The notes under the pieces: generated by a model
What the model was told of the DNA's origin: nothing
The model's database searches: none
What the model saw: the letters and a program-made list of their open reading frames with translations, nothing else
IMG/VR virus record: IMGVR_UViG_3300032292_000618
Span: 32,001 to 96,000 of that record
Reading direction: 5' to 3' (one strand)
Source: a virus
Lineage: Duplodnaviria; Caudoviricetes
Length of the DNA: 64,000 nt
Program-made: the position numbers and the translations under genes
In this document: positions 1-64,000 of the stretch, in pieces
How positions within the stretch are numbered: the first letter of the stretch is position 1
How the letters are laid out: every line of letters begins with the position of its first letter

Positions 1-2
1 AA

Positions 3-458
3 TCAAAACCATCTGATACTAGAATAACAAAAAAAGAACCTATCAGCAATGTTTCTGGAAAAGATAGAATATCTAGAGAAGTGAAGTTGCAAAAACAATC
101 TAATATGATGAATCTTGCGTTAAAAAATCCAGATGGGTATAGATCAAAAGGTTCTTCTCCTTTACCAAGAACAAAAACAGAACAAAAAAACTTCAATCAA
201 TTTATGATTGAAGTTGCAGCATGGCAAAAAAAGGAAGGTAAGAATAGAGAAGGTGGATTAAATGAGAAAGGAAGAAAATCCTATGAAAATGAAAATCCAG
301 GATCAGATCTTAAGGCACCTTCAAAGAAAGTTGGTAATCCTCGTAGAGCATCATTCTGTGCTCGTATGTCAGGGATGAAGAGAAAGTTAACTAGTGCAAA
401 GACTGCTAGAGATCCAGATAGCAGAATCAATAAGTCCCTTAGAGCTTGGAACTGCTGA
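3..458 (+). CDS. C-terminal part of a basic phage protein (frame open from the window edge); ends in an RRASFCARM...WNC module common in T4-like phages
   Basis: Frame 3 has no stop from position 3 to TGA 456-458; internal KNFNQFMIE resembles a capsid-targeting/cleavage motif. Confidence 0.6.
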   Translation, partial: SKPSDTRITKKEPISNVSGKDRISREVKLQKQSNMMNLALKNPDGYRSKGSSPLPRTKTEQKNFNQFMIEVAAWQKKEGKNREGGLNEKGRKSYENENPGSDLKAPSKKVGNPRRASFCARMSGMKRKLTSAKTARDPDSRINKSLRAWNC

Positions 459-460
459 TC

Positions 461-775
461 ATGAAAAGTTACAAACAGTTTATTTCAGAAAGCATTACTA
501 TTCAAGGTGACTTTAATGGAACTTTGAACATTGGATCTCAACCAACTCAACAAAAAGTTGGAGAAGAATTTGCTGTAGATTTTGTTTGGCAAGGTAGCAT
601 CTACAGAGTGGAAATGGTAACTAATGATAGAATCCCATCAAAGAATGAATTAACAGAGCATCTCCAGAATGAATATCCTGGTGCAATCATTCATCACATT
701 TATCCTGCAACTCCTAAATCATCAAACATTACAAAGGTAAATAGGTATCATCCAGCAAAATTAGAGTGGATTTAA
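461..775 (+). CDS. Conserved cyanophage hypothetical protein preceding the terminase
   Basis: ATG at 461 gives MKSYKQFISES...; ends Y-x-P type C-terminus. Confidence 0.6.
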   Translation: MKSYKQFISESITIQGDFNGTLNIGSQPTQQKVGEEFAVDFVWQGSIYRVEMVTNDRIPSKNELTEHLQNEYPGAIIHHIYPATPKSSNITKVNRYHPAKLEWI

Positions 776-778
776 TTT

Positions 779-2521
779 ATGGCTATTTGGAATAAAATTG
801 ATCAAGATTATTTAAATCAGGAAAGATCTCTATTTGAAGTTTATAATGTAGCAACTAAAGATGGTAATCAGGTTTCTTTTGAGAACCCATTTCCAGTATC
901 TCTTGGAAGTTCAAGTATTACAATTAATGGAAGCATTACAATTCCAACAACTGTAAGTGTTGCAAGTTCTGCTGCAAATCCAGTTCATACTCATATTACT
1001 CAAATTGGTTCAAGTGGTCTTTTAGAAGACGAAGGTATTCCATATATGCCTATTGGTATTGGAACTGCACAAAATCTAAATCTTTCATATCTTCCAGTTG
1101 GCATTTCCACATTACTGAATACTGTATCAATCTCAAATACAAGTTTTTATGTCTTAAATCCTGTTACAACAGTCGCAGTATCAGGTATTGGTTCTACTGT
1201 TACAGTTCAAGGGACAGTAGGAATTGGAACAACGGGGCAAGTATCAATCAACCTCAACAATTCACCAGTCAGCACCACAAATCCATTTCCTGTTACTGGA
1301 ACTGTTGATATTGAATTACCACCAATAGCAACTGATGCATTTGGAAGATTAAGAACTTCAACTCCACTTACACTTTTTGATAGTTCCCACAGATACAGAG
1401 ACAATAATCTTTGGAGTAGTTTAGTTGTAGGAACTGGTTCAACAGTTGGATTTGTAACAGCACAAGGTTTAGTCAATATTAGTATAGGAACTACTGCTGG
1501 ATGTTCTGTGATTAGGGAAACCACAAAAGTATTCTCTTATCAACCAGGAAAATCATTACAGGTATTGAATACATTTGTAATGAACCCAGCAAAAGCAAAT
1601 CTTCGTCAAAGAGTAGGATACTTTGGTGCAGATAATGGAATGTATCTGGAACTTGATGGAAGCACTTTATATTTTGCGGAAAGAAGTTTATCTACTGGAA
1701 CAACAACACAAATTTCGCAACATAACTGGAATATTGATACGATGCTTGGTGCAGGACATCTCAATCCATCTGGTGTTACATTAGATATTTCCAAAGCACA
1801 AATTTTGTGGATGGATATTGAATGGTTAGGACTTGGAACAGTAAGAATGGGTTTTGTAATTGATGGAAAATTTATTCACTGCCATTCATTCCACCACGCA
1901 AACTTAATTACATCAACTTATATTACAACAGCATCATTACCTTTGAGATATGAGATTGCAAATACTGGAATTACAACAAGTTCAAGCACACTGAAACAAG
2001 TTTGTTCTAGTGTAATTTCAGAGGGTGGTTATGAACTTCGTGGAATACAGCAGGCAGTAGGAACACCAGTCCAAACACCAGTTGATTTAACAACAGCAGG
2101 AACTTATTATACAGTTGTATCAATTCGTCTTAAAGCAACACCAAATAGATTAGATGCAATTGTAATTATGACTGCACTTTCTATTCTAGGCATTACAAAT
2201 AATGCAACTTATAACTGGCAAGTAAGAGCATCTGGAGCATCTAGTGGTGCAACTTGGACTGATGCTGGTGTTGATAGTGCTGTTGAATATAAGATTGGTG
2301 AGGGAACTTATACTGGCGGAAGAATACTAGCATCTGGATATGCATATGGTTCTAATCAAGGTTCAACATCCATAGATATTCTTAAAGAGGCATTATTTAA
2401 GTTTCAGTTGGAAAGGGATGCATTAACAGGAACACCTTATGAACTTTCTATTGTATGTGCTTCTAGTGCTAATGGTGCAGATATTCATGCATCAATGGAC
2501 TGGGAAGAGATTAGTAGGTAA
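779..2521 (+). CDS. Probable virion structural protein (G/S/T-rich, beta-rich)
   Basis: 580 aa; DAFGRLRTS, RYQPGKS-like and WLGLG motifs; repeated GIGT/GIST. Confidence 0.6.
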   Translation: MAIWNKIDQDYLNQERSLFEVYNVATKDGNQVSFENPFPVSLGSSSITINGSITIPTTVSVASSAANPVHTHITQIGSSGLLEDEGIPYMPIGIGTAQNLNLSYLPVGISTLLNTVSISNTSFYVLNPVTTVAVSGIGSTVTVQGTVGIGTTGQVSINLNNSPVSTTNPFPVTGTVDIELPPIATDAFGRLRTSTPLTLFDSSHRYRDNNLWSSLVVGTGSTVGFVTAQGLVNISIGTTAGCSVIRETTKVFSYQPGKSLQVLNTFVMNPAKANLRQRVGYFGADNGMYLELDGSTLYFAERSLSTGTTTQISQHNWNIDTMLGAGHLNPSGVTLDISKAQILWMDIEWLGLGTVRMGFVIDGKFIHCHSFHHANLITSTYITTASLPLRYEIANTGITTSSSTLKQVCSSVISEGGYELRGIQQAVGTPVQTPVDLTTAGTYYTVVSIRLKATPNRLDAIVIMTALSILGITNNATYNWQVRASGASSGATWTDAGVDSAVEYKIGEGTYTGGRILASGYAYGSNQGSTSIDILKEALFKFQLERDALTGTPYELSIVCASSANGADIHASMDWEEISR

Positions 2522-2523
2522 TT

Positions 2524-4173
2524 ATGGCTGATAATATTTACTTAGGTAATCCCCTTTTAAAAAAGGCAAATACCTCAATTGATTTTTCACAAGAACAAAT
2601 TATTGAATTTGTTAAGTGTAAGAATGACCCTGTTTACTTTGCAAAAAATTATGTTCAAATTGTTACACTAGATCATGGACTACAACTTTTTAAACCTTAC
2701 GATTTTCAAGAGAAGTTAATTAAAAACTTCCATGATCACAGATTCAATATTTGTAAGATGCCTCGTCAAACAGGTAAATCTACAACTGTTGTTTCTTATC
2801 TTTTACATTATGCAATTTTTAATGATAATGTAAATATTGCAATTCTGGCTAACAAAGCATCAACTGCAAGAGATTTGCTCAATAGATTGCAAACTGCATA
2901 TGAAAATTTACCTAAATGGTTACAACAGGGAATTTTAGCATGGAATAAAGGTTCTATGGAATTGGAAAATGGATCAAAGATATTGGCTGCTTCTACATCT
3001 GCATCTGCTGTTCGTGGTGGATCCTATAATATCATATTTCTTGATGAGTTCGCATTTATTCCAAACCATATTGCAGACCAATTCTTTGCCTCTGTTTATC
3101 CTACTATCTCGTCTGGTACAAAAACTAAAGTAATTATGGTTTCAACCCCTCATGGGATGAATCATTTTTATAGATATTGGCATGATGCTGAAAGAGGCAA
3201 AAACCAATATGTAGCAACAGAAGTTCATTGGTCAGAAGTTCCAGGAAGAGATACTGAATGGAAAAAGCAAACTATTGCAAACACCAGTGAACAACAATTT
3301 AAAGTAGAATTTGAATGTGAATTTTTAGGATCAGTAGATACTTTAATTGCGCCAAGTAAATTAAAAAGTCTAGTATATGATGATCCAATAAAAAGAAGTA
3401 AAGGATTAGATGTTTATCAAGAATATAAAGATGGACACGATTATTTAATTACTGTCGATGTTGCCAGAGGAGTTGGTGGTGACTATTCTGCTTTTGTAGT
3501 ATATGACATAACTGAGTTTCCACATATTATAGTAGCAAAATATAGGAATAATGAAATTAAACCTATGATTTTCCCAAACATTATTCATGAGGTTGCAAAG
3601 GCATATAATAGTGCATTTATTTTATGTGAGGTGAATGATGTTGGTGATCAAGTAGCAGCAATCATTCAATATGATTTAGAGTACCAAAATCTTCTTATGT
3701 GTTCCATGAGAGGTAGAGCTGGTCAAATTGTTGGGCAAGGTTTTTCTGGAAAGAAAACTCAACTTGGACTTAAGATGTCTAAGACAGTTAAGAAAGTTGG
3801 ATGTCTTAATTTGAAGACAATGATTGAGGAAGACAAACTTATATTCAATGATTATGAAATTATTAGTGAGCTGACAACTTTTATACAAAAACATAACTCA
3901 TTTGAAGCAGAAGAAGGTTGTAATGATGACCTCGCTATGTGTTTGGTAATCTATGCTTGGTTAGTTGCTCAAGATTATTTTAAAGAACTCACTGAGCAGG
4001 ATGTAAGAAAAAGACTATATGAAGAACAAAAGAATCAAATAGAACAAGATATGTCTCCATTTGGGTTTATTGTTGATGGAACAGAAAGAAGTGCAGTAGA
4101 AATAGACTCTGAAGGAGATGTTTGGCACACTGATGAGTATGGAGATATGTCATATATGTGGGACTACAGGTAA
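2524..4173 (+). CDS. gp17: Terminase large subunit (T4 gp17)
   Basis: PRQTGKST Walker A, IFLDEFAF Walker B, VDVARG and DDLAM nuclease motifs. Confidence 0.97.
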   Translation: MADNIYLGNPLLKKANTSIDFSQEQIIEFVKCKNDPVYFAKNYVQIVTLDHGLQLFKPYDFQEKLIKNFHDHRFNICKMPRQTGKSTTVVSYLLHYAIFNDNVNIAILANKASTARDLLNRLQTAYENLPKWLQQGILAWNKGSMELENGSKILAASTSASAVRGGSYNIIFLDEFAFIPNHIADQFFASVYPTISSGTKTKVIMVSTPHGMNHFYRYWHDAERGKNQYVATEVHWSEVPGRDTEWKKQTIANTSEQQFKVEFECEFLGSVDTLIAPSKLKSLVYDDPIKRSKGLDVYQEYKDGHDYLITVDVARGVGGDYSAFVVYDITEFPHIIVAKYRNNEIKPMIFPNIIHEVAKAYNSAFILCEVNDVGDQVAAIIQYDLEYQNLLMCSMRGRAGQIVGQGFSGKKTQLGLKMSKTVKKVGCLNLKTMIEEDKLIFNDYEIISELTTFIQKHNSFEAEEGCNDDLAMCLVIYAWLVAQDYFKELTEQDVRKRLYEEQKNQIEQDMSPFGFIVDGTERSAVEIDSEGDVWHTDEYGDMSYMWDYR

Positions 4174-4184
4174 ACTTAGAAATT

Positions 4185-4192
4185 TATAAATA
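4185..4192 (+). promoter_or_regulatory. T4-type late promoter TATAAATA
   Basis: Exact TATAAATA upstream of gp18. Other exact copies at 8728, 10147, 23242, 24404, 24472, 35002, 36250, 42596 and 45791. Confidence 0.85.
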
Positions 4193-4228
4193 CTTTTAGA
4201 GCAAAACTGAAGCATTAGAGGAGTCAAA

Positions 4229-6382
4229 ATGGCTTTAAGCTTATCATCTCCAGGGATTAGCGTAAGGGAAGTAGATTTAACTAGAGGTGGTATTCAAAAT
4301 ACCTCTTCAATATCTGCAGGAATTGCAGCACCTTTCGCGAAAGGACCTGTTAATCAGATTATTACTATTAGAAATGAAGATGAATTAAAAAGAGTTTTTG
4401 GAACTCCATCTATCAACAATTATCATTATGAGTATTGGTATTCAGCATCAAACTTCCTGTCATATGGAGGAAGTTTACAAGTAGTAAGATGTAATGGAAC
4501 TGATCTCAAAAATGCTAATGCTGGTGTTGGAGTAGGTTCAACAGCACTCAAAATTGAAAATTATGATGTTTATAAAGAAACTTATGAAAATTCAACAGCA
4601 TTCTATTGGGCAGCAAGAGAACCTGGATATTGGGCAGAAGAGTTAAAAGTTTGTGTTATTGACTATCTTGCAGACCAAACTCTTTCTGGAATCAATACTA
4701 CTGGAGTTAGTGTTGGATATGGAGTTACTCAAACATTAACTGGAACTATTGCTGGAGTTGGAACAACTTCAGTAGCATCTGGATTCTTAAAGGGAATCAT
4801 TACTGGGGTAGGTTCTTCAGAACTTTATGTTAGAGTAGTTTCTAAAGTTGTTGGTGGTGTAGAGACTACTCAAAACTATACAGAAAATAGTTCTTATTCA
4901 TTCACAGCAGCATCTTTAAATGTAGTTAATAATGCTGGGACCACAGCATCAACAGCAACTCCTTCTAGGGTCAATGATTGGTACAATAGTCAAAATATCC
5001 TAGACATTGCAAAAGGTGATTCAGCAACTATTCCATGGAAGAGTATTGCTCCAAAACCAACCACTAATGCTTATGTGACAGAAAGAGGTGGTTCTAATGA
5101 TGCAATGCATATTGTTGTTATTGATAGCAAAAAGTCAGGAAACATTTCAGGAACATCTCAAACTATTCTTGAGAAGTTTGTAAACCTATCAAAAGCTACA
5201 GATGCTACAATTTCTCCATCAACTAAAATTTATTATAGAGATTATATTGGATTAAATTCCAGATACATTTTTGCAGGTAAATCTCTTGGAAATGCTACAG
5301 ATTCTTACTGGGGCATAGATCCAGTTGCAGTTAAATTCTCATCAGCATTTACTGTACAATCAGAAACTGCAGGATATTGGGGAGTAGAATCAGAAAATAC
5401 TACATTTAACTCAATTGGCAATGCTTCATTTACTTTAAGTAATGGTAAAGATTATAATGGAGCAGAAGGAGGGTTCTTAGTATCACTATCAGATCTTACT
5501 ACAGCATATGATAGATTTGCTAATGATGCTGAAGTAGATATTACTTATTTACTTCAAGGTGGAGCTTCTTTAAGTAAGGAAGAAGAGCAAGCTAAAGCTA
5601 ACAAACTGATTAGTATTGCAGAGACTAGAAAAGATTGTATTGCATTTATTTCTCCATCAAGAGGCACTGTTGTAAATGTTGTCCCACAATCTACTCAACT
5701 TGATAATGTTCTTTCATTCTTCAGTCCACTATCATCCTCATCATATGCAGTATTTGACAGTGGATATCAATATGTTTATGACAGATTTAATCAACAGTTT
5801 GTCTACATCCCATGTTCATCTGACATTGCAGGACTGTGTGTTAGAACTGATCTAAATCAATTCCCCTGGTATTCTCCAGCAGGAAAAACTAGAGGTTCTC
5901 TGAAATTTACAATTAAATTAGCATACAACCCAGGTCAATCCGATAGAGATGAGCTATATGCTCAAAGAATTAATCCTATCATTTCTTCTCCAGGATCTGG
6001 AATTATCCTATTTGGAGATAAAACTGCACTATCTTATCAATCCGCATTTGATAGAATCAATGTTAGAAAACTCTTTATTGCTATTGAACAAGCAGTAGAA
6101 TCTGCTGCAGATGATCAATTATTTGAATTTAATGATGCAACCACAAGAGCAAACTTCATTAACATTGTTGAACCATACTTAAGAGATGTACAAGTTAAGA
6201 GAGGAATTAGTGATTACTTGTTAATTTGTGATGAATCAAATAACACTCCAGATGTAATTGATAGAAATGAATTTATTGCTGATATTTATGTGAAACCTGC
6301 AAGATCAATTAACTTTATTGGTCTTACATTTGTTGCCACCAGAACTGGGGTTTCATTTGAGACAGTTGTAGGTACAGTTTAA
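4229..6382 (+). CDS. gp18: Tail sheath protein (gp18)
   Basis: SPGISVREVDLT N-terminus, PWYSPAG, FGDKT, FDRINVR, KPARSINFI. Confidence 0.97.
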   Translation: MALSLSSPGISVREVDLTRGGIQNTSSISAGIAAPFAKGPVNQIITIRNEDELKRVFGTPSINNYHYEYWYSASNFLSYGGSLQVVRCNGTDLKNANAGVGVGSTALKIENYDVYKETYENSTAFYWAAREPGYWAEELKVCVIDYLADQTLSGINTTGVSVGYGVTQTLTGTIAGVGTTSVASGFLKGIITGVGSSELYVRVVSKVVGGVETTQNYTENSSYSFTAASLNVVNNAGTTASTATPSRVNDWYNSQNILDIAKGDSATIPWKSIAPKPTTNAYVTERGGSNDAMHIVVIDSKKSGNISGTSQTILEKFVNLSKATDATISPSTKIYYRDYIGLNSRYIFAGKSLGNATDSYWGIDPVAVKFSSAFTVQSETAGYWGVESENTTFNSIGNASFTLSNGKDYNGAEGGFLVSLSDLTTAYDRFANDAEVDITYLLQGGASLSKEEEQAKANKLISIAETRKDCIAFISPSRGTVVNVVPQSTQLDNVLSFFSPLSSSSYAVFDSGYQYVYDRFNQQFVYIPCSSDIAGLCVRTDLNQFPWYSPAGKTRGSLKFTIKLAYNPGQSDRDELYAQRINPIISSPGSGIILFGDKTALSYQSAFDRINVRKLFIAIEQAVESAADDQLFEFNDATTRANFINIVEPYLRDVQVKRGISDYLLICDESNNTPDVIDRNEFIADIYVKPARSINFIGLTFVATRTGVSFETVVGTV

Positions 6383-6402
6383 TTTAAATCGGAGAAACTA
6401 AC

Positions 6403-7053
6403 ATGGCTAGATTTCAAGACAGAACTATTGATGCCTTTAAAACAAAATTAAAGGGAGGTGGTGCACGCAGTAACTTATTTGAAGTTACTTTTGACAGTAA
6501 TAATTCTGGAGCAAGTGGTGGTGTTCCAAGTGGAAGATTTTTCCAGGAAATTGGAATTTCATTTGATCAGGGAGATCTAATGTTGATTAAGGCAGCTAGT
6601 ATGCCTGCATCAACTATTGCTGAAATTCCAGTTCCTTTTAGAGGTAGAACTCTTAAGATTGCTGGAGACAGAACCTTTGATGTTTGGACAATCACAGTCA
6701 TTAATGACACTGATTTCAGATGGAGAAGCTTTTTTGAAAGATGGATGAATTTCATCACTAAAGTATCTGATGGGTCTGGAACTATCTCTCCTTCTGATTA
6801 CATGACAGACATGAGTGTGTCACAACTCTCAAGAGGTCCTGTAGGTTCATTGGGAACCAGAGGAGACCAAAATGCCACTGAAATTCAAGTTTTAAGAAAG
6901 TACACTGTTCATGGTGTATTTCCAACCAGTGTTTCTGCTATTGATTTATCATATAACAATGAAAATGAAATTGAAGAATTTACTGTAGATCTTCAAGTTC
7001 AATGGTGGGAAGCTAATGATGCTGCAGGATTAGCTAACTCCAGCATAGTCTAA
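6403..7053 (+). CDS. gp19: Tail tube protein (gp19)
   Basis: GGARSNLFEV, VPFRGRTLKIAGDRTF, IEEFTV. Confidence 0.95.
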   Translation: MARFQDRTIDAFKTKLKGGGARSNLFEVTFDSNNSGASGGVPSGRFFQEIGISFDQGDLMLIKAASMPASTIAEIPVPFRGRTLKIAGDRTFDVWTITVINDTDFRWRSFFERWMNFITKVSDGSGTISPSDYMTDMSVSQLSRGPVGSLGTRGDQNATEIQVLRKYTVHGVFPTSVSAIDLSYNNENEIEEFTVDLQVQWWEANDAAGLANSSIV

Positions 7054-7079
7054 ATACTATTACAGTTTAAAATTATACA

Positions 7080-8732
7080 ATGGCAAGACTTTTTGGGTTT
7101 TCACTTGAAGACGATAATAAATTACCAAAAGAAGCGATCTCCCCTGTCCCAGATAATAATGAGGATGGGGTTGATTATTATTTAACTAGTGGTTTTTATG
7201 GTCAATATGTAGATATTGAAGGTGTTTATAGAAATGAATATGATTTAATCAAAAGATATAGGGAGATGGCTCTTCATCCAGAGTGTGATAGTGCTATTGA
7301 AAATGTAGTTAATGAGGCTATTGTAAGTGATCTTAATGATTCTCCAGTTGAAATTGAATTAAGTAATTTAAATGCTAGTGATGGTTTAAAGAAAATCATT
7401 AGACAAGAATTTAAATACATTAAAGATCTTATGGATTTTGATAAAAAATCTCATGAGATCTTTAAGAATTGGTACGTAGATGGAAGAATTTTATATCATA
7501 AAGTTATAGACTTGAAAAAACCAGAAGAAGGTATTCAAGACATTAGATTTATGGATGCCTTGAAAACTAAATTTATCAGAAAGGAAAAGAAAAGATCTGA
7601 TAATTATGCTGGAGTTTATAACAACAGACAAGAAGCTTCTGATTTCAATGAACCAGAAATAGAAGAATATTTTCTGTATTTTCCTCTAGGACACATCCAA
7701 AAAACTGCTGCAGCAAACAAAGGAATTCCCATTTCAAAAGATGCAGTTACCTTTGTAACATCTGGTCTTGTAGATAGAAATAGGCAACTTACTCTTTCTT
7801 ATCTACATAAAGCAATTAAAGCACTCAATCAATTAAGGATGATTGAAGATGCGCTTGTTATCTACAGACTTTCTAGAGCACCAGAAAGAAGAATCTTTTA
7901 CATTGATGTAGGCAACCTTCCTAAGGTAAAGGCAGAGCAATACCTTAGAGATGTGATGAATCGCTATAGAAATAAACTAGTGTATGATGCAAGCACTGGT
8001 GAAATGAGGGACGATAAGAAGTTCATGAGTATGATGGAAGACTTCTGGTTGCCTCGTAGAGAAGGTGGCAGAGGCACTGAAATCACTACTCTTCCAGGTG
8101 GTCAAAATCTTGGAGAGTTAACTGATGTTCAGTATTTCCAAAAGAAACTATTCAGAGCATTGAATGTTCCTGAGTCGAGAACTGCATCAGATGGAGGATT
8201 TAATCTAGGAAGATCATCTGAAATTCTTAGAGATGAACTGATGTTTGGTAAGTTTGTAGGAAGACTAAGAAAGAGATTTAGCAATGTTTTCCATGACATG
8301 CTAAAAACTCAGTTAATCTTAAAAAATATTGTAACCCCAGAAGATTGGGACAAAATGAGTGATCATATTCAATATGATTATCTCTATGATGGTCATTTTT
8401 CCGAGTTAAAAGATACTGAGTTGATGAATGAGAGACTCAATCTTATGGTTGCTATTGAACCTTATATTGGAACTTACTATTCAAGAGATTATGTAAGAAG
8501 AAAAATTCTAAGGCAGACTGATCAAGAAATCTTTGATGAAGATAATTTAATTAAAAAGGAAATTAAAGATGGATTGTATATAGATCCAAAATTAATGCCA
8601 CCAGTAGGTCCAGATGGTATGCCTTTAGATCCAATGGCAGCAGGAAATGAACCTATGGGAGTGGCACCAAAAGAACCAGATACTCTATCCACTGATAATA
8701 AAATTACAAATATCAAGGGAGCTGAGATATAA
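7080..8732 (+). CDS. gp20: Portal vertex protein (gp20)
   Basis: YRLSRAPERRIFYIDVGNLP, EDFWLPRREGGRGTEITTLPGG. Confidence 0.98.
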   Translation: MARLFGFSLEDDNKLPKEAISPVPDNNEDGVDYYLTSGFYGQYVDIEGVYRNEYDLIKRYREMALHPECDSAIENVVNEAIVSDLNDSPVEIELSNLNASDGLKKIIRQEFKYIKDLMDFDKKSHEIFKNWYVDGRILYHKVIDLKKPEEGIQDIRFMDALKTKFIRKEKKRSDNYAGVYNNRQEASDFNEPEIEEYFLYFPLGHIQKTAAANKGIPISKDAVTFVTSGLVDRNRQLTLSYLHKAIKALNQLRMIEDALVIYRLSRAPERRIFYIDVGNLPKVKAEQYLRDVMNRYRNKLVYDASTGEMRDDKKFMSMMEDFWLPRREGGRGTEITTLPGGQNLGELTDVQYFQKKLFRALNVPESRTASDGGFNLGRSSEILRDELMFGKFVGRLRKRFSNVFHDMLKTQLILKNIVTPEDWDKMSDHIQYDYLYDGHFSELKDTELMNERLNLMVAIEPYIGTYYSRDYVRRKILRQTDQEIFDEDNLIKKEIKDGLYIDPKLMPPVGPDGMPLDPMAAGNEPMGVAPKEPDTLSTDNKITNIKGAEI

Positions 8733-8755
8733 ATAATTCAAAATACTATTTTTTT

Positions 8756-8923
8756 ATGGAATCTACTGCTGAATTAATGGACATGATACTTACTGATGGA
8801 TCTCCTGAGGAAGTTTCAGATAAGATTAAAGAAATTCTCTACACTAAGTCATCTGAAATAATTGATGGATTAAAACCCGTAGTATCTAAAAATATGTTTT
8901 CCTCTATGCTTGATGAGGAGTAA
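8756..8923 (+). CDS. Small acidic protein (55 aa) between portal and protease; probable prohead core protein (missing from the ORF track)
   Basis: MESTAELMDMILTDGSPEEVSDKIKEILYTKSSEIIDGLKPVVSKNMFSSMLDEE; late promoter at 8728. Confidence 0.7.
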   Translation: MESTAELMDMILTDGSPEEVSDKIKEILYTKSSEIIDGLKPVVSKNMFSSMLDEE

Positions 8924-8960
8924 TACAATTAATAAATAATTAATATAAGTCCACATAAGT

Positions 8961-9491
8961 ATGTCATACAAAATAGTACAGACACTAGCACCAATTACAA
9001 GTGCTGGTGCAGCATCTACACAAAGTGCTGCAATCACTCTTCAAAGTGGTTTTATTAGAATAGTTCCAGTTGGTGCTACTGTTGCTGTTTCTATTGGCAC
9101 TAATCCAACTGCAACAACTAGTGATTTTCCAATTTCTCAATATCAACCTGAAGTGTTGAAAGAAAGAGTTGCCAGACAAAAAATTTCAGGTATTACTACT
9201 GGAACAACAACTATTATTAGTTTTGGTGAAAATTCTGGAAATCCATTTATTGTTGGGGATCATGTATCTGTGAGTGGGTCTCAACCTGTAGGATTGAATA
9301 CTGATCACAATCAAATCATATCTAAAACTGATTCATCAATTACTATAGCATTTAATAGTAGTGCAGTTGGTGGAGCAGTTACTGTTACAAATGCAATTGT
9401 GGCAAGAAGTGTAAAAATTGCTGCATATGGATTGGGAGCAGTAGCAACAGGTGTTTACATTTCAGAAGTACAAACCACATCACAAGGATGA
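8961..9491 (+). CDS. Conserved hypothetical virion-associated protein
   Basis: 176 aa, S/T/G-rich, inside the head operon. Confidence 0.65.
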   Translation: MSYKIVQTLAPITSAGAASTQSAAITLQSGFIRIVPVGATVAVSIGTNPTATTSDFPISQYQPEVLKERVARQKISGITTGTTTIISFGENSGNPFIVGDHVSVSGSQPVGLNTDHNQIISKTDSSITIAFNSSAVGGAVTVTNAIVARSVKIAAYGLGAVATGVYISEVQTTSQG

Positions 9492-9493
9492 CC

Positions 9494-10144
9494 ATGAAAC
9501 TAATCACGGAAGAAATTGAATCAGTAGAAATTATTACTGAGGAAAAGAATGGTAAACAAACCCTGTACATTCAGGGACCATTTCTACAAGCAGAAGTAAC
9601 TAATAGAAATGGCAGATGCTATCCAATGGAAGTACTTGCTAGAGAAGTAACCAAATATAATGAAACTTTTATCAAGCAAGGTAGAGCACTTGGAGAACTT
9701 GGACATCCAGATGGTCCAACAGTAAATCTGGATAGAGTATCTCATATGATCACTAGCCTCAAGTCTGAGGGAAATAATTTTGTTGGTAAAGCAAAAATCC
9801 TTGATACCCCAATGGGCAACATTGCAAAATCACTTCTTGGGGAAGGAGTAAAGCTTGGAGTTTCTTCTAGAGGAATTGGTTCTTTAGTTGAAAGAAATGG
9901 AATTAAATATATTGGCGATGATTTTATGCTTGCAACTGCAGCAGATATAGTTGCAGATCCTTCAGCACCAGATGCATTTGTTGAAGGTATTATGGAAGGT
10001 AAAGAATGGGTTTGGGATGGTGGAATTTTGAAAGAAATGAATGCTCAACAAACAAAGCAAAAGATCGAAAGATTAGTAAAACAGAGAAAGTTAAATGAGC
10101 AAACAAAGCTCAAAGCATTTTCTGATTATCTCTTAAATCTTTAA
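9494..10144 (+). CDS. gp21: Prohead core protease (gp21)
   Basis: MKLITE start, ALGELGHP, GVSSRGIGS, DIVADPSAPDA. Confidence 0.96.
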   Translation: MKLITEEIESVEIITEEKNGKQTLYIQGPFLQAEVTNRNGRCYPMEVLAREVTKYNETFIKQGRALGELGHPDGPTVNLDRVSHMITSLKSEGNNFVGKAKILDTPMGNIAKSLLGEGVKLGVSSRGIGSLVERNGIKYIGDDFMLATAADIVADPSAPDAFVEGIMEGKEWVWDGGILKEMNAQQTKQKIERLVKQRKLNEQTKLKAFSDYLLNL

Positions 10145-10199
10145 ATTATAAATAAATATAGAATAAATCAAAAAAGAGATTTTTATTCGGAGCATACAA

Positions 10200-11357
10200 A
10201 TGAGTGTCGGTAACGATTTACAAGAAATGGAAGTATCTACTAAAAAATCTGTCACTGCTGTAAATAGGAGTGCCAAGTCTGCAGAAGGTATGCATAAAGC
10301 AACCATTCCAGGCGAAGGTCTTGTTGCTGGAGTGGAAGATTTAGGAGGTCCAACTCCCCAGAATTCAAGACCTGATGATGAGTCAAACAAGTATAAGACT
10401 CCTTCTGGAAAACTAAAGGCTGTTAGAGATGTTCAGCATAAAGGAGCTAAGTCTCCTGACCCAATGCAACATGCTAACAAAGCAGCAATGTCTTATGAAG
10501 AAACTGAATCTGAAGAAGAAGATTTAGTTTTAGAATCAGAAGAGTCTGAGGAAGATGAAGTTGTAGATGGTGAAGCAGAAGGTGAAGAAGTTGTAGAAGA
10601 AGACACTCTTTCACTGAAAGAAAAGTTAGATCAGATTGCAAACGAAAATATTGATTACTCTGATGATATCAATGCTCTTATGGAAGGTGAAAATCTTTCA
10701 GAAGAGTTTATGAAGAAGGCAGCAACAATTTTTGAAGCTGCTGTTAAATCAAAACTTATTTCTGCTATGGAAGCACTACAAGATCAATATCAAAAAGATC
10801 TTGTAGAAGAAGTTACAGAAATAAGATCAGAACTAACAAGTAGAGTTGATGCTTATCTTGAGTATGTATCTGAAGAGTGGATTGAAGAAAACGCTCTTCA
10901 GATTGAATCAGGGATTAAGGGAGAAATCTCAGAATCCTTCATGAGCAAACTCTTTGAACTTTTTGAAGAACATTATGTAGAAATCCCTGAAGATAAATAT
11001 AATGTGCTAGAAGGCATGGTCGAAAGACTAGATGAAATGGAGTCAAAACTCAACGAACAGATCGAAAGAAATGTTCAATTAAATCAAAGACTAAGTGAGG
11101 CTGTAAGTGATACCATTTTTAATAATGTAACTGAAGGGTTAGCTTTAACTCAGAAGGAAAAACTTGCAGGTCTTGCAGAAGGTGTTGAGTTTGAAGGTGA
11201 GACAGACTATCGTGAGAAACTGGAAACTCTAAAGGAGTCATACTTCCCAAGAGCAACAGGTTCTACAAGAGAAGAAGTGCTGATTCAAGAAAATGTTGAG
11301 GAGTATACTCCTCAAATGAACGCTTATCTGAGAGCACTTAACAAATTCTCAAAGTGA
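10200..11357 (+). CDS. gp22: Prohead scaffolding/core protein (gp22)
   Basis: Acidic coiled coil, KAATIFEAAV, YLEYVSEEW; lies between gp21 and gp23. Confidence 0.93.
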   Translation: MSVGNDLQEMEVSTKKSVTAVNRSAKSAEGMHKATIPGEGLVAGVEDLGGPTPQNSRPDDESNKYKTPSGKLKAVRDVQHKGAKSPDPMQHANKAAMSYEETESEEEDLVLESEESEEDEVVDGEAEGEEVVEEDTLSLKEKLDQIANENIDYSDDINALMEGENLSEEFMKKAATIFEAAVKSKLISAMEALQDQYQKDLVEEVTEIRSELTSRVDAYLEYVSEEWIEENALQIESGIKGEISESFMSKLFELFEEHYVEIPEDKYNVLEGMVERLDEMESKLNEQIERNVQLNQRLSEAVSDTIFNNVTEGLALTQKEKLAGLAEGVEFEGETDYREKLETLKESYFPRATGSTREEVLIQENVEEYTPQMNAYLRALNKFSK

Positions 11358-11426
11358 ACTTTAGGTTATACTAAATATTTGTAGTTAAACAAACACTTTA
11401 CCAAGACTTAACAAGGAGAAAAGCAA

Positions 11427-12872
11427 ATGTTCCTTTCAGAACAATTGCAGAGAAAGTGGGAACCTCTACTTGAGGCTGAAGGTCTTAACAAGATTTCAGA
11501 TCCTTATAAGAGAGCTGTTACCGCTCAACTGCTAGAAAACCAAGAAAGATTTTTAAGAGAAGAGAGAGCCTTCATTTCTGAAGCTGCTCCTAACATCAAC
11601 ACCCTATCAGGTGCAACTCCTGGTGCAGGTTCAGGCAATGCAGGTTTCTCAGGAAACGCAACTGCTGGTGGTCCTGTTGCTGGTTTTGATCCTGTTCTGA
11701 TCTCACTGATCAGACGTTCAATGCCTAATTTGGTTGCATATGATCTTGCTGGCGTTCAGCCAATGAATGGTCCAACTGGACTAATCTTTGCAATGAGAAG
11801 CAGATATGTTAACCAGAATGGTCAGGAAGCACTCTTCAATGAGCCTGATACTGCATACTCTGCTCAGAACAGTGGTGCAAACCTAACTCAAGGTGACTAC
11901 ACTGGTGGTTCAGATGGTGGTGCATCTGTAGGTTTTGGTACTACTGGTTTTGCACTTGGTGGATCTGCTGCTGGATCAAACCCTGCAGACCTTAACAGTG
12001 CTGGTGCTCTTGGAGTCAACTATAAGACTGGTCAAGGCATGGGCACTGCTTCTGCTGAGGCACTTGGTGATGCTGATGGAAATCAGTTCAACCAGATGGC
12101 ATTCAGTATTGAGAAGCTTGCAGTTACTGCAAAGTCAAGAGCACTCAAAGCTGAGTACACCCTTGAGCTTGCACAAGACCTCAAGGCAATTCATGGTCTT
12201 GATGCTGAAGCTGAGTTAGCAAACATTCTCTCAACTGAAATCCTTGCTGAGATCAACAGAGAGATCATCAGAACCATCTATAAGGTTGCTGAAACTGGTG
12301 CACAGACCAATGTTGCTACTTCAGGTATCTTTGACCTGGATGTAGACTCCAATGGTAGATGGTCAGTTGAGAAGTTCAAGGGTCTTCTGTTCCAACTTGA
12401 GAGAGATGCTAATGCTATCGCTCAAAGAACAAGAAGAGGGAAGGGTAATGTAATCCTCTGCTCTGCTGATGTTGCTTCTGCACTCACCATGGCAGGTTTA
12501 CTTGATTACACCCCTGCACTCAATGCTAACCTGAATGTTGATGATACTGGCAATACTTTTGCTGGTGTTCTCAATGGTAAGTTCAAGGTTTATATTGACC
12601 CATATTCTGCAAACCTTGCTGCTGAGCAGTATTATGTTGTAGGTTACAAGGGAACCAATCCTTATGATGCTGGTTTGTTCTACTGCCCTTATGTACCTCT
12701 CCAGATGGTACGTGCTGTTGGTCAGGACACCTTCCAGCCTAAGATTGGCTTCAAGACCAGATATGGTATGGTTGCAAACCCATTTGCAGAAGGTACCGAT
12801 CAAGGTCTTGGCAGAATCCAACAGAATACCAACAGATACTACAGAAGAGTACAAGTCAAGAACCTCATGTGA
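11427..12872 (+). CDS. gp23: Major capsid protein (gp23)
   Basis: LLENQE, GVQPMNGPTGLIFAMR, KSRALKAEY, FQPKIGFKTRYG. Confidence 0.99.
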   Translation: MFLSEQLQRKWEPLLEAEGLNKISDPYKRAVTAQLLENQERFLREERAFISEAAPNINTLSGATPGAGSGNAGFSGNATAGGPVAGFDPVLISLIRRSMPNLVAYDLAGVQPMNGPTGLIFAMRSRYVNQNGQEALFNEPDTAYSAQNSGANLTQGDYTGGSDGGASVGFGTTGFALGGSAAGSNPADLNSAGALGVNYKTGQGMGTASAEALGDADGNQFNQMAFSIEKLAVTAKSRALKAEYTLELAQDLKAIHGLDAEAELANILSTEILAEINREIIRTIYKVAETGAQTNVATSGIFDLDVDSNGRWSVEKFKGLLFQLERDANAIAQRTRRGKGNVILCSADVASALTMAGLLDYTPALNANLNVDDTGNTFAGVLNGKFKVYIDPYSANLAAEQYYVVGYKGTNPYDAGLFYCPYVPLQMVRAVGQDTFQPKIGFKTRYGMVANPFAEGTDQGLGRIQQNTNRYYRRVQVKNLM

Positions 12873-12890
12873 GTTTCTTTTCAACTCTTC

Positions 12891-12920
12891 AGGGACCTCC
12901 TTTTTGGGGGTCCTTTTTTT
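12891..12920 (+). terminator. Rho-independent terminator after gp23
   Basis: AGGGACCTCC-TTTTT-GGGGGTCCTT followed by a T run. Confidence 0.85.
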
Positions 12921-12941
12921 ATGGGATAAATAGTTCAAAAA

Positions 12942-13505
12942 ATGGCAACAAGTCCTTGGCAAACTCAAGTAACAAATAGAAATTTTCTATCCCCACTTGG
13001 GTTTAAATTTACTTTAGCAAAAGCACCTAAAGTAGATTTTTTTTCAAACTCTGCAAACATTCCTTCAATAACTTTAGGAACTGCTATCCAAACTCGCTAT
13101 GGAAAGAACATAGATATTCCTGGCGATAAAATGAATTTTGAAGATTTTAGTTTGAGATTTTTGGTAGATGAAGACTTAGAAAATTATATGGAAATCCAGA
13201 ACTGGATGAGGGGACTGGGGTTCCCATATAGCTTAGAACAATACAGTGATCTTCAAACTGAAGATACTGGATACAATTCTCCAGCAATAGAAGGAAGATT
13301 TTACGAAGAGTCTGATGGAACTCTTCAAATTTTAAACAGTAATTTTGTTCCAAATGCTCAGGTAATTTATACTGGATTATTTCCATATTACCTATCAACT
13401 CTTCAGTTTGATGCTACACAAACTGATATCCAATACTTTACAGCAGAAGTAACATTTAAGTATACTTATTATAGAATAGTTAGCCCAACAGGAACTCCTT
13501 TATGA
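12942..13505 (+). CDS. gp3: Tail tube terminator/completion protein (gp3)
   Basis: NRNFLSPLGFKF, FLVDEDLENY; conserved position after gp23. Confidence 0.88.
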   Translation: MATSPWQTQVTNRNFLSPLGFKFTLAKAPKVDFFSNSANIPSITLGTAIQTRYGKNIDIPGDKMNFEDFSLRFLVDEDLENYMEIQNWMRGLGFPYSLEQYSDLQTEDTGYNSPAIEGRFYEESDGTLQILNSNFVPNAQVIYTGLFPYYLSTLQFDATQTDIQYFTAEVTFKYTYYRIVSPTGTPL

Positions 13506-13933
13506 TTTCTCTTGATGAAATTCAAATGATGTGGAAAGAAGACTCTGAAATTAATATAGATGATTTACACAATGAGTCTTTAAAAGTTCCACTACTACAT
13601 TCAAAATATTATGAAATTTACAACAATGTATCACTTTTAAGAAAACAGGCACTAATTACATTCAAAACAAAAAAATTAGCAAGATCTAATTATTATAATG
13701 GGAAGGCAGATCCAGAAGTCTATAAAGATGATCCATTTCCATATAAAATTAGAGATAAAGAAACACTAACAAGATATCTTGAGGCCGATGAGGAATTAAA
13801 TAAAGTCTTACTTAAGATTGATTACTATGATACAATATTAAAGTATCTTGAAGAAATTATAAAAATGATTTCCAATAGATCTTATCAAATAAAAAATTCA
13901 ATTGATTTTTTAAGATTCCAAGCAGGAATGTAA
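13502..13933 (+). CDS. uvsY: Recombination mediator UvsY
   Basis: LHSKY, RSYQIKNSIDF. Confidence 0.9.
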   Translation: MISLDEIQMMWKEDSEINIDDLHNESLKVPLLHSKYYEIYNNVSLLRKQALITFKTKKLARSNYYNGKADPEVYKDDPFPYKIRDKETLTRYLEADEELNKVLLKIDYYDTILKYLEEIIKMISNRSYQIKNSIDFLRFQAGM

Positions 13934-13934
13934 T

Positions 13935-15398
13935 ATGTCTGATTTAGTTATTAGCAAAAAAAATGAAATTTATTTCAAGATTGATTGTGATGCTCATATT
14001 AAATATGAACTAAGCGATCAATTTACATTTGATGTCCCTGGTGCTAAGTTCATGCCTCAATTTAGAAGCAAGCACTGGGATGGAAAAATTCGTCTATTTA
14101 ATATACAGACTGGAGAAATTTATATTGGGTTATTGGATAAATTAATAACCTTTTGTGAGAATCACAATTATAAATTTGAATTTGTAGAAAATAAGTATTA
14201 TGGTCTTCCTGGAGAAATGGACAATTCCATTTCAATGGAAGGTATTAAAGACTATATGGTAAGTATATGTTCACATGCTCCTAGAGATTATCAAGTACAA
14301 GGAGTATATGATGCTTTGAAGTATCAGAGAAAACTCATTTTATCTCCAACAGCTTCTGGTAAATCATTGATGATTTATTCAGTAGTTAGATACTTTGTAG
14401 AAAAAGGAAAAAACATTTTATTAGTAGTTCCTACTACATCTCTAGTAGAGCAGATGTACAAGGACTTTGAAGACTATGGTTGGAACTCTTCTGAATATTG
14501 TCACAAAGTTTATGGTGGCAGTGATAGATTTTCAGAAAAGCAAGTTACCATTTCAACTTGGCAGTCTATTTACAAACTAGATAAAAAGTTTTTTGATAGG
14601 TTTGATGTTGTTATTGGAGATGAGGCTCATCAATTTAAATCTAAATCCTTAATTAACATTATGTCTAATCTGCATAATGCCAAATATAGATTTGGATTTA
14701 CTGGAACTCTTGATGGATCTCAAACCCATAAATTAGTTCTTGAAGGATTATTTGGACCTACTTATAAATTGATCAAAACAGATGAGTTAATAAAGCAAGG
14801 ATTTTTATCCAAATTAAAAATTAAAGTTCTTCTTCTAAAGCATGAACCCCAAAAGTTTAATGTTTATGAGGAAGAAGTTCAATATTTAATTGGAAATTCT
14901 AGGAGAAATAATTTTATAAAGAATTTAGTTCTAGATCTTAAGGGAAATACCTTAGTATTGTTCAGTAGGGTTTCCACTCATGGAGAGCCTCTTTATGAGA
15001 TAATAAATAAAGATGGTAATAAAAATAGAAAGATATTCTTTATTCATGGTGGAGTTGATACTGAAGAAAGAGAATTAGTTAGAAAAATTACAGAAGAAGA
15101 AAGTAATGCGATTATTATTGCTTCTTATGGAACCTTTAGTACTGGAATTAATATAAAAAATTTGCACAATGTGGTATTTGCATCACCTAGTAAATCTAGA
15201 ATAAGAAATCTTCAAAGTATAGGCAGAGTTCTTAGAAAAGGAAAAGAGAAATTATCAGCAACATTATATGATATTGCAGATGATATGACTCATAATAGCA
15301 CAAGAAACTACACTCTCAATCACTTAGTTGAAAGAATTAAAATATACAATGAAGAAAATTTTGATTACGAAATAATTACAATAAATTTTAAAAAATAA
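13935..15398 (+). CDS. uvsW: UvsW DNA/RNA helicase
   Basis: WDGKIRL, SPTASGKS, DEAH, QSIGRVLR. Confidence 0.96.
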   Translation: MSDLVISKKNEIYFKIDCDAHIKYELSDQFTFDVPGAKFMPQFRSKHWDGKIRLFNIQTGEIYIGLLDKLITFCENHNYKFEFVENKYYGLPGEMDNSISMEGIKDYMVSICSHAPRDYQVQGVYDALKYQRKLILSPTASGKSLMIYSVVRYFVEKGKNILLVVPTTSLVEQMYKDFEDYGWNSSEYCHKVYGGSDRFSEKQVTISTWQSIYKLDKKFFDRFDVVIGDEAHQFKSKSLINIMSNLHNAKYRFGFTGTLDGSQTHKLVLEGLFGPTYKLIKTDELIKQGFLSKLKIKVLLLKHEPQKFNVYEEEVQYLIGNSRRNNFIKNLVLDLKGNTLVLFSRVSTHGEPLYEIINKDGNKNRKIFFIHGGVDTEERELVRKITEEESNAIIIASYGTFSTGINIKNLHNVVFASPSKSRIRNLQSIGRVLRKGKEKLSATLYDIADDMTHNSTRNYTLNHLVERIKIYNEENFDYEIITINFKK

Positions 15399-15775
15399 TG
15401 GAACAGGAATTTTACGCTTCAATTAAGTTGGTATCTGGAGAAGAGATCTTTACTTTTCTTTCTGTGTTGGATGAAGATGAAAGAACTCTATTACTTCTAG
15501 ACAGTCCTATTATAATATCACATATAACCACTAAATCTGGTGCAATTGCTGGATATAAGGTTGAACCTTGGATGACTATCCCTGATGACAGTATGTATAT
15601 TATTGATATGGATAAAGTCATTACTATGACTGAAATTACTAATAAAGAAATTATTAAAATATATCATAAATTCAATAGAAGCAGTTCTAAAGTAAATATA
15701 GATAGAACTATGGGATTAATATCCAAAGTTGATGAGGCAAGAAGATCTTTAGAAAAAGCTTATAGAGAAAGTTAG
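15398..15775 (+). CDS. Conserved hypothetical protein, probable Sm-like fold
   Basis: YASIKLVSGEEIF N-terminus; conserved position between uvsW and gp55. Confidence 0.6.
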   Translation: MEQEFYASIKLVSGEEIFTFLSVLDEDERTLLLLDSPIIISHITTKSGAIAGYKVEPWMTIPDDSMYIIDMDKVITMTEITNKEIIKIYHKFNRSSSKVNIDRTMGLISKVDEARRSLEKAYRES

Positions 15776-15786
15776 ATATTATTTTT

Positions 15787-15834
15787 CTTGAAACCTAACA
15801 GAGTGATTCTACTTAAAATACAAATTCTTGTCAA
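15787..15834 (-). promoter_or_regulatory. Sigma70-type promoter plus conserved 25-bp leader (copy 1, minus strand)
   Basis: Reverse complement reads TTGACA-N17-TAGAATCACTCTGTTAGGTTTCAAG; the 25-mer is identical to 44214-44238. Confidence 0.8.
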
Positions 15835-15838
15835 CTAC

Positions 15839-15867
15839 TTGTCATTTTTGTGTTCTTATGCTACTAT
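15839..15867 (+). promoter_or_regulatory. Sigma70-type promoter for gp55
   Basis: TTGTCA-N17-TACTAT. Confidence 0.6.
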
Positions 15868-15890
15868 TTGAACACCTATAAAAATATTTT

Positions 15891-16379
15891 ATGTTAGGAA
15901 TAATGCCTAAAGGAAAGAAAAGGTCAGAACATTACGTAAACAACAAAGAATTCCATCAAGCTCTTACTGAGTATAAAAGAAAAGTAATTCACGCCAAAAA
16001 AAATGATCTTCCTAAACCAAGGATTACAAATTATCTTGGAGAATGCTTTTTAAAAATTGCAACACATTTATCATATAAACCAAACTTTGTAAACTATATG
16101 TTCAAAGATGATATGATATGTGATGGAATAGAAAATTGTATTCAATACATTGATAACTTTGATGTTGAAAGAACAAATCCTTTTGCATATTTTACTCAAA
16201 TAGTTTACTATGCATTTCTAAGAAGAATTGCAAAAGAGAAAAAGCAACTTGAAATTAAAACCAAAATTATCGAAAGATCTGGATTTGATGAAGTATTCTT
16301 TGCAGATACTTCAGAATTAGGTTATGATTCTGCTAATATGAATAATATTAAAGATAATATTAATTATAGATTTTCATAA
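15891..16379 (+). CDS. gp55: Late transcription sigma factor (gp55)
   Basis: HYVNNKEF, PNFVNY, NPFAYFTQI. Confidence 0.96.
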   Translation: MLGIMPKGKKRSEHYVNNKEFHQALTEYKRKVIHAKKNDLPKPRITNYLGECFLKIATHLSYKPNFVNYMFKDDMICDGIENCIQYIDNFDVERTNPFAYFTQIVYYAFLRRIAKEKKQLEIKTKIIERSGFDEVFFADTSELGYDSANMNNIKDNINYRFS

Positions 16380-16402
16380 TAATACTAAGTGAATTTTTTA
16401 AA

Positions 16403-17431
16403 ATGCTAATAGCTATTATAACTGACACCCATTTTAATTTTAAAAAGGGAAATACGATATTTCATGATTACTTTGAGAAATTTTATAGCAAAGTATTTTT
16501 TCCAACACTAAAAAAATACAAAATTGATACTGTCATACACCTTGGTGATATTTTTGACAATCGTAAATCTACAGATTATTGGAGTATTGATTGGACAAAG
16601 AGAGTTATTTTAGAACCACTTAAAAAATATAAAGTTCATTTGGTTCTTGGTAATCATGACATCTTTTATAAGAATACAAATAAACTCAACAGTCCAGAAC
16701 TTTTAATTGGAAATTATAAGAACATTAACATATACACTAAACCATCTAATGTACATTTTGATGGACAGGAAGTGCTGTTTGTTCCCTGGATAACCTCAGA
16801 TGGGGAGTCTGAGACCCTCAGAGCAATACAAAACACTTCTGCTAGGGTTGCTATGGGACACCTTGAATTGTCAGGGTTTTATGCCCATAAAGGGCATGTT
16901 CAAGAAAATGGAAGAGACAAATCTATATTTGAAAAGTTTGATAGAGTATTTTCAGGACACTATCATACTAGAAGTGATGATGGAAAAATATATTATCTTG
17001 GCAATCCATATCAATTATATTGGAATGATTATTCTGATACTAGAGGATTTTCTATATTTGACACAGAAACACTTGAGATTATTAAAATAGATAATCCATA
17101 TCAAATGTTTAAAATTATCAATTATGTTGATGATATGTTTATTAATCTTGAAGATTATGAAAACTGCATGGTTAAGTTGATAGTAAATGAAAAGAAAGAT
17201 AAAGTTAAGTATGAAAAATTCTTAGACTTTTTATTGGAAGCAAATATTCAAGAACTTAAAATCATAGAAAATATTCAAATCAATCATGAATTTGATGCAT
17301 GTGAACATGTAGAGAATGAAGATACTCTATCTCTTCTGAAAAAATATGTTGATGAATCTGAAATTAAGTTAAATAAAAATAGAATAAAAACCTTGATACA
17401 ATCAATATATCAAGAATCATTTCAGATTTAA
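16403..17431 (+). CDS. gp47: Recombination endonuclease, Mre11/SbcD-like (gp47)
   Basis: ITDTH, HLGDIFD, GNHD, SGHYH metallophosphoesterase motifs. Confidence 0.95.
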   Translation: MLIAIITDTHFNFKKGNTIFHDYFEKFYSKVFFPTLKKYKIDTVIHLGDIFDNRKSTDYWSIDWTKRVILEPLKKYKVHLVLGNHDIFYKNTNKLNSPELLIGNYKNINIYTKPSNVHFDGQEVLFVPWITSDGESETLRAIQNTSARVAMGHLELSGFYAHKGHVQENGRDKSIFEKFDRVFSGHYHTRSDDGKIYYLGNPYQLYWNDYSDTRGFSIFDTETLEIIKIDNPYQMFKIINYVDDMFINLEDYENCMVKLIVNEKKDKVKYEKFLDFLLEANIQELKIIENIQINHEFDACEHVENEDTLSLLKKYVDESEIKLNKNRIKTLIQSIYQESFQI

Positions 17432-17432
17432 C

Positions 17433-17714
17433 ATGTATATATTAACAGTTTCAGATGAAGATCAAAACGGAGCATTTGCAGTAGAAAATAGAAACGGAGA
17501 AAAAGTTTTGTTTCTATTTGAGGAAGAAGATGATGCTGTTAGATATAAAATGATGTTAGAAGAATTAGATTATCCAGATATGGATATCATTGAAGTAAAT
17601 ACTGAAGTAGCTGTAGCAGCATGTGACCAATTAGATTATAGTTATGCTATAATCACCTCAGACGATATTGTTATTCCTCCTGATTATGATAAAGTTTCAA
17701 AAACTAAGATATAA
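17433..17714 (+). CDS. Conserved cyanophage hypothetical protein
   Basis: LFEEEDDAVRY; lies between gp47 and gp46. Confidence 0.7.
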   Translation: MYILTVSDEDQNGAFAVENRNGEKVLFLFEEEDDAVRYKMMLEELDYPDMDIIEVNTEVAVAACDQLDYSYAIITSDDIVIPPDYDKVSKTKI

Positions 17715-19407
17715 AAATTTTCTTTCTTCTGGTAATTATTGGACAGAAATTAATCTATCAGAGAGTAATGCAACTTTAGTAGTTGGATATAATGGGGCTG
17801 GAAAGAGCACTATGTTAGATGCTCTTACATTCTCCTTGTTTAATAAACCTTTTAGGAAAATTAATAAAAATCAATTAGTCAACACTTGCAACGAAAAAGA
17901 TTGTAAGGTTGAAATTGAATTTACTGTTAGTGGAAAAAACTGGAAAATTATTAGAGGAATTAAACCAGCTATTTTTGAAATCTATAGAAATAATGTTTTA
18001 TTGGATCAGGCATCATCTTCAAATGATCAACAAAAGTGGATAGAACAGTCGCTATTAAAATTAAATTATAAATCCTTCACTCAGATTATAGTCTTAGGAT
18101 CTTCTAATTTTGTTCCATTCATGCAACTGTCTTCTCAACATAGAAGAGAAGTTGTGGAAGATTTACTTGACATTAAAGTATTTTCTTCTATGAATGATGT
18201 TGCAAAAGTAAAGATAAAAGAATTGCGAGATGAAGTTAGAGACTTTTCATATAAAAAAGAAAACCTTCAAGATAAAATTGATTCTCAATCTAACTTTATT
18301 TTAGAGTTGCAAAAAAGAACAGAACAAGATATAGAAAATAAATCTAATAGAGTATTAGAATTTGAAAATGAAATAATTAAGTTGGATACAAATATAGAAT
18401 CACTTCAGAAAAAAATTGAAGTGTTGAATAATGATCTTATTCTTCTTACTTATTCTGAAGATGACTTAACTAATCTTGAAAATTCTAATGCTGCTATTAA
18501 TCAAAAAATATCTTCTTTAATTGATGAGCATAAATTTTTTAAAAAGAATAGGGTTTGCCCTACATGCACTCAAAATATTGAAGAAGAATTTCGGTTAAAT
18601 AAAATTGAAACCATTGAGAGCAATGCAAAGGAAATTCAAGAAGATCAAAAACATCTTTTAAATTCTATTAAGTCGGAAAAGAAAAAACAAAATGAGTTCA
18701 TTCAAATTACTAAAGAGGTATCAAAATTAATCAATGACATTAATTTTAACAACGTTGAAATTTCTGGATTTAGAAAACAGATCAAAATTATTGAATCTGA
18801 AATTCAAACACTTACCTCCCAAAATCAAGACACAAATATTGAACATGAAAAATTAAAATCACTTAAAGAATCTTTAGAAGATTTACTTCAAGATATTTCT
18901 ACTAAAAAAGAAGAGCTTCAAAATTACGAATTTATCAATCTACTTCTTAAAGATGATGGGGCAAAATCTAAAATTATCAAAAAATACTTACCAATCATTA
19001 ATACTAATTTAAATAAGTATTTGGAAATTTTAGATTTCCCTGTTCATTTTGTTTTAGATGAAGAGTTCAATGAAAAGGCTTTAAACCCAAGTTATCAAGA
19101 TTTTTCTTATTCGTCTTTTTCCGAAGGAGAAAAAATGAGAATAGATCTTGCACTTTTGTTTACTTGGAGAGAAGTTGCCAAAATTAAAAATTCAATCAAC
19201 ACAAATTTATTAATTTTAGATGAGATATTTGATAGCTCACTGGATGAAGCTGGAACAGATTACTTTACTAAAATTATTAAATTTGTAATTAAAAATTCAA
19301 ATACATTTGTTATTTCTCATAAAGTAGATGATTTACTTGAAAAATTTGACAAGACAATTAGATTTGAAAAGAAAAAAGGATTCAGTATGATGGTTGACTC
19401 TAATTGA
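17686..19407 (+). CDS. gp46: Recombination ATPase, Rad50/SbcC-like (gp46)
   Basis: GYNGAGKST, CPTC zinc hook, FSEGEKMRIDL, ILDE. Confidence 0.96.
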   Translation: MIKFQKLRYKNFLSSGNYWTEINLSESNATLVVGYNGAGKSTMLDALTFSLFNKPFRKINKNQLVNTCNEKDCKVEIEFTVSGKNWKIIRGIKPAIFEIYRNNVLLDQASSSNDQQKWIEQSLLKLNYKSFTQIIVLGSSNFVPFMQLSSQHRREVVEDLLDIKVFSSMNDVAKVKIKELRDEVRDFSYKKENLQDKIDSQSNFILELQKRTEQDIENKSNRVLEFENEIIKLDTNIESLQKKIEVLNNDLILLTYSEDDLTNLENSNAAINQKISSLIDEHKFFKKNRVCPTCTQNIEEEFRLNKIETIESNAKEIQEDQKHLLNSIKSEKKKQNEFIQITKEVSKLINDINFNNVEISGFRKQIKIIESEIQTLTSQNQDTNIEHEKLKSLKESLEDLLQDISTKKEELQNYEFINLLLKDDGAKSKIIKKYLPIINTNLNKYLEILDFPVHFVLDEEFNEKALNPSYQDFSYSSFSEGEKMRIDLALLFTWREVAKIKNSINTNLLILDEIFDSSLDEAGTDYFTKIIKFVIKNSNTFVISHKVDDLLEKFDKTIRFEKKKGFSMMVDSN

Positions 19408-19422
19408 TATAGGTGGTATTAT
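19394..19422 (+). promoter_or_regulatory. Sigma70-type promoter
   Basis: TTGACT-N17-TATTAT. Confidence 0.6.
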
Positions 19423-19449
19423 GATTACTGACAAATTATAAAATTTACT

Positions 19450-19986
19450 ATGTTTGGTCCTGATGATGAACAAAATTATGTAAGCATGACAAACAAAGGA
19501 TATAGAATGACTGCAGATGGATTTTGGTTTAAACCATCTAATAATCCAATTACCACAACCTCAGACAATCCTGAATTGGGTTGTTATAAACACACATATC
19601 CTGATGGATCTGTAAAATATACTCTTACAGAAATGCCAGATGACCCTCATACTTTTAATTTGAATATGACTGAAAATACTAATAAAAATGGATTTTGGAA
19701 ATATAATGAAGATAAAACTCTAAAAGATATTGAGCAGTATCTTGCCAGCACTTACAAGGCACATTATACTTCTGAACAGTCCAAGACTCAAACTCTTGAT
19801 CTGATTGAAAGTATTGGCGATGCTGAACCTTTTACAAGGTCTAATGCTATTAAATATCTTTCTAGATTTGGTAAAAAGAATGGAAAGTCAAGGCTTGATA
19901 TTTTGAAAGCAATCCATTACTGCATTCTTCTATATAACTTTGCTGGACTACACAATGAAACTAAGAGCACCTATGAAACTTTCTGA
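19450..19986 (+). CDS. DUF3310-like protein
   Basis: TYKAHY, NAIKYLSRFGKK, DILKAIHY. Confidence 0.75.
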   Translation: MFGPDDEQNYVSMTNKGYRMTADGFWFKPSNNPITTTSDNPELGCYKHTYPDGSVKYTLTEMPDDPHTFNLNMTENTNKNGFWKYNEDKTLKDIEQYLASTYKAHYTSEQSKTQTLDLIESIGDAEPFTRSNAIKYLSRFGKKNGKSRLDILKAIHYCILLYNFAGLHNETKSTYETF

Positions 19987-20638
19987 AAATACTATTAATA
20001 TCCTGAAGAATTTTTCTTCTATTAATCAGTCTATTGTTTTTAAAGAAGGGTCTAAATTGAAGACTATTTCAGTAATGACTAATATCTTTGCTGAAGCAGA
20101 AGTGGAAGAAAGTTTTCCAAAAGATTTTGCAATCTATGATCTTAATCAATTTCTAAATGGACTAAATCTTCACCAAGATCCTGAACTGGATTTTGATAAT
20201 GAAAACTATCTTATTATTCGTGAAGGGAAGAGGAAGGTAAAATATTTTTATGCAGACCCTGAAGTGATTGTATCACCTCCAAATAGAGAGATGAAACTTC
20301 CATCTGAAGATGTCTGTTTTGAACTGGAGCATTCACAACTAGATAAACTTAAGAAAGCAGCATCAGTATATGATCTTGATGATCTTTCTGTTGTTGGAGA
20401 GTCTGGTGTAATTAGACTTGTTGTTAGAGATAAAAAGAATGATACATCTAATGAGTTTTCAATTGTTGTTGGTGAAACTTTAAATACATTTGTGTTTAAT
20501 TTTAAAGTAGAAAACATTAAAATTATTCCTGGTTGCTATAGTGTAATTATTTCAGAAAAGAATGTTGCCAAATTCACTAACGAAAAATACAATCTAACAT
20601 ACTTTATTGCTCTTGAACCAGATTCAACCTTTGAATGA
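19973..20638 (+). CDS. gp45: Sliding clamp (gp45)
   Basis: MKLSENTINILKNFSSINQS, FAIYDLNQFL, YFIALE. Confidence 0.95.
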   Translation: MKLSENTINILKNFSSINQSIVFKEGSKLKTISVMTNIFAEAEVEESFPKDFAIYDLNQFLNGLNLHQDPELDFDNENYLIIREGKRKVKYFYADPEVIVSPPNREMKLPSEDVCFELEHSQLDKLKKAASVYDLDDLSVVGESGVIRLVVRDKKNDTSNEFSIVVGETLNTFVFNFKVENIKIIPGCYSVIISEKNVAKFTNEKYNLTYFIALEPDSTFE

Positions 20639-20781
20639 AATTTAGAGTAAGATACCAACTTCCAAAAGATTCTAGATATCTAGAACTTATTGTTGAAGCA
20701 AATAATCAGTGCCATGCAGTTAAAGTATCTCAGGCACAAATACCTTCAGCAAGAATAGTTGGAGGACCCCAACCAGTTTAA
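20635..20781 (+). CDS. Small hypothetical protein (48 aa; missing from the ORF track)
   Basis: ATGA overlap with the gp45 stop; MKFRVRYQLPKDSRYLELIVEANNQCHAVKVSQAQIPSARIVGGPQPV. Confidence 0.6.
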   Translation: MKFRVRYQLPKDSRYLELIVEANNQCHAVKVSQAQIPSARIVGGPQPV

Positions 20782-20797
20782 TCCTGATTTTTAAATT

Positions 20798-21745
20798 ATG
20801 AGTCGTGACCAATTTCTTTGGGTTGAAAAATATAGACCCAAAACAATTAAAGATTGTATTTTGCCAGATGCCATCAAACAAACATTTCAAAAGTTTGTAG
20901 ATGCTGGAGAAGTTCCAAATCTTCTCCTATCTGGTCCTGCTGGATGTGGTAAGACTACAGTGGCAAAGGCATTGTGTAATGAATTAGGAGTAGATTTTTA
21001 CATCATTAATGGATCAGATGAAGGAAGATTTCTAGATACAGTTAGAAATCAGGCAAAGAATTTTGCATCAACAGTCTCCCTTCAGGGAAATGGAAAACCA
21101 AAAGTTATTATCATTGATGAAGCTGATAATACTACTACTGATGTGCAACTACTTCTTAGAGCTAATATAGAAACTTTTTATAATAATTGTAGATTTATTT
21201 TTACATGTAATTATAAAAATAAGATCATTGATCCTCTCCATTCTAGATGTGCAGTTGTTGATTTTGCTATTAAGACTAAAGAAAAAGTTTCTCTAGCAGA
21301 ATCATTTTTCATTCGTCTGCAGACTATTTTGGATAAAGAATCTGTAAAATATGATCCAAAAGTTATTGCACAACTGATCAATAAGCACTTCCCAGATTGG
21401 AGAAGAGTTTTAAATGAATGTCAAAGATATTCAGTTGGTGGATCTATTGATTCTGCAATCCTTGCATCCTTTAGTAATGTAAAACTAAATGATCTAGTCA
21501 AACATTTGAAGGAAAAGAACTTTGGTGAAGTTCGTAAATGGGTTGTAGAAAATTTGGATAATGATGCAGGCATTGTTCTTCGTAATGTTTATGATGCCTT
21601 GTATGATAAATTAGATGGTTCTGGAATTGCTGCTGCAGTTCTTATTATTGCTAAGTACCAGTACCAAAGCGCATTTGTGGCAGACCAAGAAATAAATATT
21701 CTTGCTGCCCTTACAGAAATTATGGTGGAGTGTAATTTTAAATGA
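20798..21745 (+). CDS. gp44: Clamp loader large subunit (gp44)
   Basis: LWVEKYRP, GPAGCGKTT, IIDEAD, LHSRC. Confidence 0.96.
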   Translation: MSRDQFLWVEKYRPKTIKDCILPDAIKQTFQKFVDAGEVPNLLLSGPAGCGKTTVAKALCNELGVDFYIINGSDEGRFLDTVRNQAKNFASTVSLQGNGKPKVIIIDEADNTTTDVQLLLRANIETFYNNCRFIFTCNYKNKIIDPLHSRCAVVDFAIKTKEKVSLAESFFIRLQTILDKESVKYDPKVIAQLINKHFPDWRRVLNECQRYSVGGSIDSAILASFSNVKLNDLVKHLKEKNFGEVRKWVVENLDNDAGIVLRNVYDALYDKLDGSGIAAAVLIIAKYQYQSAFVADQEINILAALTEIMVECNFK

Positions 21746-22029
21746 ATGTAAAACTTGTTAGATTTTCTTTTGGTCAAGAAGTAATTGCAGAACTTATTGA
21801 AGAGTTCGATACTTATATTATTATTAAGGATGCTCTTGCAGCAGTTCCTACAGGGCAAGGACAACTTGGATTTGTTCCTTGGGCACCAATTATCAGTAAG
21901 ACAGATAATCAATTAACTATTGGCAAATCATTTGTTGTTTATATTGCAACACCAGATGATGATGTCATCAAGTATCATAAAAGTGTTTTTGGTAGAGTCA
22001 TTACTACAGAAAAATCTTTGATTCTATGA
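21742..22029 (+). CDS. Hypothetical protein, probable Sm-like fold
   Basis: VKLVRFSFGQEVIAE, FVPWAP. Confidence 0.6.
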   Translation: MNVKLVRFSFGQEVIAELIEEFDTYIIIKDALAAVPTGQGQLGFVPWAPIISKTDNQLTIGKSFVVYIATPDDDVIKYHKSVFGRVITTEKSLIL

Positions 22030-22235
22030 ACCCTTATAAAATTTCATATAAACATCTAAAAGAACCTGTAGTGAAAACTACTCCAGAAAATGTCAGAGAA
22101 GCAAATGAATGTTTATTTCGTGCTAAAATGACCCTTCCTGCTGCTGCAAACCATTGTGGTATGACGCAGAAGGAAATGAAACTCACATTTTGGGAATATT
22201 TAAAATATCATAAACCTGATTATGAAGGAACTTAA
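22026..22235 (+). CDS. Conserved cyanophage hypothetical protein
   Basis: 69 aa, overlaps both neighbours. Confidence 0.6.
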   Translation: MNPYKISYKHLKEPVVKTTPENVREANECLFRAKMTLPAAANHCGMTQKEMKLTFWEYLKYHKPDYEGT

Positions 22236-23052
22236 GACACCATTACGCTACCCTGGAGGAAAATCCAGAGCAGTGCAAAAACTAGCACAATACTTTCCTA
22301 ATCTTAGAGATTGTTATGGAGAGTTTCGTGAACCATTTCTTGGCGGTGGAAGTGTTGCAATTTACATCACCAAGATGTTTCCTTTGTTAGATATTTGGGT
22401 AAATGACCTTTATGAACCATTGGTAAACTTCTGGCAGCAACTCCAGATGTTTGGATATGATCTACAGAGCGAATTAGTTGATTGTAAACTTGCTTACAAT
22501 ACTCCAGAATTAGCAAGAGAATTATTTACAAAGTCAAAGGAGCATATCAATGATGAGTCTGAAACTAACTTTAATCGTGCTGTCGCTTTCTATATTGTTA
22601 ACAAATGTTCTTTTAGTGGTCTTACCGAAAGTTCATCTTTTTCTGCACAAGCAAGTAGTTCCAATTTCTCCTTGAGGGGAATCTACAAATTGCGAGAATA
22701 CTCAGAGTTGATTGCAAATTGGCGTATTACTAATTACTCCTATGATTACCTCATGGATGGAGACACAGGTGCTTTTATGTATCTTGACCCTCCTTATGAT
22801 ATTAAGGATAATCTCTATGGGAACAGAGGATCAATGCACAAAGGATTTGATCACGATAAGTTTGCTGCTGATTGTGATTCTAATAATATGGATATGATGG
22901 TCAGTTATAATTCAACTCAGTTGATCAAAGAAAGATTTAATACATGGAAAGCAATTGAATTTGCTCATACTTATACTATGAGATCAGTTGGAGAATACAT
23001 GAAAGACCAACATGAACGAAAAGAATTAGTTCTTATTAATTATGAAGTATGA
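22222..23052 (+). CDS. dam: DNA adenine methyltransferase (Dam/D12 class)
   Basis: LRYPGGKS, EPFLGGGSV, YLDPPY. Confidence 0.9.
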   Translation: MKELKTPLRYPGGKSRAVQKLAQYFPNLRDCYGEFREPFLGGGSVAIYITKMFPLLDIWVNDLYEPLVNFWQQLQMFGYDLQSELVDCKLAYNTPELARELFTKSKEHINDESETNFNRAVAFYIVNKCSFSGLTESSSFSAQASSSNFSLRGIYKLREYSELIANWRITNYSYDYLMDGDTGAFMYLDPPYDIKDNLYGNRGSMHKGFDHDKFAADCDSNNMDMMVSYNSTQLIKERFNTWKAIEFAHTYTMRSVGEYMKDQHERKELVLINYEV

Positions 23053-23428
23053 ATTGAAAGATTGGTTGAATTCAATTAATCAAACTAAAAAACATATTAT
23101 GGATGAAGATCCTTCTTCTACTAAAGAGTACTCTCCATATATTATTAACAAGTGTTTATCTGGTCACATTGATTGTCTGATGTATGTTAATGAACTCAAT
23201 AAGAATCATTCATTAGACAAAAAGTTACAATATGATTTTCTTATAAATATTCTCAGGATCAAAAAGAGATATTCTCCTTGGATTCGTAAGGATAAACTTA
23301 AAGATATTGATTTAGTTAAATCTTACTATGGGTATAGTAAAGATAAAGCAGAACAAGCTTTGAAAATTCTGACTAAAGACCAACTTAATTTTATAACACA
23401 GAAACTTGAAATTGGAGGAACAAAATGA
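23042..23428 (+). CDS. gp62: Clamp loader small subunit (gp62)
   Basis: LKDWLNSIN, QYDFL, VKSYYGYS. Confidence 0.92.
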   Translation: MKYELKDWLNSINQTKKHIMDEDPSSTKEYSPYIINKCLSGHIDCLMYVNELNKNHSLDKKLQYDFLINILRIKKRYSPWIRKDKLKDIDLVKSYYGYSKDKAEQALKILTKDQLNFITQKLEIGGTK

Positions 23429-23865
23429 GTGTTGTTCAAGAACCTGAAGTGAATTGGACTCCAGACCAAATGGTGGAAGTAGTCCTAAATGAACCCGATG
23501 ACTTTTTGAAGGTTCGTGAGACACTTACTCGTATTGGAGTAGCATCTAGAAAGGAAAAAAAGATTTATCAATCTTGCCATATTCTACATAAGCAAGGTAG
23601 ATATTATCTGGTGCATTTCAAAGAGTTGTTTGCTCTTGATGGCAAACATGCAAATCTTACTGTCAATGATGTTCAGAGACGTAATAGGATTGCACAACTT
23701 CTTGCTGATTGGGGATTAATTACTATTGTAGATGTAAATAAAATTTCTGATATTGCCCCACTTAACCAGATTAAAGTCCTTTCATATAAGGAAAAAAATG
23801 AATGGACTCTTGAGACCAAATATAATATTGGGTCAAAAAAGAAAAAGGTAGAGGTAACAGAATAA
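23425..23865 (+). CDS. regA: Translational repressor RegA
   Basis: DDFLKVRETLTRIG, CHILHKQGRYYLVHFKELF. Confidence 0.97.
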   Translation: MSVVQEPEVNWTPDQMVEVVLNEPDDFLKVRETLTRIGVASRKEKKIYQSCHILHKQGRYYLVHFKELFALDGKHANLTVNDVQRRNRIAQLLADWGLITIVDVNKISDIAPLNQIKVLSYKEKNEWTLETKYNIGSKKKKVEVTE

Positions 23866-23871
23866 TTTTGT

Positions 23872-23895
23872 AGGGGGTTCAACACCCCCTTTTTT
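23872..23895 (+). terminator. Terminator after regA
   Basis: AGGGGGT-TCAAC-ACCCCCT followed by a T run. Confidence 0.75.
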
Positions 23896-23918
23896 ATTGA
23901 ATGTGTTATAATTAGTAT

Positions 23919-23964
23919 TGGATGCCTTAGGGGTCCACAAAACACAAACTCGCTTTTTAAGGAG
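23919..23964 (+). promoter_or_regulatory. Structured hsp20 5' UTR; candidate ROSE-like RNA thermometer
   Basis: Hairpin TGGATGCC-TTAG-GGGTCCA, then CTCGCTT-TTT-AAGGAG pairing over the SD. Confidence 0.5.
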
Positions 23965-23973
23965 ATTACTATA

Positions 23974-24408
23974 ATGACAAGTCTTGCTAGATACACTGCG
24001 TCTGATCTTCCTACACTAATGGATAAGATTACACGCAATAGTATTGGACTGGATGAATACTTTGATCGCTTATTTAATCTACATGAAACTTCTTCAAATT
24101 ATCCACCGTATAATCTGATTCAAGTTAGTGCTGTAGAATCTAGACTTGAATTAGCACTTGCAGGATTTAAGAAATCTGAAATTACAGTTTACACTGAGTA
24201 TGGTAAACTATTTGTAGAAGGTGATAGAGAAGATAAAGGATCTTCAGATTCTTATATTCATAGAGGAGTTGGACAAAGATCCTTTAAGAGGGCATGGTCA
24301 CTTTCTGATGATACAGAAGTTAGAGAAGTAATTTTTGAAGATGGACTACTTACCATTACACTAGGAAAAGTTGTTCCTGAACATCATGCTCGTAAAAATT
24401 ATCTATAA
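23974..24408 (+). CDS. hsp20: Small heat-shock protein (Hsp20/IbpA-like)
   Basis: NYPPYNL, ALAGF, FEDGLL. Confidence 0.95.
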   Translation: MTSLARYTASDLPTLMDKITRNSIGLDEYFDRLFNLHETSSNYPPYNLIQVSAVESRLELALAGFKKSEITVYTEYGKLFVEGDREDKGSSDSYIHRGVGQRSFKRAWSLSDDTEVREVIFEDGLLTITLGKVVPEHHARKNYL

Positions 24409-24411
24409 ATA

Positions 24412-24472
24412 TTATTGAATATCGTCGCCGCTGGGGGAAGGATGACTAAGACCATCCTGTTCCCCCCTTTTT
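24412..24472 (+). ncRNA. Candidate short late RNA ending in a long terminator hairpin
   Basis: TATAAATA at 24404, ATATCGTCGCCGC, then GGGGGAA-GGATG...CATCC-TG-TTCCCCC and a T run. Confidence 0.45.
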
Positions 24473-24495
24473 ATAAATACCTATAAAAAGGATTA

Positions 24496-25215
24496 ATGAA
24501 GAATTATAAGACTTTCCTTGAAGAATCAATATCATTTAGAGTTCATGATAAATTAAATCCTGCTTTCTGGAATGGGGAAAAAATAAAACCAGAGGTAAGA
24601 TCTCATTTGTTAAAAGTTGCTCAGGCTTGGGCAGATTTTGTTGATATAAAGAAGTCAAAGGTTAAAGACATTCTTCTTCTTGGTGGAAATGCTGGATATA
24701 ATTATACTAAGTACTCTGATTTAGATCTTCATATAGTTGCTGATACAAAATCTTGCCCAGATGTAATGTCTGATTACTATCAGGCCAAGAAGCAACTTTG
24801 GTCTTTGACTCATAATGTAAAAGTGTATGGACATGATGTAGAACCATATGTTGAAGAGCCTGGGAAGGATAGAAGAAAAAGTCAAGGAGTCTTTTCTTTA
24901 AAGTCAAATAAATGGTTAATTAAACCTGAAAAGTTTTCTGGAGAACTGGACAAGGACTTGCTAAATCAGAAGGTCAATGATATGATTGGTAAGATCAATA
25001 GGTCTATCCAGTCATCAAACAATGAGGAGGTTTTAGAAAAACTTCTGAAAAAAATTAGAGATATGAGAAACTCTGGGTTGGATAAAGCAGGAGAATATGC
25101 CTTTGAAAATCTTGTTTTTAAAGAACTTAGAAATAAGGGGTATATAGATAAACTTGCAACCTATATTTTAAAACTGCAAGATAAATCACTTACATTGGAG
25201 AACTATGTCAGTTAA
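24496..25215 (+). CDS. Pol-beta-superfamily nucleotidyltransferase-like protein
   Basis: LLGGNAGYNYTKYSDLDLH (G[SG]..DxD) and later VEPYVE; own late promoter at 24472. Confidence 0.75.
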   Translation: MKNYKTFLEESISFRVHDKLNPAFWNGEKIKPEVRSHLLKVAQAWADFVDIKKSKVKDILLLGGNAGYNYTKYSDLDLHIVADTKSCPDVMSDYYQAKKQLWSLTHNVKVYGHDVEPYVEEPGKDRRKSQGVFSLKSNKWLIKPEKFSGELDKDLLNQKVNDMIGKINRSIQSSNNEEVLEKLLKKIRDMRNSGLDKAGEYAFENLVFKELRNKGYIDKLATYILKLQDKSLTLENYVS

Positions 25216-25510
25216 ACTTTTGATTCTTAAATCATACGAAGATGTTATTGCTGATGTCAAAGAAATGATGTCTGGCGATAAAGTAATTGGTTATTTGCTC
25301 AATAATCCATTTATTACTAAACTAGAGCAAGGTCTAGAAGGTGAATCTGCAAAGGTAAGTTTTTACCCATATGCAGCATTGTCAAAGCAAAAGGAAATTC
25401 CTATTCCTTGTGATTGGGTAGTTTCTATTGTGGAACCTTTGGACGAAGTTAAACAATCTTATTTGGAACAATTTAATGCAGAACCTCAAGATTTTACTCC
25501 TGAAGAATGA
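25205..25510 (+). CDS. Conserved hypothetical protein, probable Sm-like fold
   Basis: VKLLILKSYEDVIAD, DWVVSIVEP. Confidence 0.65.
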   Translation: MSVKLLILKSYEDVIADVKEMMSGDKVIGYLLNNPFITKLEQGLEGESAKVSFYPYAALSKQKEIPIPCDWVVSIVEPLDEVKQSYLEQFNAEPQDFTPEE

Positions 25511-25742
25511 TACTATTTTAGTTACTGAAATTCATGAGGTTGGAGGGGCAGATCTAGGAGAACCTGATTGCAAACTGGTAAATCCTGTTGAGATGGTCAA
25601 AGAACCTTTTGGAGAATATACTGTAAAAAGATGGCCAGACTTTACAGACCAAAAAGAAATTAAGATTCATTCAGATTCTATACTTACTATTGTTGACCCT
25701 AAATCAGATCAAATTGAAAAATACTTGAAGGCTATTAAATGA
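25476..25742 (+). CDS. Conserved hypothetical protein upstream of gp43
   Basis: MQNLKILLLK, GEPDCKLVNP, SDSILTIVDP. Confidence 0.65.
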   Translation: MQNLKILLLKNDTILVTEIHEVGGADLGEPDCKLVNPVEMVKEPFGEYTVKRWPDFTDQKEIKIHSDSILTIVDPKSDQIEKYLKAIK

Positions 25743-28234
25743 AGTTTTACACAAATGTTGTCCTGGTGGGAAATGAAATTCTCTCCAGGGGGTTTTATAA
25801 TGGAGAACATTTTAAAAACAGAGAAACTTTCTATCCCACAATTTATGTAAGCACTAATAAAAAAACAAAATTTAAAACATTAGATGGCAATTTTGTAGGT
25901 GAAGTTAAACCAGGCACAATTCGTGAAACTAGAGAATTTATAGACAAGTATAAAAATGTTGATAACTTTCAACTATACGGAAATACTAGATACATCAATC
26001 AATACATCTCAGATAACTATACAGAAGATGCTATTAAATTTGATATTAGTAAAATCCAACTGATAACCATTGACATTGAGGTTGCATCAGAAAATGGATT
26101 CCCTGATGTTAAAAGTTGTCAAGAAGAACTCTTGACAATTTCCATTCAAGATTATAATACTAAAAATATTATTACTTGGGGAGTTAAACCTTTTGTCAAT
26201 ACTAAACCAAATGTAACTTATATCCTTTGTAAGGATGAGTATGATTTGTTGGATAGATTTCTTTTTTATTGGGACTCAAATCATCCAGATGTTATCACTG
26301 GATGGAATTGTGATCTTTATGATATTCCATATCTATCTGGAAGAATTAATAAAATGTTTGGGGAGAAAGCAGTAAAAAAACTTTCTCCTTGGGGAATAGT
26401 AACAGAAACTGAGGTTGTTATTGCAGGTAGAACTCAAACACGAGTTGAGATTGCTGGCATTACAATTTTGGATTATATGGAACTGTATAAGAAATTTACT
26501 TATACTAATCAGGAATCATATAGACTTGATCATATTGCTAATGTTGAACTAGGACAGAAAAAACTAGATCACTCAGAGTATGATACTTTTAAAGAGTTCT
26601 ATACAAAAAACTGGCAAAAATTTGTAGAATATAACATTGTTGACGTAGAACTAGTAGATAGACTTGAGGATAAGATGCGTCTTATTGAACTTGCTATCAC
26701 TATGGCATATGATGCTAAAAGTAATTACAATGATGTATTCTATCAAGTTAGAATGTGGGATGCCATCATTTACAATTATCTAAGATCTAAAAATGTAGTA
26801 ATCCCTTTCAAAAAAGAATCTAAGAAAGATCAAAGATATGAAGGAGCCTATGTAAAGGATCCAATTATAGGAAAGCATGAGTGGGTGGTTTCATTTGACC
26901 TCAACTCTCTATATCCTCATTTGATTATGCAATATAACATTTCACCAGAAACTTTAGTTGAAGATAGATTCCCTTCAATTTCAGTAGACAAACTTCTTAA
27001 AAAGGAAGTTACCATTCCAGAGAATTATCCATATGCAGTATGTGCTAATGGGGCACAATATAAGAAAGACATTAGAGGATTTCTTCCAGAGTTGATGGAA
27101 AAGATGTACACTGATCGTGTAATCTATAAAAAGAAAATGATTGAAGCAAAACAACAGTATGAAAAAACTCCTACTGTTGAATTGATGAAAGAAATTTCTA
27201 GATGTAACAATATTCAGATGGCAAAGAAAATTTCTTTGAACTCTGCTTATGGTGCTGTTGGTAATGAGTATTTTAGATATTTTCGTATTGAAAATGCTGA
27301 AGCAGTAACTCTTTCTGGACAAGTCTCAATTCGTTGGATTGAGAGTAAGATGAATTTATATCTTAATAAGATTCTTAAAACTAAGGGTGTTGATTATGTT
27401 ATTGCTTCTGATACTGATTCCATCTATCTTAATATGGGTCCTTTGGTTGAAAGTGTATACCAGGGAAGAGAGAAAACTACTGAGGGCATTGTCTCGTTCC
27501 TTGATAAGATCTGTAAGTTGGAATTTGAAAAGTATATTGAAAGTTCTTACCAAGAATTGGCTAAGTATGTAAATGCTTATGACCAAAAGATGCAGATGAA
27601 GAGGGAGAATATTGCAGAAAGAGGAATTTGGACTGCAAAGAAAAGATACATTCTTAATGTTTGGGATAGTGAAGGTGTTCGTTATTCAGAACCTAAACTT
27701 AAAATCATGGGTCTTGAGGCAATTAAATCTTCAACTCCTGCTCCTTGCAGGACAATGATTAAAGAAGCATTCCAGATCATTATGAATAAAACTGAAGATG
27801 ATATGATTGAGTTCATCGATAAGAGTAGAACTAAATTTTACAATCTTCCCCCAGAAGACATTTCTTTCCCTAGGACTGCTAATAATATCAGTAAGTATAG
27901 ATCAGTAAATTCAATCTATGAAAAGGGAACACCTATTCACATTAGAGGGGTATTGCTGTATAATTACTATATTAAAAAAAATAATTTAGATAATAAATAT
28001 CCTGTTATTAATAATGGAGAGAAAATTAAATTCTGTTATTTAAAAGCAGCAAATCCAATACATGAAAATGTATTGTCCTTCATTCAACAATTCCCTAAAG
28101 AGTTAAATCTTAATAAGTATGTTGATTATGAACTTCAATTTGATAAAAGTTTTCTAGATCCACTGAAGACAATCCTTCAATGTATTGGATGGAAAACTGA
28201 AAAAACCAACACATTAGAATCTTTTTTTATATAA
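25739..28234 (+). CDS. gp43: Family B DNA polymerase (gp43)
   Basis: IDIE exonuclease motif, SFDLNSLYP, KISLNSAYG, ASDTDS. Confidence 0.98.
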   Translation: MKFYTNVVLVGNEILSRGFYNGEHFKNRETFYPTIYVSTNKKTKFKTLDGNFVGEVKPGTIRETREFIDKYKNVDNFQLYGNTRYINQYISDNYTEDAIKFDISKIQLITIDIEVASENGFPDVKSCQEELLTISIQDYNTKNIITWGVKPFVNTKPNVTYILCKDEYDLLDRFLFYWDSNHPDVITGWNCDLYDIPYLSGRINKMFGEKAVKKLSPWGIVTETEVVIAGRTQTRVEIAGITILDYMELYKKFTYTNQESYRLDHIANVELGQKKLDHSEYDTFKEFYTKNWQKFVEYNIVDVELVDRLEDKMRLIELAITMAYDAKSNYNDVFYQVRMWDAIIYNYLRSKNVVIPFKKESKKDQRYEGAYVKDPIIGKHEWVVSFDLNSLYPHLIMQYNISPETLVEDRFPSISVDKLLKKEVTIPENYPYAVCANGAQYKKDIRGFLPELMEKMYTDRVIYKKKMIEAKQQYEKTPTVELMKEISRCNNIQMAKKISLNSAYGAVGNEYFRYFRIENAEAVTLSGQVSIRWIESKMNLYLNKILKTKGVDYVIASDTDSIYLNMGPLVESVYQGREKTTEGIVSFLDKICKLEFEKYIESSYQELAKYVNAYDQKMQMKRENIAERGIWTAKKRYILNVWDSEGVRYSEPKLKIMGLEAIKSSTPAPCRTMIKEAFQIIMNKTEDDMIEFIDKSRTKFYNLPPEDISFPRTANNISKYRSVNSIYEKGTPIHIRGVLLYNYYIKKNNLDNKYPVINNGEKIKFCYLKAANPIHENVLSFIQQFPKELNLNKYVDYELQFDKSFLDPLKTILQCIGWKTEKTNTLESFFI

Positions 28235-28237
28235 ACT

Positions 28238-29239
28238 ATGGACTTCCTTAAAGATATTGTAAAAGAAATTGGTGGAGAATACACCCAACTTGCTGCAGAT
28301 ATTGATGAAACTGAAACTTTTGTGGATACAGGTTCGTACATTTTTAATGCTCTTGTATCTGGGAGTATCTTTGGTGGTGTATCTGGTAACAAAATCACTG
28401 CAATCGCAGGTGAAAGTTCTACTGGTAAAACTTTCTTCTCTCTTGCCGTCGTTAAAAATTTTCTTGACAATAACCCTACTGGATATTGTCTGTATTTTGA
28501 TACTGAAGCAGCAATCACCAAATCCCTTTTGGAAAGTAGGGGAGTTGACACAACTCGCCTGGTGGTTGTCAATGTAGTTACAGTTGAAGAGTTTCGTGGA
28601 AAGGCACTCAAGGCACTTGATCTTTATATGAAGAAACCAGAAGGAGAACGCAATCCTTGTATGTTTGTGCTAGACTCTCTGGGAATGCTTTCTACCAGCA
28701 AGGAGATTAATGATGCCCTGAATGACAAAGAAGTTAGGGATATGACTAAATCTCAACTGATTAAAGGTGCATTCCGTATGCTTACCCTTAAGTTGGGTCA
28801 GGCAAAAATTCCTATGATTGTTACCAACCATACATATGATGTTATTGGTGCTTATGTTCCTACTAAAGAGATGGGAGGTGGTAGTGGTCTTAAGTATGCT
28901 GCTTCTACAATCATCTACCTCAGCAAAAAGAAAGAGAAGGATGGAACTGATGTTATTGGAAACATTATCAAAGCAAAGACTCACAAATCACGTTTAAGTA
29001 AAGAGAACCAGGATGTTGAGATTCGTCTTTATTATGATGAAAGAGGTCTTGATCGTTACTATGGTCTTCTGGAACTTGGTGAACTTGGTGGACTCTGGAA
29101 GAATGTAGCAGGTAGATATGAAATTGATGGCAAAAAAATCTATGCCAAAGAGATTCTTAAAACCCCAGAAAAATATTTTACTAATGAAGTAATGCAAGCA
29201 TTGGATGAAGTAGCAAACAAGGAATTTTCATATGGATGA
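28238..29239 (+). CDS. uvsX: RecA-like recombinase UvsX
   Basis: [24 protein letters not shown]. Confidence 0.96.
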
Positions 29240-29789
29240 TCTAACTGATTTTATTCATGTTTATGAAGGAGCACTAGATGCTCAAGTATGTGATTTCTTA
29301 ATTGACTTTTTTGATCAAATGACTGATCTTCAGGAAAGAGTTGAGAATGGTGGAAAGCCTAATTTCACTCAAGTAAATTTAACTGCAAATTGTAAAATCT
29401 CTGATCAAGTATCTTCTATACATAATCATCTAATCAAATCTACTGTAGAATACAAAGATAAGTATTATCAATTTGCAGATTCTAGAGTATTCCCACCTTC
29501 ACATGCATTTGAACAATTCAGGATTAAGAAGTATAATCCTGGAGGAGATGATCTGTTTGATACTCATGTAGATGTTATGGACTATGCATCTGCTAGAAGA
29601 TACCTATCATTTTTTTGGTATCTAAATGATGTTGAAGTTGGAGGACAAACAGTATTTAAGGATAAATCTATAACTCCAACTAAAGGATCTCTATTGGTCT
29701 TCCCTCCTCTATGGATGTTCCCTCATAGGGGAGATCCTCCAATTAGTGGACCTAAGTATTTGCTGCACACTTATTTACATTATAAATGA
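29232..29789 (+). CDS. 2OG-Fe(II) oxygenase
   Basis: [25 protein letters not shown]. Confidence 0.9.
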
Positions 29790-31168
29790 TGGAAAAGGTA
29801 GAAACTACTATTTTGAGAAATCTTCTTTTTAATAATGACTTTTGTAGGAAAGTTTTACCTTTTATTAAGACTGAATATTTTGAAAATATTCATGAGAGAA
29901 TAGTATTTGAAGAGATTTGTAATTTTATTGTTTCTTATGATGATCTTGCAACTAAAGAAGTTCTTTTAATTGAAACAGAAAAAAGAACAGATATTACTGA
30001 AGATACTTATAAAACTATTTGCGAGTATATTCATAACTTAGATAATTCTCCAGCAGATAAAAATTGGTTGGTAGACATTACAGAAAGATGGTGTAGAGAC
30101 AGAGCAATTTATCTTGCTCTAATGGAAAGTATTAAAATTGCTGATGGTCAAAATGAAAAAAAATCTAGAGATTCTATTCCATCAATTCTACAAGATGCTC
30201 TAGCAGTTAGTTTTGACAATCATATTGGACACGATTACTTAAATGATTATGAAGAAAGGTATGAATCATATCACAGGAAAGAGGAAAAGATCCCCTTTGA
30301 CTTGGATTATTTTAACAAAATTACAAAAGGTGGTATACCTAATAAGACTCTCAATATCGCTTTGGCTGGCACAGGTGTCGGGAAAAGTTTATTCATGTGC
30401 CATATGGCTAGCTCCGTCCTCTTGCAAGGGCGCAATGTTCTCTACATTACACTTGAAATGGCAGAAGAAAGGATTGCTGAAAGAATTGATGCAAATCTTT
30501 TGAATGTTAATATCAAAGATATTGAAGAACTTCCTAGAAAAGTTTTTGAAACTAAAGTAAATAGCATTAGTAAAAAGACTCAAGGGACCTTAATTATTAA
30601 GGAATACCCTACTGCTTCTGCTCATACAGGACATTTCAAGGCACTCTTAAATGAACTTTCTCTTAAGAAATCATTTAGACCTGATATTATTTTCATTGAC
30701 TACCTTAATATTTGTGCTTCCTCTAGGCATAAAGCAAATAGCTCTGTCAATTCTTATTCATATATCAAATCAATTGCTGAAGAACTTAGAGGTTTGGCAG
30801 TGGAATTCAATGTTCCCATTGTCTCTGCTACCCAGACTACCCGCAGTGGTTATGGGAACTCTGATGTTGAACTTACTGATACTAGTGAGTCCTTTGGTCT
30901 CCCTGCTACTGCTGATCTTATGTTTGCCCTTATTAGCACTGAAGAGTTGGAACAACTTGGGCAGATTATGGTGAAACAATTAAAAAATAGATATAATGAC
31001 CCTACCATCAATAAAAGATTCGTTGTTGGTATTGATAGGGCAAAGATGAGACTCTATGATTGTGAACAGAAAGCTCAAGATAATATTCTTGACTCTGGAC
31101 AAGAAGAAGAGTATAATAATATGGAAGAATCTAAAAAAGACAAATTTTCAGGATTTAAATTCTCATGA
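29786..31168 (+). CDS. gp41: Replicative DnaB-like helicase (gp41)
   Basis: AGTGVGKS, LEMAEE, IDYLN, KQLKNRY. Confidence 0.97.
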   Translation: MMEKVETTILRNLLFNNDFCRKVLPFIKTEYFENIHERIVFEEICNFIVSYDDLATKEVLLIETEKRTDITEDTYKTICEYIHNLDNSPADKNWLVDITERWCRDRAIYLALMESIKIADGQNEKKSRDSIPSILQDALAVSFDNHIGHDYLNDYEERYESYHRKEEKIPFDLDYFNKITKGGIPNKTLNIALAGTGVGKSLFMCHMASSVLLQGRNVLYITLEMAEERIAERIDANLLNVNIKDIEELPRKVFETKVNSISKKTQGTLIIKEYPTASAHTGHFKALLNELSLKKSFRPDIIFIDYLNICASSRHKANSSVNSYSYIKSIAEELRGLAVEFNVPIVSATQTTRSGYGNSDVELTDTSESFGLPATADLMFALISTEELEQLGQIMVKQLKNRYNDPTINKRFVVGIDRAKMRLYDCEQKAQDNILDSGQEEEYNNMEESKKDKFSGFKFS

Positions 31169-31575
31169 CAAATAAAGTTAATTTTAATAAGTATCAAGAG
31201 TTTGTAGATGTTGTAACTTCAGATGCATCTAGAGACTTTGTTGCTTTCTCAGATCGTATTGTTGAACTGGATCGCAAAGGTGCTAATATCGAAAGACTTC
31301 TCACTGCTGGTGTTGGTATTAATGCTGAGGGTGGTGAGTTCCTTGAGATTGTTAAGAAGATGATCTTCCAAGGTAAACCCTGGAATGAAGATAACAAAGA
31401 TCACCTCATCACTGAACTTGGGGATATGATGTGGTATGTTATGCAAGCATGTATTGCACTGGAAACTCCTATTGATCAAGTGATTGCAAGGAATGTAGAG
31501 AAACTTGAAAAGCGTTATCCTGGTGGTGCTTTTGATGTATTCTATTCTGAAAATCGTTCTGAAGACGATAGATAA
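31165..31575 (+). CDS. mazG: MazG-like nucleotide pyrophosphohydrolase
   Basis: AEGGEFLEIVKK, ELGD, NVEKLEKRYP. Confidence 0.92.
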   Translation: MTNKVNFNKYQEFVDVVTSDASRDFVAFSDRIVELDRKGANIERLLTAGVGINAEGGEFLEIVKKMIFQGKPWNEDNKDHLITELGDMMWYVMQACIALETPIDQVIARNVEKLEKRYPGGAFDVFYSENRSEDDR

Positions 31576-31593
31576 TATTAAACTGAGGAATCA

Positions 31594-32871
31594 ATGGCAA
31601 CAGAAACAGATCAATTTGAAGCAGCTTCTATTGTTGTTTTTTATCATGCTATAGAAAAAGGTGCTGATCTAACTCCTAACCAAGATTTAAATCTTTATAA
31701 TGATTTGAAAAGTGAGTTTCCAAATATGGACTCAGAATGGTATCTTGGTTTGTTAAAGCAAGCTAAAGCATTACTTAAATATCTTGGACATTCAGAAGGA
31801 ACTAAAGATACTTCTTGGAATTATGCAAGGTATGGTGGTTCTACTAAAACTCTGCCTGCAACAAAAACAACAGATATCTATGATTATATCTGGTCTAGTT
31901 TTAACAGACAACAGCAGCAATTATTTACTAGTAAGAAAGATAGTTGGAATACTACTGATGTTTACATGGTAAAAACATCAGAAAATCAATCTATAAAAAG
32001 TATGATAGATTTGTTGAAGTCTGAATTTTCAGATGGGGCAACAGCACCAGAAATTTTTGTTGGGACTGTAAATGCTTATCTAAGTAAACTTTTGAAAGAA
32101 AAAAAATTACTTGGAATTTCTCTTAAAAAACCTACTAAGTCTGAACCAGAATCTCATGTTTATGAAACCAACTTAGATGTTGGTCCTGATGGAATAGAAG
32201 TTCATGAAGGAGATATTATTGGAGATATGGTTACATACATGGAAATTAAAAAAAGAGGAGGTGAAGATGATTTTGCAGGTAATTCTTTAACATTTGAAGC
32301 TCAGTTTAAAGCAGGAAAATATATTAAAAGATATTTTTGGGAAAGTAAGGTTTCTAGTGCTGCTGCTCATGCAACTGAACCTAGGGACAGAGTTCCTAAT
32401 AACAAAGGCAAGCATGTAAATGCAACTGCTAGAAATGGAGCAATTCCTGCTCCAAAGATGGCAGAATTAGTTAAAAAATATACAGGGGAAGAAATTAATC
32501 ATAATATTCCTTTAACTAGTAAGTTTAATAAAGTTCAATTAGAATATTGGCAAAAATACTTCGCAGATATAATTTCAGACAGAACTATTTCTAAAGATTT
32601 TGGAACAATAAAATATATGGGTAAAGTTGCAACCCCAGAAGACTTTATTCAAAAAGCATTTTTGTTAGATGATCAATCTTCAAATCCATCTGGAAAAAAC
32701 TTTGCAGTTAAACTTAGAAGTAAACTTAGAATTCTAAGATATATTAAAATGTTTATTGAAGCAAAAAGTCAAGGAAAGTTAGCAGAACTTATTACTCATG
32801 CTTACTTCCTATCATCAAAAATGAACATTAGTCAAGCTGACCTGTCTGGACCCTTTATCAAAGTCCAATAA
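31594..32871 (+). CDS. Putative PD-(D/E)xK-like nuclease
   Basis: N-terminal E, WNTTDVY and LLGISLKK motifs; next to a DNA methylase. Confidence 0.5.
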   Translation: MATETDQFEAASIVVFYHAIEKGADLTPNQDLNLYNDLKSEFPNMDSEWYLGLLKQAKALLKYLGHSEGTKDTSWNYARYGGSTKTLPATKTTDIYDYIWSSFNRQQQQLFTSKKDSWNTTDVYMVKTSENQSIKSMIDLLKSEFSDGATAPEIFVGTVNAYLSKLLKEKKLLGISLKKPTKSEPESHVYETNLDVGPDGIEVHEGDIIGDMVTYMEIKKRGGEDDFAGNSLTFEAQFKAGKYIKRYFWESKVSSAAAHATEPRDRVPNNKGKHVNATARNGAIPAPKMAELVKKYTGEEINHNIPLTSKFNKVQLEYWQKYFADIISDRTISKDFGTIKYMGKVATPEDFIQKAFLLDDQSSNPSGKNFAVKLRSKLRILRYIKMFIEAKSQGKLAELITHAYFLSSKMNISQADLSGPFIKVQ

Positions 32872-32902
32872 TGTGCTACACTGGTAAAATACTGGAGACC
32901 CT

Positions 32903-33673
32903 ATGATTGATCTGAGAACTGGAGACTGCATTGAGTTAGCAAAACAACTTGATGATAACTCTATTGATTGTACTGTAACTTCACCACCATATAACAAACA
33001 AAAGATTGGTGGTGGATTGTTTCGTAAAATTGAATATGATAAGTTTGATGATTCTCTCCCAGAAGATGTTTATCAAGAGCAGCAGATTGAACTTCTGAAT
33101 GTTCTCTTTGATAAAACTAAAGAAGGTGGATCATTGTTCTATAATCATAAAGTCAGATACCTTGAAGGTAATGCTACTTCTCCTTGGGCATGGTTGCCTA
33201 AAACTAAGTGGCACATCAGGGAAGAGATTATCTGGAACAGAGGTAGTGGTCCAGAGATTTCTGGATATAGATTTACTCAGATTGATGAAAGAATCTATTG
33301 GTTGTGTAAAGGTGCTAAGCGTCCCAAACTTCCTAGGAGATCTGTAAACTATGGAAGTGTTTGGAAGTTTGGTCCTGAGATGAAGAATCCTCATCCTGCA
33401 CCATTCCCCATTGTCCTTCCCCTTAGGTGTATTCAAGGTGTTATGCAAGAACCTGGAGTAGTTCTTGATCCTTATAGTGGTTCAGGTACAACTGGTCTTG
33501 CTGCTACTCTTCTTGGTCATGACTATATTGGATTTGATCTTTCTGATGATTACCATACCATGGCAAGAGAAAGAATTGGTAATCCTTCTAGAAGAGATCT
33601 TGAAAGATTTACTGAAGAATGTGCAATTGAGGTAAATAATGAAAGGGGTCTTTTTAGTTTGTTGGAATCTTAA
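32903..33673 (+). CDS. Beta-class N4-cytosine/N6-adenine DNA methyltransferase
   Basis: TSPPY (motif IV) before HPAPFP and DPYSGSGTT (motif I). Confidence 0.9.
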   Translation: MIDLRTGDCIELAKQLDDNSIDCTVTSPPYNKQKIGGGLFRKIEYDKFDDSLPEDVYQEQQIELLNVLFDKTKEGGSLFYNHKVRYLEGNATSPWAWLPKTKWHIREEIIWNRGSGPEISGYRFTQIDERIYWLCKGAKRPKLPRRSVNYGSVWKFGPEMKNPHPAPFPIVLPLRCIQGVMQEPGVVLDPYSGSGTTGLAATLLGHDYIGFDLSDDYHTMARERIGNPSRRDLERFTEECAIEVNNERGLFSLLES

Positions 33674-33897
33674 TGGAAGAATTTTTTAAAGAATTAGTCC
33701 AAATTTATAAAACTAAAGTAAGGATTAAGCAACTAAAGAGAAAAACTATTGAGAATTTTTCTAGATTTTATATTAGTTTTGTGTCCCAAAATAATGATCC
33801 AAAAGAAAAGAAAGATAAATACTTACAATTGAAAAACTTAGGATTAAGGTATATTCTTGACAATCAAGATTTGATATACTCAGAAATTAGTAAATGA
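33673..33897 (+). CDS. Hypothetical protein
   Basis: 74 aa, overlaps both neighbours. Confidence 0.5.
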   Translation: MEEFFKELVQIYKTKVRIKQLKRKTIENFSRFYISFVSQNNDPKEKKDKYLQLKNLGLRYILDNQDLIYSEISK

Positions 33898-35006
33898 AAA
33901 GATTCTTAGAGTTTATAACAGAAGCAAGAACATCCCAAGCTGCACAGCAAGCAAAAAAACTTGGGTTATCTGGGGATGGTCACGGGTTTTGGGTTGATAA
34001 GGAAGGTGTCAAAAAGGCAAGAACATTAAAAGGAAAATTAGAGTTTATTCAGCAGAGGAAGAAAAGTTCTGGAGGTGAAGATACATCTCAAAGACAATCT
34101 CCTACAACTTCCACATCTAAAAAATTACCAAAAGCAAAACCCGCTCCAAAGAGATTGGGTGCTAAGGCAACTCAATCACCATCAGAAAGAAGCAGAAGAC
34201 CTCAAGAATCAGGAGCAAAAGCATCAGGATCTCAGCAACAACCAAAAGGTCCTAGTGGAGATACAGTAACCATAGCATTTGGAAAATTTAATCCTCCAAC
34301 TAAGGCTCATAAAAATCTTTTAAATGCATTAAAGCAATCTGCATCTGGAGGAAACTTTTATATTTTCCCATCTAGAACTCAAGATGGGAAAAAGAATCCT
34401 TTATCTGCAGATGTAAAAATTGATTTTATGAAGGCAATGTTCCCTGAGTATGCAGATAAAATTATTGATAGTGAAGAGTTTAAAACTATTTTTGATGTTC
34501 TTTCATTCTTAAATCAAGAAGGATATACTTCAGTAAACATAGTATGTGGATCAGAAAGATGTTCTGAAATTGATAATCTTGCCAAAAAACACAATGGTCA
34601 ATTATATCAATTCAAATCAATTAATATAGTTTCTTCTGGTCCAAAAGATCCTGATGCAGAAGAAAACTCTTCTGTAGCAAGAAAATCAGCAGCATCTGGT
34701 GATTTTGAAACATTCAAAAAATCTATGCCTGCTGGGGTTCAACCAAAATTAATTAAACAATTATTTTCAGAACTTGGTGGATCTTTAGAAGTAAAAGAGA
34801 CATGGCAAATATCTCCAGATTTAGACTCTAAAGGATTGAGAGAAAATTATGTTTTTGGAAACTTATTTAAAGTTGGCGATACTGTTGAAAGTTGTAATAC
34901 AGGACTAAGGGGAGAAATAATTAGATCTGGGGCAAATCATTTAATATGTGTTACTGAAGATGGTATCATGTTTAAATCCTGGATTAAAGATGTTACTTTA
35001 GTATAA
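33894..35006 (+). CDS. Cytidyltransferase/NMNAT-like (HxGH-type) nucleotidyltransferase-fold protein
   Basis: FGKFNPPTKAH, KNPL, VCGSER, SS.AR; C-terminal SH3-like tail. Confidence 0.75.
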   Translation: MKRFLEFITEARTSQAAQQAKKLGLSGDGHGFWVDKEGVKKARTLKGKLEFIQQRKKSSGGEDTSQRQSPTTSTSKKLPKAKPAPKRLGAKATQSPSERSRRPQESGAKASGSQQQPKGPSGDTVTIAFGKFNPPTKAHKNLLNALKQSASGGNFYIFPSRTQDGKKNPLSADVKIDFMKAMFPEYADKIIDSEEFKTIFDVLSFLNQEGYTSVNIVCGSERCSEIDNLAKKHNGQLYQFKSINIVSSGPKDPDAEENSSVARKSAASGDFETFKKSMPAGVQPKLIKQLFSELGGSLEVKETWQISPDLDSKGLRENYVFGNLFKVGDTVESCNTGLRGEIIRSGANHLICVTEDGIMFKSWIKDVTLV

Positions 35007-35034
35007 ATAAAAAAAGAACTAGTTAATTACTTAA

Positions 35035-35985
35035 ATGTCTAATATTTGGGCGGATACTTTCTCTGTAATTAGAGAGCCTCATTTTTCAGAAGAAAAGAAA
35101 GAGAAAGAAGAAAAAGGCGAGAAAAAGCATAAAGAAGATCCTACTGAAGAAAAAGCAGAGGACAAAAAAGGTGAGAAGAAAACTGAAGATGACAAACCAA
35201 AGAAGTGGTGGGATGATGATGGTGATGGTAAAGGATATGAGAAGGGAGAAGTAGAAGGAAGTTTTAAAAAGAAAGTAAAGAAAGAAGAAAGAGATCTTCA
35301 TAGTAAGAATGATAAGAATGATAAGATTGATGTGAGAAAGGGAATTAAAAATAAGATTAATACCAAACCAACAGTATCTGAAGAACTAGAAGCATGGATT
35401 GGAGAACTTCTTGATGAAGGATATGACCTGTCTTCTTTCACTTTAGAAGAAGTCGCTAAAATCTATGATTCAGTTCAACTTGATGAGGCAGATACCTATG
35501 GGATGCCTCCCAGGGGTGATGCTGAAAGACAAAAGGCAGATCCAATGTCAGCAGCAAAATCAAAGGCTGCTAGAGCAAAAGTTGCTAAGGAAAGAGCAGA
35601 CCTTCAAGTTGCACAACAATCCCAAAGATTGAAAGTATCTGCAACTGAATCTGTTCTTTCTTATGTTGCTGGAAGAACTCCACTTTTTGAAGGAGTATTT
35701 GATCCTAAAAAAAGCAAACTGAAACCAGCATCAGAGAGAACTAAAACTGCAATGACTGATGCTCAGAGAAAAGCAGCAAAGAAAGAAGCAGAAAGAACTT
35801 CTGAAATTCATAGCAAAGGTGAAACACTTCTTGTTGGATTAACATCTTCTGGTAAGAAAGGAAGAGTTCAAACAACTCCTGCTTCTAAAGCAGCAGCACC
35901 AGCAGCAAATAGACAAGTGAAAGGTAAGTATGATAAGCTTGGAAAAGCTGCAGATGCTGTTCTGAAGAATCTTAAGGATAAATAA
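35035..35985 (+). CDS. Highly charged late protein, probable internal head protein
   Basis: Late promoter at 35002; K/E-rich modules; KWWDDDGDG. Confidence 0.6.
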   Translation: MSNIWADTFSVIREPHFSEEKKEKEEKGEKKHKEDPTEEKAEDKKGEKKTEDDKPKKWWDDDGDGKGYEKGEVEGSFKKKVKKEERDLHSKNDKNDKIDVRKGIKNKINTKPTVSEELEAWIGELLDEGYDLSSFTLEEVAKIYDSVQLDEADTYGMPPRGDAERQKADPMSAAKSKAARAKVAKERADLQVAQQSQRLKVSATESVLSYVAGRTPLFEGVFDPKKSKLKPASERTKTAMTDAQRKAAKKEAERTSEIHSKGETLLVGLTSSGKKGRVQTTPASKAAAPAANRQVKGKYDKLGKAADAVLKNLKDK

Positions 35986-36011
35986 GATAGGATCCTTCAC
36001 ACGAGGTTATT

Positions 36012-36197
36012 ATGTCACTAGCAGCAATTTTAGCTTGGGCATCTGCTAATCAAGCACTTATAGCAACTGTATTATTTGCACTTTCTGAAACACTTGGAGC
36101 AGTTCCAAAAATCAAAGCAAACGGTCTTATTTCACTCATCCTTGTACAAATTCAAGGACAATTGAAATCAAAAGGTGCTCAAGATTTAACTCCCTGA
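36012..36197 (+). CDS. Small hydrophobic membrane protein
   Basis: 61 aa, GAGG SD, hydrophobic helices. Confidence 0.6.
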   Translation: MSLAAILAWASANQALIATVLFALSETLGAVPKIKANGLISLILVQIQGQLKSKGAQDLTP

Positions 36198-36224
36198 GTA
36201 ACTGACTAAAATATCCAATTCATT

Positions 36225-36250
36225 GGGGGAATTCATATTCCCCCTTTTTT
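36225..36250 (+). terminator. Terminator
   Basis: GGGGGAA-TTCATA-TTCCCCC followed by a T run. Confidence 0.75.
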
Positions 36251-36291
36251 ATAAATAACTTAAGAAAGAAATCTTATTCAAGGAAAGTCAC

Positions 36292-36879
36292 ATGGCTCTT
36301 TGGGGAAAAGCAGATAGTATTTTTTCAGCTGGGACAATCACTGTCAATCTTACTGCAAAAACTATCACAGGATCTGGAACTTCATTCACTGCAGTTGGAG
36401 TTGAAACTGGTGTAGTAATTAATATTGGGGTTGGTGGCACTTTTGGTTCAGCTGTAATCTCAAAAATTACATCAGAAACTTTAGTCTCTATTGCAACAAC
36501 TCAGTACATCACTGGAATAGGCACTGAAGGTGCTGGAGCAACTGTTGGGGTTGCTTACACTATGTCAAGAAAACCAATCTATATTCTTGGTGATACCAAT
36601 TATTCTGGTATTCAAACTACTTCAACTAAATTGACTAATACAATTTATGGAGTAGATGTTTTAGAAGTTGGATATGGGGCAACTGCAACAGTTAAAGGAA
36701 AAGTTGGTGCATATAAAGTAGCACATGCTGGTTGGGTTGGAGTTCATACTTATGTTGATATGCATGGTAATTTTAGAGTTAAGTCAGAAACTCTAGTTGC
36801 AATGTCTGGTATTTCCAGTGGAACAACTACTGCATTTGCAACTGGTGATGCTAATGATGATGATGTATTTCTCCCATGA
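36292..36879 (+). CDS. Probable virion structural protein
   Basis: MALWG start, HAGWV, RVKSETLVAM; late promoter at 36250. Confidence 0.7.
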   Translation: MALWGKADSIFSAGTITVNLTAKTITGSGTSFTAVGVETGVVINIGVGGTFGSAVISKITSETLVSIATTQYITGIGTEGAGATVGVAYTMSRKPIYILGDTNYSGIQTTSTKLTNTIYGVDVLEVGYGATATVKGKVGAYKVAHAGWVGVHTYVDMHGNFRVKSETLVAMSGISSGTTTAFATGDANDDDVFLP

Positions 36880-36885
36880 TAACAT

Positions 36886-37257
36886 ATGAAGTTTGATGAA
36901 TTGAATGAAGATAATTATATTTTATTTGCTATAAAATATTACGACAATCCTCAAGCAGTGACTCAAGAAGATTTTTTTGAGGATTTAAGTAGGTTTAAAT
37001 ATATTAAAAAACTTCTAAGAAAGTACGTTAAATCAGGAGATTTAAAAGTAAGTCTCCTGATTAATCACTTTATTATTGTTTTTAATATTTTTAATGAGGC
37101 TGCAGTTCCTTTACTATTTTTTAAAATAGAAAAAGAACTATGGTCTTCTATGAAAACTTTTTTGGTGTTTCTTGATAGAGTTCCAGAATTTCCACAAACA
37201 TTTGTTAATGAAATACCAATAGATGAAAATTGTTTAAAAATATTGCAATCTCTCTAA
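36886..37257 (+). CDS. Conserved T4-like hypothetical protein
   Basis: FAIKYYDNP, FKYIKKL, LLINH. Confidence 0.75.
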   Translation: MKFDELNEDNYILFAIKYYDNPQAVTQEDFFEDLSRFKYIKKLLRKYVKSGDLKVSLLINHFIIVFNIFNEAAVPLLFFKIEKELWSSMKTFLVFLDRVPEFPQTFVNEIPIDENCLKILQSL

Positions 37258-37258
37258 T

Positions 37259-37438
37259 ATGGATGCTTCTAAGTTAAATCTTATAATAAATATTATTAGA
37301 ACAAACATTATCGAAGACATGAGCGCTACTGGTGGGGGTTTAGCTGGATTACCTCCAGAAGAACCACCTGTAGATCTGAGAAAAACAAAGTTCAAAAAGT
37401 TGCCCTATTTTTTCAGACAACTTCTGAGGAAGAAGTAG
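37259..37438 (+). CDS. Small hypothetical protein (59 aa; missing from the ORF track)
   Basis: MDASKLNLIINIIRTNIIEDMSATGGGLAGLPPEEPPVDLRK... Confidence 0.55.
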   Translation: MDASKLNLIINIIRTNIIEDMSATGGGLAGLPPEEPPVDLRKTKFKKLPYFFRQLLRKK

Positions 37439-37439
37439 C

Positions 37440-37880
37440 ATGTTTAACAGATCTACAGAAACAAAAATTGCAGTTCTTGAAGAACGTCTTACATCCTATG
37501 AGGTAATGATGAAGAAGATTGACGAAGCCATTCAGATAATGGGAACTACAAGTCAAAACATCTCAAAGATGTTGGCAGTTCATGAAGAAAAGTTAGAAAA
37601 TAATAGTAAAAATGATGAATTACTTATTGACAGAATTAAGACTATAGAAGTAAAAAATACAGAAGAACATAGTAGAGTGATTGAAAGGTTTGAATCATTA
37701 GAAAAAAAGATAGATGGACGTATAGAGACAGTAGATAAAAAAGTTGATGATGTAACAAAATTTCGTTGGTTAGTTGTAGGTGCTTTAGTAATAGTTTCTT
37801 TTGTATTTTCTCAGTCAAGTATGGTTGTGGATATCTTGACACCAGATCCAAGACAGGTTAAGATAGAAGCATCAAAGTAA
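37440..37880 (+). CDS. Coiled-coil protein with C-terminal transmembrane helix
   Basis: KIAVLEE, LAVHEEKL, KFRWLVVGALVIVSFVF. Confidence 0.7.
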   Translation: MFNRSTETKIAVLEERLTSYEVMMKKIDEAIQIMGTTSQNISKMLAVHEEKLENNSKNDELLIDRIKTIEVKNTEEHSRVIERFESLEKKIDGRIETVDKKVDDVTKFRWLVVGALVIVSFVFSQSSMVVDILTPDPRQVKIEASK

Positions 37881-37890
37881 TTTTTACATA

Positions 37891-38916
37891 ATGAATTTAA
37901 TTGATTCCAAGTATATTGGATTAATTTCTGCACGATTGAATAAATTTAAAAAAGTAAAAAATAATCTTTATAACTTTAGATGTCCATATTGTGGGGACTC
38001 TGAAAAATATAAAAATAAAGCAAGGGGATATATTTACCAATATAAAAATGATCATAACTACAAATGTCATAATTGTGGCATCTCTAGATCATTCACTAAT
38101 TTTTTGAAGGACATTGATTGCGTTCTTCATGACCAGTATGTGATGGAAAGATATAAGAATGGTTTAACTGGTAAAGGATCTAATACTGCAGATCCTGACT
38201 TCAATTTTCAGAAACCAAACTTTTTCAAGAATCCTGAAAATTCCCAAACTCTGAAAATTGTAGACTTGCCAACAGTGGCAGAACTAAATAAAGAACATCT
38301 GGCAAAGCAGTATGTAGAAAATAGGAAAATTCCAAAAAAGTTTCACAATCAATTATATTACTGTGAAAAATTTAAAGAGTGGACTAATACTCAAAAGTTT
38401 ACTTTTGAATCTACTAGTCAAGATGAACCAAGAATCATAATTCCACTTATTAACAAAGGAAATTTTTTTGGGTTTCAAGGTCGTAGTTTAGATCCAAAAT
38501 CAAAAGTAAAGTACATTACAATTATTCTAGAAGAGCATCATCCAAAAATATATGGACTTGATAGAGTTGATTGGGACAAAACTGTTTATATAACAGAGGG
38601 TCCATTTGATAGTATGTTCTTAGACAATGCTATTGCTATGGTTGGTGCTGATATTGATAGAATGTTTTTTGTCACAAATTTTGAAACTAATTTTGTCATG
38701 GTTTATGATAATGAAAAAAGAAATAAACAGATTGTAGATAGAGTACAAAAGGCAATTGATTTACATTTTCCTGTAGTCATTTGGCCACAAGATTTGAAGG
38801 AAAAGGATATTAATGATATGGTGTTGTCTGGACACAATGTAAATAATCTGCTAGAATCTAATACTTATTCTGGTCTAGAAGCAAAAACAAAACTTATTAA
38901 TTGGAAACGAGTATGA
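37891..38916 (+). CDS. gp61: DNA primase (gp61)
   Basis: RCPYCGDS, KCHNC zinc finger, TEGPFDS TOPRIM, KDINDM. Confidence 0.96.
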   Translation: MNLIDSKYIGLISARLNKFKKVKNNLYNFRCPYCGDSEKYKNKARGYIYQYKNDHNYKCHNCGISRSFTNFLKDIDCVLHDQYVMERYKNGLTGKGSNTADPDFNFQKPNFFKNPENSQTLKIVDLPTVAELNKEHLAKQYVENRKIPKKFHNQLYYCEKFKEWTNTQKFTFESTSQDEPRIIIPLINKGNFFGFQGRSLDPKSKVKYITIILEEHHPKIYGLDRVDWDKTVYITEGPFDSMFLDNAIAMVGADIDRMFFVTNFETNFVMVYDNEKRNKQIVDRVQKAIDLHFPVVIWPQDLKEKDINDMVLSGHNVNNLLESNTYSGLEAKTKLINWKRV

Positions 38917-41210
38917 GCAACGGAACAAAAGTTATTAAAAGGAATGGATCTGTTGAAAGTTTGGATCTTAACAAACTACATTTGATGGTGGATGAGGCAT
39001 GTAAAGATCTTACTGGAGTATCTGCATCCCAAGTAGAAATGCAATCTGGCATTCAATTTTATGATGGAATTACAACTGCAGAGGTTCAGGAAATTTTAAT
39101 TCGTTCAGCATCTGATCTTATTGATCTTGAAAATCCTAATTATCAATTTGTAGCAGCAAGACTTCTTTTGTTTTCTGTTAGAAAATCTCTTTATGGTAGA
39201 GTGCAAGATCATCCATCATTCGTTGATCATATTAAAAATTGTGTCAATGTAGGTGTGTATGACCCTATGATCCTGACTAACTATAGTGAGGAAGAACTTA
39301 ACAAACTTGGTCACTATATCAATCACAATCGTGATTATCTATTTACTTATGCTGGACTCAGACAAGTAGTAGATAAGTATCTTGTACAAGATAGAAGTTC
39401 TGGGAGGGTTTATGAAACTCCCCAGTTCATGTATATGATGATTGCAGCAACCATTTTTGCTCAGTACCCCAAAGAAACTAGAATCTCATATGTAAAGAGA
39501 TACTATGACTCAATCTCCAAGCACAAAATCAACATCCCAACGCCAATTATGGCAGGAGTCAGAACTCCACTTCGTCAATATGCAAGTTGCGTTCTTGTTG
39601 ATGTTGATGACACCATGCGTAGTATCGAGTCTAGTGATTCTGCAATTTTTAGGTATGTTGCTCAAAGAGCAGGAATTGGTATCAACGCAGGTCGCATCAG
39701 GGGCATCAACGCTAAAATCAGAGGCGGAGAAGTTATGCATACGGGCGTTGTCCCATTCCTCAAAAAATTTGAGGCAACTGTCAGATCTTGCACTCAAAAC
39801 GGCATCCGTGGTGGAAGTGCTACTGTCCACTTTCCCATCTGGCACAAAGAAATAGAAGATATTCTTGTTCTTAAGAACAATAAAGGTACAGAAGATAATA
39901 GAGTAAGAAAACTAGATTACTCAATTCAAATTAGTAAATTGTTCTATGAAAGATTTATCAGTAACCAAGATATCTCACTATTCAGTCCACATGACGTTCC
40001 TGAGCTTAGTGCTAATTTTGGGCTTGATGGATTTGACAATCTATATCTGGCTGCAGAACGAGATCAGTCTATTCCAAGAAAAACTATTGGTGCTCAAGAA
40101 CTCATTCTGGACCTCCTAAAGGAGAGAGCAGAAACTGGTAGAATCTACATCATGAATATTGATCATTGCAATTCTCACTCATCCTTTAAGGATAAGATTG
40201 AGATGAGCAATCTATGTCAAGAAATTACTCTTCCAACAAAACCACTAAATCATATTGATGACCCTGATGGTGAAATTGCTCTTTGCATCTTGTCTGCAGT
40301 TAATGTTGGCAAAGTCAAGGATGATGAAGAGTTTGAAGAACTTTGTGAACTGTCTGTAAGAGGACTTGAAGAACTGATTGATTATCAAGATTATCCTGTA
40401 GTTGCTGCAGAAAAATCCACCAAAGCAAGAAGGTCTCTTGGTATTGGTTATATTGGTCTGGCACATTATCTTGCCAAACTTGGTTTTAGATATGATTCCC
40501 AAGAAGCATGGGATGCAGTTCATGGATTGTCTGAGTCATTCCAATACTATCTCCTAAAAGCATCTAATAAGATTGCAAAGGAAAAGGGTGCTTGTGAATA
40601 CTTTAATAGAACTAAGTATTCTGATGGTATTCTTCCAATTGATACTTACAAAAAGGATGTAGACGAAATTACTTCAATTCCATACCAGCATGATTGGCAG
40701 ACTTTACGTGCCGAGATTCAGGCACATGGACTTAGACATAGTACATTGTCGGCACAAATGCCTTCAGAGAGCAGTTCCGTTGTGTCAAATGCAACCAATG
40801 GAATTGAACCACCTAGAGGATTCTTGTCCATTAAAAAGAGCAAGAAGGGACCCCTTAAGCAGATTGTTCCCCAGTATCAACACCTTAAGAACAATTACAC
40901 GCTTCTTTGGGATATGCCTAGCAATACTGGTTATATTAATATTGTTGCAGTTATGCAAAAATTCTTCGATCAAGCAATTTCTGGAAACTGGTCCTATAAT
41001 CCAGAAAATTACCCAGACAATGAAGTTCCTGTTAGCGTAATGGCACAAGATTTTCTAACCACTTATAAGTATGGATGGAAGACATCTTATTATCAAAATA
41101 CATATGATAATAAAACAGATGAGGTAAAGGAAGAAAATAATGTTCAAAATCTAATACTAGAACTTTTAAATTCAGAAGGAGAAGATGACTGTGAATCATG
41201 TAAAATTTAG
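38913..41210 (+). CDS. nrdA: Ribonucleotide reductase class Ia alpha subunit
   Basis: ATP cone VIKRNG, PTPIMAG, SNLCQEI, C-terminal CESCKI. Confidence 0.98.
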   Translation: MSNGTKVIKRNGSVESLDLNKLHLMVDEACKDLTGVSASQVEMQSGIQFYDGITTAEVQEILIRSASDLIDLENPNYQFVAARLLLFSVRKSLYGRVQDHPSFVDHIKNCVNVGVYDPMILTNYSEEELNKLGHYINHNRDYLFTYAGLRQVVDKYLVQDRSSGRVYETPQFMYMMIAATIFAQYPKETRISYVKRYYDSISKHKINIPTPIMAGVRTPLRQYASCVLVDVDDTMRSIESSDSAIFRYVAQRAGIGINAGRIRGINAKIRGGEVMHTGVVPFLKKFEATVRSCTQNGIRGGSATVHFPIWHKEIEDILVLKNNKGTEDNRVRKLDYSIQISKLFYERFISNQDISLFSPHDVPELSANFGLDGFDNLYLAAERDQSIPRKTIGAQELILDLLKERAETGRIYIMNIDHCNSHSSFKDKIEMSNLCQEITLPTKPLNHIDDPDGEIALCILSAVNVGKVKDDEEFEELCELSVRGLEELIDYQDYPVVAAEKSTKARRSLGIGYIGLAHYLAKLGFRYDSQEAWDAVHGLSESFQYYLLKASNKIAKEKGACEYFNRTKYSDGILPIDTYKKDVDEITSIPYQHDWQTLRAEIQAHGLRHSTLSAQMPSESSSVVSNATNGIEPPRGFLSIKKSKKGPLKQIVPQYQHLKNNYTLLWDMPSNTGYINIVAVMQKFFDQAISGNWSYNPENYPDNEVPVSVMAQDFLTTYKYGWKTSYYQNTYDNKTDEVKEENNVQNLILELLNSEGEDDCESCKI

Positions 41211-42375
41211 AACAACTGCAGATAGAAATAAAGCCATGGAAGGAATGACAGTATTTAATACCAATCCAGTTGATTCAAAAAAGCAACCAATGTTTTTTGG
41301 ACAACCTCTTGGGGTCCAAAGATATGATTCATACAAGTATCCAATCTTTGAAAAACTCACAACTCAACAACTTGGATATTTTTGGAGACCAGAGGAGGTC
41401 TCCTTACAGAAAGACAGGGGAGATTATCAAACTCTTCGTCCTGAACAAAAACACATTTTTACTTCTAATTTAAAATATCAAATTCTTTTAGATTCAGTTC
41501 AAGGAAGAGGACCTGGAATGGCATTTCTTCCATACTGCTCTCTTCCTGAATTGGAAGCATGTATGACAGTGTGGGAATTTATGGAAATGATCCATTCTAG
41601 ATCTTATACTTACATCATCAAAAATGTATATTCTGATCCAACAGAAGTATTTGATACTATTTTGAATAATGAGAAAATTCTAGAACGTGCATCTACAGTA
41701 ACCAGTGCCTATGATGATTTTATTAATAGTGCACAATCTTATGGTAATTCAAATCTCTGGGTTCATGCTTTGGAAGGAGTTCCTTCTGCACAAGAAGAAA
41801 GAATAGCAATTAAAAGAAAACTTTATAGAGCAATAGCTAATGTCAATATTCTCGAAGGTATCAGATTCTATGTCTCTTTCGCTTGCTCGTTTGCGTTTGG
41901 TGAACTCAAACTTATGGAAGGATCAGCTAAAATTATCTCTCTCATCGCACGAGACGAAAATCAACACCTTGTCATTACTCAAAACATCCTCAATAAGTGG
42001 CGTGAAGGAGATGATCCAGAAATGCAAAGGATCGCTAAAGAAGAAGAATCTTGGGTGATAGAAGCATTTAAAAATGCAGTTAATCAAGAAAAGTATTGGG
42101 CAGAGTACCTGTTCAAAGATGGTTCTATGATTGGTTTAAATGATAAACTATTACAGCAATATGTTGAGTGGATTGCAAATCGTAGAATAAAGGCAATTGG
42201 CATTAAACCAATTTATGATGTTCCTGCTAAAACTAATCCACTTCCTTGGACTGAACATTGGATTAGTTCTAAAGGTCTTCAAGTGGCACCACAAGAAACA
42301 GAAGTTGAGAGTTATGTGGTTGGTGGTATTAAGCAGGACGTAAAGAAAGATACCTTTGCTGGATTCAAACTGTAA
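41185..42375 (+). CDS. nrdB: Ribonucleotide reductase class Ia beta subunit
   Basis: FWRPEE, EMIHSRSY, LEGIRFY, RDENQH, APQETE. Confidence 0.98.
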   Translation: MTVNHVKFRTTADRNKAMEGMTVFNTNPVDSKKQPMFFGQPLGVQRYDSYKYPIFEKLTTQQLGYFWRPEEVSLQKDRGDYQTLRPEQKHIFTSNLKYQILLDSVQGRGPGMAFLPYCSLPELEACMTVWEFMEMIHSRSYTYIIKNVYSDPTEVFDTILNNEKILERASTVTSAYDDFINSAQSYGNSNLWVHALEGVPSAQEERIAIKRKLYRAIANVNILEGIRFYVSFACSFAFGELKLMEGSAKIISLIARDENQHLVITQNILNKWREGDDPEMQRIAKEEESWVIEAFKNAVNQEKYWAEYLFKDGSMIGLNDKLLQQYVEWIANRRIKAIGIKPIYDVPAKTNPLPWTEHWISSKGLQVAPQETEVESYVVGGIKQDVKKDTFAGFKL

Positions 42376-42386
42376 CAAATGTTACA
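42371..42386. promoter_or_regulatory. NtcA-binding-site consensus (TGTA-N8-TACA)
   Basis: TGTAACAAATGTTACA, perfect GTA-N8-TAC palindrome. Confidence 0.7.
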
Positions 42387-42408
42387 AAATAACTTGTATA
42401 AATTATAA

Positions 42409-42452
42409 TACGTTCACCCATAAGGGCGGAAGTAGGGAAACTGAAGGAACGC
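42409..42452 (+). ncRNA. Glutamine riboswitch (glnA RNA motif, class I)
   Basis: P1 CGTTC/GAACG, P2 CCC-ATAA-GGG, GGAAGTA...TGAAG E-loop core, minimal P3 closed by a GAAA loop. Confidence 0.85.
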
Positions 42453-42483
42453 ACCAATACCCACAAAGTAAAGGAGCAAACCT

Positions 42484-42564
42484 ATGGCACTTATTTTAAT
42501 TAGACAAAAAATGCTTAAAGAGATGAGATTAAAACAATCTCAACTGTATATGGCTATGGTGTGA
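42484..42564 (+). CDS. 26-aa basic peptide downstream of the glutamine riboswitch
   Basis: AAGGAG SD; MALILIRQKMLKEMRLKQSQLYMAMV; followed by a terminator. Confidence 0.7.
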   Translation: MALILIRQKMLKEMRLKQSQLYMAMV

Positions 42565-42570
42565 TATTGA

Positions 42571-42597
42571 GAGGGTCTTCTGACCCTCTTTTTTTTA
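42571..42597 (+). terminator. Terminator
   Basis: GAGGGTC-TTCT-GACCCTC followed by a T run. Confidence 0.85.
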
Positions 42598-42620
42598 TAA
42601 ATACTTAAAAAGTTATAGCT

Positions 42621-43427
42621 ATGTTGTCACCTAAAGAATTTCAAAATCTTTATATGTCCATGTATGAGGCAAGAGATGATGATGCAAGGGAGATGAGAAG
42701 ACTTGCTGCTGCTGAAAGACGTGCAGGCAACTCTGATAGAATGGATGCAAAGACAGCATCAAAGTATGCTGGATCAGAAGCAAAGTCAGCAGAAAGAGAA
42801 GATAGGAAATCTAAAGGTAAGCATATTCATGGAATGGCAGATTCTGTTGAGTTGAAAGGTGATATTATTGATGAAAAGAAAGATGATTCATATCTAGAGA
42901 CAGATATGAATAAGAGAAAAAAGAATAATGAAAAGGCAATTGAAGATATGCAGAAGACCAAGGCACATGCTGATATGGTCAAAGCAGCACGTAGACATTT
43001 TGGTGAAGCAAAAAACAAAGAAGGTAAAGAGCAAGGTGCTGATGGTAAAGCTTGCTGGAAAGGTTATAAGTATGCTGGTACTGAAAAGGGCAAAGATAAG
43101 TGTATAAAGTCCGAAGAACTTGAATTAGATGAAAGAGCACTTGATACTGCAGAGACTGGTGAAAAGGAAAGACTTGTAACAGGAATGAAGAAGTCTGCAT
43201 CAGACTTTAAGAAGAGATATGGTGCAAAAGCAAAGTCAGTTATGTATGCAACTGCTACCAAAATAGCAAAGAAAAATATGGATACTTCACAATCAGATAG
43301 AAGATATTCAGTTGAAGAGGTAGATGCTGAGCATAGAACTAGAAAACCATCTCAAATTGCCAAAAGAGAAAAACTTACTAGACTTTTAGATCAAATCAGA
43401 TCTAAAAAAGGCGAAAAGGAAGGTTGA
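42621..43427 (+). CDS. Charged modular late protein, probable internal head protein
   Basis: Late promoter at 42596; basic modules separated by hydrophobic-x-E sites; CWKGY motif. Confidence 0.65.
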   Translation: MLSPKEFQNLYMSMYEARDDDAREMRRLAAAERRAGNSDRMDAKTASKYAGSEAKSAEREDRKSKGKHIHGMADSVELKGDIIDEKKDDSYLETDMNKRKKNNEKAIEDMQKTKAHADMVKAARRHFGEAKNKEGKEQGADGKACWKGYKYAGTEKGKDKCIKSEELELDERALDTAETGEKERLVTGMKKSASDFKKRYGAKAKSVMYATATKIAKKNMDTSQSDRRYSVEEVDAEHRTRKPSQIAKREKLTRLLDQIRSKKGEKEG

Positions 43428-43474
43428 ATTAAAATAAATAAAGGGGAGATTAATTCTCCTCTTTTTTTGTATCT

Positions 43475-43765
43475 ATGGAAAATGCTCCTGATTCATCTAA
43501 AGATGTTGTAGACATTCTTGCTAAGGTAGAATACCTTAACGCTGAGAATGATAAATTAAAAGTATCATTAGAATCTGCTAATACTCTTAATATTCAACCA
43601 AAAGGTACAGTCTTTGGAGCAAAACTTAAAGTAGAAAATAATGGGAATGTTGCTACATCTGTAATTTTTGATACTAAAAAACTTAGAGACAAAGGGAGAT
43701 ATACATCTCCAAAAGATGCTTTAGATCAAGCACTAAAAGATTTTTTGGACAATCAAAATGTTTAA
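43475..43765 (+). CDS. Hypothetical protein
   Basis: 96-aa ORF. Confidence 0.55.
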   Translation: MENAPDSSKDVVDILAKVEYLNAENDKLKVSLESANTLNIQPKGTVFGAKLKVENNGNVATSVIFDTKKLRDKGRYTSPKDALDQALKDFLDNQNV

Positions 43766-44216
43766 AATATTCGAGATCAGAGAAGGAAAATTTACTGCTC
43801 TTCCTCAGTTAAGTTCTAAAAAAATCAAAGGATTTTTTATAATTTCTGCTGTAATGATAGGCATTTCCTTATTATCTGGGTGGTTAAATATATCCGAAAA
43901 ACAACTTTGGAAGTACTATCAACTTTTACTTGAGCAATTAAATCTTAAGCAAGAACTTCCAGATTTAAGAAATAATGACAAGAAGTTAGAAGCAGAAATA
44001 GAAGTAGAAGTAGATAGAGCAATCAGAGAGTATGAGCAGTGGGAGTCCTCTGTCCCCCCCAGGATGACCAACAAGGTCATCTTAGAGGATCTAAAGTCCC
44101 CAAAGTTCTCTGACACTCAGAGGTTGATCGTGAAGGATGCCATCTACTATGAGTGCCCTGAAGGAGTTATGGGCATCAGAGCTGTGTGGGTTGACAAAGA
44201 TCCTGAATGTAACTAG
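43758..44216 (+). CDS. Hypothetical membrane-anchored protein
   Basis: One TM segment (FFIISAVMIGISLLSGWL); C-terminal Cys pair. Confidence 0.55.
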   Translation: MFKIFEIREGKFTALPQLSSKKIKGFFIISAVMIGISLLSGWLNISEKQLWKYYQLLLEQLNLKQELPDLRNNDKKLEAEIEVEVDRAIREYEQWESSVPPRMTNKVILEDLKSPKFSDTQRLIVKDAIYYECPEGVMGIRAVWVDKDPECN

Positions 44217-44238
44217 AATCACTCTGTTAGGTTTCAAG
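44191..44238 (+). promoter_or_regulatory. Sigma70-type promoter plus conserved 25-bp leader (copy 2)
   Basis: TTGACA-N17-TAGAATCACTCTGTTAGGTTTCAAG. Confidence 0.8.
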
Positions 44239-44268
44239 GATAAATAATAGCTTATAGGATTTACTTAT

Positions 44269-44727
44269 ATGAGCTATGATAATCCTTGGAAATATCAAGG
44301 AAAGGTCTTTGAATCAGAAGATATTCAAGACAACTTTGGATTTGTTTATCTTATCACAAATAAAATAAATTCAAAACAATATATTGGTAGGAAGTATTTT
44401 TGGGCTTTTAGAACGCCTAAAGGAAAAAAAAGAAAAGTAAAACAAGAAAGTGATTGGAAAAAGTATTATGGGTCTTGTCCAGAACTTAAAGAAGATATCA
44501 TCAAGTATGGTAGAGAGAATTTTGTTAGAGTTGTTCTCTCAATACATCAAACAAAGGGCAAAACTAATTATGAGGAAACAAGGCAACTGTTTGTCAACAA
44601 CGTCCTCACTGAGTCCCTTGACAACGGAGACCCAGCATTCTATAATAGCAACATCCTCTCAAGATATTTTAGGAAAGATTATTATGAACCAATCGCAAAT
44701 GATCACTCTTTGCCAAAAAGAAGTTGA
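44269..44727 (+). CDS. GIY-YIG family endonuclease (T4 endonuclease II/Seg-like)
   Basis: GFVYLITN...YIGRK, WKKYYGS, FYNSNI. Confidence 0.85.
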   Translation: MSYDNPWKYQGKVFESEDIQDNFGFVYLITNKINSKQYIGRKYFWAFRTPKGKKRKVKQESDWKKYYGSCPELKEDIIKYGRENFVRVVLSIHQTKGKTNYEETRQLFVNNVLTESLDNGDPAFYNSNILSRYFRKDYYEPIANDHSLPKRS

Positions 44728-44872
44728 TCATATGATTGATCGTATGCATGATCTTTGTGCAGAAGGAAGAGTAGATGATGCAAAATCTTTATATGATGAA
44801 ATTAAAGATTGGATTTCTCTAGAAGAGGGTATTGATGTAATGTCGCTTGACTATATTAATGGTATTTTGTAA
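44684..44872 (+). CDS. Small hypothetical protein
   Basis: MNQSQMITLCQKEVDHMIDRMH...; likely true start of the 44450 ORF. Confidence 0.5.
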   Translation: MNQSQMITLCQKEVDHMIDRMHDLCAEGRVDDAKSLYDEIKDWISLEEGIDVMSLDYINGIL

Positions 44873-44926
44873 CATTACTAAATAATCAATCATAATGATC
44901 TTTATAATGAGTCTTTGATTATGACT

Positions 44927-44995
44927 TAGAGCCGTGGGTAATGCCCCCTGAAAAGATGGGAACTTCTCCTTTACCTAGACGGATGTAGAATTCAA
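44927..44995 (+). ncRNA. Candidate structured 5' leader RNA
   Basis: CCGT-GGGTAA pairs with TTACCT-AG-ACGG and encloses a GAAA-capped hairpin; TATAAT at 44903. Confidence 0.4.
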
Positions 44996-45004
44996 TTAAC
45001 TTAA

Positions 45005-45655
45005 ATGCTTTCAAACTTTACACTTGTGACTGTTTCTCTTATTGGAGCAGTTGCAACATCAGCGGCAACACTGCCATCACCTAGTTTTGCTACTTCCACA
45101 GTTAAGCAACCATTTGCTATTATTCAAGAAGAACCAAGTAAAACTAAAGAGACAGCGACCAAAGAGGTTGCTCCAGAAAACCCAAAGGAGAAAAAGTTAA
45201 TTTGTAAAGGGTGTAATACATATGAATCCCATGCTCTGGAATTTCTCCAGAAAAAAGGAATCACTGACAAAAATGCCCTTGCTACCATTATGGGCAATAT
45301 TAGGCAAGAGTCAACATTTATTCCTAATATTTGCGAAGGTGGTGCTAGAACATCATATCATGGATGTACCAGTGGAGGTTATGGATTAATTCAATGGACA
45401 TCTAGTGATAGGTATCGTGGGTTAGGCGTTCATGCTACCAGAATTGGTAGTAGTGCATCTTCTATTGATACTCAATTAGATTATATGTTCACTGAACAAC
45501 AGTGGAAAAGAATTGAAAACCACATGAAAAGGCCAGGAAAATCTATTAATGACTATATGCGTCTTGCTTATAGTTGGATTGGTTGGGGTCATCATGGTTC
45601 TAGGACTTATTATGCTTATGACTATGCTAGAAAAATGACATTTTCTAATAGTTGA
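45005..45655 (+). CDS. Secreted phage-tail-lysozyme-like cell wall hydrolase
   Basis: Signal-peptide-like N-terminus; ALATIMGNIRQES and GGYGLIQWT motifs. Confidence 0.75.
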   Translation: MLSNFTLVTVSLIGAVATSAATLPSPSFATSTVKQPFAIIQEEPSKTKETATKEVAPENPKEKKLICKGCNTYESHALEFLQKKGITDKNALATIMGNIRQESTFIPNICEGGARTSYHGCTSGGYGLIQWTSSDRYRGLGVHATRIGSSASSIDTQLDYMFTEQQWKRIENHMKRPGKSINDYMRLAYSWIGWGHHGSRTYYAYDYARKMTFSNS

Positions 45656-45680
45656 CAAACTGAATAGTGGGAGTTATAAT
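45652..45680 (+). promoter_or_regulatory. Consensus sigma70 promoter for tRNA-Gly
   Basis: TTGACA-N17-TATAAT. Confidence 0.85.
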
Positions 45681-45695
45681 ACTCCCATACTTAAT

Positions 45696-45766
45696 GCGAA
45701 ATTGGTGTAGTGGTAACATCCCATCCTTCCAAGTTGGTGTCACGGGTTCGAATCCCGTATTTCGCT
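45696..45766 (+). tRNA. tRNA-Gly(UCC)
   Basis: Acceptor GCGAAAT/ATTTCGC, anticodon loop CT-TCC-AA, GGTTCGAATCC T arm; CCA not encoded. Confidence 0.92.
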
Positions 45767-45829
45767 TCCCCAGATTATTCTGGGTTTTTTTATAAATAAA
45801 AACTGTAGTTATAATTCTTAACAAACTAT

Positions 45830-47311
45830 ATGAAATTTCTCAAACAACTGATGCTAGTGCCTGTTGCTCTGGGACTTGTTGCTCCTGCTGCGAATGCTGC
45901 AGATCTTAATCTAGAAGGAGTTGATAAGTATGCCTCAGCACAACAAGTTACTAGTATTGCACAATTTTCAGATGTTCGTCCTACTGACTGGGCATATCAA
46001 GCACTTGGCAACCTTGTAGAGCGTTATGGTTGTGTTGCTGGTTATCCCAATGGCACCTTTGTTGGTCGTCAGGCAATGACTAGATTTGAAGCAGCTGCTC
46101 TTCTGAATGCTTGCTTGGATCGTGTAACTGAAACTACTGATGAGCTCAAAAAACTTCTTGCTGAGTTTGATACAGAACTTACTGTTATCACTGCTCGTGT
46201 AGATGGTCTTGAAAGCAAAGTTGGACAACTGCAGGCAACTCAGTTTTCAACTACTACCAAACTCAAGGGTGAAGCAAACTTTGTTCTTGGTGGAGTTCCT
46301 GGTCTTAAAACGAATGCTGGTGGAAACGTTGGCAACACCGCATTCAACTATGATCTCCGTCTGAACTTTGATACTTCATTCACTGGTAAGGACTTGCTTC
46401 GTACTCGTCTGCGTTCTGGTAACTTTAGTACTGATCCTTTTGGATCTAGTTCTTCACTGTTCAAACTTGATAAGGCAGAGTCTTATGATGATCAAGTAAA
46501 AATTGATCGTCTGTACTATCAGTTCCCAGTTGGGAAGAGTGTAACTCTAACTGCTGGTCCTCTAGTTCGTAACACTGAGATGGCTTGGATTCCTTCTGTT
46601 TATAAGTCAGAAATTCTGGACTTCTTCCAACTTGGTGGTACATCTGGTGTTTATAACAAAGCAACTGGTGCTGGTTTTGGTGCTCAATGGAAGCAACCTA
46701 CCCAAAAAGGTAAGGGTGGTTTCGTTGCTGGACTGAACTATGTTTCACAGGATGGTGATAGTACTGAAACTGGTGTGTTTAATTCAGACAGTGGATTGAA
46801 CTTCATGGCACAAGTTGGGTATCGTGCTCCTCAATGGGGTGCTGCTGTTGCTTATCGTTATGGTACTGAAGGCAGTCGTGTTCGTACCTTTAATGCCCTT
46901 GGTGGTGGATCTGGTGTCCTTGCTACTGGACAAGAAAGCAATAGCATTGCTGCTAATGCTTACTGGCAACCTTCCCAAAGTGGATTCGTGCCTTCCATTT
47001 CAGTAGGTTATGGATACAATGATGTTGATGGTGCTGGTAAGAAAACTGGTGCTACTGATTCTGATTCCTGGTTCGTTGGACTTCAGTGGTCTGATGTGTT
47101 TGTTCAAGGTAATGCTGCTGGCATTGCTGTGGGTCAACCTGGAAATTCTGATAACATCTCTGATGATGCTACGATGCTTGAAGTTTTCTACAAGTATAAA
47201 GTTTCAGACAACATCAGCATCACTCCTGCTATCTTCTATGTAAGTAACAACCAAAGATTCCAAAATGAATCTGCTTGGGGTGGTGTGGTTCAGACCAAGT
47301 TCACATTCTGA
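45830..47311 (+). CDS. Cyanobacterial outer-membrane porin (SomA/OprB-like, SLH domain)
   Basis: Signal peptide, FSDVRPTDWAYQAL, TRFEAAALLNACL, QFSTTTKLKGE, terminal KFTF. Confidence 0.93.
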   Translation: MKFLKQLMLVPVALGLVAPAANAADLNLEGVDKYASAQQVTSIAQFSDVRPTDWAYQALGNLVERYGCVAGYPNGTFVGRQAMTRFEAAALLNACLDRVTETTDELKKLLAEFDTELTVITARVDGLESKVGQLQATQFSTTTKLKGEANFVLGGVPGLKTNAGGNVGNTAFNYDLRLNFDTSFTGKDLLRTRLRSGNFSTDPFGSSSSLFKLDKAESYDDQVKIDRLYYQFPVGKSVTLTAGPLVRNTEMAWIPSVYKSEILDFFQLGGTSGVYNKATGAGFGAQWKQPTQKGKGGFVAGLNYVSQDGDSTETGVFNSDSGLNFMAQVGYRAPQWGAAVAYRYGTEGSRVRTFNALGGGSGVLATGQESNSIAANAYWQPSQSGFVPSISVGYGYNDVDGAGKKTGATDSDSWFVGLQWSDVFVQGNAAGIAVGQPGNSDNISDDATMLEVFYKYKVSDNISITPAIFYVSNNQRFQNESAWGGVVQTKFTF

Positions 47312-47334
47312 TAAACAACTCATAACATGAGTAG

Positions 47335-47362
47335 AACCACCCTCAAAAGGGGTGGTTTTTTT
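47335..47362 (+). terminator. Terminator after the porin gene
   Basis: AACCACCC...GGGTGGTT followed by a T run. Confidence 0.8.
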
Positions 47363-47408
47363 ATAGATGATTTGCTATTGATAAATATAAAAAATATTAT
47401 GTAGACCT

Positions 47409-47660
47409 ATGTTAAAAATAAGGTGCAAAAATTGTAATACAGAATTAATATCACATCCAATAAGAACTAAATGTTGTGGATGTGAAAATATGTCTTCTAT
47501 AACAGGAGAAACCATTACAGCAATTGACTTGACATTAGTTGAATTGTTGAGTAGTATAGACAAGAAGAATAAAGATTCTCTTTTTTCAAAAGAAGATCTT
47601 GCTTTTCAGGAAGCAAGAAAAAAACGTAAAATCAAAAAATTGGAGTTTGAAATTAAATGA
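47409..47660 (+). CDS. Small zinc-ribbon protein
   Basis: CKNC...CCGC. Confidence 0.7.
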   Translation: MLKIRCKNCNTELISHPIRTKCCGCENMSSITGETITAIDLTLVELLSSIDKKNKDSLFSKEDLAFQEARKKRKIKKLEFEIK

Positions 47661-47812
47661 GTTGGGAGTCCCCAAAGTTAGGAAAAGGTGATGTTGAATT
47701 AATCACTCTTGCACTAGATGACTACATATATTATTCTAAGCAAGATGGAATGGACGTTCGAGAAGCAGAAAAAATGTTGCTTAGATTAAATGACCATTTA
47801 CAAAAATTCTAA
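47657..47812 (+). CDS. Small hypothetical protein (51 aa)
   Basis: ATGA overlap; MSWESPKLGKGDVELITLALDDY... Confidence 0.55.
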   Translation: MSWESPKLGKGDVELITLALDDYIYYSKQDGMDVREAEKMLLRLNDHLQKF

Positions 47813-47967
47813 TGGATCAACACACCTATGATAATTGGGTGAAAATAAAAGAAACATTTGAAAAATCTGGTAATACCAATAATATGTTTTACAAAAGAGC
47901 ATGTGCTATAATAAAAACTAAAATAGATCCTATGGATAAATTTTGGAGCAACAAAGAAAAAGCTTGA
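47812..47967 (+). CDS. Small hypothetical protein (51 aa)
   Basis: TAATG overlap; MDQHTYDNWVKIKETFEKSGNTNNMFYKRAC... Confidence 0.6.
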   Translation: MDQHTYDNWVKIKETFEKSGNTNNMFYKRACAIIKTKIDPMDKFWSNKEKA

Positions 47968-48013
47968 CCTAACCCCAAGTTTATAGTATGATAACTAAAT
48001 CAACTTCAACATT

Positions 48014-48205
48014 ATGGAACAATTTACTATTGAACACTTTCAACAAGATTTTGATAATTTGTTGAATAGAGTTGAAAATGGAGAATCATTTTTAATCACA
48101 AGTGAATATGGTAATGCTGTAATGACTCCTTATGTTGGAAAAAACCAACTAAGTCTAGTTGATGAATTTGTTAAGATCCACACAGAACATGAAGATGGAC
48201 CTTAA
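48014..48205 (+). CDS. Phd/YefM antitoxin-like protein
   Basis: FTIEHFQQDFDNLLNRVENGESFLIT...AVMTP; promoter TTGACC-N17-TATGAT at 47964-47992. Confidence 0.6.
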   Translation: MEQFTIEHFQQDFDNLLNRVENGESFLITSEYGNAVMTPYVGKNQLSLVDEFVKIHTEHEDGP

Positions 48206-48213
48206 CTTTTTTA

Positions 48214-48285
48214 GGGAGTATAGCTTAATGGTTAGAGCGGGCTCCTTATAAGGGCTTAGTCTGGGTTCAACTCCCAGTATTCCCA
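48214..48285 (+). tRNA. tRNA-Ile(UAU)
   Basis: Acceptor GGGAGTA/TATTCCC, anticodon loop CT-TAT-AA, GGTTCAACTCC T arm. Confidence 0.88.
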
Positions 48286-48310
48286 TTTGCTATTCGCAAA
48301 TAGCAAATAT

Positions 48311-48387
48311 AGTCATGGAGAGACTTTAAAAACCCTGGTCGGGATGAACCCCCTTCAGTCATGGAGAGACTTTAAAAATCCTGGTGG
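48311..48387 (+). repeat. Two direct repeats AGTCATGGAGAGACTTTAAAAA(C/T)CCTGGT
   Basis: Copies start at 48311 and 48357 (46-nt period). Confidence 0.9.
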
Positions 48388-48403
48388 AGTCAATATGACC
48401 CTC

Positions 48404-48510
48404 ATTAGGTTTCCAATTTCCTCAAAAAATTGGTGGTGCGGATGGAGGTTACTCCCGCCTGGTTTCCAATTTCCAGTTAAAGAATTGGTGGCGTGCATGA
48501 AAGACCTAAT
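48404..48510 (+). ncRNA. wcaG-type cyanophage RNA with two pseudoknot units
   Basis: GGTTTCCAATTTCC...AATTGGTGG twice, TGGYG motifs; upstream of gmd/fcl. Confidence 0.65.
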
Positions 48511-48546
48511 AGGAGAGTTGCATAAACTCTCCTTTTTTAGTATAAT
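48511..48546 (+). terminator. Terminator overlapping a sigma70 promoter for gmd
   Basis: AGGAGAG...CTCTCCT plus T run; TTGCAT-N17-TATAAT at 48518-48546. Confidence 0.7.
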
Positions 48547-48566
48547 AATGAAAAAGTAATCTGTAT

Positions 48567-49568
48567 ATGAAAGTAGCTTTAATTACTGGTATCACTGGCC
48601 AAGATGGATCGTATCTTGCTGAATTATTACTCCAAAAAGGTTATGAAGTTCATGGCATTATTAGAAGGTCTTCCCTTATCAATACGCATCGTATTGATCA
48701 TGTATATGATTCAATTAATTTGCATTATGGGGACCTTACTGATGCTACGAACTTAGTTAGAGTTATTCAACAAGTTCAACCAGATGAAATCTATAACCTT
48801 GCTGCACAAAGTCATGTAAAGGTATCTTTTGAGATGCCTGAGTACACTGCTGATGTTGATGGTGTTGGCACACTAAGGATCCTAGAATCAGTTAGGTTGC
48901 TTGGTATGGAAGATAAAGTGAGAATCTATCAGGCATCTACATCTGAACTGTATGGACTTGTTCAGGAAATCCCTCAGAAAGAAACAACACCTTTTTATCC
49001 TAGGTCTCCTTATGGTGTTGCTAAGTTATATGCTTATTGGATCACAAAGAACTATAGAGAAGCGTATGACATGTATGCCTGTACTGGCATCCTGTTCAAT
49101 CACGAATCTCCTAGAAGAGGAGAAACATTTGTAACTAGAAAGATTGTTAGAGCACTATCTAAAATTTCTTGTGGTTTGCAAGATACATTATATCTGGGCA
49201 ACCTTAATGCCCAAAGAGATTGGGGTCATGCAAAAGATTATGTAGAAGCAATGTGGTTAATGCTCCAGCAAAAATATGCAGATGATTATGTTATTGCAAC
49301 AGGAGAACAATACTCAGTCAGAGAATTTGTAGATAAAGCAGCACCTTACTTTGGATTTAATATTGAATGGAAAGGTAAATATATGGATGAAGTTGGGATT
49401 GATACTAATACTGGAAAAGAGGTTATTAAAGTAGATCCTAAATATTTTAGACCTGCTGAAGTAGAGACTTTGTTAGGTGATGCCTCTAAGGCAAAAGTTG
49501 AATTAGGTTGGGAACCTAAGATTTCATTTGATCAATTAGTTGAGGATATGTGCATTTATGGACAGTAA
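48567..49568 (+). CDS. gmd: GDP-mannose 4,6-dehydratase
   Basis: [34 protein letters not shown]. Confidence 0.97.
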
Positions 49569-50526
49569 TTCTAAAGTATTGGTTGCCGGTGCCAATGGAA
49601 TGGTTGGATCGGCAATTGTCAGAAATCTTGAGAGTAAAGGATATACTAATATCATGAAAGGAACTCGCCATATTGTAGATTTTACTGACCAAGAAGAAAC
49701 TGATAGGTTTTTTCAGTTAGCAAAACCCGAGTATGTTTTTGTTGCCGCTGCTAAAGTTGGTGGCATTATGGCAAACAATAACTATAAGGCAGATTTTCTA
49801 ACTGAGAATCTTCGCATTCAAACTAATATTATTGAGTCTGCTAATCGTTGGAATGCAACTAAACTTCTGTTCCTTGGTTCCTCTTGCATCTATCCTAAGT
49901 TTGCTACTCAACCAATCAGAGAAGATCAGTTTATGACTGGTTCTTTGGAACCAACAAACGATGCCTATGCAATTGCCAAGATATCTGGTATTATGATGTG
50001 TCAGGCATATAGAGAACAGTATGGGTTCAATGCCATCTCACTGATGCCTACAAATCTTTATGGTACTAATGATAATTTTGATTTGGAAACATCACATGTT
50101 CTTCCTGCAATGATTAGGAAGTTTCATGAAGCTGCTAGAAAGGGATATGTAATAGATCCAGGTGGTCCTTGGTATGGTCCATCAGTAGAATTGTGGGGAG
50201 ATGGATCTGCAAGGAGAGAGTTTCTTCATGTTGATGATCTTGCAGAAGCATGTTTCAGATGTATGATTTCATACGATGATTCTGAAATTATTAATGTAGG
50301 AACTGGTGAAGATCTTACTATTAAAGAACTTGCAGAATTAATTTCTATTATTGTTGATTATCCAGGTAAAATTGAATGGGATACTTCTAAACCTAATGGT
50401 ACTCCTAGAAAAGTCTTGAATGTAGACAAAATCAAATCTCTTGGTTGGAGTCCTAAGATTGGGATTCGTCAAGGAATCTATGAAACTTATGAGTGGTACA
50501 AGAATGAGCAAACTAGTAATCTTTGA
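49558..50526 (+). CDS. fcl: GDP-L-fucose synthase
   Basis: [33 protein letters not shown]. Confidence 0.96.
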
Positions 50527-51871
50527 TTTAGATGGTGTTTTGATTGATAGCAAGGACTATCACTATGAAGCACTTAATCAGGCACTTGGAGACAAGTACT
50601 CTATTAGTAGAGAAGAGCATGTTAGCGTTTATGATGGTCTTCCAACCAGGGCAAAGTTAGAACTTCTTACTAAAAATAAAGGTTTGCCGGTAGATCTTTA
50701 TGATCAGATTTGGCAAGACAAACAAGAGGCAACACTTAAGATCTTTAATGACTGTGTAGCAAAAGATTATGAGTTGATGGGATACTTCCAACAACTTGTA
50801 GATGCTGGGTATAAGATTGCTGTTGCATCTAATTCTATTAGGAATACTGTTAAAATACTTTTATTAAGATTGGGAGTATTGGAGTTTGTAGACATGTATG
50901 TGTCTAATGAAGATGTAGTCAGGAACAAGCCATTCCCAGCAATGTATTGGAAGTGTATGACTGCTCTTGGTGCTCTTCCTGCAGATACTGTGATTGTTGA
51001 GGATAGTCATATTGGCAGACAGGGAGCATTAGATAGTAAGGCACATCTGGTTCCAGTAGAAAATAGAAAAGATCTTAATCAAGAAAAGATCAATAGAATT
51101 AAAAAGATTTTAAATGGCACAAAACAAAAAGTGGCATGGGAGAGTAAGACCATGAATGTTCTGATTCCTATGGCAGGAGCTGGTAGTAGATTTGCTAGTC
51201 AGGGATATACCTTCCCTAAACCTTTGATTGAAGTTAGAGGGAAACCAATGATTCAGGTAGTAGTTGAGAACCTGAATATTAAAGCAAACTATACTTTTAT
51301 TGTTCAGAAAGAACACTATGAAAAATATAATTTAAATTATCTACTTCCCCTGATTGCTCCCAATTGTAATATTGTTCAAGTAGATGGAATCACTGAAGGT
51401 GCTGCTTGTACAACTCTTCTTGCTAAAGAGTTTATCAATAATGATGAACCTCTGGTGATGGCAAACTCAGACCAGTTTGTTGTATGGGATTCTAATGAAA
51501 CTCTCTATGCATTTCAGAATGGTGAATGTGATGGAGGTATCCTGACATTCCCTGCAACTCACCCTAAATGGTCCTATGCTAAGCTTGGTGATGATGGGTA
51601 TGTTGAAGAAGTTGCAGAGAAGAAACCAATCTCTGAACATGCTACTGTTGGTATCTACTACTGGAAGAAAGGTTCTGATTATGTAAAGTATGCAGAACAA
51701 ATGATTAAGAAAAACATTAGAGTTAATAATGAATTCTATGTCTGTCCAGTATTCAATGAGGCAATTTCCGATAGTAAAAAAATCAGAATTAAAGAGATTG
51801 AAAAGGATGGGATGTGGGGTATTGGGACACCTGAAGATTTAAATTATTTCTTGGAGCACTACAAAGAATGA
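50504..51871 (+). CDS. HAD phosphatase fused to a sugar nucleotidyltransferase-like domain
   Basis: FDLDGV, KPFP, VEDS; then IPMAGAGSRF, PKPLI, EKKPIS, GIGTPEDL. Confidence 0.88.
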   Translation: MSKLVIFDLDGVLIDSKDYHYEALNQALGDKYSISREEHVSVYDGLPTRAKLELLTKNKGLPVDLYDQIWQDKQEATLKIFNDCVAKDYELMGYFQQLVDAGYKIAVASNSIRNTVKILLLRLGVLEFVDMYVSNEDVVRNKPFPAMYWKCMTALGALPADTVIVEDSHIGRQGALDSKAHLVPVENRKDLNQEKINRIKKILNGTKQKVAWESKTMNVLIPMAGAGSRFASQGYTFPKPLIEVRGKPMIQVVVENLNIKANYTFIVQKEHYEKYNLNYLLPLIAPNCNIVQVDGITEGAACTTLLAKEFINNDEPLVMANSDQFVVWDSNETLYAFQNGECDGGILTFPATHPKWSYAKLGDDGYVEEVAEKKPISEHATVGIYYWKKGSDYVKYAEQMIKKNIRVNNEFYVCPVFNEAISDSKKIRIKEIEKDGMWGIGTPEDLNYFLEHYKE

Positions 51872-52332
51872 AACTGATTGCACATAGAGGAAATATTAAC
51901 GGACCTGATCCCTCTAAGGAAAATAATCCAGATTATATTGAACAAGCAATTTCTCAAGGTTTTGATGTTGAAATTGATGTTAGATATAGTCCTCTAGATT
52001 CTAAATTGTATCTAGGACATGATGAACCAGATTATAAAGTAGATTGGTTTTGGTTTGGTAAATATAGAGATAATTTATGGATTCATTGTAAAAACATTGA
52101 AGCACTTTATGAGTTTTCTCGTGGCACAAGTGGATTTAATTATTTTTGGCATCAAGAAGATGATTATAGTTTAACTAGTAGAAATTATATTTGGACTTAT
52201 CCAGGTAAACCTTATACTTCAAAGTCTGTAATAGTCATGCCAGAATGGAATAAAAATGTAAATGAATTTGTAGACCTTAGAGCATATGATTGCTTTGGTA
52301 TTTGTAGTGATTATGTTGGGTATCTAGTATGA
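51868..52332 (+). CDS. Glycerophosphodiester phosphodiesterase-like protein
   Basis: IAHRGN, VEIDV, LGHD, WIHCKN, GICSD. Confidence 0.75.
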   Translation: MKLIAHRGNINGPDPSKENNPDYIEQAISQGFDVEIDVRYSPLDSKLYLGHDEPDYKVDWFWFGKYRDNLWIHCKNIEALYEFSRGTSGFNYFWHQEDDYSLTSRNYIWTYPGKPYTSKSVIVMPEWNKNVNEFVDLRAYDCFGICSDYVGYLV

Positions 52333-53015
52333 AATTTACTTTTGGTATTATTACTGATGGAAATTCTGAAGATAATTTAAATAAAGTTATTGACAGCATA
52401 GAATCACAAAATATTAAAGAGTATCAAATTATAATAGTTGGGAACAGTTATATCTCTAGAGATAATACTTTTATAATTCCATTTAATGAAACTATTAGAC
52501 CTTCTTGGATTACTAGGAAAAAGAATTTAATTACTATAAATTCTAGATATGAAAATATAGTTTACTCTCATGACTATGTTGTATTTGAACCTGGATGGTA
52601 TGATGGGTTTTTAAAATTTGGAGAAGATTTTAAAATTTGTATGAACAAGTTCGTGAATCCAGATAACTCAAGATTTAGAGATTGGGTAATTTGGCCACAT
52701 AATGATAATTTTATGGATGGTATTGTTCTCCCTAACAGAGAATGCTTGATCCCATATGATATTACTCATCTATCCAAGTACATGTATATTTCTGGAACAT
52801 ATTGGGTTGCTAAAAAAAGCACCATGATGGAATTCCCATTAAATGAAAATCTTTCTTGGGGGCAGGGAGAAGATGTGTTCTGGTCAAAGCAAGTCAGACA
52901 AAAATATGATTTTTCAATTAATCAATTCTCAACAGTAAAATCTTTAAAATTTAAAGATCCTGCATTCAATATTACAGGTCAAGATACTGCTGATAAGTTA
53001 AGAGAGGTTGTATGA
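52329..53015 (+). CDS. Glycosyltransferase (GT2/GT-A-like)
   Basis: TFGIIT, HDY, GED. Confidence 0.7.
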   Translation: MKFTFGIITDGNSEDNLNKVIDSIESQNIKEYQIIIVGNSYISRDNTFIIPFNETIRPSWITRKKNLITINSRYENIVYSHDYVVFEPGWYDGFLKFGEDFKICMNKFVNPDNSRFRDWVIWPHNDNFMDGIVLPNRECLIPYDITHLSKYMYISGTYWVAKKSTMMEFPLNENLSWGQGEDVFWSKQVRQKYDFSINQFSTVKSLKFKDPAFNITGQDTADKLREVV

Positions 53016-53866
53016 AAAAAGTTGCAGTTATAATGCTTGGGGGCATTAGGCAAAAGGATCTTTTTTGGAAGTCCTACAATAACTGTATTTCTGGATATCC
53101 TCATGATTTGATAGTTGTTCATAGAGACTATGCTGGATTTCCATCTAAGGTTAGAAACTATGATGGGAGGATGATTATAGAAAATAAAATTATTAATGGT
53201 CAGGATATTCCACATAAAGCTTTTGGTGCTTATAGACATTACTTCTATAAGTATAAAAGTGATTATGAATTTTTTGTTTTTATATCAGATGATGTTATCT
53301 TAAAAAGAGATAATTGGTTAAAAGATATTATTCATACCATGTACTCCCATGAGAAAATTGGATTTGGAGCAAGTCAAATATTTAATGGACATAAATCATA
53401 TCCACATGAAAGTCATTTAAGATCCCCTTTTTGGTTTGCTAAAGCAGAAGTATTAGATCAAATAAATTGGGAGTTTACTTGGGATCATGATGGAGAAATG
53501 AAAATAGGAGATCAATGCACTGCAGTTGGATATGTTGGTGTTCAAGTTGGAAATAAAATTAATCTTGGATATGATGCAACTGAACAAGATCACATCACTC
53601 AACTATTAGAAAAAAAATATTGTTCTCCATATAGTCCTTATTCAAAATTTAAATCTGATGATTTTTTTAAAATAGCTTTTGAAAAATTATCAGAGACTGA
53701 CATATTTCAAGAGTTTGTAGAATCTCCTTATCCCCATATAGGATTTCAAAATACCTTTATTGATATAGAACCATTTAATAATTTGATCTACTATCCTTCA
53801 TTGGAAATTGCAAAAACTTATTCCTTAGTTAAAAGTCTTCCATACGATATTAATGTGTTATGTTAA
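53012..53866 (+). CDS. Putative GT-A glycosyltransferase
   Basis: FVFISDDVIL; located in the glycan island. Confidence 0.5.
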   Translation: MKKVAVIMLGGIRQKDLFWKSYNNCISGYPHDLIVVHRDYAGFPSKVRNYDGRMIIENKIINGQDIPHKAFGAYRHYFYKYKSDYEFFVFISDDVILKRDNWLKDIIHTMYSHEKIGFGASQIFNGHKSYPHESHLRSPFWFAKAEVLDQINWEFTWDHDGEMKIGDQCTAVGYVGVQVGNKINLGYDATEQDHITQLLEKKYCSPYSPYSKFKSDDFFKIAFEKLSETDIFQEFVESPYPHIGFQNTFIDIEPFNNLIYYPSLEIAKTYSLVKSLPYDINVLC

Positions 53867-54543
53867 ATTTTAAACAAGTTACAGACATCCTTTTAAATCT
53901 AAAGGGAATAGAGTTTGGAGGACCTACTGAACTTTTTAGTGAACTGCAACATAACATGTTGCTATATCCATATGTAAATTTGGATGGGGGAAATATTATA
54001 AGTAATAATTACTTTCAGACAAATATATCATCAAATTTTATCTATGGAGATAAAATAGGAAGACAATATGATGTTGATTGTACAAATGAGGATCAATTAA
54101 AGAAGTTAAAGAAATATGATTTTGTTGTAACCTCACATGCAATAGAGCACTTTGCAAATCCCATTCATACTTTAAAGTTGTGGCAACAATATCTGTTGAA
54201 TTCAGGTGGTTATATTTTAACTATTATTCCAGACTATCAATATTGTTTTGACAGGAAGAGACCACTAACCAGAATGGATCATTTGATTTGTGATTATGTG
54301 GAAGGGGTTGGGGAAGATGATACTACCCATATAGAAGAACAGAAACAATTACATGATTGGTCTTATGGTGGGCATCATCAATTCTATGAATTATGTGAAA
54401 TCAATCATCTCACAAGAGTTGTACATCATCACACATTTACGATAGAATTAGTAGAAGAACTTTTTGATTATTGTGGATTTGAAAAAGTCCTATCATTTAA
54501 GAATGATGAATTGAACATTGTAAATCTGTCTAGGATTCCATGA
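53860..54543 (+). CDS. Class I SAM-dependent methyltransferase
   Basis: IEFGG, YDFVVTSHAIEH, GGY..IIP. Confidence 0.8.
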   Translation: MLNFKQVTDILLNLKGIEFGGPTELFSELQHNMLLYPYVNLDGGNIISNNYFQTNISSNFIYGDKIGRQYDVDCTNEDQLKKLKKYDFVVTSHAIEHFANPIHTLKLWQQYLLNSGGYILTIIPDYQYCFDRKRPLTRMDHLICDYVEGVGEDDTTHIEEQKQLHDWSYGGHHQFYELCEINHLTRVVHHHTFTIELVEELFDYCGFEKVLSFKNDELNIVNLSRIP

Positions 54544-55502
54544 TTACTATTAATTATTTGTCCCATCAAAGAAAAGATCTCCATAAGTATTGGGAGATAA
54601 CAACACATTTTCTGAATAAAATTAAACCAGAGAATAAAGAGAAAGTAAAAATTAATGTTCTTGCATCAAAGTCTTTTGATTGGGGATCTTATCTTGAAGG
54701 ATTTGAATCTCAAGTTATGGTGTTTCCTGATGTAGAACTCAACTACATGCAAAAGATTAGTGCAGCATTAGATGAAACAAATAAGTATTCAGTTAAGCTT
54801 GATGAAGATTGTTTTATTAGCAATCATGTATGGGATTATATTATTGAGAACATAGATGTCTTAGATGATGAAGATAATTTTATTCTTACACCAATGCTGT
54901 CTAATGGTATTCCCCATACAGATAGATTTGTAGAATCTTTTGTTAAAGATCCTTGGATGATAGGGGCAATATATAGAAATTATTTGAACCAAGAAATGCC
55001 CAATGGATTATGGGGTGCAGATTATACTCCTCTAAATGCACATACAATCAATGCTAATTCTTGGGACTCCAAAGCATTTTTTGAAGGTGTTTCTAACCTG
55101 AATACATACTTAAAGGGAATTCACCCTATTAGAATTTGTGCTAAAGCTCAGTTATTATTAAACAATTATATTGTAGAAAACTTTGATAGACTAATATCAA
55201 AGCATGACTATAGTATCAAAGAATTTAAAGAACCATATTACACAACAAGCACATTTATAATTAAAACTGAAGATTGGAAAAGGTTACTAGATATTGGTGC
55301 TCATGATTCATTTGATGAAATTCAGTTGAATTTGTATAGAGAAAAGTATAATAAAAAGTTTCTTTATATTGAAAATGGATTTGGCATCCATACCATTTAC
55401 AATACCATCTATGGTAACAAAAATATTTGGAACATAGGTATGGAAGATGGGTACACCTATGAGGTAGAATTTGTAGACAGCATTCTTGGTAAATTAAAAT
55501 GA
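54540..55502 (+). CDS. Putative GT-A glycosyltransferase
   Basis: KLDEDCF DxD-like motif. Confidence 0.55.
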   Translation: MITINYLSHQRKDLHKYWEITTHFLNKIKPENKEKVKINVLASKSFDWGSYLEGFESQVMVFPDVELNYMQKISAALDETNKYSVKLDEDCFISNHVWDYIIENIDVLDDEDNFILTPMLSNGIPHTDRFVESFVKDPWMIGAIYRNYLNQEMPNGLWGADYTPLNAHTINANSWDSKAFFEGVSNLNTYLKGIHPIRICAKAQLLLNNYIVENFDRLISKHDYSIKEFKEPYYTTSTFIIKTEDWKRLLDIGAHDSFDEIQLNLYREKYNKKFLYIENGFGIHTIYNTIYGNKNIWNIGMEDGYTYEVEFVDSILGKLK

Positions 55503-56146
55503 TTCATTGTATTGGAGATAGTCATTCAGCAGTATTCAGTGGTGAGGAAACAATGCAACCTTGCTGGCCAGATCCAGCTGCAAATAAACTTCCTTACTTT
55601 AAGAGTTATAGAATTGGTCCTGCTACTGCATATCAATTAGCAACTAAGCAACCTATTATTGAATCTCTAATTAATTCACTAGAACTTACATCAGAAGATT
55701 ATTTAATGTTTTGTTTTGGTGAAGTTGATATTAGAGCTCATTTAATTAAGCAATCTAAAATTCAAAATAGACCAGTAGAAGAATTGGTGGTAGAATGTGT
55801 AGAAAGATATGTTGAATCTCTAAGTGTATATAAAAAGTATAATATTCCTATTGTTGTATGGGGACCTATTGCGTCATGGTGCGATCAGAAGGTATATACT
55901 GGAGGGCCATCTTTTGGAACAAATTTGGAAAGAAATTTAATAACAAAAGCATTTAATACAACACTTGAATTGTGTTGCATTAAACCCCAATTTGAATTTA
56001 TTACAATCTTTTCAGAAATGCTTAATGATGATGGAACAACCAATGGTGATTTTCTAGATGACTGGGAAGGATCTCATATGCATTTGTCCCAAAGGTCAAT
56101 GCCAACAATACTACAAAAATTTAAATCTGCAGGATTAATTAAATGA
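55499..56146 (+). CDS. SGNH/GDSL-like hydrolase or acyltransferase
   Basis: IGDSH, FGEVD, C-terminal H. Confidence 0.65.
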   Translation: MIHCIGDSHSAVFSGEETMQPCWPDPAANKLPYFKSYRIGPATAYQLATKQPIIESLINSLELTSEDYLMFCFGEVDIRAHLIKQSKIQNRPVEELVVECVERYVESLSVYKKYNIPIVVWGPIASWCDQKVYTGGPSFGTNLERNLITKAFNTTLELCCIKPQFEFITIFSEMLNDDGTTNGDFLDDWEGSHMHLSQRSMPTILQKFKSAGLIK

Positions 56147-56877
56147 GTTACAAAGGTTATGAAAATAAAGTTGAATTCATTAAAAATGAATTTGTAAATT
56201 ATTATGTAGATAAAGGACCTGAAAATGGGATCCTTCAGGGGTTTAAATATCAAGGAGCAGCAACTCATTGTAGAAATTGTCTTGCCACTTTAGTCAAAAT
56301 GATTGAAGCAAAAACTGTTCTTGAAATTGGTTCTTGGCATTATGAAAGTTCTAATGCTATGGCTTTTGCTATGGATGAACTTTATGGTAGATCTGGATAT
56401 GGTGTGATTGATTCCTTTGACATTAGAAAGGGTGGTTATGATGGACAGATTTCATATGTTCCTCATTCAACTAGAGTCAATGCCAGATACTGGTATCCTC
56501 ATCATTCAGATTATGATGATTGGAAGTATAAAGTAGATCTTCCATTTAATGATTTTGTAGACTATACAAATGATGAGATTTCAGAAAAGAATATTCAAAT
56601 TCTTAAAGAAGCATCTAAAGATTTTGGTAGCAGATATGATCTTATTTTTGTAGATGGAGATCATTCTTATGAAGGAGTTAAGAGAGATTTTGAAGTTGCT
56701 ATGTCAGTAGCAGATAAAGATACTCTTATTGTCATTGATAATGTTTGGGACATTAGACTTAAAGATGTAAGACAGTTCTATGATGAACTAGAATTAACTA
56801 AGTGGGACTTTGAAGAATGGAATGATGAACATTATCAAAGTAATATGGTTCAAGACACTGCCATCTGTATCCTATGA
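56143..56877 (+). CDS. Class I SAM-dependent methyltransferase (Methyltransf_24-like)
   Basis: VLEIGS, DLIFVDGDHSYEGV. Confidence 0.85.
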   Translation: MSYKGYENKVEFIKNEFVNYYVDKGPENGILQGFKYQGAATHCRNCLATLVKMIEAKTVLEIGSWHYESSNAMAFAMDELYGRSGYGVIDSFDIRKGGYDGQISYVPHSTRVNARYWYPHHSDYDDWKYKVDLPFNDFVDYTNDEISEKNIQILKEASKDFGSRYDLIFVDGDHSYEGVKRDFEVAMSVADKDTLIVIDNVWDIRLKDVRQFYDELELTKWDFEEWNDEHYQSNMVQDTAICIL

Positions 56878-57731
56878 AAATTAAAGTTTATTTTGTTACT
56901 TATGATAATGATTTTGAGTTGAATAAAACTCTTAAAACATTTGAAAAAAGTGGAATCAAAGATTTTGATCATGAAATTTTTATAGTCAATAATTTTAAAG
57001 ATGCCCCAGTTGTTCTTGAGGATGTTGATTTAAAATATACTGTTATTACTAATTCTACTAGACCAACATTTTCTACTGGACACCTTGCTAGAAATTGGAA
57101 TGAGTGTTTGATTGATGGGTTTAGGGATTTGGAAAATCCAGATTGTGATATTGTTATTCTTTCTCAAAATGACGTTCATTATGATGAAGGCACTATTAAT
57201 AAATTAGTTGAAAGTCATAAGATTTATAATTTTATTACTAGTGGATGTGGAGATGCTTTCCATAGCTATACTGTTGATGCAATTATAGCAGTTGGATTGT
57301 GGGATGAAAGATATTGTAACATTGGATGGCAAGAGTGTGATTACTTTTTAAGACATTTGATTTATAATAAAAATGCAAGTTCTATAAATGACCTTTTACA
57401 TGCTAGAATCAATAATAGATTAGATTATGATGTAGCTAATGTAGAAGAAAAGTATTCTGGGTTTGTTAGAAATGACATACATCATATGAAATCAATGAAA
57501 TACCATAGTATTTCTATGAATACTTTTATCAAAAAATGGGGATTAGGAGTTCCTGGAATAGATTGGCAGGGTCCCATGTATGAATATAAAGATGGAATAT
57601 ATCCTAGTGCATATGGCATTACTCCTGATATTGTGCTAGAATCTCCACAGTGGATAATGTATCCTTTTTTTGAAAGTAAGATACCTAACTTAAAAAATAA
57701 AAATTATATCAATTATGAAACACAGAATTAA
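56874..57731 (+). CDS. Glycosyltransferase (GT2-like)
   Basis: ARNWN, QND, VGLWDERY, ECDY. Confidence 0.7.
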   Translation: MKIKVYFVTYDNDFELNKTLKTFEKSGIKDFDHEIFIVNNFKDAPVVLEDVDLKYTVITNSTRPTFSTGHLARNWNECLIDGFRDLENPDCDIVILSQNDVHYDEGTINKLVESHKIYNFITSGCGDAFHSYTVDAIIAVGLWDERYCNIGWQECDYFLRHLIYNKNASSINDLLHARINNRLDYDVANVEEKYSGFVRNDIHHMKSMKYHSISMNTFIKKWGLGVPGIDWQGPMYEYKDGIYPSAYGITPDIVLESPQWIMYPFFESKIPNLKNKNYINYETQN

Positions 57732-58518
57732 TTTAGTTGGAAATTCCTTTACCCATCTTACTGGAGGAAATAAAGGATACTCTGTACATGGAAAGGAATC
57801 TAAGTATATTGAATGGGTCTTTGATCTTTCTGCAAATGAAACTGTTTATGTAGATCAGAATATTAATCAGGCATTTACTGATGGAATTCCAGGCAAAAAA
57901 TATGGATGGTTGCTTGAATCTAAATTTGTAGTTCCTGGGATTGCAGATGAGATAAAGGCAAATGTAGAAGAATACTTTAAAGTATTTGAATATATTTTTA
58001 CGCATAATAAAGAACTTCTTAGTCTTGACTCTAGATTTAAGTGGTGTCCAGCTCAAGGATTTTGGATTAAAGAACCAAAGATCTATGAGAAAAGTAAAAT
58101 GATTTCTATGATCTCTTCTAATAAAGCATTTACTGAAGGGCAAAAAAATAGATTAGATTGGGTGGAAAGACTTGGGGATCAGGTTGATATCTATGGTAGA
58201 GGTATCAATCCAATTGATGATAAAGAAGAAGGTCTCTGTGATTATATGTTTTCTGTTGTAATTGAAAATGGAGTTTATGAATCATACTACACAGAGAAGA
58301 TTCTTGATTGTTTTGCTACTGGTACTATCCCTGTTTATCTGGGATCTCCTGACATTGGTGAACATTTTAACCAAGATGGAATCATTCAACTGAGTGATGA
58401 GTTTGATGTTTCTGAAGAAATTTATGAAAGCAAGATTGAAGCAATCAAAGATAACTTAAAAAGAGTCAAACAGATTGAAGTTCTAGAAGATTTTATTTAC
58501 GTTAATTATTTGCAATGA
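57715..58518 (+). CDS. GT10-like alpha-1,3/4-fucosyltransferase
   Basis: YMFSVVIEN...YYTEKILDCFATGTIPVYLG. Confidence 0.8.
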   Translation: MKHRINLVGNSFTHLTGGNKGYSVHGKESKYIEWVFDLSANETVYVDQNINQAFTDGIPGKKYGWLLESKFVVPGIADEIKANVEEYFKVFEYIFTHNKELLSLDSRFKWCPAQGFWIKEPKIYEKSKMISMISSNKAFTEGQKNRLDWVERLGDQVDIYGRGINPIDDKEEGLCDYMFSVVIENGVYESYYTEKILDCFATGTIPVYLGSPDIGEHFNQDGIIQLSDEFDVSEEIYESKIEAIKDNLKRVKQIEVLEDFIYVNYLQ

Positions 58519-59315
58519 TCTCATTTAATCAGTTAGGAAATTTAGGAAGACTTGGAAATCAGATGTTTCAGTATGCCTCTTTAAGAGGTATTGCTGCGAA
58601 TAGAGGATTTGAATTTTGCATTCCTCCACAACAAGTGTTTGGTGTTAGTGATCCAAATGTAAAAAATTCAGAAACTAATATTCACACTGCTTTTGATTTA
58701 AGTAAGTATAATAAATTCCTTGAACCAAATCAAATGGTTAAGGAATCTGGATTTCATTTTGATGAATACTTGTTTAATAACTGTGAAGATAATGTAGATC
58801 TTTATGGATATTTTCAATCTGAAAAATACTTTAAGAATATTGAAGAAGATCTTAGAAAAGATTTTACTTTTAAATCTGAAGTAGTGGATGTATGTGAAGA
58901 GTTTATTCAAGAGATTGTTAAGAGTGATCAAATAATCTCTTTGCATATTAGAAGAGGGGATTATTTAACCTTACAATCCTTTCATCCAACTCCACCACTT
59001 GAGTATTATTCTGAAGCACTATCAAGGTTTGGGGATATTCCAGTCATTATTTTTTCAGATGATAGTGAGTGGTGCGTGAGACAAAATTTATTTGATCCAG
59101 ATAGATTTTTTATATCTCAAGCAAATATGGCAGAATATGATATGTGCCTTATGTCTATGTGTACTCATCATATCATTGCAAATAGTTCATTTAGTTGGTG
59201 GGGAGCATGGTTAGCTAAAAGTAAAAATGTTATTGCTCCAAAAATTTGGTTTGGACCTTCTTTACCAGACCATAATACAAAGGATCTTTATCTAGATGAT
59301 TGGGAGGTTTTATGA
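58515..59315 (+). CDS. GT11 alpha-1,2-fucosyltransferase
   Basis: GRLGNQMFQYA, GYFQSEKYF, HIRRGDY, NSSFSWWGAWL. Confidence 0.92.
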   Translation: MISFNQLGNLGRLGNQMFQYASLRGIAANRGFEFCIPPQQVFGVSDPNVKNSETNIHTAFDLSKYNKFLEPNQMVKESGFHFDEYLFNNCEDNVDLYGYFQSEKYFKNIEEDLRKDFTFKSEVVDVCEEFIQEIVKSDQIISLHIRRGDYLTLQSFHPTPPLEYYSEALSRFGDIPVIIFSDDSEWCVRQNLFDPDRFFISQANMAEYDMCLMSMCTHHIIANSSFSWWGAWLAKSKNVIAPKIWFGPSLPDHNTKDLYLDDWEVL

Positions 59316-59962
59316 GAACTTTAAATGATTTTTTTGACAAGATTTATTGTATTAATCTTGATGATAGAAAAGATAGGATGGTAGAGGCTGCAAAGCAATT
59401 CCATAAACATAACCTTTGGGTGGAAAGAGTTCCTGGAATTAAAGGTTCTAATATGAATCTTGACTTTCCTCCCCAAATTAAAGAAGGGGCAGTTGGATGT
59501 GCACTGTCTCAGTTGTTTACTCTTAAGTTGGCAAAACAAATTAAAGCAAAAACTTTTTTGCTTCTTGAAGATGATATTGAATTTGATGAAGATTTAAATA
59601 GCAAGTTCAATAGGTATCGTGCTGAAGTTCCACATGATTGGGACATGCTATATCTTGGAGGTCAACATTTTCATGGAATGAATCTTACCCAAGTATCTGA
59701 ACATATTTACAGATGTGAATATACTTTGGCAGCACATTCTGTTGCTTTTAAGTATACAGTTTATGATAGGTTCATTAATAACTTAATAGATATTACTAAA
59801 CCTTGTGATGTTCATTATGCACAATCTCATAAGGAAATTAATGCATATGTAATAGTCCCACATTTAACTTGGCAAAGAGAAAGTTATTCAGATATTGAAG
59901 GTTTTAATGTTGACTATTCATTTTTAAAAGATCATAGATATCCACAGTGGGGGAAACCATGA
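59312..59962 (+). CDS. GT25 glycosyltransferase
   Basis: YCINLDDRKDR, GAVGCALS, LEDD, WDMLYLG. Confidence 0.85.
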   Translation: MRTLNDFFDKIYCINLDDRKDRMVEAAKQFHKHNLWVERVPGIKGSNMNLDFPPQIKEGAVGCALSQLFTLKLAKQIKAKTFLLLEDDIEFDEDLNSKFNRYRAEVPHDWDMLYLGGQHFHGMNLTQVSEHIYRCEYTLAAHSVAFKYTVYDRFINNLIDITKPCDVHYAQSHKEINAYVIVPHLTWQRESYSDIEGFNVDYSFLKDHRYPQWGKP

Positions 59963-60753
59963 CAGATACTTCTACAGTAAAAAAGAAACTTAAAGGAATT
60001 GGTCCTATTCTTTGGATCAATCTTGATACTGAAACAAACAGACAGGACCACATGAATAGTCTGTTTGATTTTTATGGAATAGAAAATACTAGAATCTCTG
60101 GAATTGATGCCAGAGGAGATAATGATGTAACTGATCTTCTAGTTGGTAAATTTCCTGAGTTATTGACTCAAGGAGAACTTGGGTGTACTATGTCTCACCT
60201 AAAGGCGATAAAACATTTCTACTTTGAAACACAATTAGATCACATTATTATATGTGAAGATGATATTGTATTTGATACAGTTCCTTACTGGCCTTTTACA
60301 TGGGGTGGGTTTATGGCTTCTGCACCTTATGACTGGGATGTTTTGCAGTGTGCTATTACTAGCACTAAAAATCTAAGAGCAAATCTACACCCAAGACTTA
60401 TAAATGATTTCTGTGCAGCATTTTATGTCATAACAAGACATCATGCAAAGAAAATAATTACTAATCATTGTAGAGGAGACAAATATAGGTTAGATCAAAA
60501 AATAAAACCAAGAGCAACTTCAGAAGAGATTATCTATAATTCTGGCAGGACTTACTCAATGCCATTATTTACATATAGATATGATTTTGAATCTGGAATT
60601 CACCAAGATCATATTGAAGTTTTTCACAAACAAAACGTGGAAGGAGTGTTAAATTTTTGGAAAAATAGACAACCATCTATGGACTCTAATAATCTTTTAG
60701 ATTATGAGTACTATGGATTCTGGGAACCATTAGTCCATGCTATAGATCCTTGA
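59959..60753 (+). CDS. GT25 glycosyltransferase
   Basis: WINLD, GELGCTMSH, CEDD. Confidence 0.85.
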   Translation: MTDTSTVKKKLKGIGPILWINLDTETNRQDHMNSLFDFYGIENTRISGIDARGDNDVTDLLVGKFPELLTQGELGCTMSHLKAIKHFYFETQLDHIIICEDDIVFDTVPYWPFTWGGFMASAPYDWDVLQCAITSTKNLRANLHPRLINDFCAAFYVITRHHAKKIITNHCRGDKYRLDQKIKPRATSEEIIYNSGRTYSMPLFTYRYDFESGIHQDHIEVFHKQNVEGVLNFWKNRQPSMDSNNLLDYEYYGFWEPLVHAIDP

Positions 60754-60796
60754 CAAAACTTAATGGATCATATATAATATTGTAATGTTTCTTAAC
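60750..60796 (+). promoter_or_regulatory. Sigma70 promoter with an HLR1 (RpaB)-like site at the start of the hli operon
   Basis: TTGACA-N17-TATAAT; minus strand of 60779-60796 reads GTTAAGAA-AC-ATTACAAT. Confidence 0.6.
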
Positions 60797-60804
60797 AATT
60801 TTAA

Positions 60805-61014
60805 ATGACTGTAACAACTAATGAGTATGGGCAGCAAAACATGTTTGCTAAAGAACCTGTTATGTATATCTCTGATGCTGATGCAATCAAGTATGGTATG
60901 ATGACCCATAATGAAAGAGCAGAACTTGCTAATGGTCGTTGGGCAATGATGGGCATCATTGCAGGACTTGCCTCTTATGCAATCACTGGTAATCTGTTCT
61001 TTGGTCTTGCCTGA
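60805..61014 (+). CDS. hli: High-light-inducible protein
   Basis: NMFAKEP, AELANGRWAMMG. Confidence 0.93.
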   Translation: MTVTTNEYGQQNMFAKEPVMYISDADAIKYGMMTHNERAELANGRWAMMGIIAGLASYAITGNLFFGLA

Positions 61015-61100
61015 TGACTGAAACAATCTTTACATTTACAGGGGTTGCATTTTTGGTGCTTTTGAGTTATGCTGTAGAGAAGGTCTGCGAAACTTACTGA
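61014..61100 (+). CDS. 28-aa single-TM peptide
   Basis: TGATG overlap; MTETIFTFTGVAFLVLLSYAVEKVCETY. Confidence 0.55.
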   Translation: MTETIFTFTGVAFLVLLSYAVEKVCETY

Positions 61101-61264
61101 TGAGTGCTGGAATGCTTGGGCAACTTAGTCTTGCCCTTCAACAACTTATAGAAGATGGTGCCTGGTCTACTGATGATGAACTTAAAGTTTGTATCGCAGG
61201 CACATTAAAAAAAGACAAATTTATTGTTATTCAAAACACTACTAAAAGAGGACAAACAAAATGA
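61100..61264 (+). CDS. Small hypothetical protein (54 aa)
   Basis: TGATG overlap; MSAGMLGQLSLALQQL... Confidence 0.55.
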   Translation: MSAGMLGQLSLALQQLIEDGAWSTDDELKVCIAGTLKKDKFIVIQNTTKRGQTK

Positions 61265-61380
61265 AATTCGGATGGACACCTGAGGCAGAGATTCTTAATG
61301 GTCGCCTTGCTATGCTTGGTTTTGTAATTGCAGTTGGAACTTATTTCACAACTGGGCAAATTATTCCTGGAGTATGGTGA
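61261..61380 (+). CDS. hli: High-light-inducible protein (39 aa; missing from the ORF track)
   Basis: MKFGWTPEAEILNGRLAMLGFVIAVGTYFTTGQIIPGVW. Confidence 0.93.
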   Translation: MKFGWTPEAEILNGRLAMLGFVIAVGTYFTTGQIIPGVW

Positions 61381-61562
61381 AACCCTAACAAAAATAAGCA
61401 ATAATACTTATCCTCATTCTAAATATGAGTGGGGAACATTTATATTTCAAATGATAATAGCAGAATTATATTTTACAATATTATTCTCTATTATAATAAT
61501 AAAAGCAGCATATACAAAATAGTTTTATATCCTCTTCTATATACAGGAGAGGATTTTTTATT

Positions 61563-61715
61563 ATGCCTAGAAATCAACTAACAAAAGAAGAAATTAAAGT
61601 TCAGGTAGAGAAGTTAAAGACTGAACTTTATAATGAGAAAACTTTTGAGTCAAAGGATCTTGCTCATAAGTATCTCAACAAAGTCTTAGACAAGATTGGT
61701 GAATATTTTTCTTGA
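61563..61715 (+). CDS. Small hypothetical protein (50 aa)
   Basis: MPRNQLTKEEIK...AHKYLNKVLDKI. Confidence 0.6.
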   Translation: MPRNQLTKEEIKVQVEKLKTELYNEKTFESKDLAHKYLNKVLDKIGEYFS

Positions 61716-61767
61716 TTGGTGTGGGTGAAGGTATCAAAATCTAAATAGGGTAGTTGTCAAAGATATA

Positions 61768-62463
61768 ATGAAAATAGATCTTCATAACTTCTTTCTACAT
61801 TTTGATCCAAAGAATCCAAAGCATGTTGCAGCAGTAGAGCAACTTGAAAAAGATTTGGAACAAAAGCAACCAGATTTGATTCAAGATGAATCTAATTGGG
61901 TCAAAATTTTTAGAGAAAAAACACCAGTTCCTACACATACTGGAGTTTTATCCGTTCCATATTTTCCTCAAACTGATAATTATAGAGATGCAGATAGAAC
62001 TTGCAACTCTTCATCCTGTGCTATGTGCCTTGAGTTTTTAAAACCAGGAACACTAAAAGGGGCAAAGGGAGATGATGCCTACATTCAAAAAGTATTTGCA
62101 ATTGGTGATACAACAGATCACTCAGTTCAAACCCGTGTTCTTGAGGGTTATGGTGTTAAGTCATACTTTAGTTACAACCTTTCTTTTTCTGATCTTGATA
62201 AGAGTTTATCTATTGGAAAGCCTGTCGTTATTGGCATTCTGCACAGGGGTTCTCTTTCTGCACCTACTGGCGGGCACATGGTTGTAGTCATTGGTAAGAA
62301 AGGTAATGACTATGTTGTTAATGATCCTTATGGTAGTTTGAATGATGGATACACTGGTGCAGTAACCAATGGCAAAGGTGCAGTATACAAGAGATCTGAT
62401 TTAACTCATAGGTGGTTAGAGCACGGTAAAGATAAGACTGGTTGGGGAAGAATCTTTAAATGA
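61768..62463 (+). CDS. C39-like cysteine peptidase (endolysin-associated)
   Basis: VPYFPQTDN, RTCNSSSCAM, GGHM, NDPYG. Confidence 0.85.
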   Translation: MKIDLHNFFLHFDPKNPKHVAAVEQLEKDLEQKQPDLIQDESNWVKIFREKTPVPTHTGVLSVPYFPQTDNYRDADRTCNSSSCAMCLEFLKPGTLKGAKGDDAYIQKVFAIGDTTDHSVQTRVLEGYGVKSYFSYNLSFSDLDKSLSIGKPVVIGILHRGSLSAPTGGHMVVVIGKKGNDYVVNDPYGSLNDGYTGAVTNGKGAVYKRSDLTHRWLEHGKDKTGWGRIFK

Positions 62464-62924
62464 CTTTAAAGGCAGGAATAGATTTAATTAAAAAATTTGA
62501 AGGATGCCATCTTAAAGCATATCCAGACCCACTATCTGGTGGTCTTCCAATCACTATTGGTTGGGGGTCTACTCGTAAGAAGAATGGGACACCATTTAAA
62601 CTTGGAGATACCATTACTCAAAAGGAAGCAGATGAATTGTTGATTGCTCAATGTGAGAGTCAGTTCTTACCAGCACTTTCTAAAATCCCATATTGGAGAG
62701 AAATGAATGACAATCAACGCGGAGCACTTTTATCCTTTGCTTACAATCTCGGTGCTGGCTTTTACGGGGGAAGTAACTTTAATACTATCACTCGCAACCT
62801 TCGTGAGAAAAATTGGACGGCAATTCCAAAAACATTAGAGATATATCGTAATCCTGGAAGTAATGTTGAGGTGGGATTATTGAGACGTAGAAAAGCAGAA
62901 GGAAAACTTTGGTCTACACCATAA
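62460..62924 (+). CDS. GH24 lysozyme (endolysin)
   Basis: IKKFEG, TIGWG, ALLSFAYNLG, GLLRRRKAE. Confidence 0.92.
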   Translation: MTLKAGIDLIKKFEGCHLKAYPDPLSGGLPITIGWGSTRKKNGTPFKLGDTITQKEADELLIAQCESQFLPALSKIPYWREMNDNQRGALLSFAYNLGAGFYGGSNFNTITRNLREKNWTAIPKTLEIYRNPGSNVEVGLLRRRKAEGKLWSTP

Positions 62925-63255
62925 AAGGTTTTGCGATTCCCTCATTTATCATTCTTTCATTAACTGTAACAGGTTCTCCGACAAGATAAAGAGTTCCAAG
63001 AATTCTTCCATACTTATCTTCCTTGAATGTTTCAATAACCCATTCACCTTTTTTGGATAATTCAGTTTTTAACCATTCCTTTGCCACTAATCCCTTTGCT
63101 TTTTCTTCTAGGTTTAATGTCTTTGTTTCGGCAGTATTAATACCTTTAAGACGAACTCTTTGGGATATTGTAATTCCAAATCCTAAATCAATATCTAAAT
63201 CAACAGTGTCTCCATCAACGACCTTGTTGATTTTTTTTATTTTGTAGTTATACAT
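62914..63255 (-). CDS. Thermonuclease (SNase)-like protein
   Basis: VVDGDT, RVRLKGINTAE, DKYGRILG. Confidence 0.88.
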   Translation of the reverse strand: MYNYKIKKINKVVDGDTVDLDIDLGFGITISQRVRLKGINTAETKTLNLEEKAKGLVAKEWLKTELSKKGEWVIETFKEDKYGRILGTLYLVGEPVTVNERMINEGIAKPFMV

Positions 63256-63365
63256 TATTCTTTAGTCTCCAAATATGCCAATCTTAGTATGTAGTAAATG
63301 CACCACATAGTAAAAACTAAACCTGATCCAAGAATTATACATACTCCCCAAGGAAAATTATTCAT
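63255..63365 (-). CDS. 36-aa single-TM peptide
   Basis: MNNFPWGVCIILGSGLVFTMWCIYYILRLAYLETKE; overlaps both neighbours. Confidence 0.55.
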   Translation of the reverse strand: MNNFPWGVCIILGSGLVFTMWCIYYILRLAYLETKE

Positions 63366-63555
63366 CCCACCCCTCTTGTCTGTGTATCCATATTTTTAAA
63401 TCTTTTACATATTTTCTTAATATTTGTGCTTGTTCTTCGTGCCATGGATTTCCTGTTTCCATTCCTATCCTTGTATGATTATCTATTGCTTGTAGTATTT
63501 GGTGAATGGGTTTGTTCCAACATTCACGATTGGGAGTATTCCACTCTCTTGGCAT
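63358..63555 (-). CDS. Conserved hypothetical protein
   Basis: MPREWNTP...AIDNH. Confidence 0.6.
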   Translation of the reverse strand: MPREWNTPNRECWNKPIHQILQAIDNHTRIGMETGNPWHEEQAQILRKYVKDLKIWIHRQEGWDE

Positions 63556-63561
63556 AAGACC

Positions 63562-63666
63562 TCATTTTTTCTTGCCACCATTCTTTGCTTTCTTAGCAGT
63601 AGCATTCCCTTGATTTTGTTTGGATCCATTAGATCCCTTCTTGCCTTTATTTGGCGACTTAGACAT
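63562..63666 (-). CDS. 34-aa lysine-rich peptide
   Basis: MSKSPNKGKKGSNGSKQNQGNATAKKAKNGGKKK. Confidence 0.55.
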   Translation of the reverse strand: MSKSPNKGKKGSNGSKQNQGNATAKKAKNGGKKK

Positions 63667-63712
63667 TTTTAATTTATCTAATAATTAATATTTATCTTTT
63701 AGCAAATGCCAG

Positions 63713-63741
63713 TTGACAAGGCAGCAGTGACTTGTTACTAT
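63713..63741 (+). promoter_or_regulatory. Sigma70-type promoter
   Basis: TTGACA-N17-TACTAT. Confidence 0.7.
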
Positions 63742-63763
63742 AAGGTGTAACATTGGTTAAACT

Positions 63764-64000
63764 ATGAAACTTTTTGGAACTGCCATTGCTGGCATTATGA
63801 TTGCCACCAGTCTTCTTCCTGCTTATGCTGGTGATGATGATAGGCGAAATCAATCTAACAACACTAATACCAATACCAATACCAATACTAATAATAACGA
63901 TAATAGTAACAGTAATACCATTACTTCTAATGGTGGTTCTTCTACTTCTACTTCCACCCAAACTACTTCTAATAATCTAGGTGGGTCTACGAATACTCTT
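63764..64000 (+). CDS. Secreted N/T/S-rich protein, 5' part (runs off the window)
   Basis: MKLFGTAIAGIMIATSLLPAYA signal peptide, then NTNTNTNTN repeats; no stop before 64000. Confidence 0.7.
   Translation, partial: MKLFGTAIAGIMIATSLLPAYAGDDDRRNQSNNTNTNTNTNTNNNDNSNSNTITSNGGSSTSTSTQTTSNNLGGSTNTL

Follow-up and report, generated by a model that had tools for sequence, protein, structure and literature searches.

A candidate promoter family with a conserved start-site box beside gp55 in T4-like cyanophages

Why should a T4-like cyanophage carry the same promoter and leader sequence at two sites some 28 kb apart, in opposite orientations? The question arises from a window of 64,000 nucleotides (positions 32,001 to 96,000 of IMG/VR record IMGVR_UViG_3300032292_000618), for which an earlier note proposed either paired R-loop replication origins or a duplicated small RNA or operator. 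Comparative analysis indicates that the two copies probably represent the −10 element and start-site box of one promoter family in T4-like cyanophages (the Kyanoviridae and their relatives), in which the minus-strand copy is the constant member, the plus-strand copy is a variable member, and the box is a putative regulatory sequence.

Two copies of one element

The 25-mer TAGAATCACTCTGTTAGGTTTCAAG occurs exactly at 15787-15811 on the minus strand and at 44214-44238 on the plus strand. The window contains no third copy at up to three mismatches (chance expectation 0.00), nor does the rest of the 142,782-base contig, where the earlier note proposed to look, contain another. Both 25-mers follow TTGACA and a 17-nt spacer, and both match the sigma-70 consensus at 11 of 12 positions, as expected for a pre-late or host-type promoter. 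The minus copy (15787-15834; 59.1 bits with model R1) comprises three parts: the −35 element at 15829-15834; the −10 element TAGAAT at 15806-15811; and the start-site box CACTCTGTTAGGTTTCAAG at 15787-15805, with G15799 the start predicted from spacing. The plus copy (44191-44238; 60 bits) has the corresponding parts at 44191-44196, 44214-44219, and 44220-44238, with predicted start G44226; its −35 element and spacer overlap the final codons of ORF 43758-44216 (…VDKDPECN-stop). Only about half of the spacer positions agree between copies. Beyond the 25-mer, similarity continues after a 1-nt indel for a further 13 bases, 11 of them matching (AAAAATAATATCT, 15774-15786 in the minus copy; ATAAATAATAGCT in the plus copy).

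The copies diverge across 28.4 kb containing gp55, gp47, gp46, gp45, gp44, gp43, UvsX, gp41, NrdA, and NrdB. The earlier description of an inverted, outward-facing pair with dissimilar spacers and an extended leader stands. Separate metagenome contigs carry each copy (L004 and L089 the plus copy, L006 the minus copy), and the pair is therefore not an assembly artefact. Neither copy has an attached stem-loop terminator, and Rfam covariance models applied to the whole window gave no match at either. (Rfam matches elsewhere in the window are wcaG, the glutamine riboswitch, and two tRNAs.)

The constant copy beside gp55

The minus copy lies back to back with the plus-strand promoter (TTGTCA-N17-TACTAT, 15839-15867) of the gene for the late sigma factor, gp55 (15891-16379, plus strand). 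On its other side is a plus-strand gene for a 125-residue Sm-like protein (15398-15775; Pfam Sm_like, E 8e-9; PHROG 471; LSm-based PDB matches), which corresponds to T4-GC 139 and is labelled "methylamine utilization" in cultured phages. Upstream of this gene is that for the UvsW helicase (13935-15398, plus strand), assigned from the ORF and the annotation of its orthologues. The earlier note had the minus copy firing antisense into the uvsW region with no ORF to serve. No such ORF was found, but the first gene that the transcript would cover is the Sm-like gene, with uvsW only second. A small RNA with a defined 3′ end was rejected as the product, since no intrinsic terminator lies within 2 kb downstream; the leader RNA has no significant fold (z −0.08).

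Model R1 matches the strand opposite gp55, just upstream of the gene, in 79 of 80 metagenomic gp55 loci (64-89% protein identity), and also in Syn9, S-PM2, Syn33, P-SSM2, S-SKS1, and S-8S55, bearing out the positional conservation that the earlier note proposed to check; T4 itself has no match. A 19-mer core recurs at this same position in diverged contigs, and the Sm-fold gene always adjoins the element. On this comparison of sequences, the minus copy is the constant, near-universal member of the promoter family.

The two back-to-back promoters commonly use the same DNA. In 55 of 69 loci the −35 element is common to both, the gp55 promoter having the form TTGTCA-N16-18-TATAAT with its −35 offset by 1 nt from the antisense TTGACA. 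At the gp55 junction of the window the two promoters do not share a −35, which is present there as a tandem duplication (TGACAAG-TAG-TTGACAAG).

The start-site box

Throughout the family, TTGACA-N17-TAnAAT runs directly into a box some 22 nt long (roughly −6 to +16; consensus AACTCTGTnAGGGTTCAAG) that is weakly dyad-symmetric around the predicted start. The box variant is specific to each genome and common to all copies within it: CACTCTGTTAGGTTTCAAG twice in the window; a variant ending in TTTGAAGGAT twice in a second genome, G001; AACC(T/A)TGT...TTCAGA three times in Syn33; 21 identical nucleotides twice in S-SKS1; TGC in place of TGT three times in S-8S55; AACACTG twice in Syn9; and a 16-nt dyad twice in S-PM2. 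Box identity is 85% within genomes and 63% between them, a value reached by none of 20000 permutations, whereas the spacers are unrelated (41% within, 36% between). Judged from these comparisons, the identity of the two window copies exemplifies concerted evolution of the box across each genome.

What maintains this concordance? The genome-specific changes are mostly not dyad-symmetric and resemble random substitutions copied between sites, a pattern that gene conversion explains as well as a co-evolving factor does. In the clade of the window, the copies remain similar as far as about +30, and also over a few bases of the spacer, as conversion might leave them. A host transcription factor was rejected as the box-binding agent, because Syn33, S-SKS1, and S-PM2, all phages of WH7803, differ in box variant, and because scanning 596 Gb of prokaryote sequence yielded 68 matches, about as many as chance predicts. 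(Only four of the 68 lie in a promoter context, and all four are on phage-like or island DNA.) Also set aside was a conserved 5′ RNA hairpin (AACTC...GGGTT): its energy is weak (−2 to −3 kcal/mol), falling to 0 in the two window copies; just one of its five pairs covaries; and the predicted start lies downstream of its 5′ arm. The feature is better called a weak dyad.

The variable copies

Complete genomes contain one to three strong R1 matches each, in different places and upstream of unrelated genes. Syn33 has extra copies at 13.8 and 46.9 kb and its gp55-side copy at 118 kb; Syn9, an extra copy at 52.7 kb (gp55-side, 123.7 kb); S-PM2, an extra copy at 162.7 kb (gp55-side, 84.4 kb); and P-SSM2, the gp55-side copy only. 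The extra copies precede GIY-YIG genes (in at least three contexts), a PD-(D/E)XK-like ORF, a helicase gene, cpeT, and hypothetical genes. Many of these secondary copies carry a terminator hairpin that has the −35 element as its loop and the spacer as its T-run. (A BLAST search of GenBank phages with the 71-nt element lacked the sensitivity to be informative.) No description of the element appears in the literature searched, which extended neither to Weigele et al. (2007) nor to Doron et al. (2016, ISME J 10:1437); the Syn9 start-site map in the latter may already describe it.

In the window, the plus copy precedes a gene for a SegE-type GIY-YIG nuclease of 152 residues (44269-44727, plus strand; Pfam SegE_GIY-YIG, E 1.5e-51; PHROG 447). 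T4-type late promoters have the sequence TATAAATA, and a late-promoter-like ATAAATA, identified by sequence match and conserved in GIY-YIG loci, is nested at 44240-44246 on the plus strand. The leader is predicted to fold between 44232 and 44291. An inner helix of 10 bp (44247-44256 with 44268-44277) would enclose the AUG at 44269, and an outer helix would pair the 3′ half of the box (44232-44241) with the DNPWK codons (44282-44291). RNA 44226-44300 folds at −21.8 kcal/mol (z −3.89; none of 200 shuffles as stable), but RNA beginning at 44252 lacks the AUG-hiding fold (z −0.23). The inner helix is seen again in relatives, whereas the register of the outer helix is not kept among GIY-YIG loci. 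The start codon is thus predicted to be hidden in RNA from the plus-copy promoter and exposed in RNA from the nested late promoter.

This arrangement resembles the T-even homing endonuclease cassettes (I-TevI, I-TevII, I-TevIII, segB, and mobE), in which RNA structure hides the ribosome-binding site or AUG in early and middle transcripts, a nested late promoter frees it, and the I-TevI operator mimics the homing site (Edgell, Gibb and Belfort 2010, PMC2988022). The plus copy likewise combines a GIY-YIG ORF, a pre-late promoter, and a predicted AUG-burying helix; by its position, ATAAATA would start a late RNA without the 5′ arm. As with the I-TevI operator and homing site, the promoter-overlapping sequence recurs elsewhere, here beside uvsW, the target gene of T4 SegE. 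Unlike the I-TevI autorepressor, however, the window nuclease is a catalytic domain only (Pfam match to residues 7-129), with no sequence-specific DNA-binding module found by Pfam. The nuclease was accordingly rejected as the protein that recognizes the box: the box occurs without the nuclease and before unrelated genes, and some phages have a GIY-YIG gene without the box, which argues that the box is not the private operator or target of the enzyme.

Alternative explanations

Could the untranslated gp55-side transcript, perhaps together with those of other copies, prime leading-strand synthesis? This seems very unlikely. Like T4 oriF(uvsY) and oriG(34), the element is a pre-late promoter near uvsW or uvsY whose transcript need not code; oriF likewise doubles as a gene promoter, and the T4 uvsW product unwinds origin R-loops (Kreuzer and Brister 2010, PMC3016281). 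A strong promoter of this type without an ORF is universally conserved beside uvsW, and most box versions have GGG at about +5 to +7 of the non-template strand. T4 origins, however, share little sequence: each needs a promoter and an A+T-rich unwinding element whose exact sequence does not matter (PMC3016281), so a conserved box is not what the origin model predicts. The DNA following the minus copy is ordinary coding sequence at local composition (about 25% G+C from +1 to +60, against 28% locally) with no distinct A+T-rich tract apparent. GC skew rises monotonically, and neither it nor cumulative skew has an inflection at either site. Copy number and position also differ among phages. The proposal of paired origins bracketing the replication module finds no support in this comparison, given the extra copies elsewhere in Syn33, Syn9, and S-PM2, their absence from P-SSM2, and the gene directly headed by the plus copy. 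The bracketing in this window is incidental, and the inverted orientation simply reflects that the gp55-side copy alone lies on the minus strand. A comparably unlikely candidate, indeed a highly improbable one, is an element acting in RNA, in which the transcribed half of the box (GUnAGGGUUCAAG...) would be a 5′ leader recognized by the Sm-like protein or RNase E, or would pair with read-through Sm-like/gp55 mRNA to couple nuclease and gp55. G·T wobbles fall on the promoter strand, which has the lower MFE in 150 of 188 variants; the plus copy has its predicted 10-bp outer helix; the Sm-fold gene is a constant neighbor; and antisense RNAs such as CfrI are known from cyanophages. Yet the genome-specific positions include −5 to −2, which would not be transcribed from a canonical start 7 nt after the −10 element and so point to the box being read in DNA; the outer helix shifts register among loci, and the minus-copy leader has no significant fold.

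A mobile regulatory cassette is also unlikely. PeSLs are promoter-early stem-loop cassettes of T4-type phages, and their recombination is documented (Arbiol et al. 2010, PMC2839356; Comeau et al. 2014, PMC4122927). Were the box of this kind, strong-promoter copies would be spread and homogenized purely by short-repeat recombination, as in RB49 and phi1, and the box would have no role of its own beyond promoter strength or escape, serving as a recombination handle for the shuffling of accessory genes. Like PeSLs, the copies are near-consensus sigma-70-type promoters placed before accessory genes, more alike within than between genomes, and some are composite terminator-promoters; the random-looking variants and the similarity to about +30 also fit. 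Unlike PeSLs, they number one to three per genome rather than dozens clustered in hyperplastic regions, their conserved block lies downstream of the −10 element rather than in an upstream stem-loop, and their spacers are unrelated within genomes. Moreover, one copy is fixed in the conserved core of essentially every phage as antisense partner of the gp55 promoter, and recombination alone leaves the family-wide conservation of the box unexplained. A more specific regulatory proposal, in which the box is the operator of a regulator encoded by the phage and differing in specificity from one phage to the next, is tentative and on balance rather doubtful; by blocking or favoring the antisense half of the bidirectional promoter, this regulator would time gp55, and it would co-regulate one or two nuclease or accessory genes. 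The duplicated operator with a sequence-specific leader that the earlier note offered as an alternative comes close to the comparative result of near-consensus promoters with a conserved start region. In Syn33 and Syn9 the second copy has an AbrB-like gene, for a candidate regulator, on its downstream side; the product was rejected as a universal box factor, the gene being absent from P-SSM2 and from the present contig (67% complete).

A model for gp55 timing

The promoter-family reading suggests how the parts might work together. The minus copy would be the backward half of a bidirectional promoter, its −35 shared with, or in the window abutting, that of gp55. Host RNA polymerase engaged on one promoter would thus be expected to occlude the opposite one. 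(The window −35 boxes are adjacent rather than superimposed, which makes mutual exclusion less certain here.) The backward half would yield untranslated RNA running antisense across the Sm-like and uvsW genes. The plus copy, placed before the nuclease gene, would yield RNA that masks the start codon until the nested late promoter unmasks it, as in the T-even genes. The box itself may be a DNA-level site for a phage-specific factor, may be kept alike by short-patch gene conversion, or both; at gp55 it could bias polymerase toward either the antisense or the gp55 direction and so help to time expression of the late sigma factor.

The lambda PR/PRM pair is a divergent switch of competing promoters. 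The gp55 locus, a candidate switch, resembles it in pairing back-to-back promoters with an operator-like site that might set the direction of transcription; it differs in that one stretch of −35 DNA serves both promoters, in opposite senses. Host-like promoters reportedly drive middle genes in cyanomyoviruses, a finding ascribed to Doron and colleagues in 2016. A further parallel is S-PM2 CfrI, which, as outlined where Millard et al. 2010 is cited (PMC5931967, PMC2984593), also combines a host-type promoter, antisense transcription over phage genes, and a homing-endonuclease context. CfrI lies at a different locus, psbA/F-CphI, and has no sequence in common with the box element, which for its part has no defined 3′ end, is pan-family, and is tied to the gp55 promoter.

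Perspective

What is new here is that, within a genome, every copy of the start-site box varies in concert with the others. The comparison also shows that widely separated short repeats, even identical ones, need not mark origins or inversion sites in these genomes. T4-like cyanophages lack the MotA and AsiA proteins of T4, and the timing of their middle and late genes has been posed as an open question (PMC2984593). A near-consensus host-type promoter that has no gene to serve, overlaps the gp55 promoter, and is retained by essentially all cyanomyoviruses is an obvious candidate control point. If the operator proposal is true, it would constitute a middle-to-late timing switch, independent of MotA and AsiA, in marine cyanomyoviruses.

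The repeated promoter

The 25-mer TAGAATCACTCTGTTAGGTTTCAAG, a promoter -10 hexamer followed by a start-site box, occurs as two exact matches in the window: 15787-15811 (-) and 44214-44238 (+), the minus and plus copies. The window holds no third copy at ≤3 mismatches (chance expectation 0.00), and a search of the rest of the genome, proposed in an earlier note, found only these two in the whole 142,782-base IMG/VR contig, of which the window is 32001-96000. Both are preceded by TTGACA and a 17-nt spacer; about half of the spacer positions agree between the copies, and beyond the 25-mer a further 13 nt of likeness (11/13 identical) follows a 1-nt indel. Each copy also turns up in separate metagenome contigs, the plus one in L004/L089 and the minus one in L006. 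The repeat described in the earlier note is therefore real, non-trivial, and far beyond chance; that note was also right to suspect a promoter whose leader is sequence-specific, here TTGACA-N17 plus a conserved box.

The evidence best supports a small family of host-type promoters, present across the cyanomyoviruses, that share a conserved start-site box (about 22 nt, roughly -6 to +16). One of them has a constant place opposite the gp55 promoter, as its antisense partner; the rest stand in front of accessory genes, in the window that of a GIY-YIG nuclease; and within any one genome the copies stay alike.

An antisense partner for the gp55 promoter

A 115-bp gap separates gp55, the late sigma factor gene (15891-16379), from a Sm-like gene of 125 aa (15398-15775; Pfam Sm_like E 8e-9; PHROG 471; LSm-type PDB matches), and the minus copy lies in this gap. 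The same gap carries, on the plus strand, the gp55 promoter TTGTCA-N17-TACTAT. No credible minus-strand ORF was found downstream of the minus copy, which accords with the original remark that it has no ORF to serve, and no intrinsic terminator was found in the 2 kb scanned downstream.

This arrangement was sampled in 80 IMG/VR gp55 loci (64-89% protein identity). Nearly all have TTGACA-N17-TA(G/C/T)AAT on the opposite strand, ~75-90 nt upstream of the gp55 start, with AACTCTGTnAGGGTT(C/G)AAG or a close variant directly after the -10; the stop codon of the Sm-like gene, in antisense here, comes 8-15 nt past the box. R1, a covariance model built on 148 distinct elements, matches the gp55-side position in 79/80 loci, most of which also supplied R1 sequences; in the one locus without a match, L039, the upstream sequence is just 46 nt long. 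The element also lies at the junction of UvsW/T4-GC139 and gp55 in six cultured phages: Syn33, P-SSM2, S-SKS1 (a separate genus), S-8S55, Syn9, and S-PM2. P-HM2 has a weak version, and T4, when searched, was without the element. Thus the minus copy does keep its position in other cyanomyophages, a point the earlier note had left to be checked.

The best promoter in the gp55 direction reads TTGTCA-N16-18-TATAAT in 55/69 loci, with its -35 one base off the antisense TTGACA; the palindrome CTTGACAAG is therefore used in both directions. In Syn9 and Syn33, each -35 lies within the spacer of the opposing promoter. In the window's clade, the -35 common to most cyanophages is tandemly duplicated (15822-15845, TGACAAG-TAG-TTGACAAG), yielding two hexamers 4 bp apart and so a separate -35 for each divergent promoter. 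Judged by sequence, the gp55-side element is a bidirectional promoter, at which polymerase bound in one direction should exclude the opposite direction.

Copies elsewhere in the genome

Among 80 loci from an IMG/VR scan with the commonest box variant, 65 were on the gp55 side, 4 before GIY-YIG genes, and 11 in other contexts. In 5 of these 11 the box precedes a 112-aa PD-(D/E)XK-like ORF (its Pfam match, PDDEXK_15 at E 2.7e-4, falls below cut-off). Such ORFs (~112 aa, …GGED…ECK…) lie behind a box promoter at L218:1176-1511 (-) and in L213, L219, L232, and L244; the ORF start has a late-promoter-like ATAAATA with a hairpin alongside, a design as in the GIY-YIG cassette.

Whole-genome searches with R1 found the gp55-side copy alone in P-SSM2; one additional copy each in S-SKS1 (a helicase gene), Syn9 (gp87/88 region), and S-PM2 (p214), for two copies apiece; and two additional copies each in Syn33 (Syn33_083; cpeT) and S-8S55 (upstream of the td region; a GIY-YIG gene), for three. 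Extra-copy positions vary from phage to phage; the Syn9 elements (NC_008296.2) are at 123681-123736 (-) and 52738-52793 (+), and those of S-PM2 (NC_006820.1) at 84421-84477 (-) and 162734-162790 (+). Transcription is predicted to begin at the G/T of the conserved TGT, 6-8 nt beyond the -10. Since almost all genes lie on one strand, the extra copies are inverted relative to the gp55-side copy. In the window the two copies face away from one another across gp55, gp47, gp46, gp45, gp44, gp43, UvsX, gp41, NrdA, and NrdB; in two related genomes, the copies are spaced 27.9 kb (G001) and 31.9 kb (G002) from each other. The proposed bracketing of the replication module is limited to this clade (the window, G001, and G002), the extra copies being placed differently elsewhere.

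In many secondary box promoters (L113, L121, L123, L139, L213, L235, L273, and others) the -35 forms the loop of a fused intrinsic terminator, which makes a compact terminator-promoter composite; one such element reads CACCCC-TTGAC-GGGGGTG, with T7 after it as spacer. Syn33 and Syn9 have an AbrB/MazE-type DNA-binding gene (L408, Syn33 47647-47754; L409, Syn9 53894-54001) 0.7-1.1 kb downstream of their second box promoter, and its product is a possible autoregulated factor; the gene is absent from P-SSM2 and from the window's contig, which is 67% complete.

The nuclease leader

The plus copy, whose -35 and spacer fall within the final codons of the preceding ORF, lies 30 nt upstream of the start of a 152-aa GIY-YIG nuclease ORF (44269-44727; SegE-type catalytic domain alone; Pfam E 1.5e-51). 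Of 76 homologous nuclease loci, roughly half share this promoter and box, and their upstream contexts are of at least three kinds; the others show coupling to an ORF upstream, with a late promoter.

Leader RNA from the predicted start (44226-44300) has a predicted fold of -21.8 kcal/mol (z -3.89; 0/200 shuffles as good) with two 10-bp helices: an inner one (44247-44256 / 44268-44277) that contains the AUG, and an outer one that pairs the box 3' half (44232-44241) with the DNPWK codons (44282-44291). Relatives share the inner helix; in the outer one the register is not kept. A late-promoter-like ATAAATA lies at 44240-44246, and no such fold is predicted for RNA from 44252, the start expected from it (z -0.23). 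This predicted leader has the same arrangement as those of I-TevI/II/III, segB, and mobE, a masked leader with a nested late promoter (PMC2988022). On the best-supported account, the nuclease would be translationally masked.

Other features were recorded in the window. A glutamine riboswitch (Rfam, 42409-42455) precedes an ORF at 42621-43427. A consensus promoter TTGACA-N17-TATAAT (45652-45695, +) precedes a tRNA (45696-45766); a 7-bp inverted repeat surrounds its -10 (TGGGAGT-TATAAT-ACTCCCA) and could be an operator or hairpin. A 493-aa ORF (45830-47311, +) in a raised-G+C patch (0.41) has SLH and OprB-family porin domains (Pfam E 7e-9 and 1.5e-15) and looks like a phage-carried cyanobacterial Som-type outer-membrane porin. 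Additional Rfam matches are a second tRNA (48214-48285) and a wcaG RNA motif (48405-48502).

What the box may do

One reading offered in the earlier note was paired R-loop replication origins. The T4 origin model combines a promoter with an A+T-rich DNA unwinding element of no specific sequence (PMC3016281), and so neither predicts nor explains the box; there is no skew inflection at either 25-mer site, and the origin-pair reading found no support. Nor does the box match a known Rfam RNA family. A hairpin within it is marginal (-2 to -3 kcal/mol, falling to 0 for the two window copies): covariation is seen at 1/5 pairs (CG 113, UA 14, UG 13, GC 1), and another pair is U.G in 141/148 sequences. 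It is not a host genomic motif either: 596 Gb of prokaryote genomes gave 68 matches, roughly the chance number; promoter context accompanies only 4, all on phage-like or island DNA.

A full box promoter adjoins a tyrosine integrase and an AlpA-like gene on an 82-kb single-cell contig of Synechococcus sp. AG-670-B23 (QCSL01000004.1; L392:3017-3063, +), and may derive from a phage and lie in a genomic island of the host. The 18-mer AATAACTCTGTNAGGGTT occurs without promoter context in 16 contigs of one MAG, 'bacterium D_3_bin.27' (L341, L345, L364, L367, L370, L371, L378, L380, L381, L384, L386-L388, L394, L395, L400), probably an unrelated repeat family sharing a word by chance.

Copies within a genome share a box variant: CACTCTGTTAGGTTTCAAG in both window copies; ...GGTTTGAAGGAT in both G001 copies; near-identity between the two G002 copies, with likeness out to +30; AACC(T/A)TGT...GGTTCAGA in the three Syn33 copies; 21 identical bases in the two S-SKS1 copies; TGC for an otherwise near-invariant TGT in the three S-8S55 copies; AACACTG in both Syn9 copies; and a 16-nt rather than 15-nt dyad in both S-PM2 copies. 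Box identity averages 85% within genomes versus 63% between, compared with 41% versus 36% for the 17-nt spacer. With secondary copies permuted among genomes, 0/20000 permutations reach the observed concordance.

Syn33, S-SKS1, and S-PM2, all isolated on one host (WH7803), differ in box, so the variant is not dictated by a host factor. Positions -5 to -2, upstream of the predicted start, are among the genome-specific ones, and this favors reading of the box at the DNA level. Two compatible mechanisms fit the concordance. The box could co-evolve with a factor that the phage encodes, and short-patch gene conversion could be restricted to the sole homologous tract. Such conversion is plausible in these recombination-prone phages by analogy with PeSLs, the promoter-early stem-loop cassettes of T4-type phages (PMC2839356, PMC4122927). 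The genome-specific changes mostly lack dyad symmetry, and likeness in the window's clade spills to about +30; together these lean toward gene conversion.

Conservation of the box across the family still needs a function. The preferred mechanism is that the box is a candidate regulatory site, one that would help choose between antisense and gp55 transcription.

What the first reader, a model, noticed from the sequence alone, without database searches (positions are those of the whole stretch)
48285..48538. Array of four hairpin/pseudoknot RNA units (2 x A, 2 x B), insulated from gmd by a terminator
Seen: a perfect hairpin ATTTGCTATT-CGCA-AATAGCAAAT; two A units (AGTC-ATGGAGA-GACT stem with GGA loop, A-rich linker, CCTGGT); two B units (AGG/CCT or CTGG/CCAG stem whose loop CCAATT pairs with downstream AATTGG). 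Every unit ends in TGGT and a small hairpin, and ATTAGGT/ACCTAAT can enclose the B pair. B resembles the wcaG motif, which has been proposed as cis-regulatory, but here a terminator and a new promoter separate it from gmd. Inference: a trans-acting modular RNA, such as protein-sponge decoys or mimics of type III antitoxin pseudoknot repeats.
Basis: partly seen in the sequence, partly recalled or inferred. Interest (0 to 1): 0.7.

Follow-up and report, generated by a model that had tools for sequence, protein, structure and literature searches.

The report
Modular wcaG pseudoknot RNA array
A marine cyanophage carries the known but unexplained wcaG RNA as the last two of four small pseudoknot modules, separated from the sugar gene it was thought to control by a terminator with a promoter built into it, so it is probably not a simple riboswitch leader.

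Summary
The two 'B units' are one Rfam wcaG RNA (RF01761, 94 bits). The two 'A units' have no Rfam family, but they are real. Such modules lie upstream of wcaG in 80% of independent cyanophage loci and occur only beside wcaG. Both wcaG halves are H-type pseudoknots.

The 'terminator plus new promoter' is a conserved hallmark. 74 of 93 loci have a terminator about 20 nt after the array, and 62 of those carry a sigma70-type promoter with its -35 in the hairpin apex (9 of 199 for other terminators). It occurs once in this 143-kb genome. The element is single-copy and was not found in 151 host-order genomes.

Function is unresolved. I favour a terminator-ended multivalent docking RNA (0.45) over a cis read-through switch for the sugar operon (0.35). 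A CsrA sponge, a leader peptide and a covarying antiterminator were tested and not supported; the type III antitoxin idea failed its architecture tests.

This scan has noted the same modular array on other phage DNA. Weinberg 2010 already recorded the UGGYG duplication and one pseudoknot.

The parts
47964..47992 (+). sigma70-type promoter-like site (TTGACC, 17 nt, TATGAT) heading the unit that contains the array
   Evidence: 10 of 12 matches. No terminator-like site on the + strand between it and 48511. That it is the start of the transcript is inferred.
48014..48205 (+). 63-aa Phd-like antitoxin ORF with no toxin partner
   Evidence: phrog_375 'Phd-like antitoxin', E=2.4e-11. Pfam PhdYeFM 17 bits, below the cut-off. 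The homologue in L123 passes Pfam's cut-off. Found upstream of the array in only 5 loci.
48214..48285 (+). tRNA-Ile (anticodon UAU)
   Evidence: Rfam tRNA 65.3 bits; ARAGORN. CCA is not encoded. tRNA 3' processing would create the 5' end of the array RNA (inferred).
48286..48307 (+). perfect 9-10 bp A/U-rich hairpin directly after the tRNA
   Evidence: Also present after tRNA-Ile in L017 and L123, with no covariation. Absent in L082 and L094, where the tRNA abuts the first module.
48311..48356 (+). A module 1: stem 48311-48314 with 48322-48325, 7-nt GG loop 48315-48321, A-rich linker, tertiary pair U48316:A48332, TGGT 48336-48339, short GGG/CCC hairpin 48340-48353
   Evidence: (model R1, 52.2 bits).
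48357..48406 (+). A module 2: stem 48357-48360 with 48368-48371, loop 48361-48367, tertiary pair U48362:A48378, TGGT 48382-48385, trailing hairpin 48386-48401
   Evidence: (48.9 bits).
48407..48438 (+). B module 1 (first half of wcaG): H-type pseudoknot, S1 48407-48409 with 48420-48422, S2 48413-48419 with 48427-48433, then TGGTG
   Evidence: Rfam wcaG. S1 pairing in 88% of loci against 68% permuted.
48438..48458 (+). central GGAU-bulged hairpin of wcaG
   Evidence: alignment. Sequence-invariant across loci (pattern).
48459..48499 (+). B module 2 (second half of wcaG): pseudoknot S1 48459-48462 with 48473-48476, S2 48466-48472 with 48482-48488, terminal TGGCG end motif 48489-48499
   Evidence: 4/4 pairs in 90 of 93 loci with six pair types. 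This pseudoknot is also annotated in Weinberg 2010's alignment.
48511..48538 (+). intrinsic terminator (9-bp stem, 5-nt loop, T-run)
   Evidence: Stems covary across loci while the apex is conserved. Median 22 nt after the last S2.
48518..48546 (+). nested sigma70-type promoter: -35 TTGCAT in the terminator apex, 17-nt spacer, -10 TATAAT
   Evidence: the only such composite in the 143-kb genome; present at 62 of 74 terminators after wcaG against 9 of 199 elsewhere; 17-nt spacer in 60 of 62.
48567..49568 (+). gmd (GDP-mannose 4,6-dehydratase), first gene of a nucleotide-sugar operon
   Evidence: PF16363, 520 bits. Followed by an fcl-type epimerase and a HAD-nucleotidyltransferase.

Best explanation
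The element is one single-copy, phage-specific RNA locus. It consists of an Rfam wcaG RNA (two H-type pseudoknot modules joined by a GGAU hairpin) preceded by two copies of a smaller pseudoknot module that has no Rfam family.

It is transcribed as the non-coding tail of an early unit: promoter near 47964, Phd-like ORF, tRNA-Ile, hairpin, then the four modules. It ends at the intrinsic terminator 48511-48538. The terminator's loop holds the -35 box of a separate promoter for gmd, so gmd messages made from that promoter start about 13 nt before the ATG and do not contain the RNA.

Most likely (inferred) the RNA is a self-standing structured RNA of about 230-250 nt, released at its 5' end by tRNA processing. 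Each module acts as an independent scaffold that displays the same invariant single-stranded G-rich elements (the UGGY tail and the GG of the loop). Together they form a multivalent docking platform for a factor not yet identified, rather than a one-ligand riboswitch leader of gmd.

Shown: the anatomy, covariation, conservation and distribution. Inferred: the transcript ends, the autonomy of the RNA and the docking role.
For: - Identity: wcaG at 94.1 bits; A modules have no Rfam hit at E<=10.
- A modules accompany wcaG in 57 of 71 independent loci. In complete genomes they are found only beside wcaG.
- Structure: the A stem covaries. The tertiary pair is 56 C:G, 32 U:A and 0 unpaired; a second pair holds in 35 of 35 units. 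B2 S1 pairs in 90 of 93 loci, and B1 S1 in 88% against 68% permuted.
- Insulation: the composite terminator/promoter is specific to arrays (62 of 74 against 9 of 199, p=5e-39) and the ATG lies a median 20 nt after the -10 box. It occurs once in the genome. gmd in P-SSM2, ACG-2014f and S-CAM7 has no array or terminator directly upstream.
- No locus-specific antiterminator: native -9.10 against non-native -9.09 kcal/mol, p=0.90; positive control -14.0 against -6.3.
- Modularity: the number and type of modules vary, and a 90-aa ORF lies directly upstream of the wcaG core in 23 loci.
- About 10-15% of arrays are followed by tRNA genes rather than an mRNA.
- Distribution: single place per record in 129 phage records; 0 of 151 host-order genomes.
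- Literature: Weinberg 2010 noted that the duplicated UGGYG may be a dimeric-protein site. The sister motif manA forms RNA-only assemblies in vitro.
Against: - About 60% of first downstream genes are nucleotide-sugar enzymes of several unrelated families.
- In S-CAM7 and ACG-2014f the element again sits at the 5' edge of the sugar-gene block. This is the pattern expected of a cis regulator.
- The terminator sits at a tightly fixed distance from the array, as an expression platform would.
- No binding partner is identified: CsrA is absent and upstream ORFs are of many unrelated families.
- No transcript data were available, so the RNA ends and the activity of the promoter are inferred from sequence.
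- Direct tRNA adjacency is no more frequent than the local tRNA density predicts.
Confidence: 0.45

Rival explanations
1. Cis-acting read-through switch. The array is a sensor, for a metabolite, a protein or uncharged tRNA, that sets how many polymerases coming from the upstream promoter pass the terminator at 48511-48538 into the sugar operon. The nested promoter supplies only a basal level of expression.
For: - Original classification as a probable cis-regulator and riboswitch candidate.
- About 60% of downstream genes are nucleotide-sugar enzymes from several non-homologous families.
- The array sits at the 5' boundary of the sugar block in other genera.
- The terminator lies a median 22 nt after the last module.
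- Standalone A modules sit directly before start codons, with an SD-like GGAG in the trailing hairpin.
Against: - No covarying antiterminator.
- A promoter is conserved between the RNA and the gene.
- Some arrays are followed by tRNA genes or lack a terminator.
- The number of modules is variable, and ORFs are nested inside arrays.
- Not found in host genomes, unlike most phage-borne riboswitch classes.
- No further terminators inside the operon that would call for processive antitermination.
Confidence: 0.35
2. Mobile regulatory cassette. The array plus the terminator/promoter is a PeSL-like shuffling module of T4-type hyperplastic regions. The pseudoknots mainly stabilise or process the 3' end of the upstream early transcript and have no specific partner.
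For: - Composite terminator/promoter motifs (PeSLs) are described for T4-like phages and tied to modular shuffling.
- Upstream and downstream neighbours vary widely between loci.
- The head of module A1 differs from that of its closest relative L082 while the tail is shared, suggesting exchange of module parts.
Against: - PeSLs occur many times per genome, whereas this composite occurs once.
- The invariant unpaired bases (UGGY, GG, UUU linker) and covarying tertiary pairs are far more constrained than a stabilising hairpin needs.
Confidence: 0.1
3. Protein sponge of the CsrB/RsmZ kind, or a decoy of type III antitoxin repeats.
For: - A-module loops carry GGA in a short hairpin loop, as CsrA sites do (from memory of the CsrA/RsmE literature; loops listed).
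- The order of repeats, then terminator, then gene resembles type III loci.
- A Phd-like antitoxin lies upstream.
Against: - CsrA is absent from the phage and from 151 host-order genomes, with controls positive.
- No near-identical tandem repeats, and no Rfam antitoxin hit at E<=10.
- The downstream gene is gmd, not a nuclease.
- ToxN was not found in 151 host-order genomes, but without a positive control.
Confidence: 0.04
4. Leader-peptide attenuation. The 90-codon open frame at 48287-48559 (with GGAG, 5 nt, then ATG at 48395) is translated through the array, and the ribosome disrupts the terminator.
For: The frame is open in the window, and in L017 and L082 it ends in or next to the terminator.
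Against: - 17 of 87 loci have no open frame across the core, and only 27 of 87 have an in-frame ATG.
- The reverse complement is as open as the forward strand, 1.18 against 1.01 frames.
- Compensatory stem changes would scramble any peptide.
Confidence: 0.02

Closest known systems
wcaG RNA motif (Rfam RF01761; Weinberg et al. 2010, PMC2864571)
   Same: - Positions 48405-48502 are a full-length, high-scoring member (94 bits).
- Two hairpins, each followed by UGGYG, a central hairpin, and the pseudoknot of the second hairpin.
- T4-like cyanophage origin, upstream of nucleotide-sugar genes.
   Different: - The published motif is described as a two-hairpin 5'-UTR element and riboswitch candidate.
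- Here it is the 3' end of a longer chain with two extra A-type pseudoknot modules.
- The first hairpin is also a pseudoknot.
- A conserved promoter nested in the terminator separates the RNA from the gene.
- The 2010 raw alignment already contains some A-type hairpins aligned as 'P1' and marks terminators, but neither is described.
PeSL composite promoter/terminator motifs of T4-like phages (Arbiol 2010, PMC2839356; Comeau 2014, PMC4122927)
   Same: A stem-loop terminator fused to a sigma70-type early promoter at the border of variable genes.
   Different: - PeSLs are numerous per genome and stand alone. This one is unique in the genome and always attached to the wcaG array.
- The -35 box sits in the hairpin apex.
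- PeSLs are not mentioned for cyanophages in PMC4122927.
manA RNA motif (RF01745)
   Same: - An orphan cyanophage/marine riboswitch candidate with similar gene neighbourhoods.
- In S-CREM1 it lies in the same tRNA-rich region, flush between two tRNAs.
   Different: - No shared modules or sequence, and no manA hit in the window.
- manA forms RNA-only oligomers in vitro; wcaG has not been tested.
T-box antiterminator and other NCCA readers
   Same: Invariant single-stranded UGGN between two helices just upstream of a terminator, where UGGN is complementary to NCCA (sequence; T-box mechanism from general knowledge).
   Different: - No Stem I or specifier, and no T-box hit at E<=10.
- No covarying antiterminator.
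- Only one tail type is complementary to a specific tRNA beyond 4-5 nt.

Membership tests
wcaG RNA (RF01761) | Covariance-model score at or above the gathering score (42 bits), full length | tested here: met
   94.1 bits, model positions 1-98 of 98, at 48405-48502
wcaG RNA (RF01761) | Two hairpins, each followed by a conserved UGGYG, with a central hairpin between them | tested here: met
   alignment. UGGYG duplication as described by the authors. Parsed in 93 loci.
wcaG RNA (RF01761) | Pseudoknot between the 5' flank and the loop of the second hairpin (SS_cons_1 in the authors' alignment) | tested here: met
   Window 48459-48462 with 48473-48476. 90 of 93 loci pair 4/4, with six pair types. 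Annotation seen.
wcaG RNA (RF01761) | Cyanophage or marine origin, upstream of exopolysaccharide/nucleotide-sugar or high-light genes | tested here: met
   gmd follows. Relatives are all Synechococcus phages or cyanophages. About 60% of neighbours are sugar genes.
Riboswitch (transcriptional) | Lies in the 5' UTR of the regulated mRNA | tested here: inconclusive
   A conserved promoter lies between the RNA and the gene, leaving a leader of about 13 nt. Read-through transcripts from upstream would still contain the RNA. No transcript data were available.
Riboswitch (transcriptional) | Expression platform: the terminator competes with an alternative pairing to the aptamer | tested here: not met
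   Native and non-native arm/array duplex energies are equal (p=0.90 and 0.42), and the positive control works. Pairing to invariant segments cannot be excluded by this test.
Riboswitch (transcriptional) | Selective ligand binding | not testable with these tools
   Needs in-line probing or ITC.
CsrB/RsmZ-type sponge RNA | Cognate CsrA/RsmA protein in the host or phage | tested here: not met
   PF02599: nothing over the cut-off in the phage; 0 of 151 host-order genomes; controls ring in E. coli, B. subtilis and T. maritima.
CsrB/RsmZ-type sponge RNA | Multiple GGA motifs in hairpin loops | tested here: met
   A-module loops carry GGA, GGG or GGU, but there are only two such loops in this array.
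Type III antitoxin RNA (ToxI-like) | Tandem near-identical repeats of about 36 nt followed by a terminator and an endoribonuclease toxin gene | tested here: not met
   TRF finds no array. There are two module types. The downstream gene is gmd. No Rfam hit at E<=10.
Type III antitoxin RNA (ToxI-like) | ToxN-family toxin in the host clade (needed for a decoy role) | tested here: inconclusive
   PF13958: 0 of 151 genomes, but no control genome rang.
PeSL composite promoter/terminator | Stem-loop terminator fused to an early sigma70-type promoter | tested here: met
PeSL composite promoter/terminator | Many copies per genome in hyperplastic regions | tested here: not met
   One composite in 143 kb under my criteria. 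9 of 199 other terminators in related loci carry one.
T-box leader | Stem I with specifier, plus a T-box antiterminator bulge | tested here: not met
   No RF00230 hit at E<=10. Only the UGGN element is shared.

The most novel reading that the evidence does not exclude
The chain of pseudoknot modules is a phage-made platform that base-pairs with the free CCA-3' ends of uncharged tRNAs through its invariant UGGN tails, as T-box antiterminators do, but several at a time. It would sense or sequester tRNAs during infection. A lead from an earlier scan note prompted this. My own test found extended complementarity for only one tail type (UGGUCGGG-type with tRNA-Pro 3' ends, P about 0.05). The other tail types did not exceed shuffled controls.
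Probability: 0.1. Interest if true: 0.85.

Novelty: new variant of a known kind. Interest (0 to 1): 0.58.

Why it matters
wcaG has been an orphan riboswitch candidate since 2010. Three findings move it from 'simple 5'-UTR aptamer' towards 'autonomous or polymerase-coupled modular RNA':

- It is the tail of a variable chain of independent pseudoknot modules.
- It is phage-only and single-copy.
- It is regularly cut off from the 'regulated' gene by a terminator with a built-in promoter.

This gives precise, cheap experiments: end mapping, termination assays and compensatory mutants at defined pairs. It also cautions against annotating wcaG in cyanophage genomes as a cis-regulator of exopolysaccharide genes. 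If a partner is found, it would reveal a new way in which abundant marine phages handle host RNA or protein machinery.

Tried and rejected
- **CsrA sponge:** no CsrA in the phage or in 151 host-order genomes.
- **Type III antitoxin decoy:** no tandem repeats, no toxin gene, and ToxN not found, although without a positive control.
- **Leader peptide through the array:** not conserved.
- **Covarying antiterminator:** native equals permuted.
- **Enclosing ATTAGGT/ACCTAAT helix as a family feature:** not conserved.
weaker than the position 2 to -4 pairing.
- **Processive antitermination (put/EAR-like):** no internal + strand terminators in the 12-kb operon.
- **Strict tRNA linkage:** adjacency in 10-15% of loci, no more than the local density of 0.43 tRNAs per kb predicts.
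- **Conserved upstream protein partner:** at least ten unrelated small-ORF families.
- **wcaG in bacteria:** 0 of 151 host-order genomes.
- **manA built of the same modules:** no.
- **tRNA 3'-end complementarity:** only one tail type gives a marginal signal. One search used uncorrected tRNA ends and is superseded.
- **First promoter criterion:** one search excluded the commonest -35 variant and is superseded.

Full report
**What is there**

The stretch 48286-48546 lies between tRNA-Ile(UAU) (48214-48285) and gmd (48567-49568).
- a perfect 10-bp hairpin;
- two 29-nt A copies, 97% identical and 46 nt apart;
- two B copies 53-55 nt apart;
- a 12-nt inverted repeat followed by a T-run.

The A pattern matches twice in the window against none expected. 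Tandem Repeats Finder reports nothing, so these are related modules and not near-identical tandem repeats.

**Identity of the B pair**

Rfam scores 48405-48502 as a full-length wcaG RNA (RF01761) at 94.1 bits, against a gathering score of 42. The two 'B units' are therefore one known RNA. A permissive scan (E<=10) gives no family for 48311-48404.

**The A units are real and belong to the same element**

Cultured cyanophages DSL-LC03, S-CREM1, S-RIM4 and S-MS29 carry A-type units directly upstream of wcaG. A pattern scan of viral contigs split cleanly into chance hits and true units. True units have a 4-bp covarying stem and a fixed geometry. To avoid circularity I fetched a second set of loci anchored on the wcaG central hairpin.
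- 57 of 71 non-redundant loci in that set have an A-type unit within 340 nt upstream. 23 have one within 110 nt.
- A covariance model of the unit (R1) hits complete phage genomes only next to wcaG. In this genome it hits only the two copies.
- The array or part of it occurs at exactly one place in each of 129 phage records, all Synechococcus phages or cyanophages.

**Structure**

On an 89-unit alignment all four stem pairs covary. The stem itself was a selection criterion, so only its variety of pair types is informative. Two tertiary pairs that I did not select for are striking:
- Loop position 2 pairs with the linker base 4 nt before TGGT in 88 of 88 distinct units (56 C:G, 32 U:A).
- Loop position 5 pairs with the next linker base in 35 of 35 units of the long-linker class (A:U, G:C, U:A).

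The A units are therefore pseudoknots, with a different contact from the one proposed. In the window the pairs are U48316:A48332 and U48362:A48378.

Both halves of wcaG are H-type pseudoknots.
- The 4 nt before the UUU linker pair with the start of the loop in 90 of 93 loci for the second half, with six pair types, against 53% when permuted.
- For the first half the figures are 88% against 68%.
- The second-half pseudoknot is already annotated in the 2010 alignment. The first-half one is not.

Trailing hairpins follow nearly every unit but are conserved by sequence rather than covariation.

**The terminator and promoter**

- 74 of 93 non-redundant wcaG loci have a terminator-like hairpin within 70 nt of the last module, at a median distance of 22 nt.
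- The stems covary while the apex is conserved, and the apex reads as a -35 box.
- 62 of those 74 terminators have a -35 in the apex, with a 17-nt spacer in 60 of 62 and TATAAT in 51. Only 9 of 199 other terminator-like hairpins in the same loci do (Fisher p=5e-39).
- The first ATG lies a median 20 nt after the -10 box, which leaves a leader of about 13 nt.
- In this 143-kb genome the composite occurs once.
- gmd in P-SSM2, ACG-2014f and S-CAM7 follows the preceding gene by 3-40 nt with no such element. The composite therefore travels with the array and not with gmd.

Composite terminator/promoters (PeSLs) are known in T4-like phages, but there they are numerous per genome.

**Context**

Upstream lie a sigma70-like promoter (47964-47992) and a Phd-like antitoxin ORF. 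No + strand terminator intervenes before 48511.

Across loci the upstream ORFs belong to at least ten unrelated families. In 23 loci the ORF directly upstream of the wcaG core is a 90-aa membrane-like protein (phrog_2318). In the loci examined by eye (L024, L060, L097) it lies between a leading A unit and the rest of the array.

About 60% of first downstream genes are nucleotide-sugar enzymes of several unrelated folds: SDR epimerases/dehydratases, cytidylyltransferases, a mannose-6-phosphate isomerase cupin, nucleotidyltransferases and glycosyltransferases. The remainder include 2OG-Fe(II) oxygenases and tRNA genes. In S-CAM7 and ACG-2014f the element sits one gene upstream of gmd, at the edge of the sugar block.

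The neighbourhoods are tRNA-rich (0.43 per kb), but direct adjacency (10-15%) is not above that background.

wcaG was not found in 151 genomes of the host order.

**Mechanism**

I tested the following specific ideas.
- **Riboswitch expression platform.** This predicts that the variable terminator arms are complementary to their own array. Native and permuted pairings are equal, while the control works.
- **Leader peptide.** A peptide translated through the array is not conserved.
- **CsrB-like sponge.** This lacks CsrA in the phage and in the host order.
- **Type III antitoxin decoy.** The element lacks the defining architecture. ToxN was not found, but without a positive control.
- **Processive antitermination.** This gains nothing, because the operon has no internal terminators.
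- **Pairing of UGGN tails with tRNA CCA ends.** This came as a lead from an earlier scan note. With phage-encoded tRNAs, only the UGGUCGGG-type tail shows extended complementarity, to tRNA-Pro, at P about 0.05.

What remains is a choice between two readings.
- **(a) An autonomous, terminator-ended RNA whose modules each display the same unpaired G-rich elements.** Supporting it are the conserved promoter between the RNA and the gene, the variable number of modules, nested ORFs, tRNA genes downstream in some loci, the phage-only distribution, the authors' own remark that the duplicated UGGYG may bind a dimeric protein, and the finding that the sister motif manA forms RNA-only assemblies.
- **(b) A cis switch on read-through into the sugar operon.** Supporting it are the gene association and the fixed spacing to the terminator.

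I put (a) at 0.45 and (b) at 0.35.

**Novelty**

The window holds a bona fide member of a known family. Four things are not in the description I could read:
- the chain of A-type modules with their own covarying tertiary pairs;
- the pseudoknot of the first wcaG half;
- the array-specific nested promoter;
- the absence of a covarying antiterminator.

The 2010 raw alignment already holds some A-type hairpins aligned as P1 and marks terminators. This scan has also reported the modular array on other phage DNA. I class it as a new variant of a known kind.

Noticed in passing
window 42409-42455 (+): Glutamine riboswitch aptamer (Rfam RF01739, 52 bits against a gathering score of 35), a second small pseudoknotted RNA in the same phage region.
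   Followed up: no
window 45652-45784 (+): Self-contained tRNA unit: a perfect TTGACA-17-TATAAT promoter (45652-45680), tRNA-Gly(UCC) at 45696-45766, then a terminator-like hairpin at 45769-45784. Further perfect promoters lie at 44618 and 60750, the latter at the end of the sugar block.
   Followed up: partly
window 48014-48285 (+): A Phd-like antitoxin ORF with no toxin gene, followed by tRNA-Ile with the rare UAU anticodon. The same ORF/tRNA/array order recurs in L017, L082, L098 and L123, but only in those loci.
   Followed up: partly
window 48287-48559 (+): A 90-codon open frame runs through the whole array, with GGAG, 5 nt, then ATG at 48395. Shown to be incidental: it is not conserved, and the reverse strand is equally open.
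   Followed up: yes
L175:21-293, also L024, L060, L097 and about 20 other loci: A 90-aa membrane-like protein (phrog_2318, function unknown) lies directly upstream of the wcaG core. In L024, L060 and L097, read by eye, it sits between a leading A module and the rest of the array, and the A module's trailing hairpin holds an SD-like GGAG about 9 nt before its ATG.
   Followed up: partly
L002:2079-2293 (S-CREM1): The manA RNA is annotated flush between tRNA-Leu and tRNA-Asn, as if it were a gene of the tRNA cluster processed by tRNA-end nucleases. An abiF-motif RNA lies two features further on.
   Followed up: no
L004:1640-1760 and L041 (S-MS29 type): The last B module lacks the usual end motif and terminator and abuts tRNA-Leu. 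The tRNA's own positions 7-12 read GTGGCG, the motif that normally ends the array.
   Followed up: no
window 48311-48356 compared with L082: Module A1 has the head (stem, loop, linker) of the ATGGAGA type but the same trailing hairpin as the TTGGGAT-type first module of the closest relative. This suggests replacement of a module head by its neighbour (gene conversion).
   Followed up: no
several loci, e.g. L050, L054, L060, L121, L038: The first A module overlaps the last codons and the stop codon of the upstream ORF (phrog_481 family). The TAA of the A-rich linker serves as the stop codon.
   Followed up: no
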